This document shows positions 1 through 64,000 of a stretch of 64,000 nucleotides of DNA, piece after piece; position 1 is the stretch's first letter; each line of letters starts with the position of its first letter. Location: positions 811,757 to 875,756 of the forward strand of contig OY969414.1 of NCBI GenBank assembly GCA_963699155.1, read 5' to 3'. The notes below the pieces were generated by a model, which worked only from the letters and a program-made list of their open reading frames with translations, was not told the origin of the DNA and did no database searches. Source of the stretch: an uncultured Chlamydiales bacterium. GTDB lineage: Bacteria; Chlamydiota; Chlamydiia; Chlamydiales; JAAKFR01. The position numbers and the translations under genes were made by a program.

Positions 1-158
1 ATTAAAGCATCAAATTTAGAGTCTGCCATTTGCGTGGTTATGCCGCCTGAGGCTCCGGCGTAAAAACCAGCGAAAGGGTGGTAATAATCACAGGGTGAGC
101 TAGCGATTAAGCAGCTACTGGAGAAAATCAGAGTAAAAAATTTGGCAAGTTTCATCAT
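1..158 (-). CDS. 5' part of a secreted, probably outer-membrane beta-barrel protein (runs off the window)
   Basis: Hand translation MMKLAKFFTLIFSSSCLIASSPCDYYHPFAGFYAGASGG: signal peptide plus FxGFYxG first-strand motif; AGAGG SD upstream; not in ORF track. Confidence 0.6.
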   Translation of the reverse strand, partial: MMKLAKFFTLIFSSSCLIASSPCDYYHPFAGFYAGASGGITTQMADSKFDAL

Positions 159-206
159 TGACCTCTTTTCCTCAAACTAATTTTTTTTCAAATTTTTTGC
201 CATTCT

Positions 207-1166
207 TTAAGCACGAGGATGGGTCTTGTCGTAGACCTCTTTCTTCAGCTTGGGGGAGACGTGAGTATAGATGGTGGTGGTGGCGAGGGAGGTGTGGCCC
301 AGGAGGAGCTGGATCGTTTTGAGGTCCATGCCGTTCTCGAGCCAGTGGGTGGCGATGGTGTGGCGGATGGTGTGGGGGGTGATGTGGCCGGCAAGGCCAC
401 TCGACTTGAGGTAGGCGTCAAAGTTGCGGTCGACGGAGCGGGTGGAGAGGCGGGTACCGAGTTTGTTGAGGAAGATCGTGTGGGGGTCGGCTTCGGCTCT
501 GTGGCCGTCGGCGTCCTGGTGGCGCTCGTGGTGGTTGAGATAGGCGGTGATCCAGTCGGCCGCGTTTTTGGTGATGGGGACGATTCGCTCTTTTTTCCCT
601 TTACCACGCACTTTGAGAATGAGGGAAGAAAGGTCGCAGTCAGCACGATTGAGCCCCACCAGCTCACTGACGCGTAGTCCTGAGCTATAAAAGAGCTCCA
701 TGATGCAACGGTCGCGGAAGCCGAGATAATCGTTAGTGTCGGGTTGATCGAAGAGGCGCAGAACATGATCATAGGAGAGAGAGACGGGGATCCGCTTCTC
801 CAATTTGGGGCTTTCCAGCTCCTCTGCGGGACTTTTCTCTATCCATTTTTGGCGCACACAGAAGTTAAAAAAGGTACGTAAGGAAGAGAGGCGCCTGACT
901 ATCGTCCTTTTCTGGATCTTGGCCTCGGCCAGGGAGGCGAGAAAATGACGGAGAGTTTTGCGATCAATCTGATCGAGTGAGATCGTCTCTTTTGAGAGGG
1001 GATGTGGAATGTGGCTGATCTTTGTCCCCTGTTTTTCAGCAGGAAGATCACGTTCTAGGAACTGTTTGAGGGCATTCAGATCGATGGCATAATTGCGGAT
1101 CGTATGCTCTGAAGCATTTTTGACGGCGCGTAAGTAGTCGAGGAATTGATAGGCTTCGTGGATCAT
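207..1166 (-). CDS. xerC: Tyrosine recombinase XerC
   Basis: SEHTIRNY, YSSGLRVSEL, GKGKKER, HTIRH, LLGH..TTTIYTH catalytic R-H-R-H-Y set. Confidence 0.9.
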   Translation of the reverse strand: MIHEAYQFLDYLRAVKNASEHTIRNYAIDLNALKQFLERDLPAEKQGTKISHIPHPLSKETISLDQIDRKTLRHFLASLAEAKIQKRTIVRRLSSLRTFFNFCVRQKWIEKSPAEELESPKLEKRIPVSLSYDHVLRLFDQPDTNDYLGFRDRCIMELFYSSGLRVSELVGLNRADCDLSSLILKVRGKGKKERIVPITKNAADWITAYLNHHERHQDADGHRAEADPHTIFLNKLGTRLSTRSVDRNFDAYLKSSGLAGHITPHTIRHTIATHWLENGMDLKTIQLLLGHTSLATTTIYTHVSPKLKKEVYDKTHPRA

Positions 1167-1197
1167 ACTTTAAAAGTATGATGCATCGCTCTATTTG

Positions 1198-2097
1198 TCA
1201 AATGTTGAACACTTTCAGATCTTCTGCGGCATGAGTATTTGAAAAAATTGTGCGCGCTTCGTTTTCAAAGTCGCGCGGATTGAGATAGCGGGCTGAGAAG
1301 TGGGTGAGCACTAAGATTTCGACACCTGCTTCTTTGGCAATCGCTGCAGCCTGCTTTGCTGTGAGATGGTAATGCTTCTCAGCCAGATCATGATGCTCTT
1401 CGAGGTAGGTGCTCTCACACAAAAGAAGTTTCGCTCCCTTGGCAATCTCCACAGCACTTTTGCAGGGCCGCGTATCACTGACGATGGCGATCGCATCTCC
1501 TTTGCGGATCCAGCTCACCTCATCGAGCAAGACCCTTCTTCCCTCGATCTCGAGCTCTCCCTTTTCTTCGAGAGTGCGCACCAATGGTCCTAAAACTTTG
1601 GCCTCTTTCAGCTTGTTTGCATCAAATTTCCGCTTATCCGGCTCGGTAATTCTCCAGGCAATATTGTCGACCCCATGCTCCAAAAAGGCTGCCTCGATGC
1701 GAAAATGGCCATCCTCTTCAACGAGCCCCGCTTTGCTGACAGGATGTTCCACCACTTGAATCGTTTCATGATAGATCGTTCCATAGCGGAGACGATCAAA
1801 GTACTTTTTGCCGCTTGCAGGGTAGTAGCAGTGGACAGGATGGTTCACCTTATCCAGATTGAGCCGCATCAACATCGATCCCAGCCCCAAACAGTGATCT
1901 CCATGGAAATGGCTGACAAAGATCCGCGTCACACAGGTGGGTGCCACATTGGCGAAGATGAACTGCCTCTGGGTCCCTTCCCCCGGATCAAAGAGCAACC
2001 CCTCATCATTCCAGCGAAAAAGATAGGCCCCATGGTTCCGCCTCCTCGTCGGCTGCTGGCTCGACGACCCCAAAATAATCAAATCTTTCACAGACAT
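1198..2097 (-). CDS. rnz: Ribonuclease Z
   Basis: DPGEGTQ, SHFHGDH metallo-beta-lactamase motif, DTRP, THFSARY; ATG at 2097 chosen. Confidence 0.93.
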
Positions 2098-2190
2098 AGC
2101 CAATAAGAATACAAAGACTTTCGTAATAATTCAACGCAAAGACGCTAAGGAATGTGGCCGACAGTCTAAATCGCGCAAAATATTCCTACA

Positions 2191-2294
2191 AATTCAACGC
2201 AAAGACGCAAAGACGCAGAGACGCAAAGAAAAAAAGGCCGCTTCGCGTACCCTCCTCTTTGCTTCTTTGCGTCTCTGCGTCTTTGCGTTGAATT
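2191..2294. repeat. 104-bp palindromic REP/MITE-like element (partial arm also at 2128-2145)
   Basis: AATTCAACGCAAAGACGCAAAGACGCAGAG...CTCTGCGTCTTTGCGTTGAATT; full-length sister copy at 37919-38022. Confidence 0.9.
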
Positions 2295-2298
2295 ATTA

Positions 2299-2685
2299 CT
2301 AAACTTTAGCTTCAGTAGACTTTGGTTTTTTTGGCTTTTTAGTGGGAGGGGGTGGGGGAGGGGGTTGGCGGACGCGCATGTAGTCGACGAGGTCGATTTT
2401 GTTTTTGCGGGCGGTGGATCGCATGATGCAGTCGAGGGTGATGGTGGGGATGAGGAGGACGATGAAGGCGCCGACGCCGAAAAGGGGGGTGGTGCTGGGA
2501 AGGTAGTCGGCCGAGGTGAGGCCGATCAGGACTGCTGTTGCGAGGAGAGCTACGACTGAGGCGAGCATGAAGATATTGGCGCTCACGCGCAAACAGTCCA
2601 GTTTTTTATAGACTCTGCGATCGGGAGGGGGAGCGTGAAGTGAAACTGAGGAGCTCAAGGAAGAAGAGATAGACGTAGAGGACAT
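2299..2685 (-). CDS. Inc-like membrane protein with polyproline/basic tail
   Basis: Ser-rich N-terminus, bilobed hydrophobic segment, PPPPPPPTKKPKKPK tail. Confidence 0.65.
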   Translation of the reverse strand: MSSTSISSSLSSSVSLHAPPPDRRVYKKLDCLRVSANIFMLASVVALLATAVLIGLTSADYLPSTTPLFGVGAFIVLLIPTITLDCIMRSTARKNKIDLVDYMRVRQPPPPPPPTKKPKKPKSTEAKV

Positions 2686-2687
2686 AA

Positions 2688-3842
2688 TTAACTTTTGACA
2701 CGCTGTTGAAGGGCAAAGAAACGGAGCCTGCCGAGAAGGTATCCGAGAAGACCGCCGGCTATGTGGGCACTATTGGCGATGGTGATGGAGCTTTCAAAGC
2801 CGCTCGTCAACTGCAAGAAAAAGAAGATGAACTGCAGCAGGAACATGCCCACCACGAAAATGGCGAGGAAAATGAGGGTGAAACGCTGGAGGAGGTAACC
2901 CTCCCAGGGCGCTACCTGCTGTCTGGCCCAGATAAAGGCAGCCATGCCGACAACGATGCCTGAGAGACCCATAAAGAAGGGGCCGCTCATCAAATATTGA
3001 GCGGTGTTGGAAACAATTCCCGTGAGGAGAATAAAAATGAGGTAGCGAAAGGATCCCATTCGATATTCGATCTGATTGCCCAGCAGAATGAACCAGATGA
3101 GGTTGAAGAAAATGTGGAGCAGATCGAGGTGGAGAAGAGCCGGTGTAAATAGGCGCCACACCTGCCCCTCACCGATTTTTTCAAAAAGAGGACCCTTGTA
3201 GGCTAATGGATAGTTGCCATTCTTGAAATGGTTGACGATCCTTTCGTAAATGCCCATCCAGACAGGGGTCTGACGCATCTCTTGGAGAATTTTTCGCGCT
3301 TCGGGCGAAGGGGGGTTTTGGCGTTCAATTTCAATGGGGGTATAGACTTTGAGTAAGCGATCTCTGAGTTGAAAATAGAGAGGATAGTCATAGATCAGAG
3401 CTGTTTCTAAGGTGGAGAGAGTGGGTGCCTGGATGACACCTGGGATCGCAGGCGGGGTCAAGTGGCCTCTTTGCAGAAGGGAGAGTAAAAAGAGCGAAAC
3501 GGTCAAGAAGAGCACGACGATGGAGATAGGGCCATATGGGGAGGGTGAAAGGATACGACGTCGACGAGGTACTGGCTGTTCTTCATCGCTCGCTGGTGCG
3601 CCACGATCAGCGTGCCCTCTGATTTTTGTCTGGTAACGGGAATCAGTGGGATTAGCTTGATATTCTCTGTAGAGGGCTTGGGCCTGCTCGACCTGATCTT
3701 CGTCATAGACCCAGATCCGATATTGCTCCTTTCCCTGGGGACTCTCCTCACATTCGTTTTTGATGCCTTGTGAGGTTAAATAATAAGAAAAGGCAGAAGG
3801 GTTTTCGCGCTCAGTGGCAGTGATTGTACAAATCAGCCTCAT
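2688..3842 (-). CDS. Rhomboid intramembrane serine protease (GlpG-like)
   Basis: WRLFTP, HIFFN, GLSG catalytic Ser, AHIAG catalytic His; GlpG-type N domain. Confidence 0.9.
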   Translation of the reverse strand: MRLICTITATERENPSAFSYYLTSQGIKNECEESPQGKEQYRIWVYDEDQVEQAQALYREYQANPTDSRYQTKIRGHADRGAPASDEEQPVPRRRRILSPSPYGPISIVVLFLTVSLFLLSLLQRGHLTPPAIPGVIQAPTLSTLETALIYDYPLYFQLRDRLLKVYTPIEIERQNPPSPEARKILQEMRQTPVWMGIYERIVNHFKNGNYPLAYKGPLFEKIGEGQVWRLFTPALLHLDLLHIFFNLIWFILLGNQIEYRMGSFRYLIFILLTGIVSNTAQYLMSGPFFMGLSGIVVGMAAFIWARQQVAPWEGYLLQRFTLIFLAIFVVGMFLLQFIFFFLQLTSGFESSITIANSAHIAGGLLGYLLGRLRFFALQQRVKS

Positions 3843-4336
3843 GAACTCCTAAGAATCGTAGAAATAATCTCTGAAGTAGCAAGCCCAGGGATACGATCGA
3901 CAAGATGAACTTTTCCTCCATACTGTTTGACTACTTCGGATTCGATGCAATTTTCGCCATATTCGATGCCGTTGACATGCACATCAGGTCGAATTTTGGC
4001 TAAGATCGCCCGGGGATCTGTCTCATCAAACCAGGTCAAATAGTCGATAAAAGCAATGGCTGAAAGCATTTCCAAACGGTATTCAAGGTGAATAATGGGT
4101 CGCTTAGGGCTTTTATAGGCCTTGACTGAGGCATCAGTATTGACAGCGACAATGAGGATGTCGGCTACTTTCGATGCTTCATAGATCATATACATGTGAC
4201 CGGCATGGAGAAGGTCAAAAGAGCCATTGAGCGTGGCAATGCGCTTGCCCTGTCGTCTTAGATTCTCAACTCTCTTTTCTAAGAGCGCCGGTTCGATCAG
4301 TTTACTCGTTCTATACTCTTGCCAACTCGGCTTCAT
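3839..4336 (-). CDS. Cytidylyltransferase-family protein (RfaE/HldE adenylyltransferase domain-like)
   Basis: NGSFDLLHAGH, VNTDASV, RPDVHVNG, ATSEII. Confidence 0.8.
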   Translation of the reverse strand: MKPSWQEYRTSKLIEPALLEKRVENLRRQGKRIATLNGSFDLLHAGHMYMIYEASKVADILIVAVNTDASVKAYKSPKRPIIHLEYRLEMLSAIAFIDYLTWFDETDPRAILAKIRPDVHVNGIEYGENCIESEVVKQYGGKVHLVDRIPGLATSEIISTILRSS

Positions 4337-6786
4337 GCAGGCAACTCCGGGAAAGCGATCGGGTAGATTTCGTCATAATGCTCCACAAAATGGACACCGA
4401 TCCCTTTTTTTAAATAGTCTGGCAGCTCATCAAAATCGCGCTGATTATCTTTTGGCATGATGAGCACCTCTAGGCCCGACCTGCGCGCTGCGATTAATTT
4501 TTCACGGATACCACCGACACCGAGAATGCGACCTGTCAACGTGATCTCGCCTGTCATCGCTAAGTTGTCTAAAACAGGTGTATCGAGAAGGAGAGAGAGG
4601 AGTGCCGTCACCATCGTCGTTCCAGCTGAGGGGCCATCTTTCGGGGTTGCCCCTTCGGGAATGTGGATGTGGACTTGCGATTTTTCGAAGAAGGTATAGC
4701 CCGGTGCATATTTATAGACAGCGCTGTGCAGATAGCTCCAAGCAATTTGTGACGATTCTTTCATCACATCGCCTGCCTGCCCTGTCAGATGCATATCGGT
4801 GCGTTCTCCGGCGACTTTGATCGCTTCAATATAGAGGGTGGCGCCTCCATGAGAGGTCCAGGCCAGCCCTGTCGCCACACCCACAGGGGTTCTTTCGTAA
4901 AAGCGATCGCTGAGAAAGATCGGTTTTCCGAGATATTCTGTCAGATTGTTTTTGGTGATCGTATGCTTCACTATTTTTTTGCGTCCGCCCCGTTCCCTCC
5001 CTTTGACCACCTCTAGGGCAATTTTTCTCAGAATTTTTTTGATCTGATTTTCGAGATTTCGTACCCCTGATTCCCTCGCATAGCCATTGATGATAACGCG
5101 GAGTGCATCTAGGGTAAAGGAGACGTCGTTGGCATTTAACCCCATCTGCTTGCGGGCTCTCGGCAGGAGATATTTTTTTGCGATTTCGATCTTTTCTTCC
5201 ATGATATAGCCCGAAAGGCGGAGCATTTCCATCCGGTCGATAAGGGGCTCTGGAATCGTATCGGGCATATTGGCCGTCACGATAAAGAGGATATTAGAGA
5301 GATCGACGCGGACATCGAGATAGTGGTCGAGAAAGTCGCGGTTTTGTTCAGGGTCGAGCACTTCGAGAAGAGCAGAAGCAGGATCGCCCTGATAACTTAC
5401 CCCCATCTTGTCCACCTCGTCGAGCATGATGACCGGATTCATCGTTTGGCTATACTTCAGCGCCTGGACCATTTTGCCCGGCATTGCTCCGATATAGGTG
5501 CGCCTGTGGCCTTTGATCTCGGCTTCATCGCGCATGCCACCTACAGAAAAGCGGAAGAATTTGCGGTTGAGGGCGCGCGCGATGCTTTTGCCAATACTCG
5601 TTTTACCAACACCCGGTGGCCCGACGAGGCAGAGAATGCTCCCCTTTACACCCCCTGTCAGCTTGCCGACGCTGATTAACTCTAAAATGCGCTGCTTGAT
5701 ATCTTCCAATCCATAGTGGTCTTTGTGAAGAATCGCTTCCGCTTTGATCAGATCGTGCCGCTCTTTGCTATACATGCCCCAGGGCACAATGGTGAGCCAG
5801 TCAAGATAGTTCCGGCAGACGCCGTATTCAGCAGAGGCAGAGTCCAAGGTTTGCAGCTTCTCCATCTCTTCTTGGACCGTCTCCATCGCTTGTGGAGGAA
5901 CTGTGCGCTTTTTCAGCCGCGCATCAAACTTTTCCGTGTCGATTGACTTCTCTTCTTTTTCGATCCCCAGCTCTTTTTTGATCGTTTTGAGTTGTTCACG
6001 TAAGAAGAACTCTTTCTGAGTTTTGGAGATCGTCGCTTCGATCTTCTGGTTGATGCTACTCTGGAGGCGGCTTAAGTCGAGCTCCTTCTTTAAGAGCGCT
6101 AGCGCCTTTGTGATGCGCAACTCCATATCAAACGCTTCCAATACCTCTTGCAGCTCTTCCCGAGTCGCAGTGGTCAACGCAACGGCAAAATCGGCTAATT
6201 TGCCAGGCTCAGTAAAGTCGGAGTGGCCTAAAAAGATCTGGAGCTCCTCTTTAAAGAGAGGATTGAGTTTGAGCAGCTCCTTGATCACCGAAATGATGTT
6301 GATCGAATAGGCCTTCAATTCATCGGTAATCGTATGACTTTCGGGATGATAGGCCACATGGGCGCGGAGAAACTTGTCTTCTCCCTTCACGGGACGGACG
6401 ATTTCGACACGCTCTTCCATATTCAAGATCACCTGTGCACCGCCGCCCTCCACAGGAATGATACGGAGAATGCGCGCTAACACACCGACCTTATAGAGAT
6501 TGGAGAAGCCCACTTTGTAGATGTTGGCATTCTCTTTCTTCGTTAAAACCAGGGCGATATATTTCTCTTCCTGTTTCGCCACCATCTTTAACACTTCATA
6601 GAAGGGGCCAGGCTCGATCATCACGGGAGCCGCCATACCGGGGAAAAAGGGACGTCTGTTCAAGGGAAGCACATAGACTTCACTGGGATAGCGGGGAGTG
6701 AGAGGCGCATTCGTTTCAAAGGCTTCTTCGAGAGCATCTTCGAGCTCAGCTTCGAAAGAAGTATCATGTTCTTGGTTCTTATCCAA
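4333..6786 (-). CDS. lon: ATP-dependent Lon protease
   Basis: GPPGVGKTS, LDEVDK, PKDGPSAG; TTG start. Confidence 0.97.
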   Translation of the reverse strand: MDKNQEHDTSFEAELEDALEEAFETNAPLTPRYPSEVYVLPLNRRPFFPGMAAPVMIEPGPFYEVLKMVAKQEEKYIALVLTKKENANIYKVGFSNLYKVGVLARILRIIPVEGGGAQVILNMEERVEIVRPVKGEDKFLRAHVAYHPESHTITDELKAYSINIISVIKELLKLNPLFKEELQIFLGHSDFTEPGKLADFAVALTTATREELQEVLEAFDMELRITKALALLKKELDLSRLQSSINQKIEATISKTQKEFFLREQLKTIKKELGIEKEEKSIDTEKFDARLKKRTVPPQAMETVQEEMEKLQTLDSASAEYGVCRNYLDWLTIVPWGMYSKERHDLIKAEAILHKDHYGLEDIKQRILELISVGKLTGGVKGSILCLVGPPGVGKTSIGKSIARALNRKFFRFSVGGMRDEAEIKGHRRTYIGAMPGKMVQALKYSQTMNPVIMLDEVDKMGVSYQGDPASALLEVLDPEQNRDFLDHYLDVRVDLSNILFIVTANMPDTIPEPLIDRMEMLRLSGYIMEEKIEIAKKYLLPRARKQMGLNANDVSFTLDALRVIINGYARESGVRNLENQIKKILRKIALEVVKGRERGGRKKIVKHTITKNNLTEYLGKPIFLSDRFYERTPVGVATGLAWTSHGGATLYIEAIKVAGERTDMHLTGQAGDVMKESSQIAWSYLHSAVYKYAPGYTFFEKSQVHIHIPEGATPKDGPSAGTTMVTALLSLLLDTPVLDNLAMTGEITLTGRILGVGGIREKLIAARRSGLEVLIMPKDNQRDFDELPDYLKKGIGVHFVEHYDEIYPIAFPELPA

Positions 6787-6903
6787 TGTTAGACCTTAAT
6801 AGATTAACGGTTCAGTGTAACAACGCCCTTCAAAAGATGCAAGAGATGGAATATATATCTTTTAATTAAACCTTAGATTACCATATTATTTTAATTTCTT
6901 TAT

Positions 6904-7491
6904 ATGTCAGTTATAAATACGTTAATCATAGACACAAGCACTGATAAACCGATCATTATTTTTTCAAAGGGTACAACTGTTTTATTGAAAATTGAATTGC
7001 CCGCAGGAATGCCCACATCCCGCTACCTTTTAAGCTCTATTTCTGAAGGGGTTAAGCAGTTAAACTTTCAAATAAATGCTCTAGCTGTAAGCGTAGGACC
7101 CGGCTCTTATACCGGCATCCGTGTAGGCGTTGCGGCAGCCAAAGGGCTCGCTTTTCCCCGCTCATTGCCCCTCGTCGGATTCTGCTCTCTTGAGGGATTT
7201 ATCCCCTCAGTCGATGGCCGCTTTGCCTCACTCATCGAGGCACGTCTAGGAGGCTCCTATATCCTCCTCCAAGAGCGGCATGGTCGGAAAATTATCCCTC
7301 ACTCCACTCCAGCCTTCATTCCCAAAGAGGAGCTCGCACTCTATTTAGCCGACTGGCCACTCCAAGTAGGTCCCCACCTCTGCTATCCTGACGCTCACCA
7401 TCTTGCTCATCTCTCTGCTCAGAAATTAGCAGAAAATCAAAAGAAAGATTTAGAAATTCTCTATTTACGCACACCAATCTATCGTAAGTAA
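6904..7491 (+). CDS. tsaB: tRNA t6A biosynthesis protein TsaB
   Basis: IIDTS, GPGSYTGIRVG, C-terminal LYLR. Confidence 0.9.
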   Translation: MSVINTLIIDTSTDKPIIIFSKGTTVLLKIELPAGMPTSRYLLSSISEGVKQLNFQINALAVSVGPGSYTGIRVGVAAAKGLAFPRSLPLVGFCSLEGFIPSVDGRFASLIEARLGGSYILLQERHGRKIIPHSTPAFIPKEELALYLADWPLQVGPHLCYPDAHHLAHLSAQKLAENQKKDLEILYLRTPIYRK

Positions 7492-7518
7492 TAAGAAAAT
7501 GATGTATAGTTCTCCCCT

Positions 7519-8130
7519 ATGGAAGTCTCTGCTGAAGTCGATCTATTTTCTACCTGGCTCCTTCAATATGGCAGCTTCGTTCTCTTCTTTCTGCTCTCCC
7601 TCGGCATTTTAGCTCTCCCCGTTCCCGAGGAAACCCTGATGGTCATGTCTGGGGTTCTCATGAGTAAGGGTAAGCTCAATATCCCGCTAACCATTTTCTT
7701 CTGCTATGCTGGGGCTATCGCCGGCATCACCACGAGCTATCTTTTGGGCCGCACAGCGGGCCACTTCCTCATCACAAAGTATGGCCGCTGGGTCGGGATC
7801 ACTCCTGCCCGCCTCGAGGTCGCCCATCAGTGGTTCAGCCGCCTTGGCAAATGGCTCCTGATGGTCGGCTACTTCATTCCTGGGGTTCGCCACCTCACCG
7901 GCTTCTCCGCCGGCACTACCAGGATGGAATACCCCACATTCGCCCTCTTCGCCTATACAGGCGCCATCCTCTGGGTCTCCCTCTTCCTCGCCCTCGGCTA
8001 CTTCCTCGGTGGCTACTGCCTCAACTTCTACAACGAGCTTGAGGAGATCGACATCGTCAGCATTGCGATCATCATCCTCGCCATCCTCGTCACCATCTTT
8101 TTCATCCGCCGCCGCTCCCGCAAAACCTAA
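7519..8130 (+). CDS. DedA-family membrane protein
   Basis: LPVPEE, FIPGVRH, LGYFLG. Confidence 0.9.
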   Translation: MEVSAEVDLFSTWLLQYGSFVLFFLLSLGILALPVPEETLMVMSGVLMSKGKLNIPLTIFFCYAGAIAGITTSYLLGRTAGHFLITKYGRWVGITPARLEVAHQWFSRLGKWLLMVGYFIPGVRHLTGFSAGTTRMEYPTFALFAYTGAILWVSLFLALGYFLGGYCLNFYNELEEIDIVSIAIIILAILVTIFFIRRRSRKT

Positions 8131-8167
8131 AAATTTCAAAAAAAACCAGCATGAAAAAAAATCTTTA

Positions 8168-9041
8168 CTAAACAGAAAGGATAGGGATGAAAAAATCTTT
8201 CAGGAAAAGTATGACTTCTTCCAAGGTGACATGCTCTTCCCCGATATTCCTGAGAAAAAAATCCCAGCGTTCCATGATTTTAGGGGATTTGTAAAATGCT
8301 TCTGAAAATGCATGTGGGTTCTGATCTACGATGGTTTTCCTATTTGAAAACACTTTGAGAAGAATGGGTTTCATTTCTTGTGGTCGAATTTGGAACTGCT
8401 GGATCATTTTCCAAATATCGTAAAAATCTTTCATGCGGGTATTTGCTAGCCCTAGTTTGATGATTGCGTCCATTTTTTCTGCGATCATCGTCTCTGGTGT
8501 ATACCCCTTCAACTGAGGGCATGGAAACTCCAATAACGTGGGATAGTTCAAATCCACAGGTTGAGGAAATATTTTGTCGTTAAATCCGATGTCGATTCTC
8601 AAAGGAAGTTTGGTCGATTCTCAAAGGAAGTTTGGCTGAAAAAAGTTGTGCAAAAAATCGAGCAGACAGTCCAATGTATTCCGTTTCAATTTGAGATTCA
8701 ATGACTTTTATTTCTTTTGTATCAAATTTAATACCATCTGGTTGCACAGAAAAATCACAAATTTCTCTAAGGGATCGTCTTATATTATCGTTTGAGTTAC
8801 CAACTTTAGCAAGTAGATCAATATCCAATGTGGTGCGATGTGTTTCTGGGTTCCATACTTTAAGCATCAGTCCCCCTTTCAGAAAAAAAGTCTCTTTGTG
8901 TGGAGAAAGACTGAGCCGGTATAAAAACCGTTCCATCGCATAATAACGGAGAATTTCCTGAGTAGGGCGCTTTTTCTTTAAAGCAATATTCTTCAATTTT
9001 GTGTAAACAGACTCTTCCAGATTCTTTTTCTCACTATTCAC
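8168..9041 (-). pseudogene. AbiEii nucleotidyltransferase toxin, frameshifted by a 22-bp tandem duplication
   Basis: LKGG..RTTLDIDL in 5' ORF, AEK..TRMKDFYD in 3' ORF; duplication 8591-8612/8613-8634. Confidence 0.88.
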
Positions 9042-9656
9042 TCAACCACTCACTATTGTTTCCATGATTGGGGCTAAAATTCTCACAACTCTGCATATTT
9101 TTGCAAAATCGTACAGCTTGTCGAGGTTTGTGCGTCCCTGTCGCCAATACTCTTTGAAAGCCTCTAAAACAACATCCATTCCGATCTTTTGTCTGAACTT
9201 CAAACAGTCAGCCAATGTCTTTTCGATGCTATAAATCCTAACTTGGCACCCATCGATAGAGATAGTTTCGATGCCCTCGTGATAGGAAGCATTACTGTAT
9301 AGAAAACATCTTAGAGGAGGATATTCTATTTTGGGGATTCTGGATGCCTTTGGAAGAGCAATATCCACAGCATGAGGAATTTGAGTAGTCAAATTATAGT
9401 ATGAAAGAGCGGAGATCAAACAAATCACACCTTTAGGAATCTTTTTTGCGACAATTACCAAATCAGGTTCCGAAAAATCAGGTAATGAAACTAAACGAAA
9501 TACTCCTCTTCCAAGAGATTCAATGATCCTCTCATCCCTCATTCTGTAAAGATCTCTCGGATGAATGCCTAATTGTAGAGCCTCCGAAGTTCGTAATGTA
9601 CCACCCTTCTGTCTAAAAATATCTATGCGCTTCTCTTCTCTGGATCCACTTTCCAT
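9042..9656 (-). CDS. AbiEi antitoxin / transcriptional regulator (type IV TA)
   Basis: N-terminal wHTH with GRGVFRL, CLISAL, TTQIP, EKTLADC. Confidence 0.88.
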   Translation of the reverse strand: MESGSREEKRIDIFRQKGGTLRTSEALQLGIHPRDLYRMRDERIIESLGRGVFRLVSLPDFSEPDLVIVAKKIPKGVICLISALSYYNLTTQIPHAVDIALPKASRIPKIEYPPLRCFLYSNASYHEGIETISIDGCQVRIYSIEKTLADCLKFRQKIGMDVVLEAFKEYWRQGRTNLDKLYDFAKICRVVRILAPIMETIVSG

Positions 9657-9678
9657 ATAAAAATCTAATTAAGATTGC

Positions 9679-9726
9679 TGGATAAAAATGCTGGTTGTTT
9701 TTCGTTTCTAAAGGCAATTCTATCCA
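9679..9726. promoter_or_regulatory. Imperfect inverted repeat, putative AbiEi operator
   Basis: TGGATAAAAATGC (9679-9691) vs GCAATTCTATCCA (9714-9726), 11/13 complementary, just upstream of abiEi. Confidence 0.5.
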
Positions 9727-9868
9727 CATTGTCTAAAAAAATCTAGGGAATCTTCATCTTCATGATCCACTGCACATTCGCGAAAAAAATCAAAAATTTA
9801 ATAATATATTAATAATTATCAATTATAATATTTAATAAAAAATTAAATATGAGGTAACTATGTCAATT

Positions 9869-11125
9869 TGGTAACACCTGGGAAAAGCTGGACCCCTCAA
9901 AATTAGAACACTTAAGTTGCATGGGAACCGTCTCTTTTGAAAGGCTAAAGGAAAAAATTTTCGGGATTAAGAGAATAACGGGATTATAAGACTTTATTGA
10001 AAAATTGAGCCCGTATAAGCTGTCTTATCTTGTAAACTTAAGAGAGGTCATATGGGGCTCAGCACATATAGTATGATGATGAAAGGAACACCGCAAGAAT
10101 ATCTTTTTCAATTTAAGAAGCAGGTTGTTAAAAGTGCTCAAGCAGAAGGAATTAAGCCTGCGATGAGAAGGTGGGGCTTAGGTAGAAATACCATCCGACG
10201 TTGGTTGAGAAACTTTGAAGCGGAAGGGAATAAAGGTCTTTATGACAAAAGAAAAGGCCCTAACCATATTCCCCACAAGATTTCCCCAGAGCTAGAGAAG
10301 AAAATTATCCAAGCCCGCCACGAAGTGCCTTGTTATGGCCCCAGAAGATTGAAGTATTTTTTCAATATAGAGTGCTCATTAGATGCTATCTACAGGGTGC
10401 TTAAACAAAACGGTCTCACTGTCAAGAGACGCAAAAAATATCAAAAGAAGAACGATTTGAGAGAGGCTAAAGCAAAGTATCAGGCTTTTGGTCATATGCA
10501 AATGGATTTAAAGTATTTAAGGGATATTCCTAACTACTGGGGATAACTTAAACCTTTAAAGCTTCCACGTTTTCAATACACTGTGAGAGATACCAAATCA
10601 GGTATGCTCTTTCTAGGCTTTTCGGATGAGCTTTCAGAACTTAATGCGAGAACGATGATCGATTATGTGTTAAGACGCTTACGCTCACAAATGCCCGATA
10701 AAAAGATCATTGTGCAAACAGATAATGGTGTGGAATTTGGAGGAACAACAAGACATTTTGAGAAATCTCCCTTTTGCCAAGCTGTGCAGGCCCATGGCGG
10801 AGAGCATCTCTTCATTCCTCCGAAGCTGTGCAATGCAAATGGCGATGTGGAAAGTCTCCACAACCTTATTGAGACAGAGTTTTTTGATATTGCTAAATTT
10901 GAATCTAGGGAAGATTTTATCCGAAAAGCTGAGAGCTACCGACTCTTTTTCAATTTAGAAAGGCCTAATAGCTATAAAGGAGGCAAAACACCCTGGCTGA
11001 TTGCCCAGCAGGACTGGGCAGATAATGATCTAGCTAGTTATGCTGCAATAATAGAAACCGTCGATTTAGATAAAATGACCGTAACTGGTTATTCTAAGCG
11101 GGGTCCAGGTCTACCCAATTCTCCC
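9869..11125 (+). mobile_element. IS481-family insertion sequence with 15-bp target duplication
   Basis: GTAACTATGTCAATT at 9854-9868 and 11126-11140; subterminal IRs 9879-9896/11100-11117 match 15/18; DDE transposase inside. Confidence 0.85.
10052..11125 (+). pseudogene. IS481-family transposase with one in-frame TAA (10544-10546)
   Basis: HTH, YGPRRL, QMD, QTDNGVEF, NGDVESLH; the two ORF-track pieces are in the same frame. Confidence 0.85.
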
Positions 11126-11131
11126 GTAACT

Positions 11132-11546
11132 ATGTCAATTCAAGGAAGCAGTGAAAAAAAATCGGATTACATCTCTCTCGCGGGAGACAAAGAGTTCGAG
11201 TTGAACTTACAAGGTAAGTGCCGTCTCGATAGTTTGATGTCTATGTCACAGATGGCTACCGTGGCTGCGATTGGCTTTTGTATTGGGTATTTTAGCTGTA
11301 TACTGCCATACGGGGTTCGGAACTCCTTCGCCCCTTCCAGCTCATCCCACATTTATTGACCAAATGATATTGTCAGTAAAGGAGATACTTCAAAATCCTT
11401 TGGCAATCGTGGGTATTGTCGGCAGTAGCGTTTTTGGTGGGGTTGCTCTTGCAGGAGGCTATAAGATGCTGAAAAACCTTACCGAAGATGAAAGAAAGGA
11501 GTATTTAGAAAATTATCCTCCCCAGGAAGATCTACATCCTATCTAA
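11132..11546 (+). pseudogene. Two-TM Inc-like protein, IS-disrupted and frameshifted (~137 aa if repaired)
   Basis: MSIQGSSEKK start lies in the TSD; removing 1 nt near 11276-11279 joins AAIGF to VLGILAVY. Confidence 0.6.
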
Positions 11547-11552
11547 AATCGG

Positions 11553-11573
11553 AGGCCGCACGCGCGGCCTTTT
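11553..11573 (+). terminator. Intrinsic terminator-like hairpin
   Basis: AGGCCGC-ACGC-GCGGCCT-TTT. Confidence 0.55.
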
Positions 11574-11648
11574 GCGACGTTCATTGAAAGTTAATCTCGA
11601 GATTGTTAAAATCTCCTTTCTTGTTATACGAAAACAATAAGGATAACT

Positions 11649-11825
11649 ATGCCAAGTGTCAAAGTGCGGATTGGAGAGACGATCGAGAAGGCTCTCAGAG
11701 CGTTAAAAAAGAAGCTTGATAAAGAGGGTGTGATGAAGTCGGCGAAGGCCCACCGTTTTTATGATAAGCCTTCTGTCAAAAAACGTGCGAAATCGAAAGC
11801 GGCTGCTAAATACAGAAATCGATGA
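11649..11825 (+). CDS. rpsU: 30S ribosomal protein S21 (58 aa, below ORF-track cutoff)
   Basis: [44 protein letters not shown]. Confidence 0.95.
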
Positions 11826-11839
11826 GAGCTGGCGAGCAG

Positions 11840-12997
11840 ATGGATTATTACGAAATCCTAGGGATCTCTAAGGGCGCTACTGAAGAGGAGCTGAAAAAAG
11901 CCTATCGTCAGAAGGCGCTCAAGTATCATCCTGACAAAAATCCCAACAACCCTGATGCAGAGGCCCATTTTAAGGAGGTCTCGGAAGCCTATGAGGTCTT
12001 GAGCGATCCCAAAAAGCGGGAGATGTATGACCGCTATGGCAAAGAGGGGGTCTTCGCGGGTGCCGGTGCGCCTGGTGGAGCTCAGGGCTTTGGCTCTATG
12101 GAAGAGGCCCTACGTACCTTCATGGATGCTTTTGGCGGCGGTGGCGGCGAGTCGATCTTCGATACCCTCTTTGGGGGTATGGGAGGGGGACGCGGAGGCA
12201 GAGCCCAGGCCCGTCAAGGGGCTAGCAAAAAGGCGACGATCCGGATCTCTTTCGAAGAGGCGGCGAGAGGGGCAGAAAAAGAGCTTCTCATCACACGTAA
12301 TGTGGTCTGTAAAACGTGTCAGGGGAGCGGTTCGGCCTCTCCAGATGGTGTCAGAACTTGTCCCAGATGCGAAGGCCAAGGTCAAGTCTTTCAATCACGT
12401 GGTTTCTTCAGCATGTCCTCACCCTGCCCACAATGTGGTGGCGAGGGTAAAATTATCACCGATCCTTGCAAAGAGTGCCGCGGCACTGGTCATACCAAAG
12501 AAAAGCAACATGTCAAGGTGCACATTCCAGCTGGAGTCGATACAGGGATGCGCCTCAAAATGTCCGGCTATGGCGATGCGGGCGAAGGGGGAGCTCCTGC
12601 GGGAGATCTCTATGTCTTTATCAACGTCGATAGCCATCCTGTTTTTGAGAGGGAAGGGGATGATATCCTCCTCGAGCTGCCGATCGGTTTTGGAGAAGCA
12701 GCGCTCGGCGTCAAGAAGGAGATTCCCACTCTAGCAGAGAGCTGCCGTCTCACCATTCCTGAAGGGACGCAGAGCGGTAAGGTCTTTCGGGTGAAAGGCA
12801 GAGGGTTTCCCAATGTGCATGGAAGAGGCTCTGGAGATCTTTTGGTGAAGATCACCGTCGAAACACCGACCCATCTGACACAAAAGCAGAAAGAGCTCTT
12901 ACAAGCCTTTGCCAAAACAGAGGGTGTCGACAATCACCCACGCAAAAAGAGCTTCACGGAGAAGATCAAGTCATTTTTTGCTGACCCTTCTCCGTAA
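11840..12997 (+). CDS. dnaJ: Chaperone DnaJ
   Basis: DYYEILG, HPD, G/F region, four CxxCxGxG repeats. Confidence 0.97.
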
Positions 12998-13026
12998 AGT
13001 AAGTCGATCACAAACCAGGGAGGAAC

Positions 13027-15036
13027 GTGAGCCAGTCTACACAAACCCAATCTCAGACGGCACTACAAACCTTAAAAATCCTCTATCTCTCTCGCTTTGC
13101 CGATGAGAAAATGGCCAAGCTGGCCAAGCAGAATAAAGGAGGCACCTTCCAGCTTTCGGCTGCGGGGCATGAGCTGGTCGGCGCTGTCTGCGCACAAAGT
13201 TTAGTCTCTGGCAAAGATTGGGGTTTACCCTACTACCGAGATCAAGGTTTCGCATTGGGGATCGGTTGTGAGTTGACAGAGCTGTTCGGCGTCTTTTTGG
13301 GGCGCGAAACGGTCAACCACTCGGCGGGAAGAATGATGCCCCACCACTATTCCGATAAGAAGCGGCGTATCATCTGCCAATCGAGCGTGGTCGGCTCTCA
13401 ATTTCTCCATGCCGTAGGGAAGGCGATCGCGATCAAAAATTTGGGCAAAGATGAGCTGGTCTATGTCTCCGCAGGAGAGGGAGCCACCTCACAAGGCGAC
13501 TTCCACGAGGCTCTCAATTTTGCCTCGATCCATCAGCTTCCCGTCATTTTTGTCATCCAGAACAATGGGTGGGCCATTTCTGTTCCTGTCGAAGAGCAGT
13601 CTGCAGGTGGCAGTTTGATCGAGGTGATGCGTGGCTATTCCGGTATGAGTGTGGAAGAGGTCGATGGCACCGATTATCTCGCCCTGAAAGAGGCGATGGA
13701 GAGAGCTGTGAAACGGGGACGAGAAGGGCGAGGTCCGACAGCGATGATGGCCCATGTCCCCCGCTTAGCAGCGCATAGCAATAGCGACAATCCCAAAAAG
13801 TATCTAAGAGACGAGATGGAGCTCCATGCATTGGCGCGCGACCCGATTCCTGTTTTTGAAAAATGGCTGAGCGATCAGGGAATTGAGTTTACAGCTGTGC
13901 GCGAAGCTGCCCAAGCAGAGGTGGAAGCCGCTGCTGCTGCCGCGGAAGCTCTTCCTTTCCCTGCACAGGGCAGTAGCCGTATGCATGTTTTTGCTCCCTT
14001 TGATCCTCCTGTTCCTTTATCAGAACAGCCTCCACAGGAGGGTGAGAAGATCGTTATTATGGATGCGATCAACCATGCATTGATCGAGGAGATGGAACAA
14101 GATCCCCACGTGGTCGTCTTTGGACAAGATGTGGCTCACGGCAAAGGGGGAGTTTTCGGGATCACCCGCACTCTGACAGAACGGTTTGGAAAGGAGCGCT
14201 GCTTCAACACTCCTTTAGCCGAGTCGACGATCATCGGCCTCGCCATCGGCCTATCGATGGATGGCATCCATAAGCCCGTTGCCGAAGTCCAATTTGCCGA
14301 CTACCTCTGGACAGGGATCAATCAGCTCTTCAATGAGGCTTCCAGCATCCACTACAGGTCTAACGGGGAGTGGGAGGTGCCGATCGTCGTGCGCATGCCC
14401 TGCGGCGGCTACATTCAGGGCGGCCCCTATCACTCACAAAGTATCGAAGGCTTTCTCACCCACTGCCCAGGGTTAAAAGTGGTTATCCCAAGCAATGCTG
14501 CCGATGCAAAAGGGCTGTTAAAAACGGCGATCCGTGATCCCAATCCGGTACTCTTTTTAGAGCATAAGGGACTCTACCGTCAGCAGAAATTTTGTGCCCG
14601 CCCCGAACCCTCCAAAGACTATCTCATCCCCTTCGGTCAAGCCTCCACAGTTCGTTCTGGAACTGACCTCACAGTCATCTGTTGGGGCATGATGGTGGTG
14701 ATGGCAGCAGATGTGGCCGAAAAGCTAGCCTTCGAAGGTATTTCTATCGAAGTGATCGATCTGCGCACTCTCGTGCCACTCGACAGCGCCACCATCATCA
14801 CCTCGATTCAAAAGACAGGTAAGGCATTGATCGCTCACGAAGCGCCCCGCAACTGCGGGTTTGGCGCCGAAATCGCCGCCCGCATCGCCGAAGAGGCCTT
14901 CGAGTATCTCGATGCCCCCATCCAGCGCGTCTGCGGCTTCGACAGCCCCGTCCCCTACAGCAAAACGCTCGAAAACGAGGTCCTTCCCCAAACCGCCGAT
15001 CTCGAGTCCGCCATCCGCCACCTCGCGAGGTATTAA
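13027..15036 (+). CDS. 2-oxoacid (branched-chain/pyruvate) dehydrogenase E1, fused alpha/beta subunits
   Basis: GEGATSQGDFHE..QNN TPP motif, GQDV..GGVFG, TPLAES, HSQS. Confidence 0.92.
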   Translation: MSQSTQTQSQTALQTLKILYLSRFADEKMAKLAKQNKGGTFQLSAAGHELVGAVCAQSLVSGKDWGLPYYRDQGFALGIGCELTELFGVFLGRETVNHSAGRMMPHHYSDKKRRIICQSSVVGSQFLHAVGKAIAIKNLGKDELVYVSAGEGATSQGDFHEALNFASIHQLPVIFVIQNNGWAISVPVEEQSAGGSLIEVMRGYSGMSVEEVDGTDYLALKEAMERAVKRGREGRGPTAMMAHVPRLAAHSNSDNPKKYLRDEMELHALARDPIPVFEKWLSDQGIEFTAVREAAQAEVEAAAAAAEALPFPAQGSSRMHVFAPFDPPVPLSEQPPQEGEKIVIMDAINHALIEEMEQDPHVVVFGQDVAHGKGGVFGITRTLTERFGKERCFNTPLAESTIIGLAIGLSMDGIHKPVAEVQFADYLWTGINQLFNEASSIHYRSNGEWEVPIVVRMPCGGYIQGGPYHSQSIEGFLTHCPGLKVVIPSNAADAKGLLKTAIRDPNPVLFLEHKGLYRQQKFCARPEPSKDYLIPFGQASTVRSGTDLTVICWGMMVVMAADVAEKLAFEGISIEVIDLRTLVPLDSATIITSIQKTGKALIAHEAPRNCGFGAEIAARIAEEAFEYLDAPIQRVCGFDSPVPYSKTLENEVLPQTADLESAIRHLARY

Positions 15037-16656
15037 ATGGCCATCTCTGTAGCAACAGAAGTGAGCAACCCCCTCATATCAGCAAACACGCAAACCCCAA
15101 AACTCAAAATCATCATCGAGGCGATCAGCATCATTCTGTTGATTGGGAGCTTGGTCGCTGCGGGCCTTCTCTTTCCGCGGATGGGCTACCCCGCATGCGC
15201 CATTGCAGGGGGCGGCATCGCCCTCACCATTCTCAGCTTTGCTCTAGTAAGCTATTGCCGACCAGAACCTACACCTCCCTCCTCTTCTGCCACCTTCACT
15301 CCACTGCTCAATCAGCAATTTGAGGCTTCAGAAATGAAGATCGCGGAGCATCGCATTGCCGATATCCCCCTCGAATTCCTCTTTAAACCTCCCACCCTAT
15401 CTGATCGACTCGATCCCCGTTCCTGGTATCACGACTCATGGAATGTGATGGAGGATCAGAAAAATCAGGAGGCAATGCGCGCTGTCCATTCTCGTATCCA
15501 GGCTCTCAATCAAGCCTTCAACTTCGAAGAACGTTTCAAGCGATTGGATTGTGATGATCTGCGGGTGAAAGATCTGATGGGGCCCCTCTCTGCCAAGAGT
15601 TCTCTCTTATTAAAGATGATGCTGGATGAGGAGCTAGTGACGCTCACACTCTCTTCGGTTAGCTCAATCAAAGACAAAAAGGTCTGGAAGGCCTTTGGCC
15701 CGCGCCTGATTGCCTTGAGTCGTCAACATCCTCAATACACTTTCCCTGCTCTTCTCACGCAAGAAAGTGTCGGAACCATCCCCCTGATACATCTTCCCAA
15801 GCTGAAAGCAGAAATGATCAATGCTCACCCGCAGCTTTTCCCACCCCTCACCCTGCTCCTTATCGAGACTGAGGAGCTACAAAAAATAGAGCTCACGAAA
15901 CTCTCTGATGAGCATCTACAGATCCTCTTTTCCTGTAGATTTTATGATTCTGCGCCTGATCCCCATAACTGCTACTATCCCTTTGTCCAGCGTCTCAAAC
16001 CTGAGCAGGTCAATGGAAGCTTACAGCGCATTTCCCAGATGCAGATCAATAAATACTCACATCCCGACCACAGAGGCTGGATCACGGTATTCACTAACCA
16101 TGGTTATGAACTTCTGGACCGCCTCAGCGAAACCCAGATTCTCCATCTTGATCTCTCCCTGATGACCCCCCAAATTTTTAATGTTATTTTTACAACCACT
16201 CATACCTTTTCTGGAGCCAACAAACTCCTCCCCAAATTCCCCCTAGCCTCGATCTACCGGTTGATGCGTTTCTTTCCCAAAGATAGCTTATGGCACTGCA
16301 TTGGAGAAGCACATGCTCTTGCTTTTGAATTCTCCCAAATTGCCGACGATCATCAAAGAAAGGAGGTGTTTAATAAACTCTTCCCCTGGTATCCCCTGAA
16401 AAAATGTACCCTAGAACGCATTCAGGAACTTTCTCCTCTCTTCTCTGATCTCCATTGGCGCGCTATCAGGGAGGAGCATGCGGGTTCCCTCGACTACTCT
16501 CGCATCCCTGAAGCCAATCGTCAAAGAGTCCTCAACCTCATCTTCGAAGGCGGAGGTTCCTACTCATCTGCCGCTCTCTACCTCCCTAAGCTCTCCTCCA
16601 CCCAAAAAGCGTTCGTCAAACCCTACCTCTCCCCCGAGGCCCTTAAACACCTTTGA
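15037..16656 (+). CDS. Hypothetical Inc-like / type III effector candidate, 539 aa
   Basis: N-terminal bilobed hydrophobic domain followed by a long Leu-rich soluble region. Confidence 0.6.
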   Translation: MAISVATEVSNPLISANTQTPKLKIIIEAISIILLIGSLVAAGLLFPRMGYPACAIAGGGIALTILSFALVSYCRPEPTPPSSSATFTPLLNQQFEASEMKIAEHRIADIPLEFLFKPPTLSDRLDPRSWYHDSWNVMEDQKNQEAMRAVHSRIQALNQAFNFEERFKRLDCDDLRVKDLMGPLSAKSSLLLKMMLDEELVTLTLSSVSSIKDKKVWKAFGPRLIALSRQHPQYTFPALLTQESVGTIPLIHLPKLKAEMINAHPQLFPPLTLLLIETEELQKIELTKLSDEHLQILFSCRFYDSAPDPHNCYYPFVQRLKPEQVNGSLQRISQMQINKYSHPDHRGWITVFTNHGYELLDRLSETQILHLDLSLMTPQIFNVIFTTTHTFSGANKLLPKFPLASIYRLMRFFPKDSLWHCIGEAHALAFEFSQIADDHQRKEVFNKLFPWYPLKKCTLERIQELSPLFSDLHWRAIREEHAGSLDYSRIPEANRQRVLNLIFEGGGSYSSAALYLPKLSSTQKAFVKPYLSPEALKHL

Positions 16657-16697
16657 TATTTGAACGAGAATCAGTGATTCCCTTGCTGTAACAATAT

Positions 16698-16745
16698 ACC
16701 CGACGCACCATCACTCGGCTATCGCCTCGGATGATGGCGCGGGTA
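16698..16745. repeat. REP/attC-like hairpin
   Basis: ACCCGACGCACCATCA..GGCTATCGCC..GATGATGGCGCGGGT stem with bulges. Confidence 0.45.
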
Positions 16746-16888
16746 AAGCTCACCGAAGGTCGCTACGCTCCCAACGGCTCGGAAAATTCATGTTTGAGAG
16801 GATTTTTTAACATTGACATTACAGTGAGACTGGGGATGAAAGAATTCCATTCTTACGTTATTATTCATCCAAACTGAATAAGGTAACT

Positions 16889-17443
16889 ATGAACTTTAAG
16901 TATGAAAATCCGGTGGTTGTCTTTAAGGGGAGAAGAATCGATGTGGTGGAGATCGATGTTCTCGATCCGAAAGGAAGAAAGGTGAAGCGGGAGGTTGTCG
17001 ACCATCCGGGTGCGGTGGTGATTTTGCCGCTGCTGGACAATGGGGATGTGGTTTTGATTCGCAATGAGCGTTATGTGGTGCAGCAGACGCTGTGGGAGCT
17101 GCCGGCGGGGACGATTGATGAGGGGGAAGCGCCAGAGGCATGTGCGGAACGGGAGTTGGAAGAGGAGACAGGCTATCGTGCAGGCAAGCTGGAGCCGCTC
17201 TTTGACTGTTTTTCTACGCCTGGCTTCTCTAATGAAATCCTCCACATCTTTTTAGCCGAAAATCTCCACCATGTCGGGCAATCGCTAGAGGAGATGGAGA
17301 AGATCGATGTCGAGCCGCTCCATCTGGATGTGGCTCTAAAAATGATTCGAGAGGGGATTATCCGCGACGCCAAAACGATCGCTGCGCTTCTTTTTTTCTA
17401 TGCCTATCGCCAAAAGCATGATCGCCGTCAAAAACGCCGCTAA
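16889..17443 (+). CDS. NUDIX hydrolase (ADP-ribose pyrophosphatase-like)
   Basis: HPGAV, ELPAG..E..EACAERELEEETG Nudix box, DAKT. Confidence 0.92.
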   Translation: MNFKYENPVVVFKGRRIDVVEIDVLDPKGRKVKREVVDHPGAVVILPLLDNGDVVLIRNERYVVQQTLWELPAGTIDEGEAPEACAERELEEETGYRAGKLEPLFDCFSTPGFSNEILHIFLAENLHHVGQSLEEMEKIDVEPLHLDVALKMIREGIIRDAKTIAALLFFYAYRQKHDRRQKRR

Positions 17444-18796
17444 GAGCCAGGGAGCCATCGACGAGATATGGATCGTTTTCAGTGCAATCGGGGGTGATTC
17501 GGTTAAGCGGAGTAAGGTATCGCAGTAGAGACCATTGAGGAGATGCGCCCAAGGACCAAGGAAGAGGCTGGCGATAAAGAAGAGAAGGGCAAAACTGGCG
17601 CACAAGGGGAAGAAGAGGTTGTAGAGCAAACCGCTTAAGGGGAACTGGTGAAAGGTAAATAAGAGCAAAGGGAGAAGGGTGATGTGGACTGCGCTTGTGA
17701 GTGCCAACCCTTCACGCAAAAGTGACACATAGATATAGCCCTGTTGCCATAACCAGTGACGAGGGAGAATGTGTGATAAACGCTCTTTCGGAATCCATTT
17801 TTGCAGCCAAAGGTCGCAGGGTGCATAGAAGAAGAGAATGCCCGCAGTGGCCAAGTAGCTGAGTTGGAAGCTCAGTGTAAGCGCTGAGAGAGGGTCTATT
17901 AGAAGCGCTAAACAGAGGGCCACTCCCAATCCATTTTGAGCCGAGCACCTTCTTTCTATAAGCAGTCCAAGCAGAAAAGCCATCGCCATGATCCACGCGC
18001 GCAGTACGGAAGGAGTGGGACCGACAAAGAGAAAGTAGGCTGTCAATCCTGCCATCAAAAAGAGAGATTCGAGCTTGGAGGGCAAAAAGAGGCGCAAAAT
18101 CAGGTGGAGGGCCAGCGCGATCAATGAAAAATGGAGTCCTGAGATCGCCATGAGATGGGAAAGGCCGAGCTGACTAAACTCTTTCTGCATCACCCGATCT
18201 TCCAACTGGCCTGTGATCATCCCTGTTAAAAAATGGGCGGCTCGAGGCTGCGGGATGTTGCGCTCAATATAGCCTTTCACTGCCTCCTGCGCCCTATAAC
18301 GCAGGTCGCCGAGATTCCAATGAGAAGCTCTCTCCTGCCAGAGCCCTTGCGCTTTTAACTGATGCCAAGGCCCCTGAGCTTTTAACTGATATTGTTTGTT
18401 GCGCAGTTCGCGAACCGTTCCTTTGATCTGATACTTCCTCCCTGCACTGTGCAGATTTTTGGCAAAACATCTGCAAGGGATGAACCCTTTTTCTGTTTTC
18501 AACTTTCCTTGATAGGACCAACCGCCGCTGTAGCGCTCGCTCTTGCGGATCGTCTCGATGGTAAAAATTCCCTCCACCTCACTCCCACTTGGAGGAAAGA
18601 AAAAGAATTGATAGCAGATCGCGAGAGGGACTAAGAAAAGAGCCACTGACGCAAAAAGATTTTCTTTACGGAGCAGTAAGAGAAACGGAACCACCGCTAG
18701 AGCGGTTTGCAGAGAAAAAAGAGTCCCGCATAAGAGGATGATCCCATAGAAGAGGGCGGGGGTTCGTAATCTTATGTGAAAAATCGACTCGTTCAT
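17336..18796 (-). CDS. comEC: ComEC/Rec2 competence channel
   Basis: GLSHLMAISGLH, PSVLRA, SFQLSY; true start probably 18796 or 18811, since the ORF-track extension runs through a hairpin. Confidence 0.85.
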   Translation of the reverse strand: MNESIFHIRLRTPALFYGIILLCGTLFSLQTALAVVPFLLLLRKENLFASVALFLVPLAICYQFFFFPPSGSEVEGIFTIETIRKSERYSGGWSYQGKLKTEKGFIPCRCFAKNLHSAGRKYQIKGTVRELRNKQYQLKAQGPWHQLKAQGLWQERASHWNLGDLRYRAQEAVKGYIERNIPQPRAAHFLTGMITGQLEDRVMQKEFSQLGLSHLMAISGLHFSLIALALHLILRLFLPSKLESLFLMAGLTAYFLFVGPTPSVLRAWIMAMAFLLGLLIERRCSAQNGLGVALCLALLIDPLSALTLSFQLSYLATAGILFFYAPCDLWLQKWIPKERLSHILPRHWLWQQGYIYVSLLREGLALTSAVHITLLPLLLFTFHQFPLSGLLYNLFFPLCASFALLFFIASLFLGPWAHLLNGLYCDTLLRLTESPPIALKTIHISSMAPWLLAAFLTAIMLLAIGIEKKKRSDRFGVADNPLSNHF

Positions 18797-18816
18797 AATT
18801 GGAAAGAACATTATAC

Positions 18817-18985
18817 TAACCTGAATTTTGGGTTTTTTTCCCTCAGATTCAGGCAGTTTACTTGCACCTCTTGTGCTTTTCGCCCTTGCAGAGGGCCTTT
18901 GGCCATTTGCTGCGGCCGAAAATCCCAAGATTTGCTGCGTAAACTCCTCTGAATCTGAGGGAAAAAAAACCCAAAATTCAGGTTA
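18817..18985. repeat. 169-bp palindromic MITE/RPE-like element
   Basis: TAACCTGAATTTTGGGTTTTTTTCCCTCAGATTCAG ... CTGAATCTGAGGGAAAAAAAACCCAAAATTCAGGTTA. Confidence 0.88.
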
Positions 18986-18994
18986 CTTCTCCCT

Positions 18995-19801
18995 ATGGCT
19001 GAACAGATGTTCAATTTCTTCTCCGATCACGGTGAAAATCCCCCTTTTCATCAGGTCATCGCTCTTCATGAGCCTCCCTTTCTTTCATGGGAAGAGAGAG
19101 TGGCGGAAATTCCCCTTTTGCCTCGTGGTTGGTATGAGTTGGCTAAACTCCCTGTCGCGGATAGAATTGAATTTACCCATGATTTCTGGTTCACGAAACT
19201 TCCTTTCATTGCCAGTGCCAATCTGGAAAAAAGGCTCAACGAGTTCTTTGAAACTGTGGAGGAAATAGTCCTCTTTGCAACCCAAGTCAAGCAGGGAGGT
19301 CCCTTCGATCTCCACATGGTTTATAGCCTCAAAGATGATTTGGGCTATTTTCAAGGCCACTCTCCTGCCTCTCCTGAGGCCATTGACCGTTTAGTCAAGC
19401 AATTTGCTCATGTCAATCTCCCTCCCGATTATCTCGCCTTCCTTCAGATTCATGATGGCTTCAGCAAATATACAGATACAGGGCTGATCCGGTTGAAAGA
19501 TATGGTGCAGGTCTATCAGCGTCTCCAGCATCTGCTAATCGAGGATCTGCTAGTGCGGCCTGATGGCCAAATCATCAGTCCCGAAACATTGATCCCCTTC
19601 TATGAATCGTTTGGCCTCCATGCCTATCAATGCTTCTACGCCGATTGGTATCCCGAAATGGAGATGGGCAATCTCTATTTTTCAGAACATGACCGCTCGA
19701 TCAGTAACTATTTAGATAGTCAAACTCTCGAAGAAAATCTTGCTTTTCCTTCGTTTTTAGGATGGCTCATCTTTTATTTAGAAGACATTTGGCATCCATG
19801 A
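18995..19801 (+). CDS. Conserved chlamydial protein with SMI1/KNR4-like domain
   Basis: LPPDYLAFLQIHDGF, FPSFLGWL. Confidence 0.7.
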   Translation: MAEQMFNFFSDHGENPPFHQVIALHEPPFLSWEERVAEIPLLPRGWYELAKLPVADRIEFTHDFWFTKLPFIASANLEKRLNEFFETVEEIVLFATQVKQGGPFDLHMVYSLKDDLGYFQGHSPASPEAIDRLVKQFAHVNLPPDYLAFLQIHDGFSKYTDTGLIRLKDMVQVYQRLQHLLIEDLLVRPDGQIISPETLIPFYESFGLHAYQCFYADWYPEMEMGNLYFSEHDRSISNYLDSQTLEENLAFPSFLGWLIFYLEDIWHP

Positions 19802-20748
19802 AACTGGATCAATTTTATCAAGAATTTGGAGAGGAGTTAGAGCTACAGCTGATCGCTGGGAAGAAAGGGCTAGAAAATGAGCTCACACTTGCTGAAGCTG
19901 AGATTCCTGGCCTGAGCCTAGCCGGTTATCGAAAAGCTTTGACCCAGCAGCGGGTGCTCGTCTTTGGGCCTCCTGAACTTGCCTACTTAAAAGAGTTTCC
20001 ACCCAGAGAATTGGAAAAACGGCTCCAGCTACTTTTAAAGAGGAAAGTCCCTGCTCTCTGCGTGGCTGAAGGACTATTGCCACCCAAACAGGTCACAGAG
20101 ATCTGTGAAAAACGGGGAATTCCACTCTTTCAATCCCAACTCTCTTCACTCTCTCTCCTCGGAAAACTCCTCTCCCTTTTGGCCGACATCTTTGCGCCGA
20201 CAGTCTGTTGTCATGGCTCTTTTGTCGAGGTATTTGGCATGGGCCTCTTGATTCAAGGGGATTCGGCTGTTGGAAAGAGTGAAGCCGCCTTGGGGTTGAT
20301 CGAACGGGGTCATCGCCTGATTTCCGATGATATCGTCAGGGTTCGCAAGCTCGATGATCAATCCCTAGAGGGAGGCGGCTCAGATCTGACACGTCATCAT
20401 TTAGAGGTGAGGGGAGTGGGAATCATCAATGTGGCGAGCCACTATGGAGCCGCCTCCATCACAGAAAAGAAAAGTCTTGATATTGTGGTGAAGTTGGAAG
20501 TGTGGGATGATAGTCATTTTTATGATCGTGCAGGTTTAGAGGAGAAAACAGTGACCATTTTAGCCACCGAGGTCCCCTATCACATTCTTCCTGTAAAGCC
20601 GGGGCGTGATGTGGTTCTCCTTGTAGAAACAATCGCTCTCAATCACCGGCTGAAAACGGCAGGTTTTCATGCTGCGCGTGAGCTCGATCAACATCTTCTC
20701 GCGCGAATAGAACATAAACACAGACAGTCATGGATCAAGAACACCTAG
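19798..20748 (+). CDS. hprK: HPr kinase/phosphorylase
   Basis: GDSAVGKSEAAL, GHRLISDD, HLEVRGVGII, PVKPGR. Confidence 0.93.
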   Translation: MKLDQFYQEFGEELELQLIAGKKGLENELTLAEAEIPGLSLAGYRKALTQQRVLVFGPPELAYLKEFPPRELEKRLQLLLKRKVPALCVAEGLLPPKQVTEICEKRGIPLFQSQLSSLSLLGKLLSLLADIFAPTVCCHGSFVEVFGMGLLIQGDSAVGKSEAALGLIERGHRLISDDIVRVRKLDDQSLEGGGSDLTRHHLEVRGVGIINVASHYGAASITEKKSLDIVVKLEVWDDSHFYDRAGLEEKTVTILATEVPYHILPVKPGRDVVLLVETIALNHRLKTAGFHAARELDQHLLARIEHKHRQSWIKNT

Positions 20749-21020
20749 TTTGTGAAATCCGAGTCAGAAATGAGCTGGGCCTCCACACGCGCCCTGCCAC
20801 AATGATTGTCAAAGCGCTGCAAGATTCCAAAAGTGAAGTTTTTTTTACCTATAAAGATGAAAAGATCAATGCAAAGAGTATCTTAAGCATCCTCATGTTG
20901 GCAGCCCAAAAAAATGCTCTTATCACGATCGATGTGATTGGGGAGGATGCTCGGGCAACGATGGATCGTTTAATCGCCTGTTTTGAAAATGGATTTGGTG
21001 AGGGAGTGAAAAGTGCATAA
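20730..21020 (+). CDS. ptsH: Phosphocarrier protein HPr
   Basis: GLHTRPA, NAKSIL. Confidence 0.95.
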   Translation: MDQEHLVCEIRVRNELGLHTRPATMIVKALQDSKSEVFFTYKDEKINAKSILSILMLAAQKNALITIDVIGEDARATMDRLIACFENGFGEGVKSA

Positions 21021-22776
21021 AGATGAAAATTGGGGAGAGCTCTGTCTACAAGGTTACCCGATCTGCCCAGGTGTTGCTATCGGGAGACCCTTTTTCTTTA
21101 CCGTAGCTGAGGAGAATATCCCTGAATTCTCTGTTCCTCATGACCAGATCGACAACGAGGTTGATCGCTATTATTCCGCTTTAACTAGCTCGAGGAAAGA
21201 TCTCGTCACCTTGCAAAAAAGACTCCAAAATGAGGGTGTGAGCGAGGCGGCGGCGATCTTGGGAGCTCACCTTGAGATCATGCGCGACCCTCTGATGACG
21301 GTAGAAATGGAAGAGGCGATCCGACATCGCGGTAAGAATACCGAATATGTCTTCAAAAGTGTCTTGGGGGAATATGAGAAGAAATTTAATAAGATCCCCG
21401 ATGAGTTTTTTCGCGAGCGCTTAAAAGATTTCCACGACATTTCGAGACGCATCATCGGCCATCTCCGGAAGCATGAGCGGCGCACCCTTGCTCAGCTCAC
21501 CCTGAAGTCAATCGTCTTCGCCCATGAACTCTCCCCCTCAGATACTGCAGAGGCGAATAGCAATGTCATCGAAGCTTTTGTGACCAGAAGCGGCTCGGAA
21601 ACCTCCCATGTCGCCATCATGGCACGTGCCAAAGGGATCCCCTTTGTCTCCAATGTCGATTTCCCCGACCTCACCGTTTCTGTGCCTCCACGTGTTGTTG
21701 TGGATGGGGGTTCAGGAGAGGTGATTATCAATCCCTCAAAGGAGACCATCCGCTACTACAGAGAAGAGCGGAAAAAGTTGAAAATTCGAGTCAAAGGGCT
21801 GCAAAAGCGAGGCGCGCTAGAAACAGAAACTTATGATGGCTACAAGACACGCCTCTCTGCCAATATTGAAACCTTCAATGAACTGGACACTCTCCAAGAA
21901 TATGGCGGAGATGGGGTAGGGCTCTTCCGTTCCGAATATCTCTTTATCGCGCGCGACTCCTTTCCTTCAGAAGATGAACAGTTCCTCGTCTATCGTAGCA
22001 TCGTCGAAAAGATTGAGAGTGATACCTCTGTTATCCGTACCTTTGACATCGGCGGTGACAAGTTTGGCAACTTTCACATCAACCGGTATGAAAAAAATCC
22101 CTACTTAGGCTGCAGGGCTATCCGACTGATGTTGAAGGAGAGGCCGATTTTCCTCACCCAAATCCGCGCCATTTTGCGCGCCAGCGCTTTCGGCGAGTTG
22201 AGCATTCTCTTTCCCATGATTTCAAGCGTCTCTGAGCTTAGGGAGGCAAAAGCGATCATCGAAGAGGCGAAGGAAGAGCTCCTCAAAAAGGGAATCCCTT
22301 TTGCTCGAAAGATTCCTATCGGCTGCATGATCGAGGTCCCTTCAGCTGCTATCACGGCTGACATCATCGTGCAGGAGTGTGACTTCCTCTCCATCGGTAC
22401 AAATGATCTAGTGCAGTATGCGCTCGCCGTCGACAGAGGCAATCCGGCGATGAGCTATCTCTACACCCCTGCAGATCCGAGCATTCTCAGAATGATCAAA
22501 ATGGTCGTCGATGTGGCAGCTATTGCGGAAAAACCGGTCACCGTGTGCGGAGAGATCGCCGCTGATCCACGTTTCACCCCTCTCCTATTAGGATTGGGAG
22601 TCCACGAACTCTCAGTGGCCACCCCAGCCCTGCCCATTATTAAGAATGTGATCCGCCACCTCTCGATTGTGGAGGCCCAAGCATTGGCCCACCAAGCCCT
22701 CACCTGTACCACCGCTGATGAGGTCGAAGAGCTACTCGACCACGCCTATCAAAAAATTCAAAGAATCTTTGACTGA
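21013..22776 (+). CDS. ptsI: PTS enzyme I
   Basis: TSHVAIMAR, GVGLFRSE, GTNDLVQY, CGE. Confidence 0.96.
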   Translation: MHKDENWGELCLQGYPICPGVAIGRPFFFTVAEENIPEFSVPHDQIDNEVDRYYSALTSSRKDLVTLQKRLQNEGVSEAAAILGAHLEIMRDPLMTVEMEEAIRHRGKNTEYVFKSVLGEYEKKFNKIPDEFFRERLKDFHDISRRIIGHLRKHERRTLAQLTLKSIVFAHELSPSDTAEANSNVIEAFVTRSGSETSHVAIMARAKGIPFVSNVDFPDLTVSVPPRVVVDGGSGEVIINPSKETIRYYREERKKLKIRVKGLQKRGALETETYDGYKTRLSANIETFNELDTLQEYGGDGVGLFRSEYLFIARDSFPSEDEQFLVYRSIVEKIESDTSVIRTFDIGGDKFGNFHINRYEKNPYLGCRAIRLMLKERPIFLTQIRAILRASAFGELSILFPMISSVSELREAKAIIEEAKEELLKKGIPFARKIPIGCMIEVPSAAITADIIVQECDFLSIGTNDLVQYALAVDRGNPAMSYLYTPADPSILRMIKMVVDVAAIAEKPVTVCGEIAADPRFTPLLLGLGVHELSVATPALPIIKNVIRHLSIVEAQALAHQALTCTTADEVEELLDHAYQKIQRIFD

Positions 22777-22830
22777 AAAGATTTTCTTCTTTACACTATC
22801 TTTGAAAACTAAATCTCAAAGGAGAAGTCT

Positions 22831-23076
22831 ATGATTATAACAAGAATTGCTGAGAATTGCTGTGAAAATACTGCATGTGCTCGAAATACAGGAAGGGCGC
22901 TAGATTGGGCCATTGCGCTCACTTTACTGGTCGTCGGTATCTTGGCAGCCGTTAACGTGATCCACCTTCCCGTTCCTGTCACCTACGCCTTTATCGGTGC
23001 CGGAGTGGTTTATACGGTGGGGATGATTATCCATGAGACACTTCTTTTGAGCTGCGGTAAAAGAGGAAGGATATAG
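22831..23076 (+). CDS. Small Inc-like two-TM protein
   Basis: AAGGAG SD, bilobed hydrophobic segment. Confidence 0.6.
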   Translation: MIITRIAENCCENTACARNTGRALDWAIALTLLVVGILAAVNVIHLPVPVTYAFIGAGVVYTVGMIIHETLLLSCGKRGRI

Positions 23077-23183
23077 CTAGAGGACTTTCTCGGGCTCTAT
23101 AACATTTCTTTACATAAAAAATCGCCATTCTGCTAGCATTTCGCGTTGAATGGCTTATTAGATAAACTTTTAAGGAGGTAATC

Positions 23184-23537
23184 ATGGCTATTTCAGGATT
23201 AGCGGGCATTGTCCGTTCAGGAGTTTCACTCTGCTCTACTCCAGAGCCAGAGCAAATAAAACAAGACTCTCGCCCACTTGCAGATAAGAAAGTCTGCACT
23301 GCAGATAGAGCACTTTCTATTGTTGATACACTGTTGGGCGTTGCTGCTATCGTAGTCGGCATCTTGATGCTGATGAAAATTTGCCCACTTATTCCAGGTG
23401 TGGGAGTCGCTTTTGCCTACGGAGCTATCGGCTTCGGAGTAGCTAACTTGATCGCATCTCTCCGAGGAGGCTATACAGCCACCCGAGATGCTCTTGCAGA
23501 CTGCTGCGCAGATGACGGCAAACCAAAAAAAGCATAA
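23184..23537 (+). CDS. Small Inc-like two-TM protein
   Basis: AAGGAGG SD, bilobed hydrophobic segment resembling the upstream gene. Confidence 0.65.
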   Translation: MAISGLAGIVRSGVSLCSTPEPEQIKQDSRPLADKKVCTADRALSIVDTLLGVAAIVVGILMLMKICPLIPGVGVAFAYGAIGFGVANLIASLRGGYTATRDALADCCADDGKPKKA

Positions 23538-23562
23538 CACTACCAGAACTGGAGTGAAACTT

Positions 23563-23596
23563 AAAAAACCTCTTTGGCAACAAAGAGGTTTTTTTT
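23563..23596. terminator. Bidirectional intrinsic terminator
   Basis: AAAAAACCTCTTTG-GCAA-CAAAGAGGTTTTTTTT between convergent genes. Confidence 0.85.
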
Positions 23597-23605
23597 ATTC
23601 CCTTT

Positions 23606-23675
23606 CTCTGTGGACTCTGTGAGCTCTGTGCTGTTTTTTTTAATTTACCACAGAGAGCACAGAGCACACAGAGAG
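23606..23675. repeat. Inverted triplet repeat (CTCTGTG x3 / CACAGAG x3)
   Basis: 9-bp periodic arms around an AT-rich spacer. Confidence 0.7.
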
Positions 23676-23691
23676 GAGGGTGCCTATTTTT

Positions 23692-24000
23692 TTAGAAGCC
23701 AAAACCAGGGGGCATGCCGGGGAAGCTCATGTCGGACATCGAGCTCTTCTCGAGCTTTTTGACGGCTTCGTTGTAGGCGACGCGGATGAGATCTTCAAGG
23801 CCTTCGACATCCTCAGGATCAACACATTCGGGTTTGATTTTGAGCTCGATCATCTCATATTCGCCATTCAAGGTGAGCGTGACAAGGCCACCGCCGGAGG
23901 AGCCGGTTGCTTTCTCATCTTTAAGCTTCTCCTGCATCTCCTTAAATTTTTCCTGCATCGCTTTGGCTTCTTTCTTCTTCTTAGCGAAACCGCTACCCAT
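23692..24000 (-). CDS. YbaB/EbfC nucleoid-associated protein
   Basis: GSSGGGLV, DPEDVEGLEDLI; follows dnaX. Confidence 0.93.
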   Translation of the reverse strand: MGSGFAKKKKEAKAMQEKFKEMQEKLKDEKATGSSGGGLVTLTLNGEYEMIELKIKPECVDPEDVEGLEDLIRVAYNEAVKKLEKSSMSDMSFPGMPPGFGF

Positions 24001-24014
24001 GGGTCGTCTCCTAA

Positions 24015-25367
24015 CTATGATTTTTTGATAGATCCATTCAGCTCTTTTGCCGCAAAACGCATGACGGTGTCAAATCGGCTCTGCTCCTGGATGGAAGGGG
24101 GGGCTGAAGTTGCTTTTGCGGGTGGTACTGCTGCCGTGGTTGTCGGTGGTGGTGGTACTGCTGCTGGAATTGGCTTGGGGAGCTCTTTTTTTGGGGGCGC
24201 AGCGGGAAGATCTTCGAGGCGGGGCATAGGATCTTCGCTGGTTGCCAATTTCTGCTCGAGCTCGATGAGGCGTTTGATGAGGAGGTCGACAGGGAGCTGC
24301 TGGTGTGTGCGTAAGATACGGAGGAAGAGCATTTCGAGAGCCGTTCTTTCGGAGGGGGCGGTTTTGAGCGCCTGCTGTCCTTCGGTGAGGAGCTCTAAAA
24401 TCTGGATGAGCTGCTCAATCCGGTAGGGGGAGGATAGTTGATAGCGTTTGTCGGAGAGGGGAGCGCCACATTTGGAGAGAAGATGGCTTCTGAAGTGGTT
24501 GACGAGCTCTTCGATAAAGTGGGAAAGGTTGTAACCCGATTCGTAAACCTCTGCTGCGATTTTGAAAAGAGAAGCTCCATCCTGTTTGTAGCCCGCTTCA
24601 TCGAGTGCGAAGCAGATCTCTTTGGGGGGAATTCCTAAAGTAGCGGTCACCGCTTGGACGGAGAGCGTTCCTGCTTCACAGGCAATCATCTGATCGAGGA
24701 CCGAGAGGGCATCCCGGAGACTTCCCTCCGCGCGCTGGGCGATAAGGGAGAGCGCAGCCGGATCGGCAGCGATCCCGCTCTCTTGGAGAATTTTTGCCAA
24801 CTGCTGCTCCATCTTTTCGATAGGGATGCGGCGGAGGTTGAAGCGCTGACAGCGGCTCAAGATGGTGGAGGGAATCCGATGTGGTTCTGTCGTGCAGAAG
24901 AAAAATTTGACATGGGGAGGAGGCTCTTCGAGGGTCTTCAGAAGGGCGTTGAAGGCCTCTTTGGTCAACATATGCACTTCGTCGATCAAGTAAATTTTAT
25001 AGCGTCCGCCAGTAGGAGTAAAAGCGATCGTTTCATTGATTTGCCGGATATCTTCGATGCCACGGTGGGAAGCTCCGTCGATTTCGAGCACGTCAATGGC
25101 ATGTCCGGCAGCGATTTCGCGGCAAGAAGCGCAGCTATTGCAGGGCTCGATCTCGTCCGTTAAGGCGATACAGTTGAGCGTTTTTGCAAAGAGACGGGCC
25201 AGTGTCGTTTTGCCCGTTCCGCGACAGCCACAAAAGAGATAAGCATGGGCTGTCCTGCCCATCTGGATCGCATTCTTAAGGGTTGTAACGATCGGTCCCT
25301 GACCGACTACTTCAGCAAATTTTTGAGGACGGTATTTGCGAGCAAGAACTTGATATTCATTTATCAT
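24015..25367 (-). CDS. dnaX: DNA polymerase III gamma/tau
   Basis: LARKYRP, GCRGTGKTT, DEVHML, SRCQ. Confidence 0.95.
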   Translation of the reverse strand: MINEYQVLARKYRPQKFAEVVGQGPIVTTLKNAIQMGRTAHAYLFCGCRGTGKTTLARLFAKTLNCIALTDEIEPCNSCASCREIAAGHAIDVLEIDGASHRGIEDIRQINETIAFTPTGGRYKIYLIDEVHMLTKEAFNALLKTLEEPPPHVKFFFCTTEPHRIPSTILSRCQRFNLRRIPIEKMEQQLAKILQESGIAADPAALSLIAQRAEGSLRDALSVLDQMIACEAGTLSVQAVTATLGIPPKEICFALDEAGYKQDGASLFKIAAEVYESGYNLSHFIEELVNHFRSHLLSKCGAPLSDKRYQLSSPYRIEQLIQILELLTEGQQALKTAPSERTALEMLFLRILRTHQQLPVDLLIKRLIELEQKLATSEDPMPRLEDLPAAPPKKELPKPIPAAVPPPPTTTAAVPPAKATSAPPSIQEQSRFDTVMRFAAKELNGSIKKS

Positions 25368-25447
25368 GCAAAATAAATTATGGGCTTGGGTACCCATTTT
25401 CCTCAATTGCTAAAAAGAGAAGTTGGTCTTATCCTTATAGATAATTT

Positions 25448-27637
25448 ATGGATGATTTTTCCTCAGAAAATGGGGAGAGGCTCGCCGAAGAAGATATCGG
25501 CGAGCTCCGTTTTTCCCGAGCCCAAAGTTATTTTGACAAGAGTATCACCATTCGGCTGATCATCGGTGCTCTTTTTGCCCTCTTTCTCTTTTTGTTTTTT
25601 CATTTCCGAGAAACCTACATAGAAAAATTAGAATTGGGAACAGCGGCTCAAAAGTATGTGGTGGCCCAGATCGACTTTGCATTTCCCGATGATGAGGCGA
25701 CCATCATCCTCAAGCAAGAGGCGGCTCATGAGATTGGGGCGATCTGGCGGATCAAAGAGGAGCAGGTCAATCAACGGGTCACCGAATTCCAAAAATATAT
25801 CACCCAAAATGAGCGTGGGAGTCAAAAATGGGAGGCGATCAGCAAGGAGAACAACTTCGCAGACATCGCTTTGGCCTTGAGCCATTTTACCGATGGGCTA
25901 ACTTTGAGCCGATTTACTGACATCCGCTCGATTCAGCGCATCGATAATCTGCCTGCGGATGAGCTCCCTATTCCTGCCCACTATTTTTATCCTTTTCTGC
26001 CCGCTAAGGGGGCTGTCCGCCTGCCTATTCAATTCTGGTCGGGCTTTGGCAAGACTCTCTTTTCGGATGAAAGGGTGCCCCATTCGATTGCCCAATTTAT
26101 TCTCCAATATTTTGAGCCCTTCCTCTGGGAATTTGAGATGGATCAAGGGGTGGAATATACCTTGCGCAAGCTCGCACAGGGCAAAATCCCTGAAAAGTTT
26201 ACTCGCATCCGTGCTGGGGAGAGGTTGATCGATCAGGGGGAGAAGGTGACACCGCGTCACTTGGCGATGCTTCAGGCGATGAAGGAGAAGCTCAATCAGA
26301 AGCGCAACCTCTTCGATCCACTCACGGTGCTCGGCGCCCTCCTGATGACCTTGATCTTTGTTGGTGTCGCTGCCATCTATATCCGTGAGAATCATAAAGA
26401 TATTTTCTATTCGAACCGAAAATTGGCTTTACTAGCAACGATCCTTGCATTCGCCTTTTTGGTGGCGAAAGTGGTCGAGCTATTTTTGCTGAAAAACACG
26501 AGTGATATCCTCGACATTGTCCGCTATCCACTTTTTGTCCCCTTCGCTGCCATTTTGATTGCGAGCTTGATGAATGCCCGCATCGCTGCTTTTTCGGCTA
26601 TTTTCCTCTCTGTGATCTATGCGATGGCGCTCGCTGTCGACAGCATTCCCTTCCTCGTCATCAACATCCTCACAGCGATGGTCGCAATCATGACAGGGCG
26701 GGCCATCCGCCGCCGCAAAGATGTCTTCATCGTCTGTGGAAAGGCGTGGCTTGCCAGCATTATTGTGATGATCGCCTTCGACCTCTATAAAGAGACGACC
26801 TTTACCCAGGCCTTCCTCAATGATTTGACAAGCACTTTTCTCTTCATGGCCGGTACAGCGATCCTCGTTGTCGGCCTCTTGCCAATGTTAGAATCGACCT
26901 TCCAAATCATGACCGACATCACGCTGATGGAATTCATGGATCCTAGCAATGAGCTGCTCCGCCGCCTCACTATCGAAGCTCCAGGAACCTACCAGCACTC
27001 ACTCGTTGTCGGCCATCTCTCAGAGTCTGCGGCCTCTGCCATTGGTGCCAATGGCCTTTTCTGCCGTGTGGCGACCCAATATCATGACATTGGTAAGCTG
27101 ATCAATCCGCAATACTTTACGGAAAACCAGCTCGGTGGGGTCGATATGCACCAACTGCTCACCCCTCTCGAATCGACCCAAGTCATCATCGCTCACATCA
27201 GTGAGGGAGTCGCTTTAGCCCGCCGGGTGGGACTGCCCGAACAGTTTATCGACATCATCAAGGAGCACCATGGGACGACCCTTGTCTACTACTTCTTCCA
27301 TAAACAGATCGAGCTGATGAGTGGGGACAAATCGAAGATCGACTTTAAAGATTTTCGCTATTCGGGACCCAAGCCGCGCACGAAAGAGTCGACGATTATC
27401 ATGATCTCAGATACCCTAGAGGCCGCTTCCCGCTGTCTCGATGTCTTCAACGAACGGACGGTCAACGATCTTGTCGATAAGCTGATTGCTCATAAAATGG
27501 AAGATGGACAGTTTGACGAATCGCTTCTCACTTTTGAAGAGCTAGGGATTGTCAAACAGACCCTTGTCAAGACCCTCATCGCAGCCAGCCATCCACGCAT
27601 CAAATATCCTCCTCACCACCCTGGCGAGGAAGGATGA
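25448..27637 (+). CDS. 7TM-HD phosphohydrolase (PgpH-like)
   Basis: Extracytoplasmic domain, 7 TM, APGTYQHS, YHDIGK, EHHGT. Confidence 0.88.
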   Translation: MDDFSSENGERLAEEDIGELRFSRAQSYFDKSITIRLIIGALFALFLFLFFHFRETYIEKLELGTAAQKYVVAQIDFAFPDDEATIILKQEAAHEIGAIWRIKEEQVNQRVTEFQKYITQNERGSQKWEAISKENNFADIALALSHFTDGLTLSRFTDIRSIQRIDNLPADELPIPAHYFYPFLPAKGAVRLPIQFWSGFGKTLFSDERVPHSIAQFILQYFEPFLWEFEMDQGVEYTLRKLAQGKIPEKFTRIRAGERLIDQGEKVTPRHLAMLQAMKEKLNQKRNLFDPLTVLGALLMTLIFVGVAAIYIRENHKDIFYSNRKLALLATILAFAFLVAKVVELFLLKNTSDILDIVRYPLFVPFAAILIASLMNARIAAFSAIFLSVIYAMALAVDSIPFLVINILTAMVAIMTGRAIRRRKDVFIVCGKAWLASIIVMIAFDLYKETTFTQAFLNDLTSTFLFMAGTAILVVGLLPMLESTFQIMTDITLMEFMDPSNELLRRLTIEAPGTYQHSLVVGHLSESAASAIGANGLFCRVATQYHDIGKLINPQYFTENQLGGVDMHQLLTPLESTQVIIAHISEGVALARRVGLPEQFIDIIKEHHGTTLVYYFFHKQIELMSGDKSKIDFKDFRYSGPKPRTKESTIIMISDTLEAASRCLDVFNERTVNDLVDKLIAHKMEDGQFDESLLTFEELGIVKQTLVKTLIAASHPRIKYPPHHPGEEG

Positions 27638-28368
27638 AATCAGCCCTAATCACAGGCGCAACCTCCGGCATCGGCGAAGCCCTAGCCCATCTCTTAGCAT
27701 CGAAAGGCTATCGTCTCTACTTGACAGGGCGGAATGCCCAAAAACTCCCTCCAGATGGGCTTGTGGCCGATTTGACTGAGAGAAAGCAGCGCCAAAAAAT
27801 TATCGAATTGATCCATCAGAAGCAGCCTGATTTGGTGATCAACAATGCTGGCTTTGGCATCTATGGGGAGGCCATTTCTATCCCTGTGGAGGAGCAGCTG
27901 AAGATTCTCGAGGTGAATGCAGCTGCTCTTCTGGAATTGACCTTAGAAGCTGTTCGCACCTGGTCTGCCGCAGGAAAAGGAGGCATCGTGATGAATGTCT
28001 CCTCAGCAGCTGGAGAAATTCCTACACCGGGAATGACGGTTTATGGCGCTTCAAAAGCCTTCGTGACACATTTTTCGCAATCACTAAACACAGAGTTGAA
28101 GGAGAAAAAGATTTTTGTTTTGGTCTGCTGTCCAGGGATGGTCGCTACCGATTTTGCCAACCGCGCTGCAGGAAAAAGCGTCACGCAGCAAGGGCCTCTC
28201 ATGCGCGCCGACTATGCCGCAGAGCAAATCTGGAAGCAGATCGAACAAAAACAGGAAAAGCGTCTGATCGATTGGAAAGTGCAGCTCAGTACTTGGATCG
28301 CTCTCCATCTCCTCCCACTTACATGGATTAAAAAAGTTATATGGAACCGGATCAAAGAGAGAGTCTAA
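27634..28368 (+). CDS. Short-chain dehydrogenase/reductase
   Basis: TGATSGIG, NNAG, YGASK. Confidence 0.92.
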   Translation: MKSALITGATSGIGEALAHLLASKGYRLYLTGRNAQKLPPDGLVADLTERKQRQKIIELIHQKQPDLVINNAGFGIYGEAISIPVEEQLKILEVNAAALLELTLEAVRTWSAAGKGGIVMNVSSAAGEIPTPGMTVYGASKAFVTHFSQSLNTELKEKKIFVLVCCPGMVATDFANRAAGKSVTQQGPLMRADYAAEQIWKQIEQKQEKRLIDWKVQLSTWIALHLLPLTWIKKVIWNRIKERV

Positions 28369-29534
28369 GTTTTGAATCTTTTCAATTAGATCCCTTAGTA
28401 CTCGATGCTATTCGAGAAATGGGATACACCACGCCGACACCTATCCAGAATCGGGCAATTCCGCTCATTCTCGAAGGGAGAGATCTCATCGCCCTTGCTG
28501 AAACGGGATCTGGAAAAACTGCTGCCTGTAGCATCCCCTTATGCCATAAGGTGAGAGCGAGTGAGAACCCAATTCAGGTGCTCATCGTCGTACCTACAAG
28601 GGAGCTGGCGCTCCAGTATGCGACAGAGACACAAAAGATCGGTCGCGTCAAAAAGGTGCGTGCTTTTGCCCTATTCGGTGGCGAAGATATGACGATGCAG
28701 CGGGCGAAGCTGAGGGATGGTGTTCACATTCTTATCGCAACTCCTGGCCGGTTGATCGACTTCATCTATGCAAGGGCGATCGATTTGACCCATGTGGAAA
28801 CGCTCGTTCTCGATGAGGCCGACCAGATGCTCGGTATGGGATTTTATGAAGATCTCGAATTCATCATCCAGTGCTTGATCCACGACCACCAGACACTTCT
28901 CTTTTCAGCCACGATGCCGAAGCAGATCAGTGAAATCGCCAAGCACCATATGCGCCAGCCCTTCGAACTCTCATTGATCGGAGAGACACCTACCCCCGAA
29001 AATCTCTCCCACCAATTTCTCTTCTGTCCTCATCCGAAACAGCGTCCGGAAGAGCTGCTCCACCTGCTCCAAACGATCGATCCCAAACAGTGCATCATCT
29101 TTGCCAACTCCCGCCGCGAAGTGGAAGAGCTCCACCGCACACTCCGCTCCCGCCTCAACGGCGTCGATTTCCTCCATGGTGGCCTCGAGCAGAACATCCG
29201 CACCATCATCACCAACAAATTCAAACGGGGCACCATCCGCTACCTCGTCGCCACCGACATCGCAGCCCGCGGCCTCGACTTCTCCAATGTCACCCACGTC
29301 TTTAACTACCACTTTCCCTTCGAACAGGATACCTATCTCCACCGCGCCGGCCGCACAGGCCGTTCCGGCAGATCAGGCACCTGCATCACCCTCGTCACCC
29401 ATCGCGACCTGGGCGCCATCCGCCAACTTCTGAAGGTCCTCCCCAAAGAGCCACAATGGCTCCGTGAACCCCCTCCACCCGGCTCTCCACCCCCTCATCG
29501 ACCACCGCCGCATCGCCGCCCCCCTCGCCGCTGA
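28341..29534 (+). CDS. DEAD-box RNA helicase
   Basis: PTPIQ, TGSGKT, PTRELA, DEAD, SAT, HRAGRTGR. Confidence 0.95.
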   Translation: MEPDQRESLSFESFQLDPLVLDAIREMGYTTPTPIQNRAIPLILEGRDLIALAETGSGKTAACSIPLCHKVRASENPIQVLIVVPTRELALQYATETQKIGRVKKVRAFALFGGEDMTMQRAKLRDGVHILIATPGRLIDFIYARAIDLTHVETLVLDEADQMLGMGFYEDLEFIIQCLIHDHQTLLFSATMPKQISEIAKHHMRQPFELSLIGETPTPENLSHQFLFCPHPKQRPEELLHLLQTIDPKQCIIFANSRREVEELHRTLRSRLNGVDFLHGGLEQNIRTIITNKFKRGTIRYLVATDIAARGLDFSNVTHVFNYHFPFEQDTYLHRAGRTGRSGRSGTCITLVTHRDLGAIRQLLKVLPKEPQWLREPPPPGSPPPHRPPPHRRPPRR

Positions 29535-29591
29535 CTCTTCCCCAGCCCGAAACACCTTGAAATGAGATGGGGGATTTGTTAAACAGCGACT

Positions 29592-29760
29592 CTAGTGCCC
29601 AACCACAAAAGTTTTTGCCATTTTGGCTGCGTCAAAGCCCCGGGGCGCAACGATCGCAAATGGGTCCATATTGGATTAATATTGACCCATTTGCGATCGT
29701 TGCTCCGCGGGAGCTTTCACGCTCGCCTAAATGGCAAAAACTTTCGTGGTCGGGCACAAG
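29592..29760. repeat. ~169-bp palindromic MITE/RPE-like element (second family)
   Basis: GTGCCCAACCACAAAAGTTTTTGCCATTT..AAATGGCAAAAACTTTCGTGGTCGGGCAC; perfect inner 20-bp stem GCAACGATCGCAAATGGGTC. Confidence 0.88.
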
Positions 29761-29768
29761 GTCAAAGC

Positions 29769-30293
29769 TTGTTAAAATCTCTTTTTTTCATATTCTTTTT
29801 TCTCTCTTCTTCTCTGTTTGCAAGATCAAACGTTGAATATTCAGGAGATATTTTGCAGTGGGCTCTGCCTGCGGCAACTTTTGGAGTGACATTGATTAAA
29901 AATGATTGGCGAGGCTCCCTGCAAGATATAGCCACTATTGGTACGACACGCGGTACTGTCTGGGTGCTGAAAAAAACAATAAAGAGCACAAGACCTCGTG
30001 GAAATTGTGGCAGATCCTTTCCCTCAGGGCACACAGCCGTTTGTTTTGCAGCAGCAGGATTTATCCAAAAGCGGTATGGCTGGGGATACGGAGTCCCATT
30101 TTTAGCAGCAGCAAGCTATGTAGGCTTTACTCGCTTGCATGCCAAAGCCCACTGGTTCCGGGATGTGGTGGCAGGAGCGGCAATTGGCTGGATTTATAGC
30201 CGGATCTTTGTGACACCCTTCTGCCCAAGGCTTTCTCTTGATTTACAAATGACCTCTGATTCCGCTACTCTTTGCGCACACTGTCAATTTTAA
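29769..30293 (+). CDS. PAP2-family phosphatase (lipid A phosphatase-like)
   Basis: K..TRP, SFPSGH, R..AHWFRD; signal-like N-terminus from TTG 29769. Confidence 0.8.
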   Translation: MLKSLFFIFFFLSSSLFARSNVEYSGDILQWALPAATFGVTLIKNDWRGSLQDIATIGTTRGTVWVLKKTIKSTRPRGNCGRSFPSGHTAVCFAAAGFIQKRYGWGYGVPFLAAASYVGFTRLHAKAHWFRDVVAGAAIGWIYSRIFVTPFCPRLSLDLQMTSDSATLCAHCQF

Positions 30294-30302
30294 AGGAACA
30301 CT

Positions 30303-30953
30303 ATGACTAAACTTTCATGGATTGTGATGGCCTGCCTTTTCTTCTCTCTTCCCTGTTATGCGCACTCAGTATGGTCCATTGAGGGGGCGCTCGGAGGGAT
30401 CTATAATTTTCCAATCCCCTTAAATATCTCACAAGATGGCTATCCTGATATTGACCTCACTGCGCGCTATGAAACACGCCCCTTTAAGCTTCCGCCTTAC
30501 TATATGCTTCGCGTTGGCAGATGGAAAAATTGCAAAGCCTTTGAGGTAGAATTTACCCACCATAAACTTTATCTGATCAACAACCCCCCGAGCGTCAAAA
30601 GATTTACCATCACAAATGGTTATAACTTGCTGACATTCAATTATGCTCATTTATTAAAATATGATTTTATCTTCCGTTTTGGCTTAGGGATCACAATTAC
30701 TCATCCAGAATCGAGGATTCGAGACTTAAAATTTAATGAAAAGGGGGGCACCCTAAACAATCGGGGATATTATGTGTCGGGCCCTATGGCAATGCTTTCC
30801 TTAGGAAGGCGTTTTTATCTATGTAAGAGGCTCTTCTTTCAGCTTGAGGGCAAGCTGACAGCTGCTATCGCCGATGTAAGAATAGCTAGGGGTCATGCTT
30901 TCGCCCCTAACGTGGCCCTCCATGGCTTATGCGGAATTGGAATAGATCTTTGA
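30303..30953 (+). CDS. Putative outer-membrane beta-barrel protein
   Basis: Signal peptide, amphipathic strands, terminal strand GLCGIGIDL. Confidence 0.6.
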   Translation: MTKLSWIVMACLFFSLPCYAHSVWSIEGALGGIYNFPIPLNISQDGYPDIDLTARYETRPFKLPPYYMLRVGRWKNCKAFEVEFTHHKLYLINNPPSVKRFTITNGYNLLTFNYAHLLKYDFIFRFGLGITITHPESRIRDLKFNEKGGTLNNRGYYVSGPMAMLSLGRRFYLCKRLFFQLEGKLTAAIADVRIARGHAFAPNVALHGLCGIGIDL

Positions 30954-30964
30954 CACATGAGCTA

Positions 30965-31390
30965 TCAAGTCCGGCCTCCTTTTTCGCCAGAAGCTCGGGG
31001 AAAATATTCAGAAGTAGCAAGGTGGTGGCGAGAAAGCAGAATCTCTTCAATATAAGCATTTAAGCTGCAGTCTTTCATGGCAGCTTCAAGGGAGAGTTCT
31101 CTATGTAAATCAGGAGTAATGCGGAGGTTAAACTTCCCCGAATAGGGTTTTTCAGGATCCTCACCCTGCTCTTCGCAAAAAGTAAGGTAATCCTCAATGG
31201 ACTCTTCAAATGCCGCACAAAGAGCTTGTGGAGTGACACCTTCATAAGTAATCACATCACGCGTGCCAATCACGCTGCCGTGAAGGACATTACTTTCAAA
31301 GTCTAGTTCTATCGAACCGAGATAACCCTTGTAGGGGCCAACTGTATATGGACTTGTTGGCTCTATTTTTTTTATTTTCTTTTTACTCAT
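30965..31390 (-). CDS. hicB: HicB antitoxin
   Basis: YKGYLGSI, DVITYEG, YSGKFNLRI RHH domain. Confidence 0.92.
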   Translation of the reverse strand: MSKKKIKKIEPTSPYTVGPYKGYLGSIELDFESNVLHGSVIGTRDVITYEGVTPQALCAAFEESIEDYLTFCEEQGEDPEKPYSGKFNLRITPDLHRELSLEAAMKDCSLNAYIEEILLSRHHLATSEYFPRASGEKGGRT

Positions 31391-31640
31391 CTGTAATCCC
31401 CACCTCTTCTAAAAATTTACGCACATTCTCCACAGCATACTTTTTTGCTATTGGCTTTGGGTGCGGCCTATGAAAGACGGCCATTCTTTCTCTAAATTTT
31501 ATCCGGACACGCGATCCATTCCCCTCTTTAATCTGAGCGCCGAGATAAGTCAAAAGAGACTCAATTTCATTCCAGCGAATATCTCCTCTGGTTGGCGTCT
31601 CAAATATGTGTTTTAGCGTTTTCTCTTGGCGCGAGTTCAT
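31383..31640 (-). CDS. hicA: HicA toxin
   Basis: W.EIESLL..LGA, GSRVR, FHRPHP; ATG 31640. Confidence 0.92.
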   Translation of the reverse strand: MNSRQEKTLKHIFETPTRGDIRWNEIESLLTYLGAQIKEGNGSRVRIKFRERMAVFHRPHPKPIAKKYAVENVRKFLEEVGITDE

Positions 31641-31648
31641 TAGCTTCA

Positions 31649-31671
31649 ATAGTACCACAAAGTGGTATTAT
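31649..31671. promoter_or_regulatory. Putative HicB operator overlapping the -10 box
   Basis: ATAGTACCAC-AAA-GTGGTATTAT, 9/10 palindrome. Confidence 0.6.
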
Positions 31672-31680
31672 CTGGAAATG

Positions 31681-33462
31681 TTATCTGAGTAAAAGGGGTT
31701 TGAGGGAGGCGAGGAGGGCGGAGGCGCGGGTGTCGCAGGCGGTGATGGCCTTCTGGAGGGCGTGGAGGTCGCTATGGTGGTGTTTGTCGACCACGGAGCA
31801 GTAGAGTTTGATTTTGGGTTCGGTGCCGGAGGGGCGGATGACGAGTTTGGTGCCATCAGCAAGCCAGAGGCGGAGGACGTCGGAATGGGGGAGAAGGAGC
31901 GGCTCTTTGTGGCCCGATTCGAGGTGGAGGGTGGTGCGGTTGAGGTAATCTTCAATTGTGACGACCTGTTTGCCATCGATCTGCTGGAGAGGTTGCGTGC
32001 GCAAGTTGTGCATCATCTGGGCCATCTTGTCGGCTCCCTCTTTACCCTCAAAGTTGAGTGAGAGCAGCTTTTCTCTGTAGATGCCATATTTGAAATAGAT
32101 TTCGTAGAGGAGATCGACCAGGGTTTTTCCTTGGAGCTTCATCTGGAGAGCGGCTTCACAGATTGCAGCGGTAGAGACGATTGCATCTTTGTCACGGACA
32201 TGGGTGCCGATGAGATAGCCATAGCTCTCTTCTGCGCCGAGGAGGAAGTGGTGTGCAGTGACATGGGCCTTTTTCTCCTCCTCCCATTGATGGATCTTTT
32301 CACCGATATACTTAAAGCCCGTGAGGACATCGAGGCAGCCCACTTGGTAGTGGTCAGCGATGGGGCGTATTAGCTCTGTGGTGACGATCGTTTTGATGCA
32401 GACGGGCTTAGGAGGCATCGATAGGGACTGGCGCAGAGAGCGGCAGAGATGTTCGAGCAGTAGACAGGCCACTTGATTGCCATCAAAAAAGAAGGGCTTG
32501 CCCTCATGCATGACAACGACACCCATGCGGTCGGTGTCGGGATCGGTGCCGATCAAAATATCGCCCGAGACCGCCTTGAGCCTCTCCACACCCATCGTGA
32601 GCGTCTCATGATATTCAGGATTGGGCGATTTGACTGTGGGAAAATCGCCATCAGGTGTCGCCTGCTCTTCGATGATGGTGAGATTGGTGAAACCCCACTC
32701 CTTCAGACAGGGGGGAATCATGGTGATGCCGCCGCCATGCAAGCTGGTATAGACCACCTTTAACTCTTTTCCATGCGTCTGATCATCCCCTGGATGGAGC
32801 TGACAGGGGCGTAGGGCCTTGAGATAGGCGGCATCGATCTCCTCTTCCACTTCATGGATCAGCGGGTTGGGAAAAGAGCTGGTTTTGACCATGCTGTTGG
32901 AGGTTATGCGGTTCACCTCTTCGATGATCGCCTGATCGTGCGGAGGGAGAACCTGGCCGCCATAAGACCAGTAGACTTTATACCCATTATATTCAGGGGG
33001 ATTGTGGGAGGCAGTGACCATCACACCGGCCATGCACTTTTTATAAAGCACTCCAAAGGAGATGAGGGCGACTGGGCGCAAATGTTTGCAGAGAAAGACC
33101 TCGATCCCATTTGCTGCCAGTACTTTTGCTGTTTCGATGGCAAATTCGTGAGAATGGTGGCGGCAGTCAAAGCCGATAAAAACGCTCTTTTTACCTGCTT
33201 CAGCAGGCTGTTTGTTGATGTGGTTGGCAAGCCCCTGTGTCGCAGCACCGACCGTATAAAAATTCATCCGGTTGCTGCCCACTCCCATGATGCCGCGTAA
33301 GCCCCCCGTTCCGAAGGAGAGCGTTTTGTAGAAGGCGTTGACCAGCTCCTCAGGATTCTCTTTCTGCAATCGGCGGATCGCATTTTTTGTCTCAGCGTCG
33401 TAGTCACCCTGGAGCCAAGCATCGATATTTTTTTGGGTCTGAGAGTCGATTGCGGTTGCCAT
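31681..33462 (-). CDS. Phosphoglucomutase/phosphomannomutase
   Basis: FGTGGLRG, TASHNP, DPDTDR, RPSGTEPKIK. Confidence 0.95.
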   Translation of the reverse strand: MATAIDSQTQKNIDAWLQGDYDAETKNAIRRLQKENPEELVNAFYKTLSFGTGGLRGIMGVGSNRMNFYTVGAATQGLANHINKQPAEAGKKSVFIGFDCRHHSHEFAIETAKVLAANGIEVFLCKHLRPVALISFGVLYKKCMAGVMVTASHNPPEYNGYKVYWSYGGQVLPPHDQAIIEEVNRITSNSMVKTSSFPNPLIHEVEEEIDAAYLKALRPCQLHPGDDQTHGKELKVVYTSLHGGGITMIPPCLKEWGFTNLTIIEEQATPDGDFPTVKSPNPEYHETLTMGVERLKAVSGDILIGTDPDTDRMGVVVMHEGKPFFFDGNQVACLLLEHLCRSLRQSLSMPPKPVCIKTIVTTELIRPIADHYQVGCLDVLTGFKYIGEKIHQWEEEKKAHVTAHHFLLGAEESYGYLIGTHVRDKDAIVSTAAICEAALQMKLQGKTLVDLLYEIYFKYGIYREKLLSLNFEGKEGADKMAQMMHNLRTQPLQQIDGKQVVTIEDYLNRTTLHLESGHKEPLLLPHSDVLRLWLADGTKLVIRPSGTEPKIKLYCSVVDKHHHSDLHALQKAITACDTRASALLASLKPLLLR

Positions 33463-34203
33463 TCAATCCTGCCTTTTTTCCTCACCATACTTTTCGAGAA
33501 GATTGTCGGCAAGAGGATGAAAGAAGGGGTCTTGTGATTGCTGGAAGGCAAAAGGGATTCCCTCTTCAGAGCCGAGGTTGATGCCTTCGTGCAGGGGGAT
33601 GGCGCCTAAAAAAGGAATCTTGAGTTGGGCTGCATAAGTTGCCCCACGACTCTTTCCGAAAGGGTAACCAACCATATTTTCGATCAGACCAGAAAGGGGG
33701 ATCTGGAGAAGTTGGAAGGCATGGGCTGCTTTGGCCACATCAAGAAAGGCCACCTGTTGAGGTGTAGTGATTAGCAGGCTACCATCGATGGCAAGCAACT
33801 TCGACAAGGAGAGCGGCACATCGCCCGTCCCTGGTGGAAGATCGACGAAGAGGTAGTCGAGCTCGGGCCAAGCGACCTGCTGGATGAGCCGATTCAACAT
33901 CGCATGGAGCATCGGCCCTCTCCAGACGATGGCACGCGCCTCTTCCAAAAAGAAGCCCAGAGAAATGAGAGAGAGACCAAACTTAGAAAAAGGAGTCACC
34001 TGATTGTCACCGATTCGGGGCGGAGAAAGATTCCTGAGTCCCGCCAGAATAGGCAAAGAAGGGCCATAAAGATCGGCATCGAGAAGAGCGACCTGAAAAC
34101 CTTTTTTGCTGAGAGCGATTGCGAGATTGAGAGCGACGGTCGATTTCCCCACGCCCCCCTTTCCCGCGCCGACTAAAAAGGTCTGTTTAGCGAGCCGTTT
34201 CAT
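33463..34203 (-). CDS. Mrp/ApbC P-loop NTPase (Fe-S carrier-like)
   Basis: GKGGVGKST, DADLYGPS, WRGPM, DLPPGTGD, ENM. Confidence 0.88.
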   Translation of the reverse strand: MKRLAKQTFLVGAGKGGVGKSTVALNLAIALSKKGFQVALLDADLYGPSLPILAGLRNLSPPRIGDNQVTPFSKFGLSLISLGFFLEEARAIVWRGPMLHAMLNRLIQQVAWPELDYLFVDLPPGTGDVPLSLSKLLAIDGSLLITTPQQVAFLDVAKAAHAFQLLQIPLSGLIENMVGYPFGKSRGATYAAQLKIPFLGAIPLHEGINLGSEEGIPFAFQQSQDPFFHPLADNLLEKYGEEKRQD

Positions 34204-34621
34204 GCCTTTTGAGTTGGATCAGTTGTTGTGCCTCGATCTCTTCCAATGCAATAAGCGGAGCATCGGGCTGGATGCCTTCACAGGTGCGGGCTGTCTCTCG
34301 CCATGCCTCTTCCGAATGGAGATTTTGAGGCCACCAAGGGTAGGTCCGGCATTGTGTCGGGCGTGCGCCATAGACTTGACATTTTTTATCTTTGAGAAAG
34401 ACACAGTCGAAGCTGTCACGCGACTCGATGAGAGAATACCTTTGACCCACACGCCGAACAAATTTGCGCATGAACTCTTTCAGAGGCTGTTTGAGAAAGT
34501 CGGCCATCGCTTCCATCTCAGCTTCATCGACCCAGACATAGCCGGGAGAGCCGGTACAGCATTTGCCACAGCCGGTGCATTCGAAGCGAAGACCCTCTCG
34601 ATACCACTCACTCTTTTTCAT
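34187..34621 (-). CDS. YkgJ-family CxxCxxCC protein
   Basis: CTGCGKCC, CVFL, CQVY..RPTQCRTYPWW; start ATG 34621. Confidence 0.88.
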   Translation of the reverse strand: MKKSEWYREGLRFECTGCGKCCTGSPGYVWVDEAEMEAMADFLKQPLKEFMRKFVRRVGQRYSLIESRDSFDCVFLKDKKCQVYGARPTQCRTYPWWPQNLHSEEAWRETARTCEGIQPDAPLIALEEIEAQQLIQLKRHETAR

Positions 34622-34718
34622 CACGTCGACTCCGGATATCCCGCACACCGGCCACAACGAAGAGAGCGAGGAAAAAAATGCAGATGATAAAGATAACGAT
34701 CGCTTCTCGGTCAATCAT
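34608..34718 (-). CDS. Small single-pass membrane protein, 36 aa
   Basis: MIDREAIVIFIICIFFLALFVVAGVRDIRSRRDEKE; overlaps both neighbours; not in ORF track. Confidence 0.6.
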   Translation of the reverse strand: MIDREAIVIFIICIFFLALFVVAGVRDIRSRRDEKE

Positions 34719-35178
34719 GGCTCACCACGGGGTGGATCGATTCAGGAAGGTGTTTCGCTGAGAAAACGAGAAGAAAATAGTTTCCATTGGGATCGAGTTT
34801 CACTGAAGAGGGTAACTCTGTTTTAAAAAAAATCGCACGCTGAGAGGCCAAGTCGAGGAGAAGGCCGCAACTTTCCTCATAGATTCTTGGAATATTTTCT
34901 GGCCTCTTTGACCAAAAATAGTCTGAAGCGATCCGGAGAGGTTTTTTATGGAGCAGCTCAACGGCGATCTGCCCCCATCCCAGTTTTCGTGCTAAATTGG
35001 CTACGATGGGGGCACTTCTGAAAATATTTTCTTCAGGATAGCCAGGGCTTTTTGATGCCACTTTTCGAATTTCAGCTATCAAACAGTCCGACTCCTCCTC
35101 TGAAATGAGACCTTCCAATTCGAGATAGCCATTGAGTTGAAAAAATTTGAGCTGTTCAGGTGAGACGGAAAGGCGCAT
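34711..35178 (-). CDS. Chlamydial protein with PhyH-like N-terminus (CT296-like by position)
   Basis: Q..FF..NGYLELEGLIS; location near rnc and pgm. Confidence 0.6.
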   Translation of the reverse strand: MRLSVSPEQLKFFQLNGYLELEGLISEEESDCLIAEIRKVASKSPGYPEENIFRSAPIVANLARKLGWGQIAVELLHKKPLRIASDYFWSKRPENIPRIYEESCGLLLDLASQRAIFFKTELPSSVKLDPNGNYFLLVFSAKHLPESIHPVVSHD

Positions 35179-35190
35179 GAAAATAGTCTA

Positions 35191-35526
35191 CTATTCGAGA
35201 GGGATAGAGGGCAAGGGAGTATTAACGCCCTCTTTCACCTCGATCACCATGATCTCGATCGGCTCTCCACTTTCATTGATATCTCCGTGGAAGCCTTGAG
35301 GAGCATCTGCTTCTAGCCAATAAGCCTTGTGGGTTTCAAATTTGAGATCGGAAAGGGATCCGTCAGTATCGATCCTTTTCAATTTTCCCCCTTTCAGGCC
35401 AACCACAACCCTTCCGGCATCGTGGCGATGAAATTCTAAGGGTTCTCCTGGGGCAATGATCGTCTTCCAGACCCGCACGGTTTCATTTTCAAATTGAAGT
35501 TCTCGATAAGTTTTGAGTTTTTTCAT
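35191..35526 (-). CDS. Cupin-domain protein
   Basis: FENETVRVW, PGE..FHRH, HGDINE..IEVK. Confidence 0.75.
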   Translation of the reverse strand: MKKLKTYRELQFENETVRVWKTIIAPGEPLEFHRHDAGRVVVGLKGGKLKRIDTDGSLSDLKFETHKAYWLEADAPQGFHGDINESGEPIEIMVIEVKEGVNTPLPSIPLE

Positions 35527-35566
35527 AAGGGTCAACTATCATTCAGCAGAAAACTCACAGTAAACC

Positions 35567-36262
35567 ATGGATGATTTTTTTAAACCCGAAATCGTCGAGA
35601 AGCAGATTAAAAGAAAGTTTCAGGATCGAGGGTGGCTATTTCTTGCCTTTACCCACCGCTCCTTCTGGAATGAACATCGAGAAAGCATTCGAGACCACAA
35701 CGAGAGACTCGAGTTCTTAGGAGATTCCGTGTTAGGACTCATTGTCTCTGACTATCTTTTTTCCAAACATCCTGAACTCGATGAGGGTTCGCTCTCCACT
35801 CTCCGCTCTCAGCTGGTCGATGCGCCTGCCTGCGCCTGCTACGTCCAAAAACTGGGCATCGAAAATTTTTTGCTCCTGGGAAGAGGAGAGCAGATGAATC
35901 GCGGAAAAGGGCGCGACTCGATTTTAGCTGATCTCTTTGAAGCTTTGATCGGCGCTCTCTACCTGGACCAAGGGCTTGAGGGAGCGCGCTCATTTTTCTT
36001 TTCCCATTTTGAGGAAGAGGTCTTGGCGATGGTGGCCAAACCGCACCGCAATTGGAAAGCTGAGCTACAAGATTATGTCCAAAAAAACTATCAGCAGACC
36101 CCCACCTATGTTGTCCTCGAAGAATTGGGACCGGCTCACAAGAAAAAATTTCGCGTCGGCGTCTGGGTGAATGAGGAGAAGTGGGGAGAGGGCGAAGGTT
36201 CCTCAAAAAAAGAGGGACAGACGGAAGCGGCCAAAAATGCCTTATTAAGCAGGGAATCATGA
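35567..36262 (+). CDS. rnc: Ribonuclease III
   Basis: NERLEFLGDSVLG, ADLFEALIGA, dsRBD. Confidence 0.96.
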   Translation: MDDFFKPEIVEKQIKRKFQDRGWLFLAFTHRSFWNEHRESIRDHNERLEFLGDSVLGLIVSDYLFSKHPELDEGSLSTLRSQLVDAPACACYVQKLGIENFLLLGRGEQMNRGKGRDSILADLFEALIGALYLDQGLEGARSFFFSHFEEEVLAMVAKPHRNWKAELQDYVQKNYQQTPTYVVLEELGPAHKKKFRVGVWVNEEKWGEGEGSSKKEGQTEAAKNALLSRES

Positions 36263-37614
36263 AGGGAACAAAGCAGAAAACGGTCTGGTGTTGCGCCGAG
36301 TGTGGCCATTCTCAAAATAAGTGGGCAGGGCAGTGTCCGCAGTGCAGTCAGTGGAATACTCTACATGAAGAGGTGGCGCTCGATAAGGTGCCAAGCCGTT
36401 TTTCGGTGACAGCTCCCTCGAAGCCGGTCCGCATCCATGAAGTAGAGCTCGAAAAGACACCCCGTGTCAAAACAGGGATGGAAGAATTGGATCGCCTTTT
36501 AGGAGGTGGGATTGTGCCAGGCTCTCTCACCCTTGTCGGTGGTGATCCAGGGATCGGAAAGTCGACACTCCTACTTCAAGCCTCCCATGCTATTGCCAAG
36601 CAGGGTCTCATCGTTCTCTATGTCTGTGGCGAGGAATCGGTCGCACAAACCTCCATGAGGGCAAAACGGATCAACGTCTCCCACGAAAATCTGCTCCTCC
36701 TTTCAGAGACCAATCTCGCTTTGATCAAAAACCAGATTGAACAGCTTTCTCCAGATGTCGTCATCATCGATTCGATCCAGATTATCTACAAAAGCGAAAT
36801 CCCTTCAGCGCCCGGTTCAGTCTCTCAGGTCAGGGAGTCGGCGACCGAGCTCATGCATCTGGCAAAGGGCAAAGGGATCTCCATCTTTCTCATCGGCCAT
36901 GTGACCAAATCGGGAGAGATTGCAGGTCCCCGCGTCCTCGAACACCTCGTCGATACGGTGCTCTATTTTGAGGGGGACCGGCAACATAATTTTCGGCTCA
37001 TGCGCGTCGTCAAAAACCGCTTTGGCTCTTCCGACGAAATTGCCGTCTTCAAAATGGAGGAGAGAGGACTTTCTGAGGTTTCCAATCCTTCAGAGATTTT
37101 CCTTGAAGAGCGGACACGCGAAAGCTCAGGTTCAGTGATCATTCCGACCGTCGAAGGATCGCGTCCCATCCTTGTCGAAGTCCAGGCGCTCGTGACAGAT
37201 ACTGTCTATGCGACTCCCTCGCGCAGATCAGCAGGAATCGATCCCAATCGACTCGCCCTCCTTCTCGCAGTGCTAGAAAAGAGAGTGGGCTACCAGCTCC
37301 ACAATCGCGATGTTTTTGTCTCGATTGCAGGTGGCTTAAAAATTGTCGAGACTGCCATCGATCTCGGGGTCATTTTGGCAGTTGCCTCCTCCCTCACCAA
37401 CCGTCAGGTCGATGCGGACACTGTCATCATCGGCGAGGTTGGTCTTGGCGGCGAGGTCCGTAGCGTTGGTCGTATCGCTGAGCGCCTCAAAGAGGCCTCC
37501 CACATGGGCTTCAAAAGGGCTCTCATTCCCAAAAGAAATAAAGAAACTAACTTACCGATGGAGATCATTGCCATTGACCGGGTCGAGGATGCTATTAGAG
37601 CTGCAATCTCATGA
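36259..37614 (+). CDS. radA: DNA repair protein RadA/Sms
   Basis: C4 zinc finger, GDPGIGKST, KNRFG. Confidence 0.96.
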   Translation: MKGTKQKTVWCCAECGHSQNKWAGQCPQCSQWNTLHEEVALDKVPSRFSVTAPSKPVRIHEVELEKTPRVKTGMEELDRLLGGGIVPGSLTLVGGDPGIGKSTLLLQASHAIAKQGLIVLYVCGEESVAQTSMRAKRINVSHENLLLLSETNLALIKNQIEQLSPDVVIIDSIQIIYKSEIPSAPGSVSQVRESATELMHLAKGKGISIFLIGHVTKSGEIAGPRVLEHLVDTVLYFEGDRQHNFRLMRVVKNRFGSSDEIAVFKMEERGLSEVSNPSEIFLEERTRESSGSVIIPTVEGSRPILVEVQALVTDTVYATPSRRSAGIDPNRLALLLAVLEKRVGYQLHNRDVFVSIAGGLKIVETAIDLGVILAVASSLTNRQVDADTVIIGEVGLGGEVRSVGRIAERLKEASHMGFKRALIPKRNKETNLPMEIIAIDRVEDAIRAAIS

Positions 37615-38022
37615 TAAATTCAACGCAAAGACACAGAGACGCGGAGACGCAAAGAAAAAAAGCCGCTTCGCGTACCCTCCTTCTTTGTGTCTCTGCGTTT
37701 TTGCGATTCATTTTAAATTTTCAGGGAGAGATTAGGTGGAAATCATTGTCGCTGCAATCTCATGATAAATTCAACGCAAAGACGCAGAGACGCGGAGACG
37801 CAAAGAAAAAAAGCCGCTTCGCGTACCCTCCTTCTTTGCGCCTCTGCGTCTTTGCGATTCATTTTAAATTTTCAGGGAGAGATTAGGTGGAAATCATTGT
37901 CGCTGCAATCTCATGATAAATTCAACGCAAAGACGCAGAGACGCGGAGACGCAAAGAAAAAAAGCCGCTTCGCGTACCCTCCTTCTTTGCGCCTCTGCGT
38001 TTTTGCGTCTTTGCGTTGAATT
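37600..38022. repeat. ~2.8 tandem copies of a 151-bp unit containing the 104-bp palindrome
   Basis: Units begin at 37600, 37751, 37902 with GCTGCAATCTCATGATAAATTCAACGC; small differences between copies. Confidence 0.92.
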
Positions 38023-38038
38023 TCCAAGGAGGGTTTAA

Positions 38039-38686
38039 GTGGAAATTGTTGTTGGGGCGAGGAGTTCGCCATTATCAAGAAAGCAGGTGGATGAGGTCTA
38101 TGCAGAACTGAGAGCATTTGATTCTGAGATTGTGTTTAAACCGATATTTGTGGAGACGGTGGGGGATAGGGATAAGGTGACCTCATTGCGCTCTCTCGAT
38201 AAAACCGATTTTTTTACACGCGATATCGATGAGATGATGTTAGCAGGGAGGTGCCGGATGGGGATTCACTCAGCTAAGGACCTCCCTGACCCGTTGCCGA
38301 AGGGGTTGATCCTGGGTGCGCTCACGAAGGGTGTCGACTCTTCGGATGCGCTAGTGTTGCGTGAAGGGGAGCAGCTGCCTGAAAAGGGGGTTGTGGCGAC
38401 CTCTTCAGAGAGGCGGGAAGAGGCGGTGAGAGAGCTTTTTCCTAAGGCCCGTTTTGTGGACATCCGTGGCACTATTCAGGAAAGGCTAGCGAAGTTGACG
38501 AGCCATGAAGTAGATGGGGTAGTGATTGCAGAGGCGGCATTGATCAGGTTAGAGTTGACCCATCTCAACCGCCTCCGCTTACCCGGGGAGACAGCACCCT
38601 TGCAGGGGAAGTTAGCCCTGATCATCCGCGAAGATGATCAGGAGCTACGTGAGTTACTTGGCGGCTTCTGCCCCAGGAGCAGCTGA
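38039..38686 (+). CDS. hemC: Porphobilinogen deaminase (short form)
   Basis: GARSSPLS..Q, HSAKDLP, TSSERR, DIRGTIQERL. Confidence 0.88.
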   Translation: MEIVVGARSSPLSRKQVDEVYAELRAFDSEIVFKPIFVETVGDRDKVTSLRSLDKTDFFTRDIDEMMLAGRCRMGIHSAKDLPDPLPKGLILGALTKGVDSSDALVLREGEQLPEKGVVATSSERREEAVRELFPKARFVDIRGTIQERLAKLTSHEVDGVVIAEAALIRLELTHLNRLRLPGETAPLQGKLALIIREDDQELRELLGGFCPRSS

Positions 38687-39046
38687 TTCTTTTTTGGCTT
38701 CGTCTCCTCCAAATCCAAAGAGTCTTTTGATCGAGGGTGATTGGACATCGTTTTCTTTGCAATATTTGACAATGGCAACCACCATGGTGACCAGGGCAGC
38801 GATACCTCCCAGTCCGAATATGGTAAAGAAGGTTTTAGCGGCGGTCGGGTATTGCACCATCAATGCGGAGACAAAGATGAGCGAAGCGATGATTACTAGG
38901 AGGATCGCAGCGACTTGGGCTGTTTTTTCGGTGGTGATATTCTCACATTTGAAGCGGTTGGCGAGACTCTCCACACAGCCATCCCAACATTTGGGATCGA
39001 CAATGGGGGGTTTCTCAGATGTAGGTAAAGTTGAACCAGATGACAT
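38654..39046 (-). CDS. Inc-like two-TM protein
   Basis: GAGG SD, Ser/Thr-rich N-terminus, bilobed hydrophobic domain. Confidence 0.65.
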   Translation of the reverse strand: MSSGSTLPTSEKPPIVDPKCWDGCVESLANRFKCENITTEKTAQVAAILLVIIASLIFVSALMVQYPTAAKTFFTIFGLGGIAALVTMVVAIVKYCKENDVQSPSIKRLFGFGGDEAKKESAAPGAEAAK

Positions 39047-39087
39047 AAATACCTCGTGGATTCGGGTTGATTATTTAAGCAAAGATT

Positions 39088-39816
39088 ATGCAGCAAAGTG
39101 AGTTGAAAATCCAGAAAATCCTTTATCTCGGTCTCGATGGCTCACGTTATCGGGGGGAAGGGGAGATCATCCATCTACCCATCATCGAGATTCTGCCAAA
39201 ATCTTTTGAAAAGGAGGTCAGAGAGGCTTTTTTAGCTCTTCACACCTTTTCTCATGTGTTACTGACGAGTCGGACAGCTGCAAAGCTCTATCTGGAATAT
39301 GGTCGATTGGGAGAACAGAACCTCTCAAAACCCACTTACATCATTGTGGGGAAGGCTACAGCAGAGATCCTCCAAAAAGAGGGCCTTCAGGTGGCATATG
39401 TTGCAGAAGAGGAGAGGGCTGAAGGGATGATCGACATAATGGAGAAAATGGACTTACGCGCAGCTCATCTCTTTCTTCCACGTTCATCCTTGGGAAGAGA
39501 TCTCATTCCGGAATACTGCCAGAAGAAAAAGATCTCTTTGAGGGTATTAGATCTTTATGAGACCAAACCGAAAGCTGTCCAGCTGCCCAACCTAGAGGAG
39601 ATCGACAAGATTATTTTTACAAGTCCATCGACTGTGGAGGCATTTTTTGCTCAGGCCCCGCGGCTTCCCAAACAGATTCAGTGCTGCCCCATCGGGCCGA
39701 TTACAGGAAAGGCTCTAGCAAAGTGGCTTATGCCGGAAATGTTTGACCAGCGCCACGCTCATGATGATCAAGCCAGCTGTGCCGGCGATGCTGAAGGCGG
39801 TGAAGAAGGCGCCTGA
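39088..39816 (+). CDS. hemD: Uroporphyrinogen-III synthase
   Basis: LTSR, VGKATA, LYET, FTSPSTV, IGPITG. Confidence 0.85.
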   Translation: MQQSELKIQKILYLGLDGSRYRGEGEIIHLPIIEILPKSFEKEVREAFLALHTFSHVLLTSRTAAKLYLEYGRLGEQNLSKPTYIIVGKATAEILQKEGLQVAYVAEEERAEGMIDIMEKMDLRAAHLFLPRSSLGRDLIPEYCQKKKISLRVLDLYETKPKAVQLPNLEEIDKIIFTSPSTVEAFFAQAPRLPKQIQCCPIGPITGKALAKWLMPEMFDQRHAHDDQASCAGDAEGGEEGA

Positions 39817-40008
39817 AGCTTCGGGGTAGTTCACCATCAATCCTGAGACCAGAATTGAGAAGGCGCAGATGATCACTAGAACAATGGCCAGTTGCGCTAC
39901 TTTTTTTGCCGTCAGGTCCCAAGTGGAGGGATTGAGAGGAAAAGTTGTCCAACAAGCACAAGAATCGCTAGGGGTTTTGACGGGGGAGAAAGTAACTGTT
40001 GCAGTCAT
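39715..40008 (-). CDS. Inc-like two-TM protein, paralog of 38654-39046
   Basis: Shared AQ.A..L.II....VS.LMV.YP.A...FFT.F...G pattern; AAGGA SD. Confidence 0.65.
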   Translation of the reverse strand: MTATVTFSPVKTPSDSCACWTTFPLNPSTWDLTAKKVAQLAIVLVIICAFSILVSGLMVNYPEASGAFFTAFSIAGTAGLIIMSVALVKHFRHKPLC

Positions 40009-40116
40009 ATTTTTTTCCTTTTTGTAAAGAGAGGGTCAAAATGCCAGAAAGGGATGACATTTTCAAGAAATTCTCTTATCCTCAGATCCAGAACCAACTT
40101 TTAGAGGAGATACCCT

Positions 40117-40749
40117 GTGGCGAAAAAATTTACTTTACCCAACCTGCCTTACGATTTTAACGCTCTTGAGCCTGTCATCAGTGCGGAGATCATGCAACTT
40201 CACTACCAGAAGCACCACAATGCTTATGTGACCAACCTCAATGCCGCTCTAGAAAAGTATAGTGCTGCTGAGGAAAAAGAAGATCTTTCGGCGATGATCT
40301 CTTTGCAGCCAGCCATCCGCTTCAACGGGGGCGGCCACATCAACCATAGTATCTTTTGGACCAACCTAGCCCCGAAAAACAAGGGTGGAGGCGAGGCTCC
40401 TACAGGAGAACTGGCCGACGCGATCAATCAGAGGTGGGGCTCTCTCAATGCATTGATTGAATATTTTAATAGCACGGCAGGGCCGATTCAAGGCTCTGGC
40501 TGGTGCTGGCTCGCCTATTGCAAAAATTCGAAGCAGTTGATGCTTCAAAACTGTGCCAACCAAGATCCTCTCGAGGGAACGACAGGGCTAATTCCCCTCC
40601 TCGGCATCGATGTCTGGGAGCACGCCTACTATCTTCAGTATAAAAATGTCCGCCCCGACTATCTGAAAGCGATCTGGCAGGTGGTCAACTGGGCCAATGT
40701 GGCCGAGCGCTACAAGAAAGTAGCCGAAGCCAAGGCTTACGCCAAGTAA
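40117..40749 (+). CDS. sod: Fe/Mn superoxide dismutase
   Basis: [18 protein letters not shown]. Confidence 0.96.
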
Positions 40750-40774
40750 ATTTTTAACTCCTGATCCGCTTAGC

Positions 40775-40832
40775 AACCCTCCCGCTGTGAATTTTTTGAA
40801 AGTATCGAGAAGTCCAGCGGGACGGTTTTTTT
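40775..40832 (+). terminator. Large-loop hairpin with T-tract after sod
   Basis: AACCCTCCCGCTG / CAGCGGGACGGTT (12/13) followed by a T run. Confidence 0.45.
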
Positions 40833-40878
40833 GTATTTTACTAGGCGGTTTTCTTTTGATCTTTTATACTCGTTCTTT

Positions 40879-41814
40879 ATGCGTTTATTCTCTCGCGATA
40901 AGCCCAAAATAAAAGTTGAAACTACGAAGGCTGATGGATTCAGCGGCTGGCTCAAGTGCACCCACTGCCAAGAGATGATCCATACCAAAGAGCTCGCAGC
41001 CAATCTCAACTGCTGTCCGAAGTGCAATTACCATTATCGTCTCTCGGCGCGCGAGAGGATCGATAGTTTATGCGACGCGGGGAGCTTTGTCGAGATGTTC
41101 GATGAGCTGCGCCCCGTCGATGCGCTCAACTTTGTCGACACAGAAGCCTATCCAGATCGCCTCAAGAAGGCGCAGGCCAAAGCAGATGGGACAGAAGGGG
41201 TGATTGCCGGGAGCTGTTCGATCGAAGGGCACCGCACCGCTTTTGCAGCGCTCGACTTTAACTTCATGGCTGGCTCGATGGGGTCGGTTGTCGGGGAGCG
41301 GCTCACCCGCATGATCGAGCATGCGACCCTGGAAAAACTCCCTCTCATCATCGTTTCGGCTTCAGGGGGTGCGCGGATGCAAGAGTCGATTTTGTCTCTG
41401 ATGCAGATGGCCAAAACTTCCGCCGCTCTGGCCCGTTTCCACGAGGCGAAACTCCCTTTTATCTCGGTCTTGACCAACCCCACCTCGGGAGGGGTCACCG
41501 CCTCCTTTGCCTCCTTAGGGGATATCATCCTTGCGGAGCCCGACGCCCTCATCTGCTTTGCAGGACCGCGCGTGGTGGAGCAGGTCATCCGACAAAAGCT
41601 GCCTCCAGGTGCCCAGAAATCGGAATTTTTGCTGAAGCATGGCATGATCGACTGCATCGTCAAGCGGAAAGAGCTCAAAGAAAAATTGGTTCAATTTCTC
41701 GATTTCCTCACCCACAATCAGCGGGAATTTGTCACGATGCATGCGGCGCGGACCAAAAAAATTCCCTCAAAGAAGCTGCAAGAATTGTTTTTATTGACAG
41801 AAGAAACAGAATAG
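40879..41814 (+). CDS. accD: Acetyl-CoA carboxylase carboxyltransferase beta
   Basis: C4 zinc finger, GSMGSVVGE, SGGARMQE, FAGPRV. Confidence 0.96.
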   Translation: MRLFSRDKPKIKVETTKADGFSGWLKCTHCQEMIHTKELAANLNCCPKCNYHYRLSARERIDSLCDAGSFVEMFDELRPVDALNFVDTEAYPDRLKKAQAKADGTEGVIAGSCSIEGHRTAFAALDFNFMAGSMGSVVGERLTRMIEHATLEKLPLIIVSASGGARMQESILSLMQMAKTSAALARFHEAKLPFISVLTNPTSGGVTASFASLGDIILAEPDALICFAGPRVVEQVIRQKLPPGAQKSEFLLKHGMIDCIVKRKELKEKLVQFLDFLTHNQREFVTMHAARTKKIPSKKLQELFLLTEETE

Positions 41815-41832
41815 GGGAGTATTCTCTCTGTT

Positions 41833-42267
41833 ATGGATGTTGAGATTCTAGTCCTTACAGATCAAGCGCTGCCCGAGTATGCTACGGATGAGTCTGCGGG
41901 TGCCGATGTACGGGCCCGTCTGGCAGAGCCTCTCACTATCCCTCCAGCGACATCGGCCCTGATCCCTACGGGACTCTTTTTTGAAATCCCCAAAGGTTTC
42001 GAAATTCAGATCCGTCCACGCAGTGGCCTCGCGTTAAAACATCAGATCACCGTGCTCAACTCCCCTGGGACGATCGATGCCGACTATAGGGGAGAGCTGA
42101 AAGTCATTCTGATCAATCATGGGAAGGAGCCCTTTGTCATTGAACCTGGAATGCGGATTGCCCAAATTGTGGTGGCCACTGTTATTCAAGCCTGCTTTAT
42201 TCCGGCGGCCGCCTTGACAGCGAGCGGCAGGGGATCCGGTGGTTTTGGCCATACAGGAGTCAAATAG
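41833..42267 (+). CDS. dut: dUTPase
   Basis: [30 protein letters not shown]. Confidence 0.96.
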
Positions 42268-42756
42268 ATGTTCCCTCCCAAACAGAGAAGCGATCGCGGG
42301 GTGCCCTCGCTGCTGATTTCCAAATATCTCAACCCCAAGTTAGTGACTCACCTGAAAGTGGATGAGCGGGACGAGGCCTTGAGCGTGCTCGTCAACCTCC
42401 TCGCTACAGAAGGGAAGCTGATCGACAAAGAGGCCTTCCACCAAGCGATTCTGGAGAGAGAGCGGATTGTCTCGACCGGAATCGGCATGGGGGTCGCGGT
42501 GCCTCACGCCAAACTCTCAGGCTATTCCACCTTTTTTATCGCCATCGGGATCCATCAGAAAGGGATTCCTTGGGATGCTCTCGATGGGGTTCCTGTCCGC
42601 CTCGTCTTCATGATCGGCGGGCCCGATGACAAACAGACCGAATACCTTCAGCTCTTGTCTCGTTTAACACTCGCTATTAAAGATGAAGAAAGGCGCAAAA
42701 AAATGTTGCAATTGAACAAGGCCGAAGACATTATTGCCCTTTTTAGGGGGATTTGA
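42268..42756 (+). CDS. ptsN: PTS EIIA (PtsN-like)
   Basis: RE..STGIGMGVAVPH. Confidence 0.88.
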   Translation: MFPPKQRSDRGVPSLLISKYLNPKLVTHLKVDERDEALSVLVNLLATEGKLIDKEAFHQAILERERIVSTGIGMGVAVPHAKLSGYSTFFIAIGIHQKGIPWDALDGVPVRLVFMIGGPDDKQTEYLQLLSRLTLAIKDEERRKKMLQLNKAEDIIALFRGI

Positions 42757-43436
42757 TGGATTTAAAAATTAAAGATGTTGCAGAGCTTTTAAATATTTCT
42801 GAATCGACAGTACGTCGTTGGCTGATCGAGGGCAAGATACCTGCCTATCGCCTCAACAAGCAGTACCGCTTCAGCAGATCCGAAATTGAGGATTGGCTTC
42901 TCCAGCAAAAGCTCGATGTCAACTTCTCTGAAAGCTCTCCCGAGACAGAAAAAGCCGCTTCCAATTTACAATTTAGCCTCTACAGGGCCATCTACAGAGG
43001 CTCTGTCCATGAAGGGATGAAAGGATCCTCCAAAGAGCAGATCTTCCGCAACACGATGCAGAGCATGGCAACCCGCTTCAATCTCGACTCCAGTGTGCTC
43101 ACCGACCTTTTTCTCGACCGCGAGAAGATGATGCCGACCACCCTCGGCCATGGGATCGGCATGCCCCACACACGCGACTTCCTTCTCGACACCCACTACG
43201 ATGTCATCGAAGTGGTCTATCCCGAAAAGCCCATTCCCTATGGTGCTCTCGATGGCGAGCCCGTCCACATCCTCTTTTTCCTCTTCGCCAGTGAAGATCG
43301 CCACCACCTCAATCTCGTCGCCAAGCTGGCCAACCTCTGCAATCAGGAAAAGGCCCGCGAATTCTTCAAAACCAAACCCAGCAAAGAGCGTCTCCTCGAC
43401 TACGTCAAACAGTGGGAAAGCGCCCTCAGCGGTTAG
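42756..43436 (+). CDS. ptsN: HTH-fused PTS EIIA (PtsN-like)
   Basis: Excisionase-type HTH plus RE..PTTLGHGIGMPH. Confidence 0.85.
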   Translation: MDLKIKDVAELLNISESTVRRWLIEGKIPAYRLNKQYRFSRSEIEDWLLQQKLDVNFSESSPETEKAASNLQFSLYRAIYRGSVHEGMKGSSKEQIFRNTMQSMATRFNLDSSVLTDLFLDREKMMPTTLGHGIGMPHTRDFLLDTHYDVIEVVYPEKPIPYGALDGEPVHILFFLFASEDRHHLNLVAKLANLCNQEKAREFFKTKPSKERLLDYVKQWESALSG

Positions 43437-43437
43437 T

Positions 43438-43863
43438 CTACTTTGAATCTAGAGACAGATATCCGGGAAGCGGCCGCGCCGCTGCCTGCTTTACAGTAGA
43501 GGGAATCTGGAAGTAAACACTTCTTTTCTCCTCTGCCACTGGCTCGAATGAGGATGCAATGAAATATCCCCCTACACTGATGGCTATCATCCCTAAAGGT
43601 ATAATCATCATCGCCCCAGGAAAAATACCAAGAATTATCTTGGTGTGCAAAGGAACATTAGCAGTTATCAAATACTTGATCAGGAACGTGCCTAGTGTCC
43701 CAATAATGGCGAGTCCGAGTGCGATGAGAGCGGCACCGCCCACTGCCTTCGCAATCATGATGCACCTTGCCTTCTTCCCCTCATCGGTGAGGCCATCTGA
43801 TCCATATAAAGCATGTGCTTGAAAGAGAGAACACTTTTCAGGAAAGTAACTATTAATAGACAT
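43438..43863 (-). CDS. Inc-like membrane protein, tandem copy 2
   Basis: Hydrophobic core; ends nearly identical to 43863-44285. Confidence 0.7.
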   Translation of the reverse strand: MSINSYFPEKCSLFQAHALYGSDGLTDEGKKARCIMIAKAVGGAALIALGLAIIGTLGTFLIKYLITANVPLHTKIILGIFPGAMMIIPLGMIAISVGGYFIASSFEPVAEEKRSVYFQIPSTVKQAAARPLPGYLSLDSK

Positions 43864-44285
43864 TATTTAACCTTCTTTGAATCGTAATCTAAAGATAAAT
43901 AGTCAGGCAGCGGGCGCGCTGTGGCCTGCTTTGCAGAGGGAATCTGGAAGTAGACGCTTCTTTTCTCCTCTGAAACTGGCTCGAACAAAGGTTTAATGAG
44001 CGCTCCTCCTCCAATGATAATAGGTAACAATAACAATGCGCCTATCATAAGTGTCCCTCCCACTAGATTAAAAAATACCCTCGCCTGCCACATTGCCTTG
44101 TTTATGAGCGTGAAGCCTATCCCAATAATGGCAAGTCCGAGTGCGATGAGAGCGGCGCCACCCACTGCCTTCGCAATCATGATGCACCTTGCCTTCTTCC
44201 CCTCATCGGTGAGGCCATCTGATCCATATAAAGCATGTGCTTGAAAGATAGAGCACTTTTCAGAAAAGTAACTATTAATAGACAT
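43863..44285 (-). CDS. Inc-like membrane protein, tandem copy 1
   Basis: Hydrophobic core; TAATG coupling to copy 2. Confidence 0.7.
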   Translation of the reverse strand: MSINSYFSEKCSIFQAHALYGSDGLTDEGKKARCIMIAKAVGGAALIALGLAIIGIGFTLINKAMWQARVFFNLVGGTLMIGALLLLPIIIGGGALIKPLFEPVSEEKRSVYFQIPSAKQATARPLPDYLSLDYDSKKVK

Positions 44286-44390
44286 TATTAAACCCCCAAG
44301 TAATTTAGATTAATTATAAAGTTAATATATTAATATGTAATTAAGATAACCTATCCAAAGATCTCAATCTTTTGTTATAATGCTCTTCCT

Positions 44391-45434
44391 ATGGAAACAG
44401 TCGTTGTAGGGATGTCGGGGGGTGTCGATTCGTCGGTCACGGCGCTATTGCTCAAGAGCCAAGGTTACCGCGTCATTGGCCTCTTCATGAAGAACTGGGA
44501 GGAGGAGGGGCCCTGTCCTGCTGAGCAGGATTATCAGGATGTGGTGGCCGTCTGCAACCAGCTGGACATTCCCCACTATGCAGTCAATTTTTCCAAGGAG
44601 TATTGGGAAGAGGTCTTTGTCAAATGTCTGAACGATTTTAGAGCTGGCTACACACCCAATCCCGACATCTTGTGTAACCGCGAGATCAAATTTAAAGTTT
44701 TTTTTCAAAAAGCGCTGGAGCTGGGAGCCGATTACCTGGCGACGGGCCACTACTGCCGTAAGATTTGGTATCAAGATGAGTGGATCTTAGGGCGTGGTGT
44801 CGATCCTGAAAAAGATCAGAGCTACTTCCTCTACACTCTAAAAAGTGCCACTCTCGATCGGGTTCTCTTTCCTCTTGGAGAAATGACTAAGAAAGAGGTA
44901 CGTACCCTTGCAGCCGAGTCAGGCCTTGCAACGGCGACAAAAAAAGATAGCACCGGCATCTGCTTCATCGGCAAAAGAGACTTCAAGAGCTTTCTCAGCC
45001 ACTATATTCCTACTCAGCCCGGTAATTTTGAGCTGACAGATGGCACAGTTGTCGGCAGACATGATGGCATCGCCTATTATACAATCGGCCAAAGGCGTGG
45101 TCTAGGTCTTGGCGGCGCTGGAGAAGCCTGGTATGTGCTCAAAAAAGAGAGCTCCCGCAACGCCATCATCGTCGCCCGCGGTGACGACCATCCCGACCTC
45201 CACCACTCCTCTCTCACTGCCTCCGAAGTCAGCTGGGTCGGCCAAACGCCTCCCTTCCCTCTCCAGTGCACCGCCAAAATCCGCTACCGAGCTCCCGATG
45301 TACCCTGCAGAGTCCTCTCCCATGGCGACCATCTAGAAGTCCGCTTTGACACCCCCCAAAAAGCCATCACCTCTCGCCAGTCGATCGTCTTTTACCAAGG
45401 CGATCTCTGCCTCGGCGGCGCCCTCGTCGATTAG
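44391..45434 (+). CDS. mnmA: tRNA 2-thiouridylase MnmA
   Basis: MSGGVDS, PNPDILCN, KDQSYFL, DSTGICF, CLGG. Confidence 0.97.
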   Translation: METVVVGMSGGVDSSVTALLLKSQGYRVIGLFMKNWEEEGPCPAEQDYQDVVAVCNQLDIPHYAVNFSKEYWEEVFVKCLNDFRAGYTPNPDILCNREIKFKVFFQKALELGADYLATGHYCRKIWYQDEWILGRGVDPEKDQSYFLYTLKSATLDRVLFPLGEMTKKEVRTLAAESGLATATKKDSTGICFIGKRDFKSFLSHYIPTQPGNFELTDGTVVGRHDGIAYYTIGQRRGLGLGGAGEAWYVLKKESSRNAIIVARGDDHPDLHHSSLTASEVSWVGQTPPFPLQCTAKIRYRAPDVPCRVLSHGDHLEVRFDTPQKAITSRQSIVFYQGDLCLGGALVD

Positions 45435-45466
45435 GTTTTTAAAATTTGATTCCTCAAAATTATCGC

Positions 45467-45485
45467 ATTATCATATAATGATAAT
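45467..45485. promoter_or_regulatory. Putative HigA operator overlapping TATAAT
   Basis: ATTATCAT-ATA-ATGATAAT perfect palindrome. Confidence 0.6.
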
Positions 45486-45487
45486 AA

Positions 45488-45781
45488 ATGATAAGCAGTT
45501 TTTTCGACCAACTAACAGAAGATGTGTTTGATGGGAAAAACACTAAACACACGCAAAAGCGACTTCCTGCCCATCTACACGTAATAGCTAGAAGAAAATT
45601 GGACATGCTAAATGCAGCTGCGGTTCTTAGCGATTTAAGAGTTCCTCCAAGTAATAAAGTGGAGAAGCTACGAGGAGAAAGACAGCATCAGCATAGTATC
45701 CGCATCAATGACCAATATCGCATTGTTTTTACCTGGATTGATGGAACTGCTGAAGATGTAGAAATAGTTGATTACCATTAG
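45488..45781 (+). CDS. higB: HigB/RelE-family toxin
   Basis: DLRVPPSN..EKL, SIRINDQYRIVF, EIVDYH. Confidence 0.93.
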   Translation: MISSFFDQLTEDVFDGKNTKHTQKRLPAHLHVIARRKLDMLNAAAVLSDLRVPPSNKVEKLRGERQHQHSIRINDQYRIVFTWIDGTAEDVEIVDYH

Positions 45782-45789
45782 GAGAAGAT

Positions 45790-46083
45790 ATGTTATTACC
45801 AAAGCAAAGAAAACCAACACATCCGGGTGAAATTCTTCAGGAAGAATTTTTAAAACCATTGGGTTTGTCACAAGCTCAATTTGCACGTCATCTTGGTTGG
45901 ACTTATGCAAAATTGAATGAAATTATCCGTGAAAAACGTGGCATAACCCCAGATTCAGCACTTGATCTTTCGATGGCCTTGGGAACATCTCCTATGTTTT
46001 GGTTGAACTTACAGTTATGCTATGATTTGTGGGAGGCTTCCCAACACAAACGTGAAATAGAGCCATTGAAAATGGCAAGCTAA
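45790..46083 (+). CDS. higA: HigA antitoxin
   Basis: HPGEILQEEFL, HTH, FWLNLQ..YDL. Confidence 0.93.
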   Translation: MLLPKQRKPTHPGEILQEEFLKPLGLSQAQFARHLGWTYAKLNEIIREKRGITPDSALDLSMALGTSPMFWLNLQLCYDLWEASQHKREIEPLKMAS

Positions 46084-46111
46084 TGAAGATCTCTGCCTCG
46101 GCGGCGCCCTC

Positions 46112-46234
46112 ATCTGTTTTTAAATAGGCGGTAGAACCCCCGATCCCCAAAAGAAAGTGCCTTCCCATCTGGAATAAAAATTCAGGATCATACTTAAAAT
46201 GTGGCCAGCCAGGCAGCTCCCAATTCCAGGGCAT
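46112..46234 (-). pseudogene. N-terminal remnant of a DUF4172-type Fic protein
   Basis: MPWNWELPGWPHFKYD; similarity ends at the mnmA duplicate; operator-like palindrome 46234-46262. Confidence 0.6.
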
Positions 46235-46323
46235 GAGTGATAGAACCTTCTTCTATAACTCAAAATTAAGGCAAAAAATGATTTATAGAACAAGGCGCTA
46301 TATTCGCGCGTGGAGGAGTTTCA

Positions 46324-48804
46324 TCAGGGGGCATTAGAGGGGATCAGGTGCTCCTGCTCGTCGAATTCGAGTTTATCATCTTTGAGTTTGATGAAGTACC
46401 TGCGCATTTCGCCGGGGTTGCGGATGAGCCGCTCGGCGAGAGGGTCTTCCACATACTGCTCGATGACGCGACGTAAGGGGCGAGCTCCCATTTCGGGGAG
46501 GTTGCCCATCTTGACGAGGTGGTGGATCGCCTCTTCGTTGATATCGACATAGATATGATGTTTGGCAAGCCGTTTCTTGACCTTTTCGATTTCGAGATGG
46601 ACGATTTCGGAAAGGGCCTCTTCGTCCAGCGGTTTAAAGATGACTGTGCCATCGAGTCGGTTGAGGAATTCGGGCTTGAGGTGCTTCTTCATCGCCGATT
46701 CGATCTTCTCTTTGATATCTTTATAATCGAGCGCCGATTTAGCGCCGAAACCTATCGAGCTCGATTTGCGGATGAGGTCGGCCCCTAGGTTCGAGGTCAT
46801 GATGACGATCGCATGGCGGAAGTCGACTTTGCGACCGAAAGAGTCGCTCAGACGACCCTCTTCGAGGATCTGGAGAAGAAGATCCATCACATCGGGGTGC
46901 GCCTTTTCAATCTCATCGAAAAGAACGACGCAGTAAGGGCGCTGACGCACCTGCTCGGTCAGTTGGCCGCCCTCTTCGTGGCCGACATAGCCAGGAGGGG
47001 AGCCGGTCATGCGGCTGACCGCAAATTTCTCCATGTATTCCGACATGTCGACTTGGATCAGGGCATCTTCGCCACCATACATATGGGTAGCGAGAAGGCG
47101 GGCCAGATGTGTTTTACCCACACCTGTAGGGCCTAAAAAGAGAAAGGAGCCAGTCGGGCGATTAGGATCTTTGATCCCGGTTCTGCCTCGCCGAATAGCC
47201 CTGCAGACCACATCGACCGCTTCATCTTGACCGATGATTTGGGAGCGCAGTTTCTCTTCCATCTTGAGCAGCTTCTGTGTCTCTTCTTCGGTCAGTCGGG
47301 TGACCGGAATGCCGGTTTGGGAAGCGACGACTTGAGCTACCGCATCTTCATCCACAGGCACCTGATGTTCATCTTTATGGGTCTCCCATTCGGTGCGGAT
47401 CGATTGCAGTTTTTCTCGTTGTTTCTTCTCATCATCGCGCAGACGGGCCGCTTTCTCATACTCTTGAGTACTGATCGCTTTCTCTTTGGCTCGGCGCGTC
47501 TCCTCGATCTGACTTTCGAGTTTGGCGATATCAGTTGGCTGATTCATCATCGAAACCCGCATGCGGGCGCCCGCCTCATCGAGGAGGTCTATCGCTTTAT
47601 CAGGTAGGAAGCGGCCGTGGATGTAGCGATCGGAGAGAATCGCAGCAGCCTGTAGGGCTTCATCGGTGATCACTACATTGTGGTGTTCTTCATACTTTTT
47701 CTTGAGACCTCGCAAGATTTCAATCGTATCATCCACGCTAGGTGGTGCTACGACAATCTTTTGGAAGCGACGCTCCAGTGCAGCATCCTTTTCGATATGT
47801 TTGCGGAATTCATCGAGAGTGGTCGCACCGATACACTGCAACTCACCGCGAGAGAGAGCTGGCTTCAAGATGTTCGAAGCATCGATCGCTCCCTCGGCAG
47901 CACCTGCTCCCACAATGGTGTGGAGCTCATCGATGAAGAGAAGAATGTTTCCATGCTTCTTGATCTCATCCATGACCGCTTTGATGCGCTCCTCAAACTG
48001 GCCGCGGTATTTTGTTCCCGCAATCATGAGGGCGAGATCGAGAGTAATCAATTTTTTCTTGCGGAGATTATCAGGCACTTCGCCCTTGACAATTCTCTGT
48101 GCGAGCCCTTCCACGATAGCCGTCTTGCCGACACCCGCTTCACCGATCAGGACAGGGTTATTTTTGCGACGTCTGCAGAGAATCAAAATCAGACGCTCCA
48201 CCTCTTGATTGCGGCCAATGACGGGATCGAGCTTATTCTCGCGGCTCATCTCCGTGAGATCGTAGCCGTAGGCGCGCAAAGCAGGCAATTTTTCCGAATT
48301 TTTTTCTGAGGCTTTGGCCGATCCACCACCTCCAGCGCCTCCTCCGGCCGGTGGAAGCTGTAGATTGAAAGTTTCCAATTCGCGCAAAACCTCTTTACGC
48401 ACCTCCTGGAGGTCAACATTGAGATTTTCGAGCACTTGGGCAGCGACACCATCGGTTTGACGCAAGAGGCCAAGAAGCAGATGTTCAGTTCCTACATAGT
48501 TATGGCCCAGGTTGGTCGCCTCTTCGTTGGCATACTCGAAGACCTTTTTGACACGGCCCGTCAACGCAGGATCTCCGTAGACCTGGATCTCAGGTCCATA
48601 GCCGACCAGCCGCTCCACCTCTTGCCGCACCGTCTCGAAATCGAGACCAAGATTCCGCAGTACATTGACAGCGACTCCTTGTCCCAATTTGAGCAGCCCC
48701 AACAGGAGATGTTCTGTTCCTAAATAATTATGATTCAGTCGCTGGGCCTCTTTTTTTGCCAGCTTGATGACCTGTTTTGCGCGATTCGTAAATTTATCAA
48801 ACAT
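46324..48804 (-). CDS. clpC: ATP-dependent Clp protease ATPase ClpC
   Basis: Clp-N repeats, [11 protein letters not shown] coiled coil, [15 protein letters not shown]. Confidence 0.96.
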
Positions 48805-48954
48805 AAGCGTTCTCGTTTAAAGTGTACCATATACGAAATGGGCAATAATTCGGCAACAGTATAACCCTATTTTAGCTGCAATCGAACTTTTTCTAGAAAA
48901 AAACATTTACAAGGAATATTTTACTTTAAAAATTGCGTTAAGACGAGGTTTGCA

Positions 48955-50232
48955 ATGAAAAGAATTTCTCTAATAAGCTGCTGGATGGTATTGTTATTTT
49001 TACTCTTTCTTCCTGCGCCCGCTTTGGCGACCACTTTCGGTTATGTGACAAATCAAACATCCAATACTGTCTCGGTCATTGATACAGCCACAAACACAGT
49101 TGTGGATACCATCCCTGTTGGCACTATGCCCACAGGAATTGCTGTCACCCCCCCCACCCCCCCCAATAATCAATTTGCTTATGTGGCAAATCAAGGGTCA
49201 AATTCTGTCTCAGTCATCTCTACGAGTACAAACACCGTCGTCGCAACTATTTCTGTTGGCACTTCTCCAACTGGGGTAGCGATCACACCCGATGGTTCGC
49301 AAGTCTATGTGACGAATGAAGGATCAGACAATGTCTCCATCATTGCAACAAGCTCTAACACCGTGGTTGCAACGGTTTCTACCGCTCCATTTCAACCAGT
49401 TGCAGTCGCCATTACACCTGATGGTCAATTTGCTCTTGTCATTGCAAATAACTTCGGCCCATTCACTGCTGAAGTTGCTTACATTAATACTACTACACAT
49501 GCGATTACTGCTTCTCCTACGCAATCCTCTAGTGTATTTACGGGTATTGCTATTACGCCTAATGGTGCGACCGCTTATATAGCTAATCTACTACAATCAA
49601 AGGTTGAAATTCTGAATATTGCTACAGCTACTTTTAGTGCTTCGCCTATTAGTTTTTCAAGCACACCATTCGATGTCGCTATTAGCCCCAATGGCAATTT
49701 TGCTTACGTGACCTTGCAAGGCACAAGTAATAGTGTTGCGGTTATTAATACCAGCACAAACATAGTCGTGGCTACAGTTCCTGTTGGTCACACCCCTACT
49801 GGAGATGCCGTCACTCCGGATGGAAACTTTGTCTATGTAGCCAACAACGGAGACACTTCTGTTTCGGTCATTGCTACCAGCTCCAACACAGTTGTAGCTA
49901 CCGTACCTGTAGGCGTCGGCCCCGCATTTATTGCATTCGCAACCGTTAGTGTTCAACCCCCCATCAATGGCAGCTTTACCCAAAGAGTTGATGAGTTTCT
50001 GACCCAGGTCTGTTATGAGAACACGCTCACCTGGTCGCCACCCACAACAGGTCTCCCACCTGTTTCCTACCTCATTTTTGCAGATGCGGCGTTGACGCAA
50101 CAGCTCGGCACCGTTCCAGCAACCGGCCCGCTGGTCTTTCAGGTTTGTTCTACGCATAAACATACCACCTATTTCATCGTGGCTGTCGATGCTTTTGGCG
50201 ATCGTTCGGCCCCCCTGGTGATCACGACATAG
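48955..50232 (+). CDS. Secreted YVTN/YncE beta-propeller protein with FN3-like C-terminal domain
   Basis: Signal peptide; about 7 YVTN/YVAN..VSVI..TNTVVAT repeats. Confidence 0.88.
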   Translation: MKRISLISCWMVLLFLLFLPAPALATTFGYVTNQTSNTVSVIDTATNTVVDTIPVGTMPTGIAVTPPTPPNNQFAYVANQGSNSVSVISTSTNTVVATISVGTSPTGVAITPDGSQVYVTNEGSDNVSIIATSSNTVVATVSTAPFQPVAVAITPDGQFALVIANNFGPFTAEVAYINTTTHAITASPTQSSSVFTGIAITPNGATAYIANLLQSKVEILNIATATFSASPISFSSTPFDVAISPNGNFAYVTLQGTSNSVAVINTSTNIVVATVPVGHTPTGDAVTPDGNFVYVANNGDTSVSVIATSSNTVVATVPVGVGPAFIAFATVSVQPPINGSFTQRVDEFLTQVCYENTLTWSPPTTGLPPVSYLIFADAALTQQLGTVPATGPLVFQVCSTHKHTTYFIVAVDAFGDRSAPLVITT

Positions 50233-50341
50233 GCTAAAACCTTTGGGACGCAATCCTTTGCATCTGTCTAAATATATTTTGAGGTTGTGATTAACTTAAA
50301 AAATCGTTAACATTCTTCAAAAATCAGGTTTCTAAGTAGCT

Positions 50342-51061
50342 ATGGGTTGGAAGTATTTAGATACAGGTGCTCGTTCTGCAGCTGCCAATATGGAGCTTGA
50401 TGCAGCTCTCTTGTCTGATCTGACGGACGAGAAAGACACGATCCTACATCTCTATGATTGGGAAACAGATGCTGCGACCTATGGCCACTTTATCGATCCT
50501 GGACACTTTCTGAATCTCAAAGGGGTGGAAAAACGGAAACTCGATCTAGCTAAGAGACCGACAGGGGGTGGGATTGTCTTTCACAATTGTGACCTCGCCT
50601 TCTCAGTTCTGGTGCCTGCCTCCTCATCCTGGTTCTCCTCTAACCCTCTCGATAACTATGCCTTTGTCAATAGTCGTGTCATCTGGGCGGTGAGCCAGAT
50701 CCTCGATACACCGGCTGCTTTATTGCCGGAGGAGCCGGAAGCGCTCGACGAAGTTTGCCGCAATTTTTGCATGGCGAAGCCGACAAAGTATGATGTCATG
50801 ATTCATGGCAAAAAAATTGGCGGGGCCGCGCAGCGGAAAACTCGCCATGGTTTCTTGCACCAAGGATCGATCGCCATCGGTTTGCTTCCAGAACCCTATC
50901 TCAAGGATGTTTTAGTCGGAGGAACGCAGGTTTTGGAGGGGATGCGCCAAAATAGCTTTACCCTTCTGGGACCCTCCTGGACAGAGAAGCAACTGAAAGA
51001 GGCGAGAAAAACGCTCCGTGCTCTTTTGCAAAAGGCCTTTTCAGATAACTATGGCTCTTAG
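50342..51061 (+). CDS. Lipoate-protein ligase family protein
   Basis: NMELD, RPTGGGIVFH, KIGGAAQRK, HQGSI. Confidence 0.88.
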   Translation: MGWKYLDTGARSAAANMELDAALLSDLTDEKDTILHLYDWETDAATYGHFIDPGHFLNLKGVEKRKLDLAKRPTGGGIVFHNCDLAFSVLVPASSSWFSSNPLDNYAFVNSRVIWAVSQILDTPAALLPEEPEALDEVCRNFCMAKPTKYDVMIHGKKIGGAAQRKTRHGFLHQGSIAIGLLPEPYLKDVLVGGTQVLEGMRQNSFTLLGPSWTEKQLKEARKTLRALLQKAFSDNYGS

Positions 51062-52481
51062 ATTTTGTTTCATTCTCCTAATTTTTTTCAGCAGTGGGCT
51101 TTGGGGCGAAGAAAAAACTGCGCTCATTGTCGGTGATGCTGGAAAAAAAGCAGTCGTTGTTGGTGACAATGAAAAAAATAGCCTCATTGTCTGTGATAAT
51201 GGTCTTGAGATGTTCGGTTGGGATCTGGAGTTTCTCAGCCACGCAGAGCACTCTGTAGAGGCGCTCGTCTGCTTTTTTGGAGGAAGTACAGCTCGGACTC
51301 TGCTGGCGGCCATGGAGAAGAGAATCGAAGAGGTGGCTGCGCTTCAAGTCTATCTGCTCGCCTCGCCTGTGATGATGGCTCAAGAGGATTGGATCACGCT
51401 CAATAGGCTCAAGAGCCGTTTTCCCAAGAACTTTCATGTCCAATTATCGACACAGGTTCTCAAAATTTTTCCCGATGTGGCGACAATCGATAACCATGTG
51501 AAACTCTTTATCGTCGATGAGCACTACTTTTCAGCAGGAGGCACCAATTTTGAAGAGGCCCACTGCTCCAATGGCACTTTCACACCCGATAGGGAAAAGA
51601 GAGAAAATGTCCAAGGCGATAGCTTCTTACCTGCGGGAATGAGAGATCAGGATGTGGTGGGGCGCGGACCCCTAGCAAAAGAGCTGCGCTACGCTTTCTT
51701 TCAGTATTTCTCGCTCTGGGAAGATTACAATAGAACTAAGCGTCTCCGAGAAGATCCCCACCATTTTTCTAACAATGCACACTACTTTCCCCTCATCGGG
51801 CCCTCTCTTTGGGTTGACTCATTTGAAAATTTCGAGAGGAAAATCGAATTGGAAAGAGATGCCCTTCACTGCATCTTTGGAGGTCCTCACCAGAAAAGCA
51901 ATGCGATCACAGAAGAATATGTGCGCTTGATTCGGCTCGCTAAAGAGGAGATCCTCATCTCGCATCTTTATTTTTTCCCAGCAGAGCCGATTTTTCAGGC
52001 GTTGCTCGAAGCGGTCAATCGGGGTGTGAAGGTGACCATTCTGACAAATGGCCTCGATGAGCACTCCTGCGAAGGAGCGAAACTCTTTGCCTGGGCCAAT
52101 CGCCTCTCCTATGTCCCTCTTTTTTATGGGAGAACTTTTCATATTTGGGATTATTACAAAATCTCTCAGTTACCGCTAACTTCTTGCGAAATTTATGAAT
52201 ATGCCATCCCCAATGTGGTTCTCCACAAGAAAACGATGTTGGTAGATAGAAAGTATTTTCTGGTGGGCAGTTATAATCTGGGAACGAAAAGTGCGATGGG
52301 AGATTATGAGCTTGTCTTATCGATCAACTCTCCAGATGTGGCTGAGGCTATTTTCCAGATCCATCTCATCGATCGAAGCCATTCCAGGAGAGTCGCTCCC
52401 GATAAGGCAGTGCAATGGTACTTTGATCCGCTGATTTCCTCTTGGGGTGAACTGCAGAAACGGTTCGGTGGATTACTGTGA
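51051..52481 (+). CDS. Phospholipase D family protein
   Basis: HVKLFIVD..GGTN and HKKTMLVD..GSYN; signal peptide. Confidence 0.9.
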   Translation: MALRFCFILLIFFSSGLWGEEKTALIVGDAGKKAVVVGDNEKNSLIVCDNGLEMFGWDLEFLSHAEHSVEALVCFFGGSTARTLLAAMEKRIEEVAALQVYLLASPVMMAQEDWITLNRLKSRFPKNFHVQLSTQVLKIFPDVATIDNHVKLFIVDEHYFSAGGTNFEEAHCSNGTFTPDREKRENVQGDSFLPAGMRDQDVVGRGPLAKELRYAFFQYFSLWEDYNRTKRLREDPHHFSNNAHYFPLIGPSLWVDSFENFERKIELERDALHCIFGGPHQKSNAITEEYVRLIRLAKEEILISHLYFFPAEPIFQALLEAVNRGVKVTILTNGLDEHSCEGAKLFAWANRLSYVPLFYGRTFHIWDYYKISQLPLTSCEIYEYAIPNVVLHKKTMLVDRKYFLVGSYNLGTKSAMGDYELVLSINSPDVAEAIFQIHLIDRSHSRRVAPDKAVQWYFDPLISSWGELQKRFGGLL

Positions 52482-53842
52482 GGTCATTTCTTTTTCTTAT
52501 CTGTTGCTTTTTGACATGCGCTTTTGCAGAGGCAGAGACCAATCAAATCATTGCCACTGACAATGGCCTGGAGATGTTCCATTGGGATCTCGACTTTGTC
52601 CGTGAGGCTAAAGAGTCAATCGAGATCTCTGCTGGCTTATTTGGTGGAGAGATCGCCCGGAAGCTGCTCAGTGCGATCGAAACTCGCCTCGAACAAGTTT
52701 CCGAACTGCAGGTTTTTCTTTTAACGAGCCCCATTTTACTGGAGAAAGAGGATTGGCAGATCATCGAGCGGCTAAGGCAAAGGTTTCCCAGAAATTTTCA
52801 TATCGAACATGCCTCTACTGTTGTCGTCATTTGGCCTGATGTTTCTGGCATCGACAACCATGTCAAAATGATCATCGTAGATGAAAAGTACTTTTCCGCA
52901 GGCGGGACTAATTTAGACGAGTCGCAGTGTTCTGAAGGGACGTGGACTCCAGAAAAAAGTTACAATAAACTGCCAGTCATCTCCAACAACCTTCCTGCAG
53001 CGATGCGAGACCAAGATATTGTGGGAAAAGGGCCTCTTGCTACAACCTTGCGGCACAATTTTTATAAGATGTATGCCTTGTGGGAATATTACAATCAGAC
53101 GGGCCGCTTAGAAAAGGATCCCGAAAAATTTAGAGGAAAGACACGCTATTTTCCTGTGGACAATCAAGCCCATGTCGAAAGGTTTGAATTATCCAGTCAG
53201 ACTCGCACCATAAATAACCCGCAGATCAAAGTCTACATTGGAGGGCCTCATCAAAAGCAGAATGAGATCTCCCAGGAGTATATTCGTCTCATTGAATCGG
53301 CTCGAGATGAAATTATTCTCTCTCATCTCTATTTTTGCCCCGTCGATCCCATTTTCAATGCTCTACTTGCTGCAGTGAACCGGGGAGTCAAATTGACCGT
53401 TCTGACCAATGGTGTCAGCGAAATAGCGCCTCAGTACACCCAATACTTCTGCTGGGCTAATCGGATGAACTATGTCCCCATGTTTTATGGCAATACCTAC
53501 CATTTTTGGGATGTTTGGTCCCTAGCGAGTAAACCGGTTAAAAAAACAAGAATTTATGAATACCATGTCGCCGATGTCGTTCTGCACAAAAAGGTGATGA
53601 TCGTCGATGGTCGAAAAGCGATCGTGGGCAGCTACAACCTAGGGACCCGTAGCGAGATCGGCGATTATGAGATGATCTTCAGCATCGACTCTCCGGAGCT
53701 CGCAGCCGACCTAAAAAAAATCCATGAAAAAGATATCCGCTACTCCCGCGAGGTCTCTCCCCAAGAGGCCCGCGACTGGTACTTCGACCCCGTCAAATCC
53801 TACCTCGGCGAAATACAAAAACGGTTCCACGGCCTCATCTAA
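52478..53842 (+). CDS. Phospholipase D family protein (tandem paralog)
   Basis: HVKMIIVD and HKKVMIVD; signal peptide. Confidence 0.9.
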   Translation: MRSFLFLICCFLTCAFAEAETNQIIATDNGLEMFHWDLDFVREAKESIEISAGLFGGEIARKLLSAIETRLEQVSELQVFLLTSPILLEKEDWQIIERLRQRFPRNFHIEHASTVVVIWPDVSGIDNHVKMIIVDEKYFSAGGTNLDESQCSEGTWTPEKSYNKLPVISNNLPAAMRDQDIVGKGPLATTLRHNFYKMYALWEYYNQTGRLEKDPEKFRGKTRYFPVDNQAHVERFELSSQTRTINNPQIKVYIGGPHQKQNEISQEYIRLIESARDEIILSHLYFCPVDPIFNALLAAVNRGVKLTVLTNGVSEIAPQYTQYFCWANRMNYVPMFYGNTYHFWDVWSLASKPVKKTRIYEYHVADVVLHKKVMIVDGRKAIVGSYNLGTRSEIGDYEMIFSIDSPELAADLKKIHEKDIRYSREVSPQEARDWYFDPVKSYLGEIQKRFHGLI

Positions 53843-55755
53843 CCCCGGCTAATTGAGATGCTATTTGACGCCAGCTCATTTAGATGCTGACGACGAGGGG
53901 GGGTAGATCGAATTCCTGCTGCATCCACTGCGACGATGTAATAGGTCGCATGCGCTGTCTTTGAGCAAACGACAAAGACAAGTGGTCCAGAAGCTGGCAC
54001 TGTGCCCAAAACTTGAGTCAAGGCAGCATCACTAAAAATGATATAGGAAACGGGTGGAGAACCACTGGTCGGAGGCGACCAGGTGATCGTGTTTTCATAG
54101 CAGACTTGGGTCAAAAATTTGTCCACAGTTTGAGAAATCGTTCCGTTGGTAGGGGGGCCCGGGACAAAACTGATGGCAAGCGATGTGGCAGCAAAATCTG
54201 CCCCATGATTACTGAAGGTTTGTCCTGTGAATGTGCTTGAGCTCGCGATCGAGGTGCCAGCACTATTGACTACCTGGAGAGTGACAGTGAAAGGTCCGCT
54301 CGAGGCATAGGTATGAGAAACGGTGGGCGCAGTTGTGGTTACTGGGGGAGATCCATCTCCAAAATTCCAGATGTAAGAGGCAATGGTACCTACAGGTGAC
54401 ACAGACCCAGAGCCATCAAATAGGGCGGTATTGCCTGGAGCTATTGTCGCTGTGAATCGTGCCACCGGTGCTTGGTCTGGCGTAATACAGGGCCATTGGC
54501 TGTCAGTATCGTTGACAGAAGGGAGATTAAATGTAGTAGCCAAATGGGAAGAGGGTAATCCATCTACGCGTGTAACGGTTGTCGTAACGCTATCTGTTAC
54601 AAAGGCAGTCTTTGAATCAGGTGTCAGCCAAACGCCGAGAGGGGTAGTGTTAACAACAGGTAAAGTAAAACCATGAGTTGGAGACGATACAGTGACATCC
54701 AACTGTTGAAGAGTGTGTGCTCCGTGAAAGTTGCCGAGATCATAAGCAAAATTATTATCACGCGAAGCATCGAGTTCTGTCTGTAGCACACTGTTCGTTG
54801 AAGTTGATGCTAAGAATAGGGGAATGAAGTCAAAAGTTTGGAAGAGCGTATTGTGAGCATCTATGAGGATACCAAAATCTTGGTTTGGCTTCATCGTAAT
54901 CCAACCAGGGATGCCTGATGAGGGCAATGACGTTGTGCTACTCACGTCATCTGTTGAAGTATTGATTTTATATAACTTGCCTAAAGTAGCTCCTCCGATG
55001 AAGGCAGCCAGCCCATCAGGTTGAAATGCGACTCCAATACTGCTGTCACCAGCTGCCAACTGAGTCATCACTGATGTTAGTGTAGGGCTTGCTGGAGTTG
55101 TCAGATTGACAACGGCGTAACTGGCATTCGTGGCCCCATCTGTGATGTAAGCTTTTGGCTGGGTAGGAGAGATAGCCATGACATTGGGATTTTGAAGAGT
55201 GAGATTTAGAGTTCCTGCCACTGAATGGGAGGCTATATCGATCACGGTCAGCGAATCACTGCCAGCTGGCACGTTACTCACTACATAAGCATATTTGCCA
55301 AAGGGGTCGATCACTACATCTACTGGACTCGTCCCTGAAACAGGTATCGGAGAAGGATTTAACGCATGTGCATTCACGCTATAGGTATAAACGTGGTTCT
55401 GATTCACCACTGGAATAACGAGTGTCCAGTCGCCTTTGAATGTATAGAAGTCATTGGGGTGGTTAGGAGGGGAGGAGCCTGCAGGTGTGGTGACGACCAC
55501 CGTTACATTCTCCGGTACATGAGGAATTGCATTGATGTTGGAGATATCAATCGTTGAATCGTTCACAACAGTAAAAGAAGCGACCGAGGCCCCATCGACA
55601 GTCACTGAGGTAACGCCCGTAAACCCACTTCCGGAAATCACTACAGGAACAACGCCTGTATCAGCTTCAGTGTTGGGGGTAATATTTGTAATGAGCGGGA
55701 CTGCCGATAAAAAAGGACATATCGAGAAAAACAGCAGAATCAGAACTTGCTTCAT
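53839..55755 (-). CDS. Secreted IPT/TIG + beta-propeller + PKD protein with FN3-like C-terminal domain
   Basis: Signal peptide, ISGSGFTG, WNFGDG..SHTY PKD motif; tail probably frameshifted at a G7 run. Confidence 0.85.
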   Translation of the reverse strand: MKQVLILLFFSICPFLSAVPLITNITPNTEADTGVVPVVISGSGFTGVTSVTVDGASVASFTVVNDSTIDISNINAIPHVPENVTVVVTTPAGSSPPNHPNDFYTFKGDWTLVIPVVNQNHVYTYSVNAHALNPSPIPVSGTSPVDVVIDPFGKYAYVVSNVPAGSDSLTVIDIASHSVAGTLNLTLQNPNVMAISPTQPKAYITDGATNASYAVVNLTTPASPTLTSVMTQLAAGDSSIGVAFQPDGLAAFIGGATLGKLYKINTSTDDVSSTTSLPSSGIPGWITMKPNQDFGILIDAHNTLFQTFDFIPLFLASTSTNSVLQTELDASRDNNFAYDLGNFHGAHTLQQLDVTVSSPTHGFTLPVVNTTPLGVWLTPDSKTAFVTDSVTTTVTRVDGLPSSHLATTFNLPSVNDTDSQWPCITPDQAPVARFTATIAPGNTALFDGSGSVSPVGTIASYIWNFGDGSPPVTTTAPTVSHTYASSGPFTVTLQVVNSAGTSIASSSTFTGQTFSNHGADFAATSLAISFVPGPPTNGTISQTVDKFLTQVCYENTITWSPPTSGSPPVSYIIFSDAALTQVLGTVPASGPLVFVVCSKTAHATYYIVAVDAAGIRSTPPRRQHLNELASNSISISRG

Positions 55756-55874
55756 AGTGATCTCAAAAATCAAGAAGCTATTAAGTTGTCAAAGAAAAAA
55801 ATAAATACAATATCTAAGGCGAGCTCGTCATTTATTGGCGAGTGGGGTATGATGGTCGGTAAAATTGAGTGGTT

Positions 55875-57890
55875 ATGTTGCAGTTTTTTCGGAAGTACCA
55901 AAAGTTTTTCTTTCTCTTTGTGACGATTGTGATCGTCTTTACCTTTGTCTTTTTTGGGACCTACCAGACGATAGCGCCGGCATTTAGAGAGAAGGGGGAG
56001 GAGGACTATGTCACACAGATGGTCCGTTTTTTGGAGACGGAGCAGTGGATGGGTTCACGAAGGATCTTTGGAGCTAACTTTCTCAACGATGGGGTTGTGT
56101 CGGAAGATTTTTTAGCAACTGGGATGGGTGCGCTGATCGCGGCAGCCTCTCCTGAGCGCTTTCAAGAAGAGTTTCAGGAAAGAGTGGTCAAAGAAAAGGA
56201 GTATCAGCCCTATGTGCATCCGGCAATGCCCTCTCTAAGTGCGGAGATGATCTGGTCGATCTTTGCACCTGATATGGCGGAGGCGTTTGGAAAGCTACAG
56301 CAAGGGGATGGCGGATTTAGTGAGAGAAAGGCCCTTTTTCTTGCTCAGAAGCAATTTCCGCCTGCTTTCTTTAGCCAAGTGGTCCGCTATCAAGAGCAGA
56401 GTAATCCCAGATGCCCTCCAGATCCCCGATTAGCACGAGAGGATGTGGCTCTCTTTGGCTACCAGACGCTCAGTGACTGGTTTGGCCCCAAATATGTTGA
56501 AAGTGTGGCCGAGCTGATTATCAAAGGTGCTAAGAAAGCGAAGCAGTTAGGGTATAAGACATCGAAAAAGGAGGTCATGGCTGACCTTCTCTTCCGCAGT
56601 CAGGAGACCTTTCAAGCTGTGAACGGGAAAATTCCTTTGCCTGTCCAAGATGGGCGCGGGCTGATGCAACTCTATCTCCGGCAGATCGGGATGACCGAGG
56701 AGACGGCTCTCAAAATCTGGGAAGATGTGACGCTATTCCGTAGGCTGTTGCACGCTGTAGGGGATGCTGCGCTCATCGATCCGCTCGCTTTGAGCCGATT
56801 CTATGCTTTTGCTTTTGAGAATGCGACTGTTGAGCTCTATCAATTACCCGTAGAATATCGTCTGAAGTCGCTTGCCGAGCTGGAGGAGTTTGAGAGCTAC
56901 CTGGCGGCTGTGAGTCAGAAGGGAAAAGTGCTCGATATTCCGGCGGATTATGCAGCTTTAGAGACGATTCTTGAAAGGGCTCCAGAACTTGTGGGAAGGC
57001 GCTATACTGTCCAATTTGCACAAACTTCAAAGAAGGCGCTTGAGGCTAAAGTGAGCCTCAAAGAGACTTTGGACTGGGAATGTGATGCCGCACATTGGGC
57101 TGCGATCGCACAACAGTTCCCCGAACTGGCTGAGAAAAGTGGCACTCCCTTCGAGATTTTAGAAAAAATGGAAGCGAAGGGCAAAAAGCTGGTCGATGTG
57201 TTTGCACGCAAGAAGATCGTGGAAAGCCATCCTGAATGGATTCAAGAAGCCCTCCTTGGCCAAGAAATGGAGGAGAGAGAGCTCTTCCTCACCACTGTTA
57301 AGCAAAAGCTCTTTGACGGGCTGACACAACCGAAGAAGCTGGCGGCTGCATTTGAACAGGATAAGGAGTTGTTGAGCTATACAGAGGATCAGCAACACTA
57401 TTTCCGTTTCTCATTGAAGGAGAGAGGTGAGGCTCAGGAGATTCTCACCTTTAAAGAGGCTCAGAAATTGGGTCTATTGGCCAAATTGGCTGAACAGATG
57501 GAGGGGAAGAAGCTAGCGCAGCACGTTGTAGAAGCCTGTCCAGCCTCTTTTCAAGAGATCCCTTTCGCTTACCGTTTTGCCACCTTTATGTCGACGCACC
57601 ATTTTAATCCCCCTACAGGTAGCTTAGAGAAGCAATTCATGCCTGAAAAGCGGGAAAGAACAGTGACGCGCTGTGAAAAAAGCTTCATCCCACTAGACGA
57701 GGTCTTAGCTTTGAAACCAGGTCAATTGTCGCACGTGAAGGTCGATGAGGCTGAAGGTGCCTATCTCTATCGCTGCGTCGACAAAAAGGTCGACAGGACA
57801 CTGCCTCTGGAGAAGCTGCAAGAAGCGGAAAAGATGCTCTCTCAAGAGGCGCGCGCTATCTACTTTAAAACGCTTCTGAGCGATGCTTGA
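55875..57890 (+). CDS. Conserved chlamydial protein with SurA/PpiD-like N-terminal anchor
   Basis: MLQFFRKYQK plus one TM; position between PLD and gcvH. Confidence 0.65.
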   Translation: MLQFFRKYQKFFFLFVTIVIVFTFVFFGTYQTIAPAFREKGEEDYVTQMVRFLETEQWMGSRRIFGANFLNDGVVSEDFLATGMGALIAAASPERFQEEFQERVVKEKEYQPYVHPAMPSLSAEMIWSIFAPDMAEAFGKLQQGDGGFSERKALFLAQKQFPPAFFSQVVRYQEQSNPRCPPDPRLAREDVALFGYQTLSDWFGPKYVESVAELIIKGAKKAKQLGYKTSKKEVMADLLFRSQETFQAVNGKIPLPVQDGRGLMQLYLRQIGMTEETALKIWEDVTLFRRLLHAVGDAALIDPLALSRFYAFAFENATVELYQLPVEYRLKSLAELEEFESYLAAVSQKGKVLDIPADYAALETILERAPELVGRRYTVQFAQTSKKALEAKVSLKETLDWECDAAHWAAIAQQFPELAEKSGTPFEILEKMEAKGKKLVDVFARKKIVESHPEWIQEALLGQEMEERELFLTTVKQKLFDGLTQPKKLAAAFEQDKELLSYTEDQQHYFRFSLKERGEAQEILTFKEAQKLGLLAKLAEQMEGKKLAQHVVEACPASFQEIPFAYRFATFMSTHHFNPPTGSLEKQFMPEKRERTVTRCEKSFIPLDEVLALKPGQLSHVKVDEAEGAYLYRCVDKKVDRTLPLEKLQEAEKMLSQEARAIYFKTLLSDA

Positions 57891-58521
57891 AGATATAGTT
57901 CCGCTAGAGCCCGTCCATTTTTTTGCCTTTCAGATGGATTGTCACGCCACAAAAATGGGGCAACTGGATAAAAGGCATCTTCTGCCAGATCTGGAGTCCT
58001 TTCACGAAGAATCGCCCTTCGCAACGGTGGCGATGGGCTGGAGTGAGAAGGGGATCTATCTGCTCGTCAGCGTCGAGGCCCCTTTCGATGCGCCCGATTT
58101 TCCCAAATTGAGTGAAGCTGATTCCATCGAACTCTTTTTCGATACCCGCGATGTGAAGACAACCGGTTTTACCACACGCTTCTGTCACCATTTCTTTTTC
58201 CTTCCCCTCCCCGTACAAACTAATGGGGAGGCTATCCAAGCTGGTGAGGTAAGCCGCTTTCGCACCGATGATGTCCACCCTTTGTGTGATCCCTCACTTC
58301 TTGAGGTGAGTTCCACAAAGGAGAAAAAAAGGCAGCAGGTGCATATTTTTATTCCTTCGGAATGTCTGCATGGATATGATCCCACTCTGTTTGATCGGAT
58401 CGGTTTTACCTATCGGATCAATCGGAGCAGTGGCTCAAAGCAATATTTCTCCGCAAGTGGAGCCGACTTTTCCGTAGAAAGTCAGCCCTCCCTGTGGGCA
58501 AGTTTTAAATTAGTCAAATGA
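57883..58521 (+). CDS. Hypothetical protein (DOMON/CBM9-like)
   Basis: W..KGIYL, DSIELFFDTRD, CHHF, IGFTY. Confidence 0.55.
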   Translation: MLEDIVPLEPVHFFAFQMDCHATKMGQLDKRHLLPDLESFHEESPFATVAMGWSEKGIYLLVSVEAPFDAPDFPKLSEADSIELFFDTRDVKTTGFTTRFCHHFFFLPLPVQTNGEAIQAGEVSRFRTDDVHPLCDPSLLEVSSTKEKKRQQVHIFIPSECLHGYDPTLFDRIGFTYRINRSSGSKQYFSASGADFSVESQPSLWASFKLVK

Positions 58522-58886
58522 CAAAATATACACCCTCACACGAGTGGATCAATGTCGATGGCAATATTGCCACTGTAGGAATCACAGCGTTTGCCCAAAA
58601 AGAGCTGGGCGAGGTGGTCTATGCCGAGCTGCCCTCCGTCGGGGCAGATGTCCAGGCAGGACAACCCATCGTTGTTCTAGAATCAACCAAAGCAGCTGTC
58701 GACATCTACACACCAGTCTCAGGCACTATCCTCGCCGTCAACAATAACTTAAAAAGCTCCCCTCAATTGGTCAACAGCGATGCTGAAGGGTCAGGCTGGC
58801 TCTTAAAAATAGATCTGAGTCACCCTGAAGAAATGAAGAGCTTCATGGATAAATCCGCTTACAACGCTTACATTAATAAACACTAA
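58518..58886 (+). CDS. gcvH: Glycine cleavage H / lipoyl carrier protein
   Basis: YT.SHEW, VGIT.FAQ.ELG, ESTKAA lipoyl Lys. Confidence 0.94.
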   Translation: MTKYTPSHEWINVDGNIATVGITAFAQKELGEVVYAELPSVGADVQAGQPIVVLESTKAAVDIYTPVSGTILAVNNNLKSSPQLVNSDAEGSGWLLKIDLSHPEEMKSFMDKSAYNAYINKH

Positions 58887-59856
58887 CTCGCCATGTGTCT
58901 CATCAAATCGGGCCAAACAAAAGCAAGTTGAGTTTGTCTATACTCAGAAAGCTGAAATGCCAGCTGAAGCAGAGGATGGAACTGGTCCATTTCCTTTTTG
59001 GTCAGAGCTTCTAATCGTTCCAAAATGGCAAGACCAAATCGGATCCCAAGGGTTGCAAAAGCGCTTTGATGCTTGACAACTTCCTTAAAGAGGCGCTCAA
59101 AAATGCGCGGGTAGTTGGAAATTTGCTGAACCACGACTAATATGTCTAGTTCCCCACTTTCTTTCGCCCGATAGTTCACCGCATTCTGGAAACTGTCAGA
59201 GAGTGATTTCCAAAAGAGAATGGAGGGCTCTTCTCCCTCAAAAGGAGGGAATGAGAGCTCTTTTCTATAAAAGTGATGTTCCATATCGATCAAAATCTCG
59301 GAAATGCGCATCAAAAAGGGTTGAACCTGAGCAAACTCCTTCTCAGAAGCCATCTCTTGGAGGAGTTGTGAAAGAAGAACAAAGCCCCACTGATGGTCAG
59401 CAGCCACTTGGGAAGCCAGATTGACATGATACCAGTCGTGAGGGTGGGTAATTTCCGAGCCAATGGCAAGCTGAAGATCGACTTTTTTAGGGCGCTTTTT
59501 TCCGGGGAAAGGGAGGTAGACCTCCCTGGTTCCCAGCAAGGCATTTTTAAAAACGGCAGTCACTGGGGAAAGGCCGAGGGCAGGATTGAGTTTTACAGGA
59601 TTTCAACCGAGAACTCTCGTTGATTAAACAGCTCTTTTAGGTAGTTGATCGCGCCTGGGTTTTGATAACCATCGATAGTCTTGTTAATCACCTTGAAGGC
59701 AGCAGCGTGAGTGCATTTTTTTGTCTGCACTGTCTCTTCGGCCCAAGCGCGGCAGAGGCCGTAAAAGCAGTTATAAGCGTGAAATTTGGGACTTTTGGGA
59801 TTCCAGATATCTCCTGTGGGAGGTTTAGGAGCAGAGGGAATAGTGATGGCTGCCAT
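58883..59856 (-). pseudogene. HDxxH-family paralog 3 with internal deletion and frameshift near 59600
   Basis: N part (PKSPKFHAYNCFYGLCRAWAE) jumps out of frame to PVKLNP..FKNALLGTRE. Confidence 0.8.
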
Positions 59857-59867
59857 ATTTATCTTGT

Positions 59868-61334
59868 TTAAGCTTTTTTCTGTTTCATCAAATCGGGCCA
59901 AGCAAAGGCAATCTCCACTGACCTAATTTGAGGTAATGCATACACAAGCTGTTGTAAAGGATCGAGAGTTTGAATCTCTCTCTTGAATAGCAACTCTAAT
60001 TGTTCTAGAAGGGCAAGGTCAAAGCGAATGCCGAGAGTCGCAAAGAAAGTGCGATGTTTAACCACTTCATCGAGAAGACGCATAAAAATTCGGCTATGGT
60101 AGGCCACACGTTGCTGATTTTTTAACAGACCTTCCATACCACTCTCTTTATTTTCTATTGCGATAGACTCGTGCGCTTTCTGAAAGGCCTGATAGAGAGT
60201 TCTCCAGAAGAGGGTGGAGGGTTCCTGACCTTCATAGAGAGGATGGAAAAGTTCTTTGCGGTAGTACTGGTGTTCCATATCGATCAAGACCTCACGGATC
60301 CGTATCAACAAGGAATGGGCCTCAGCAAACTCTTTTTCAGAAGCCATCTCCTGGATGAATTGTGAGAGGAGAGCAAAGCCCCACTGATGCTCAGCAGGGA
60401 CTTGTGTGGCCAGATTGACATGATACCAGTCATGGGGGATGGTAAATTCGGCACCGACTACATCTGTTAGGTCGGCCTTTTTTGGAGGCTCCCTTCCTGG
60501 AAAAGAGAGGGACATTACTCTTGTCCCAAGTAACGCATTTTTAAAAATTGCAGTTAAGGAAGTAAGGCCAAGGTTAGGATCTATTTTGACAGGATAGCCA
60601 TGTTTGACTGTGAGGAAGGCTTCCATCAGACTAAATGAGGGAAGCAGGACCATGAACTCTCCATTGGGCATTGAGAAGCGGTTAAAGACATTGAATCCTT
60701 GAAACCAAGCAACCTCTGCCATCTTTCCTTTTTGAGGAAAGAGCAAAAACTGCTGCTCAAAGGGTGGCTTCTCTTTCATGATCTCAAAAAGTTTTTCAAG
60801 CTGAGAGTCGCTCAGCAAAGGCTCCTTTTTCACATTTTCATCTTGGATATGATTTTCTGGAGGGAAACCTTTCACAGGCTCCAATGTCTTTTTGATCAAT
60901 TCCACCGCTTTTGGGTTGGGCTTGCCCTCCTCAAAAAGAGGAATAGGAGTGTACTTTTCAGTTTTGCGATAGGCCAGTTCTGCGCGATAGATAAGGTAAG
61001 TTCCCACTTCCCCTAGGCTGAAATCACCCTCTCGTAGCCCCGCAAGCGCATACCAAGGGAGGTTTTGGTCCTTCCTCATTTCATCGGTGAAGACCCTCTT
61101 ATTGAAATGACTTTTTAGGGCATCTATCGGATCACGCTTGTGATAAGCATCGACAATCTTGTTGATCACCTTGTAGGCTGCAGCTTGGGTGCATTTTCTT
61201 TGTTGCACACTATCTTCTGCCCAAGCGCGGCAGAGGCCGTAAAAGCGATTATAAGCGTGAAATTTGGGACTTTTAGGGTCCCAGGTAGCGTCAGTGGGAG
61301 GATTAGGTGCAGCTGGAATAGTATCGGATGTCAT
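59868..61334 (-). CDS. HDxxH-family paralog 2, intact 488 aa, unknown function
   Basis: Colinear with both neighbours; PHDWYH and LIDMEH motifs. Confidence 0.8.
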   Translation of the reverse strand: MTSDTIPAAPNPPTDATWDPKSPKFHAYNRFYGLCRAWAEDSVQQRKCTQAAAYKVINKIVDAYHKRDPIDALKSHFNKRVFTDEMRKDQNLPWYALAGLREGDFSLGEVGTYLIYRAELAYRKTEKYTPIPLFEEGKPNPKAVELIKKTLEPVKGFPPENHIQDENVKKEPLLSDSQLEKLFEIMKEKPPFEQQFLLFPQKGKMAEVAWFQGFNVFNRFSMPNGEFMVLLPSFSLMEAFLTVKHGYPVKIDPNLGLTSLTAIFKNALLGTRVMSLSFPGREPPKKADLTDVVGAEFTIPHDWYHVNLATQVPAEHQWGFALLSQFIQEMASEKEFAEAHSLLIRIREVLIDMEHQYYRKELFHPLYEGQEPSTLFWRTLYQAFQKAHESIAIENKESGMEGLLKNQQRVAYHSRIFMRLLDEVVKHRTFFATLGIRFDLALLEQLELLFKREIQTLDPLQQLVYALPQIRSVEIAFAWPDLMKQKKA

Positions 61335-61335
61335 A

Positions 61336-62786
61336 TTAACTCGTCCTGCTTCTCATCAAGTTTGGCCAAACAAAAGGAAGTTGAGTTTGTCTCTCCTGAG
61401 GAACGGAAAGCATCAAGAGAAACAGAGGGTTCACTTTCAGCTCATCGGTGGTCAGAGCTTCTAATTTTTCTAGAAGGTCAAGATTGAAGCGGATCCCCAG
61501 TGTTGTAAAAGCACTTTGATGTTTGATCACCTCCTCAAAGAGGCGCTCATAAATTCGACTGTAGTGAACAAATTGTTGAGCAAGGTCTAATATGTCTCTC
61601 CCCCCTTTTCTACCGTGAGATAGAGCGCTGCTTTCTGGAAACAGTAAGAGAGTGATTTCCAAAAGAGAATGGAGGGTTCTTGCCCCTCAAAAGGAGGGAT
61701 TGAGAGCTCTTTTTTGTAAAGATTGTGTTCCATATCGATCAAAAGCTCGCGAATGCGCATCAAAAAGGGTTGGACTTGAGCAAACTCTTTTTCAGAAGCC
61801 ATCTCTTGGACGATTTGTGAAAGAAGCGCAAAGCCCCACTGATGGTCACGAGGAACTGATGAGGCCCAATTGACATGAGCCCAGTCGTGCGGGTGGGTAA
61901 TTTCCGCGCCAATGGCATCTTGAAGATCGACTTTTTTAGGGCGCTCTCTTCCGGGAAAAGCGAGGTAGACCTCCCTGGTTCCCAGCAAGGCATTTTTAAA
62001 AATGGCAGTCACAGAGGAGAGGCCAAGGACAGGATTCATTTTTACAGGATAGCCATGTTTGACCGTGAGAAAGGCCTCCATTAGGCCAAATGAGGGAAGA
62101 AGGATGGCGACATCCCCATTGGGGACGGGGATACGACCAAAGATGTTGAAGCCTTGAAGGTAGACAGCTTCTGCAATTGTTGCTGTGGAAGCAGGGAGAA
62201 CCAAAAACTGCTGCTCGAAAAGAGGCTTCTCCTTCATGAGGGCAAAGAGTTGTTTGATCTGAGCCTCATTTAAGAGGGGTTCTTTTTTAATGTTGGCATC
62301 TTTGACCGGATTTTCCGGAGGAAGACCTTGAACAGGTTCCAACGTCTTTTTGATCAATTCAACTGCTTTTGGATTGGGTGTGCCCTCTTGAAAAAGGGGA
62401 ACTGGAGCGTAGATATCAGCTTTGTGATAAGAAAGTTCGTCGCGAAAGGTGAGGTAAGTTACTATCTCTCCTAGGGTGAATTCTCCCATGCGCAGGCCGG
62501 CAAGCGCATACCAAGGGAGGTCTTTGTCCTCGCTCATTGGAACTGTGAACTGTCGCTTATTGAACTGCTCTTTCAGGTATTTGATCGGGCCACGGTTTTG
62601 ATAACCATCGACAATCTTGTTGATCACCTTAAAGGCCGCGGCGTGAGTGCATTTTCTTTTTTCCACCACATCTTCTGCCCAAGCGCGGCAGAGGCCGTAA
62701 AAGCAGTTATAGGCATGGAATTTGGGGCTTTTCGGGTCCCAAATAGCACCTGAGGGCGGCGGAGGAGCTTTTGGAATTGCTGACAT
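61336..62786 (-). pseudogene. HDxxH-family paralog 1, 1-nt frameshift at or near the run 61600-61605
   Basis: 399-aa ORF continues in another frame (DILDLAQQ..WPNLM), matching the paralog C-termini. Confidence 0.75.
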
Positions 62787-62787
62787 A

Positions 62788-63510
62788 TTATTTCCTCGCG
62801 ACAGGGTTTTCTGGGCCTTTGAAGGGAATTTCTACAGTGGTGGGCAATTTTTGCCCGCTAGGTCTTGCCAGATCGATCCCTAGTAGTCCCATGAAGGCCA
62901 TTGCCATCAGGCCAGTGATGATAAAGCTGATTCCCATTCCCCTCAATCCTTTCGGGATATTGGAGTATTGAAGCTTTTCGCGGATGGCGGCGATCAAAAC
63001 GATTGCAAGCCACCAGCCTGCTCCTGAGCCGAGTGAAAAGATAAAAGAGGGGAGGAAAGGGTATTCACGGGTCACCATGAAGAGCACACCGCCTAAGATG
63101 GCGCAGTTGACGGTGATGAGGGGTAAAAACATGCCTAGAGCATAGTAGAGGGTAGGCGAGACCCCTTCGATGAAAATTTCCAGGACCTGAACAAAGCCGG
63201 CAATGATCGAGATGAAGACGATCAGCTCTAAGAAGCTGAGGTCGATGGTGGCGGCGTTGAGACCTGTGAAGCTAAGCCAGGAGAGAGCTCCTTTCCCTGT
63301 GATAAAGTTGTGGACCAGCCAGTTGAGAACTCCTGAAACAGCCAAAACGATCGTCACTGCCATGCCGAGGCCATTGGCTGTGGTTAATCGATTGGAGCAG
63401 GCGAGATAGCTGCACATCCCGAGAAAGTAGGAGAGGAGGATATTTTGAATAAAAAGCGTTTGGAGGAGAAGGCCGAGAAGATTCAAAGTTGTATAGTGAC
63501 CCATCCACAT
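62788..63510 (-). CDS. nqrE: Na+-translocating NADH:quinone reductase subunit E
   Basis: FLGMCSYLACS, LPLITVNCAILG; start MWMG at 63510 with GAGG SD. Confidence 0.93.
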   Translation of the reverse strand: MWMGHYTTLNLLGLLLQTLFIQNILLSYFLGMCSYLACSNRLTTANGLGMAVTIVLAVSGVLNWLVHNFITGKGALSWLSFTGLNAATIDLSFLELIVFISIIAGFVQVLEIFIEGVSPTLYYALGMFLPLITVNCAILGGVLFMVTREYPFLPSFIFSLGSGAGWWLAIVLIAAIREKLQYSNIPKGLRGMGISFIITGLMAMAFMGLLGIDLARPSGQKLPTTVEIPFKGPENPVARK

Positions 63511-63523
63511 CGTGAGATCCTCG

Positions 63524-64000
63524 TTAGGCAGGTTTATCCGGTTTATTGATGCTATTGGCGATCCAGATGAAACAGCCAATGATAAAGAATGCGGCTGGTG
63601 CCAAGACCATCAATCCAAAATTTTGGTAGCGGTCGGGATTTGTGACAGTGGCATACCAGCTGGCTGGGATCAATTGTTTGCCGAAGAGCTGTCCAAAGCC
63701 CCCCAGCTCTCTCAACCCTGCGACGATAAAGAGGACGATGGCATAGCCAAGACCCGCCGCAAGCCCATCTAGAAGGGCAGGAAGGGGAGGAATATTCTTG
63801 GCCATGCTCTCTGTGCGGCCCATCACGATGCAGTTGGTGATGATCAACCCCACAAAGACTGAGAGGGTTTTGGCGATGTCGAAAAAATAGGCTCTCAAAA
63901 TTTGGTCCACCACGATTACGAGGGTAGAGATGATGGCCAGTTGAGCAATCATGCGGACACTGTCTGGGGTCGCTTTGCGCAGGAGCGAGACGAAAAAGGA
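63524..64000 (-). CDS. nqrD: Na+-translocating NADH:quinone reductase subunit D (3' part)
   Basis: [24 protein letters not shown]. Confidence 0.93.

What the first reader, a model, noticed from the sequence alone, without database searches (positions are those of the whole stretch)
207..63500. GC skew inverts across nearly every accessory island, as if each were a miniature origin
Seen: on the + strand, core DNA just left of an island is C-rich and core DNA just right of it is G-rich, whichever way the flanking gene points. Hand counts per 60 nt: 16561-16620 C25/G6 vs 16981-17040 G25/C12; 29461-29520 C35/G9 (partly a Pro-rich tail) vs 31681-31740 G30/C8. mnmA, which lies between two islands, flips inside the gene (44401-44460 G23/C13; 45181-45240 C26/G12). 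By eye the same holds around 2.2, 8.1, 23, 37.8, 43.4, 46.3, 53.8 and 55.9 kb, fading over a few hundred bp. Known: a C-to-G skew switch is the signature of a replication origin, and C-rich/G-poor RNA is the Rho loading signal. Inference: either repeated recombination or repair synthesis starts at these hot-spots and leaves a strand-asymmetric mutational footprint, or synonymous codons build Rho sites that insulate islands. I know of no description of this pattern in chlamydiae.
Basis: partly seen in the sequence, partly recalled or inferred. Interest (0 to 1): 0.75.

Follow-up and report, generated by a model that had tools for sequence, protein, structure and literature searches.

The report
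Silent-site C gradient along transcription units
In this chlamydia-like bacterium, silent codon positions grow steadily richer in C from the start to the end of each transcription unit, which gives a sawtooth of strand composition that only looks like many small replication origins and may instead encode where transcription should stop.

Summary
All six hand counts are exact, and the listed sites show a C-to-G rise on the + strand.

It is not specific to islands, and it is not origin-like. Genome-wide, sense-strand GC skew at four-fold sites falls from -0.19 to -0.43 along genes, while codon positions 1 and 2 stay flat (1322 genes). Genes on both strands do this, so every gene runs G to C from left to right on the + strand.

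The gradient belongs to transcription units, not to genes. Unit 5' ends average -0.16, operon-internal junctions about -0.3 and unit 3' ends -0.50. It nearly stops at the stop codon. It is stronger beside low-GC neighbours. It is confined to this genus among the 10 relatives sampled. E. coli runs the opposite way.

My best reading (about 0.4) is selection on the nascent RNA for Rho loading at unit ends and Rho avoidance at unit starts. A position-dependent mutation bias is the main rival.

The rho frame is broken in this assembly, but so are tuf and rpoB, so I read the breaks as assembly error.

The scan noted a similar sawtooth before in a giant-virus-like genome (e1-5666717).

The parts
1198..2685 (-). 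Boundary between RNase Z (1198-2103) and a 128-aa ORF (2299-2685), both on the - strand. The 5' end of the left gene is C-rich on the + strand and the 3' end of the right gene is G-rich on the + strand.
   Evidence: skew -0.15 left, +0.43 right, rise +0.58. Annotation.
7519..8602 (.). Convergent boundary. The DedA/UptA-like gene (7519-8130, +) ends C-rich and faces the first gene of a low-GC block.
   Evidence: -0.31 left, +0.12 right. Right gene GC 0.39.
8168..11359 (.). Low-GC accessory block: three unassigned ORFs on the - strand and two IS481-like transposase fragments (10052-10546 and 10583-11359).
   Evidence: GC 0.36-0.42.: NF033577 IS481 hits at 5e-22 and 6.5e-13, each to part of the profile.
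11822..16656 (+). Three-gene putative operon: dnaJ, a fused PDH E1 alpha/beta gene and a 539-aa ORF. The + strand skew falls continuously across all three genes rather than resetting in each gene.
   Evidence: 400-nt windows go from +0.20 at 11.8 kb to -0.28 at 16.2-16.6 kb.: the tight junctions at 12997 and 15036 show no jump (+0.02, -0.02).
16357..17245 (.). Convergent unit ends with the strongest switch in the window.
   Evidence: 16561-16620 C25/G6; 16981-17040 G25/C12.: -0.32 left, +0.43 right.
28341..29534 (+). DEAD-box helicase gene whose 3' end is the most C-rich stretch of the window. Part of this comes from a Pro-rich C-terminal tail.
   Evidence: 29461-29520 C35/G9.: the tail reads EPPPPGSPPPHRPPPHRRPPRR.: CshA/DbpA-like.
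29595..31658 (.). Low-GC block of four ORFs with no family hit.
   Evidence: gene GC 0.43-0.44.: 0 families for each of the four.
31681..33462 (-). Phosphoglucomutase-like gene. Its 3' end is C-rich on the sense strand (G-rich on the + strand) and encodes ordinary amino acids.
   Evidence: 31681-31740 G30/C8.: the last 80 residues are unremarkable.: +0.45.
44391..45434 (+). mnmA, a single-gene unit that shows the whole G-to-C gradient inside one gene.
   Evidence: 44401-44460 G23/C13; 45181-45240 C26/G12.: +0.13 in the first 300 nt, -0.34 in the last 300 nt.
52478..55773 (.). Convergent pair overlapping by 4 nt: a PLD-family gene (+) and a 644-aa ORF (-). The switch occurs with no island between them.
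   Evidence: -0.11 left, +0.12 right. Both genes have GC 0.47-0.48.

Best explanation
What it is (shown, near certain). The 'mini-origin' switches are the teeth of a sawtooth. Along every transcription unit, C-ending codons become more frequent at synonymous sites from the 5' end to the 3' end of the sense strand. There are two end effects, each about 150-200 codons long, on a sense-strand baseline that already has C above G. Genes on either strand do this, so on the + strand each unit runs from G-richer to C-richer, left to right. Each unit boundary therefore looks like a C-to-G switch whichever way the genes point. Tight operon junctions do not show it. Low-GC neighbours amplify it. Low-GC genes themselves lack the 3' effect.

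How it most likely works (inferred, about 0.4). Selection acts on the nascent RNA through the termination factor Rho, which loads on C-rich, G-poor RNA. Few unit ends in this lineage carry hairpin plus U-tract terminators, and convergent genes sit about 44-62 nt apart. A Rho loading zone would therefore have to lie inside the last few hundred nucleotides of the final ORF. Only silent sites are free to become C-rich there. Rho could load behind the last ribosome and catch the polymerase just after the stop codon. Near unit starts and inside long, busy operons such as the ribosomal protein clusters, C-rich RNA would cause premature termination, so it is held down. Ends that face foreign, AT-rich DNA would be under the strongest pressure to terminate.
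For: Gradient at silent sites:
- Four-fold skew by gene decile falls from -0.186 to -0.427, while position 1 runs +0.13 to +0.12 and position 2 runs -0.16 to -0.18. The same holds in 648 + strand and 674 - strand genes.
- At four-fold sites C rises 0.309 to 0.413, G falls 0.212 to 0.166 and T falls 0.280 to 0.241.

It follows transcription units, not genes:
- 3' ends: convergent -0.510 (n=433); co-directional gap 30-150 nt -0.528 (204); gap under 30 nt -0.302 (543).
- 5' ends: divergent -0.150 (467); gap under 30 nt -0.276 (518).
- By quintile: first gene of an operon -0.14 to -0.29; middle genes -0.26 to -0.31; last gene -0.28 to -0.51.
- The 5' effect is not a start-codon artefact. Codons 41-100 score -0.19 at unit starts and -0.29 at internal starts.

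All codon families move the same way. All 8 four-fold families and all 7 NNY two-fold families shift to C at unit ends, with amino-acid usage nearly unchanged.

C-ending codons are not the translationally favoured set. The 25 genes of the ribosomal protein clusters have four-fold C 0.292 and G 0.263 (skew -0.05). The rest of the genome has C 0.371 and G 0.194 (skew -0.31).

The effect fades past the stop codon. After co-directional unit ends with a gap of at least 120 nt (n=155), skew per 30 nt is -0.06, -0.02, -0.04 and 0.00. Four-fold sites just upstream score -0.49.

Non-synonymous positions also move. In the 120 most skewed unit ends, positions 1 and 2 shift toward C (-0.01 and -0.26), so the pressure is on nucleotides rather than on tRNA choice.

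Rho-type composition is enriched. Large C>G bubbles, as defined in PMC6144790, with area above 4000 occur in 19% of 205 unit 3' ends and in 3-6% of other segments.

Alternative terminators are scarce. Hairpin plus T-tract sites occur at 130 of 819 unit ends, against 87 in reversed controls.

The skew tracks context, not gene identity. Among 143 orthologue-like pairs with congeners, the 19 genes that end a unit only in the relative score -0.32 there. The 12 genes that are internal only in the relative score -0.16 there.

Islands amplify it: -0.68 against -0.53 in convergent pairs and +0.045 against -0.18 in divergent pairs.

Published precedent. PMC13323073 (abstract and sections 7 and 8 read) shows that Rho selection shapes codon usage, and that synonymous recoding toward C/T creates Rho terminators in B. 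subtilis.
Against: - The evidence is compositional only. No transcript ends or Rho dependence could be examined.
- Unit 3' ends are not less structured. The mean MFE of the last 150 nt is -35.1, against -33.4 for internal ends and -36.6 for gene middles. Z-scores against synonymous-codon shuffles do not differ (-0.30, -0.40, -0.24; n=130 each).
- The average unit end is only mildly rut-like. Over all codon positions in the last 300 nt, C is 0.272 and G is 0.220. Only 110 of 373 unit ends have a 90-nt window with C at least 35% and G at most 17%.
- The rise in C does not prefer a preceding pyrimidine (YC dimers). Families with Y or R at position 2 rise alike.
- The per-gene strength is unimodal. 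It is uncorrelated between orthologues that end a unit in both genomes (Spearman 0.11, n=68). That pattern fits a diffuse pressure as well as it fits tuned sites.
- Relatives with an intact rho do not all share the pattern. G004 and G016 show no gradient. G005, G009 and G021 show the opposite gradient. E. coli, the model for Rho, is also opposite.
- The rho frame in this assembly carries five 1-nt indels. I read these as assembly errors only by analogy with tuf and rpoB.
Confidence: 0.4

Rival explanations
1. Position-dependent, transcription-linked mutation bias. DNA damage or repair differs between the promoter-proximal and terminator-proximal parts of a unit, for example through supercoiling, R-loops or exposure of the non-template strand. 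Silent sites drift to different C/G/T equilibria along the unit.
For: - The shift is diffuse and unimodal across units and is not conserved gene by gene.
- It is absent from low-GC, presumably recent, genes: unit 3' ends -0.22 against gene middles -0.21. A slow mutational process would give this.
- Positions 1 and 2 also drift in the most skewed genes.
- A weak skew of the same sign persists 0-25 nt past the stop codon (-0.12).
- The sign differs between sister genera, as could follow from a change in a repair gene.
- Fungi show a gene-anchored skew for which a mutational cause has been proposed (PMC3315797, abstract read).
Against: - Non-coding DNA right after the stop is almost unskewed (-0.06 to 0.00) where four-fold sites score -0.49. 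Fast turnover of spacers could weaken this argument.
- The change is not a transition signature. C gains from T, G and A together, and purines at four-fold sites fall from 0.41 to 0.35. G/(A+G) in NNR codons barely moves.
- Among genes, PC1 holds 73% of the variance and is C against A+T, with a G loading of about 0.
- Leading and lagging strand genes do not differ at 3' ends (-0.499 against -0.518).
- The highly transcribed ribosomal protein operons lose C to G, not to T.
Confidence: 0.25
2. Another selection on transcription or RNA that is not Rho. One version is slowing of RNA polymerase on C-rich RNA when CTP is the scarcest nucleotide, which would help termination or ribosome coupling at unit ends. 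Another is avoidance of R-loops by keeping the non-template strand C-rich where polymerases pause or meet.
For: - The features that point to a nucleotide-level, sense-strand-specific, unit-anchored pressure fit this as well.
- The main axis of variation is C alone, as a CTP-based effect would predict.
- A CTP-based adaptive idea was proposed for the fungal pattern (PMC3315797, abstract and one passage of section 11 read).
- From my own knowledge, not tested here: chlamydiae import nucleotides from their hosts.
Against: - Nothing here measures nucleotide pools, pausing or R-loops.
- An R-loop or pausing signal would be expected to continue through the 3' untranslated stretch, but it fades within about 25-50 nt.
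- The fungal pattern has the opposite sign.
Confidence: 0.15
3. Translation-level codon selection. C-ending codons pair exactly with the G34 tRNAs. They would be favoured for speed or accuracy late in the message, as in the known rise of codon bias along E. coli genes.
For: - Every four-fold box has a GNN tRNA, and all NNY boxes are read by G34 tRNAs (40 tRNAs).
- The effect is strongest inside ORFs and drops at the stop codon.
- NNR families, each read by one tRNA, hardly change.
Against: - The gradient does not reset in each cistron. Operon-internal genes are flat, with 47 of 93 negative and quintiles of -0.26 to -0.31.
- First genes of operons do not reach the end value.
- Ribosomal protein genes use fewer C-ending codons than average in 13 of the 16 families that have one. 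C-ending codons are therefore not the optimal set, and translational selection looks weak.
- Positions 1 and 2 shift too.
Confidence: 0.07
4. Recombination, repair synthesis or replication restart begins at the islands and leaves an origin-like, strand-asymmetric footprint in the flanking core DNA.
For: - On the + strand the switch has the sign of an origin whichever way the genes point.
- The effect is larger beside low-GC DNA.
- Relative to the sense-strand baseline, the 5' and 3' deviations are roughly equal and opposite: about +0.15 and -0.20.
Against: - The same switch occurs between core genes with no island. In the window 9 of 20 such boundaries rise by more than 0.15. Genome-wide, core genes facing core genes score -0.48 (n=261).
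- It depends on operon structure.
- It is nearly absent from the spacers where the supposed start would lie.
- It is confined to silent codon positions.
- The orientation independence follows arithmetically from a sense-strand 5'-to-3' gradient.
Confidence: 0.03

Closest known systems
Rho-driven constraint on coding-strand composition (purine bias from Rho avoidance in Bacilli; Dierksheide, Taggart, Johnson and Li 2026, PMC13323073; abstract and sections 7 and 8 read)
   Same: Synonymous sites carry information for or against Rho. Long C-over-G stretches make Rho targets, and synonymous recoding is enough to create them. Highly expressed operons here shift away from C.
   Different: That paper describes a uniform, gene-wide purine excess in species with runaway transcription. 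Here the sense strand is pyrimidine-rich at four-fold sites. The signal is positional, anchored to both ends of transcription units. It would be partly a positive signal for termination, not only avoidance.
C>G bubbles / rut sites of Rho-dependent terminators (Nadiras et al. 2018, PMC6144790; passages read)
   Same: Unit 3' ends here are enriched for long C>G bubbles under that paper's 78-nt window definition.
   Different: Rut sites are individual elements, often in untranslated RNA, and are expected to be weakly structured. Here the signal is a diffuse statistical shift of codon choice across most unit ends. It shows no reduction of predicted structure and no YC preference.
Gradients of nucleotide and codon usage along E. 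coli genes (Hooper and Berg 2000; paper not held; title and one citing sentence seen in PMC2777431; content recalled)
   Same: Third-position composition changes systematically with position in the gene.
   Different: My E. coli sample runs the other way: unit 5' ends +0.03, gene middles +0.14, unit 3' ends +0.21 over 250 kb. The E. coli gradient is usually discussed per gene and linked to translation. Here it belongs to the transcription unit.
[quoted passage not shown]
   Same: A gene-anchored skew gradient that reaches four-fold sites and slightly alters amino-acid use.
   Different: The fungal sign is opposite (C-biased 5', G-biased 3'), and that pattern extends into promoters and 3' UTRs. 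Here it fades within about 25-50 nt of the stop codon. Fungal genes are monocistronic Pol II units.
Replication-origin GC-skew switch
   Same: A C-to-G change of sign on the + strand.
   Different: The amplitude, site class and anchoring all differ. The true replication skew of this genome is about 0.00-0.06 per 50 kb, with extremes at 398.7 kb and 1623.4 kb.

Membership tests
Replication origin / origin-like skew switch | The switch marks the global minimum of cumulative GC skew. | tested here: not met
   the cumulative skew minimum is at contig position 398,686 and the maximum at 1,623,431. The window (811,757-875,756) lies inside one replichore, and its cumulative skew simply rises.
Replication origin / origin-like skew switch | The skew affects all weakly constrained sites, including non-coding DNA next to the switch. 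| tested here: not met
   non-coding DNA after stop codons has skew -0.12 to 0.00, where four-fold sites score -0.49 to -0.59.
Rho-dependent terminator (rut site) | A C-rich, G-poor stretch (C>G bubble of about 80 nt or more) upstream of the termination zone. | tested here: met
   bubble area above 4000 in 19% of 205 unit 3' ends against 3-6% elsewhere.: a 90-nt window with C at least 35% and G at most 17% occurs in 110 of 373 unit 3' ends, against 87 of 613 gene middles. This is an enrichment, not a property of every end.
Rho-dependent terminator (rut site) | Weakly structured RNA. | tested here: not met
   mean MFE and z-scores against synonymous shuffles do not differ between unit 3' ends, internal 3' ends and gene middles (n=130 each).
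Rho-dependent terminator (rut site) | Enrichment of YC dimers. | tested here: not met
   the rise in C at position 3 is the same after a pyrimidine (+0.05 to +0.11) as after a purine (+0.06 to +0.12) at position 2.
Rho-dependent terminator (rut site) | A functional rho gene in the organism. | tested here: inconclusive
   the only rho locus has five 1-nt indels relative to 3 congeners. Essential tuf and rpoB are broken in the same way, so assembly error is likely. rho scores over the family's curated cut-off, with no stop inside, in 28 of 30 relatives; G010's is broken and G007 has no match.
Rho-dependent terminator (rut site) | Transcript ends that depend on Rho (sensitive to bicyclomycin or to Rho depletion). 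| not testable with these tools
   No sequencing run holding this DNA was found.
Rho-avoidance purine bias (PMC13323073) | Purine excess on the sense strand of genes. | tested here: not met
   purines make up 0.35-0.41 of four-fold sites.: sense-strand GC skew over all positions is about -0.03.
E. coli-type intragenic codon gradient | The gradient restarts in every gene and runs toward G at position 3. | tested here: not met
   there is no gradient in operon-internal genes.: E. coli has the opposite sign.
Fungal 5'/3' opposite GC skews (PMC3315797) | C-biased 5' end and G-biased 3' end, extending into UTRs. | tested here: not met
   the sign is reversed and the skew fades after the stop codon.

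The most novel reading that the evidence does not exclude
In this chlamydial genus the boundaries of transcription units are written into silent codon positions. C enrichment over the last roughly 450 nt of each unit loads Rho so that transcription stops just after the stop codon. C is held down over the first roughly 500 nt and inside busy operons to prevent premature stops. Both signals are turned up where core genes border foreign, AT-rich DNA. This would be a genome-wide, codon-encoded system of transcriptional insulation, in a lineage with few hairpin terminators. It arose within one genus and has the opposite sign to the gradients of E. coli and of sister genera.
Probability: 0.3. Interest if true: 0.75.

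Novelty: new variant of a known kind. Interest (0 to 1): 0.6.

Why it matters
- **Operon prediction.** If the Rho reading holds, operon ends could be read from codon usage alone in uncultured chlamydiae. These organisms lack recognisable terminators, and their transcription has hardly been studied.
- **Codon-usage theory.** It would extend the recent finding that Rho shapes codon usage from a uniform avoidance to a positional code.
- **Practical warnings, whatever the cause:**
  - Local GC-skew switches in such genomes are not evidence of origins or recombination hot-spots.
  - GC3-based 'island' calls are confounded, because the GC content of core genes varies mainly through sense-strand C.
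  - Codon models that assume uniform composition along genes are wrong here.
- **A natural comparison.** The change of sign between sister genera can be used to look for the responsible factor.

Tried and rejected
- **Sequencing runs.** I searched for public runs holding the rho stretch. No listed run held more than 5% of the sampled words, and no RNA holder was listed. I laid no reads and could not check the rho indels.
- **rho as a true pseudogene causing the pattern.** I considered this and dropped it:
  - Congeners with an intact rho show the same gradient.
  - Essential tuf has at least 5 frame breaks and rpoB is split into two frames.
  - fusA has one in-frame TAG.
  - dnaK, three groEL copies and rplB are intact.
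  - 0 of 100 G002 proteins with hits were split over frames in G000.
- **Complementarity with intrinsic terminators.** Unit ends with a hairpin plus T-tract (n=130) score -0.47, and those without (n=689) score -0.51. The difference is not meaningful.
- **Start-codon artefact** as the cause of the 5' effect: rejected.
- **RNA-structure test:** no difference.
- **Polarising substitutions with congeners:** not attempted. Median protein identity to G002 is 71%, so silent sites are saturated.
- **Bidirectional insulator** (antisense RNA also C-rich toward unit starts): weak. All-position sense skew in the first 300 nt of units is only +0.02.
- **Papers not held:** Hooper and Berg 2000, and Qin et al. 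2004.
- **Literature.** My seven searches found no description of a unit-anchored G-to-C silent-site gradient in bacteria or chlamydiae. That covers only the held library.

Full report
**1. The observation**

The window is positions 811,757-875,756 of a single 2,399,326-bp contig with 47.5% GC. NCBIfam hits to chlamydia-specific models such as TIGR03076, PRK01066, PRK06305 and PRK01061 place it in a chlamydia-like bacterium.

I compared + strand skew in the last 300 nt of the left gene with the first 300 nt of the right gene. mnmA flips inside the gene.

**2. What it really is**

No annotation was available, so I built a simple ORF caller. It takes the longest ORFs, scores them by codon usage trained on long ORFs and resolves overlaps greedily. 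It gave 2056 genes covering 87.7% of the genome.

Over 1322 genes of at least 600 nt, sense-strand GC skew at four-fold degenerate sites falls smoothly by gene decile from -0.186 to -0.427. Position 1 (+0.13 to +0.12) and position 2 (-0.16 to -0.18) hardly move. The 648 + strand and 674 - strand genes behave alike. At four-fold sites C rises from 0.309 to 0.413, G falls from 0.212 to 0.166 and T falls from 0.280 to 0.241.

Because the gradient is on the sense strand, a + gene and a - gene both run from G-richer to C-richer, left to right, on the + strand. It is a sawtooth, not a set of origins.

**3. It belongs to transcription units, not genes**

I treated co-directional genes less than 30 nt apart as one unit. 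Four-fold skew in the terminal 60 codons:

| End | Context | n | Skew |
|---|---|---|---|
| 3' | convergent | 433 | -0.510 |
| 3' | co-directional, gap 30-150 nt | 204 | -0.528 |
| 3' | co-directional, gap at least 150 nt | 142 | -0.478 |
| 3' | tight junction (gap under 30 nt) | 543 | -0.302 |
| 5' | divergent | 467 | -0.150 |
| 5' | tight junction | 518 | -0.276 |

By quintile:
- single-gene units: -0.18 to -0.46
- first genes of operons: -0.14 to -0.29
- middle genes: flat, -0.26 to -0.31
- last genes: -0.28 to -0.51

Within genes, the last 100 codons are more C-skewed than the first 100 in 171 of 241 single-gene units (p = 6e-11). The count is 47 of 93 for genes internal at both ends.

In long genes the effect resolves into two end effects of roughly 150-200 codons on a baseline near -0.3. 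The 5' effect survives skipping the first 40 codons, so it is not caused by mis-set start codons.

In the window, the dnaJ to ORF-539 operon (11,822-16,656) shows one continuous fall across three genes.

**4. Islands**

The pattern exists without islands. Core genes (GC at least 0.46) whose next gene is also core end at -0.48 (n=261).

| Comparison | Next to low-GC gene | Next to core gene |
|---|---|---|
| 3' ends of core genes | -0.70 (n=67) | -0.48 (n=261) |
| 5' ends of core genes | +0.04 (n=53) | -0.19 (n=290) |
| Convergent pairs only | -0.68 (n=53) | -0.53 (n=136) |
| Divergent pairs only | +0.045 (n=43) | -0.18 (n=163) |

Unit status is unambiguous in convergent and divergent pairs, so the amplification is not a classification artefact.

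Low-GC genes themselves lack the 3' effect: unit 3' ends -0.22 against gene middles -0.21.

In the window, 19 of 31 unit boundaries rise (14 by more than 0.15), against 14 of 31 tight junctions (4 by more than 0.15). Two of those 4, at 24,000 and 31,658, have gaps of 14 and 22 nt and may be real unit boundaries.

**5. Not replication**

- The cumulative skew extremes are at 398.7 kb and 1623.4 kb.
- Per-50-kb skew is only about 0.00-0.06.
- Leading and lagging strand genes have the same 3' value, -0.499 against -0.518.

**6. Selection or mutation**

Five results bear on this.

(a) All 8 four-fold families and all 7 NNY families shift toward C at unit ends. NNR families barely change, and amino-acid usage is nearly constant.

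(b) C gains from T, G and A together, and purines drop from 0.41 to 0.35 of four-fold sites. Among genes, the first principal axis of four-fold composition (73% of variance) is C against A+T with no G loading. This is not a simple deamination signature.

(c) Non-coding DNA after the stop codon is almost unskewed. After co-directional unit ends with gaps of at least 120 nt (n=155), skew is -0.06, -0.02, -0.04 and 0.00 per 30 nt, against -0.49 at four-fold sites just upstream. In the 120 most skewed ends, downstream skew is -0.12 in the first 25 nt and then between -0.02 and -0.07, where position 3 scores -0.59. A regional DNA-level process should not respect the stop codon. Rapid turnover of spacers is a caveat.

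(d) In those 120 genes, positions 1 and 2 are also shifted toward C (-0.01 and -0.26, against the usual +0.14 and -0.16). The pressure therefore acts on nucleotides, not on tRNA choice.

(e) C-ending codons are not the translationally favoured set. The 25 genes of the two ribosomal protein clusters have four-fold skew -0.05, against -0.31 for the rest. They use less C in 13 of the 16 families that have a C-ending codon, although every box has a G34 tRNA.

Together these favour selection on the RNA or on transcription over mutation bias or translational selection. None of them is decisive.

**7. Why Rho, and why only about 0.4**

*For.*
- C-rich, G-poor RNA is the known loading signal of Rho.
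- C>G bubbles as defined in PMC6144790 are enriched at unit 3' ends: area above 4000 in 19% of 205, against 3-6% elsewhere.
- Hairpin plus T-tract terminators are scarce: 130 of 819 unit ends, against 87 in reversed controls.
- Convergent genes sit a median 44-62 nt apart. A loading zone of 80-150 nt or more would have to lie inside the last ORF, where only silent sites are free.
- A recent study shows that Rho shapes codon usage in Bacilli, and that synonymous recoding toward C/T creates Rho terminators (PMC13323073, abstract and sections 7 and 8).
- The low C of the long ribosomal protein operons and of unit 5' ends fits avoidance of premature termination.
- Amplification at island borders fits insulation.

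*Against.*
- Unit ends are not less structured.
- The average end is only mildly C-over-G, with C 0.272 and G 0.220 over all positions.
- There is no YC-dimer preference.
- The strength is diffuse and is not conserved between orthologues (rho = 0.11, n=68).
- Relatives with an intact rho lack or reverse the gradient (section 8).

**8. Comparative picture**

I ran the same pipeline on 100-200 kb samples of each relative and on 250 kb of E. coli. A 10 x 20 kb subsample of the genome itself reproduces the full result (-0.14 / -0.55).

| Genome | Relation | Unit 5' | Unit 3' |
|---|---|---|---|
| G000 | own genome | -0.158 | -0.502 |
| G001 | same genus | -0.06 | -0.33 |
| G003 | same genus | -0.11 | -0.37 |
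| G002 | same genus | -0.17 | -0.28 |
| G004 | same family, other genus | -0.18 | -0.14 |
| G016 | same family, other genus | -0.18 | -0.20 |
| G005 | same family, other genus | -0.18 | -0.04 |
| G009 | same family, other genus | -0.22 | -0.03 |
| G025 | other family of the order | -0.26 | -0.38 |
| G023 | other family of the order | -0.29 | -0.34 |
| G021 | other family of the order | -0.28 | -0.08 |
| E. coli K-12 | control | +0.03 | +0.21 |

Standard errors are about 0.04-0.06 for the samples.

The G-to-C gradient is a derived trait of this genus. It is strongest in this genome and opposite in sign to E. coli and to two sister genera.

Among 143 orthologue-like pairs with congeners, the 3' skew follows the local context in each genome:
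- genes that end a unit only in the relative score -0.32 there (n=19);
- genes that are internal only in the relative score -0.16 there (n=12).

**9. The rho puzzle**

The only rho locus (contig 89,955-91,199) is interrupted by five single-base indels (+1, +1, +1, -1, +1) relative to three congeners. None lies in a homopolymer run. Read through, the protein is 84-87% identical to congeners, which are 88-89% identical among themselves. Among the 30 relatives, rho scores over the family's curated cut-off with no stop inside in 28; G010's is broken and G007 has no match.

I first took this as evidence against a Rho mechanism. Other checks changed that view:
- The single tuf gene has at least five frame breaks.
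- rpoB is split into two frames.
- fusA has an in-frame TAG.
- dnaK, three groEL copies and rplB are intact.
- 0 of 100 ordinary proteins compared with G002 are split.

Breaks in essential genes point to local assembly errors, so rho is probably intact in the organism. I could not verify this with reads. The congeners with an intact rho show the gradient in any case.

**10. Comparison with what is known**

Positional gradients of third-position composition are known in E. coli. I recall Hooper and Berg 2000 for this; the paper is not held, and I saw its title and a citing sentence in PMC2777431.

Gene-anchored opposite skews are known in fungi (PMC3315797). Both have the opposite sign, and the fungal one extends into UTRs.

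Rho-linked constraint on codon usage is known as a uniform purine bias (PMC13323073).

It led me to the fungal paper.

My seven literature searches found no description of a unit-anchored G-to-C silent-site gradient in bacteria or chlamydiae, within the held library.

**11. Verdict**

The 'mini-origin' and recombination reading is rejected. The 'synonymous codons build Rho sites' reading is the best available mechanism, but it is unproven. The island link is an amplification, not the cause.

I class this as a new variant of a known kind of compositional gradient. It is of moderate to good interest, because it is strong, lineage-specific, reversed in sign and directly testable.

**Limits**
- The gene models and operon calls are home-made.
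- The samples from relatives are small.
- There are no transcript data.

Noticed in passing
own genome G000:C1:89,955-91,199 (outside the window): The only rho gene is interrupted by five single-base indels relative to three congeners. None lies in a homopolymer, and the read-through protein is otherwise well conserved.
   Followed up: yes
own genome G000:C1:1,232,998-1,234,072 and 1,237,730-1,241,454 (outside the window): The single tuf gene has at least five frame breaks and rpoB is split into two frames. fusA (744,180-746,249) has one in-frame TAG. Breaks in essential genes suggest local assembly or polishing errors in some highly conserved genes of this otherwise clean single-contig assembly.
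   Followed up: partly
window 10052-11359: Two adjacent ORFs match the N-terminal and C-terminal parts of IS481-family transposases. This is a split or decayed insertion sequence inside the low-GC block at 8.2-11.4 kb.
   Followed up: no
window 13027-15036: One 669-aa ORF matches pyruvate dehydrogenase E1 alpha in residues 5-324 and E1 beta in residues 341-667. The two subunits appear fused into one gene.
   Followed up: no
window 28341-29534: A DEAD-box RNA helicase (CshA/DbpA-like) ends in a Pro/Arg/His-rich tail (EPPPPGSPPPHRPPPHRRPPRR). The tail adds to the extreme C-richness there.
   Followed up: partly
whole genome: GC content at four-fold sites varies among genes almost only through sense-strand C (PC1 73%, G loading about 0). 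'High-GC core' against 'low-GC island' contrasts in this genome are therefore partly a by-product of the C enrichment.
   Followed up: partly
whole genome: Genes are split evenly between leading and lagging strands (49.7% leading among the 1322 genes analysed). Three full-length groEL copies are present.
   Followed up: no
relatives G005, G009, G021 (loci L070-L089, L100-L109): These sister lineages show the opposite four-fold gradient, with the sense strand becoming G-richer toward unit 3' ends as in E. coli. The sign of the gradient has therefore flipped within one family.
   Followed up: partly
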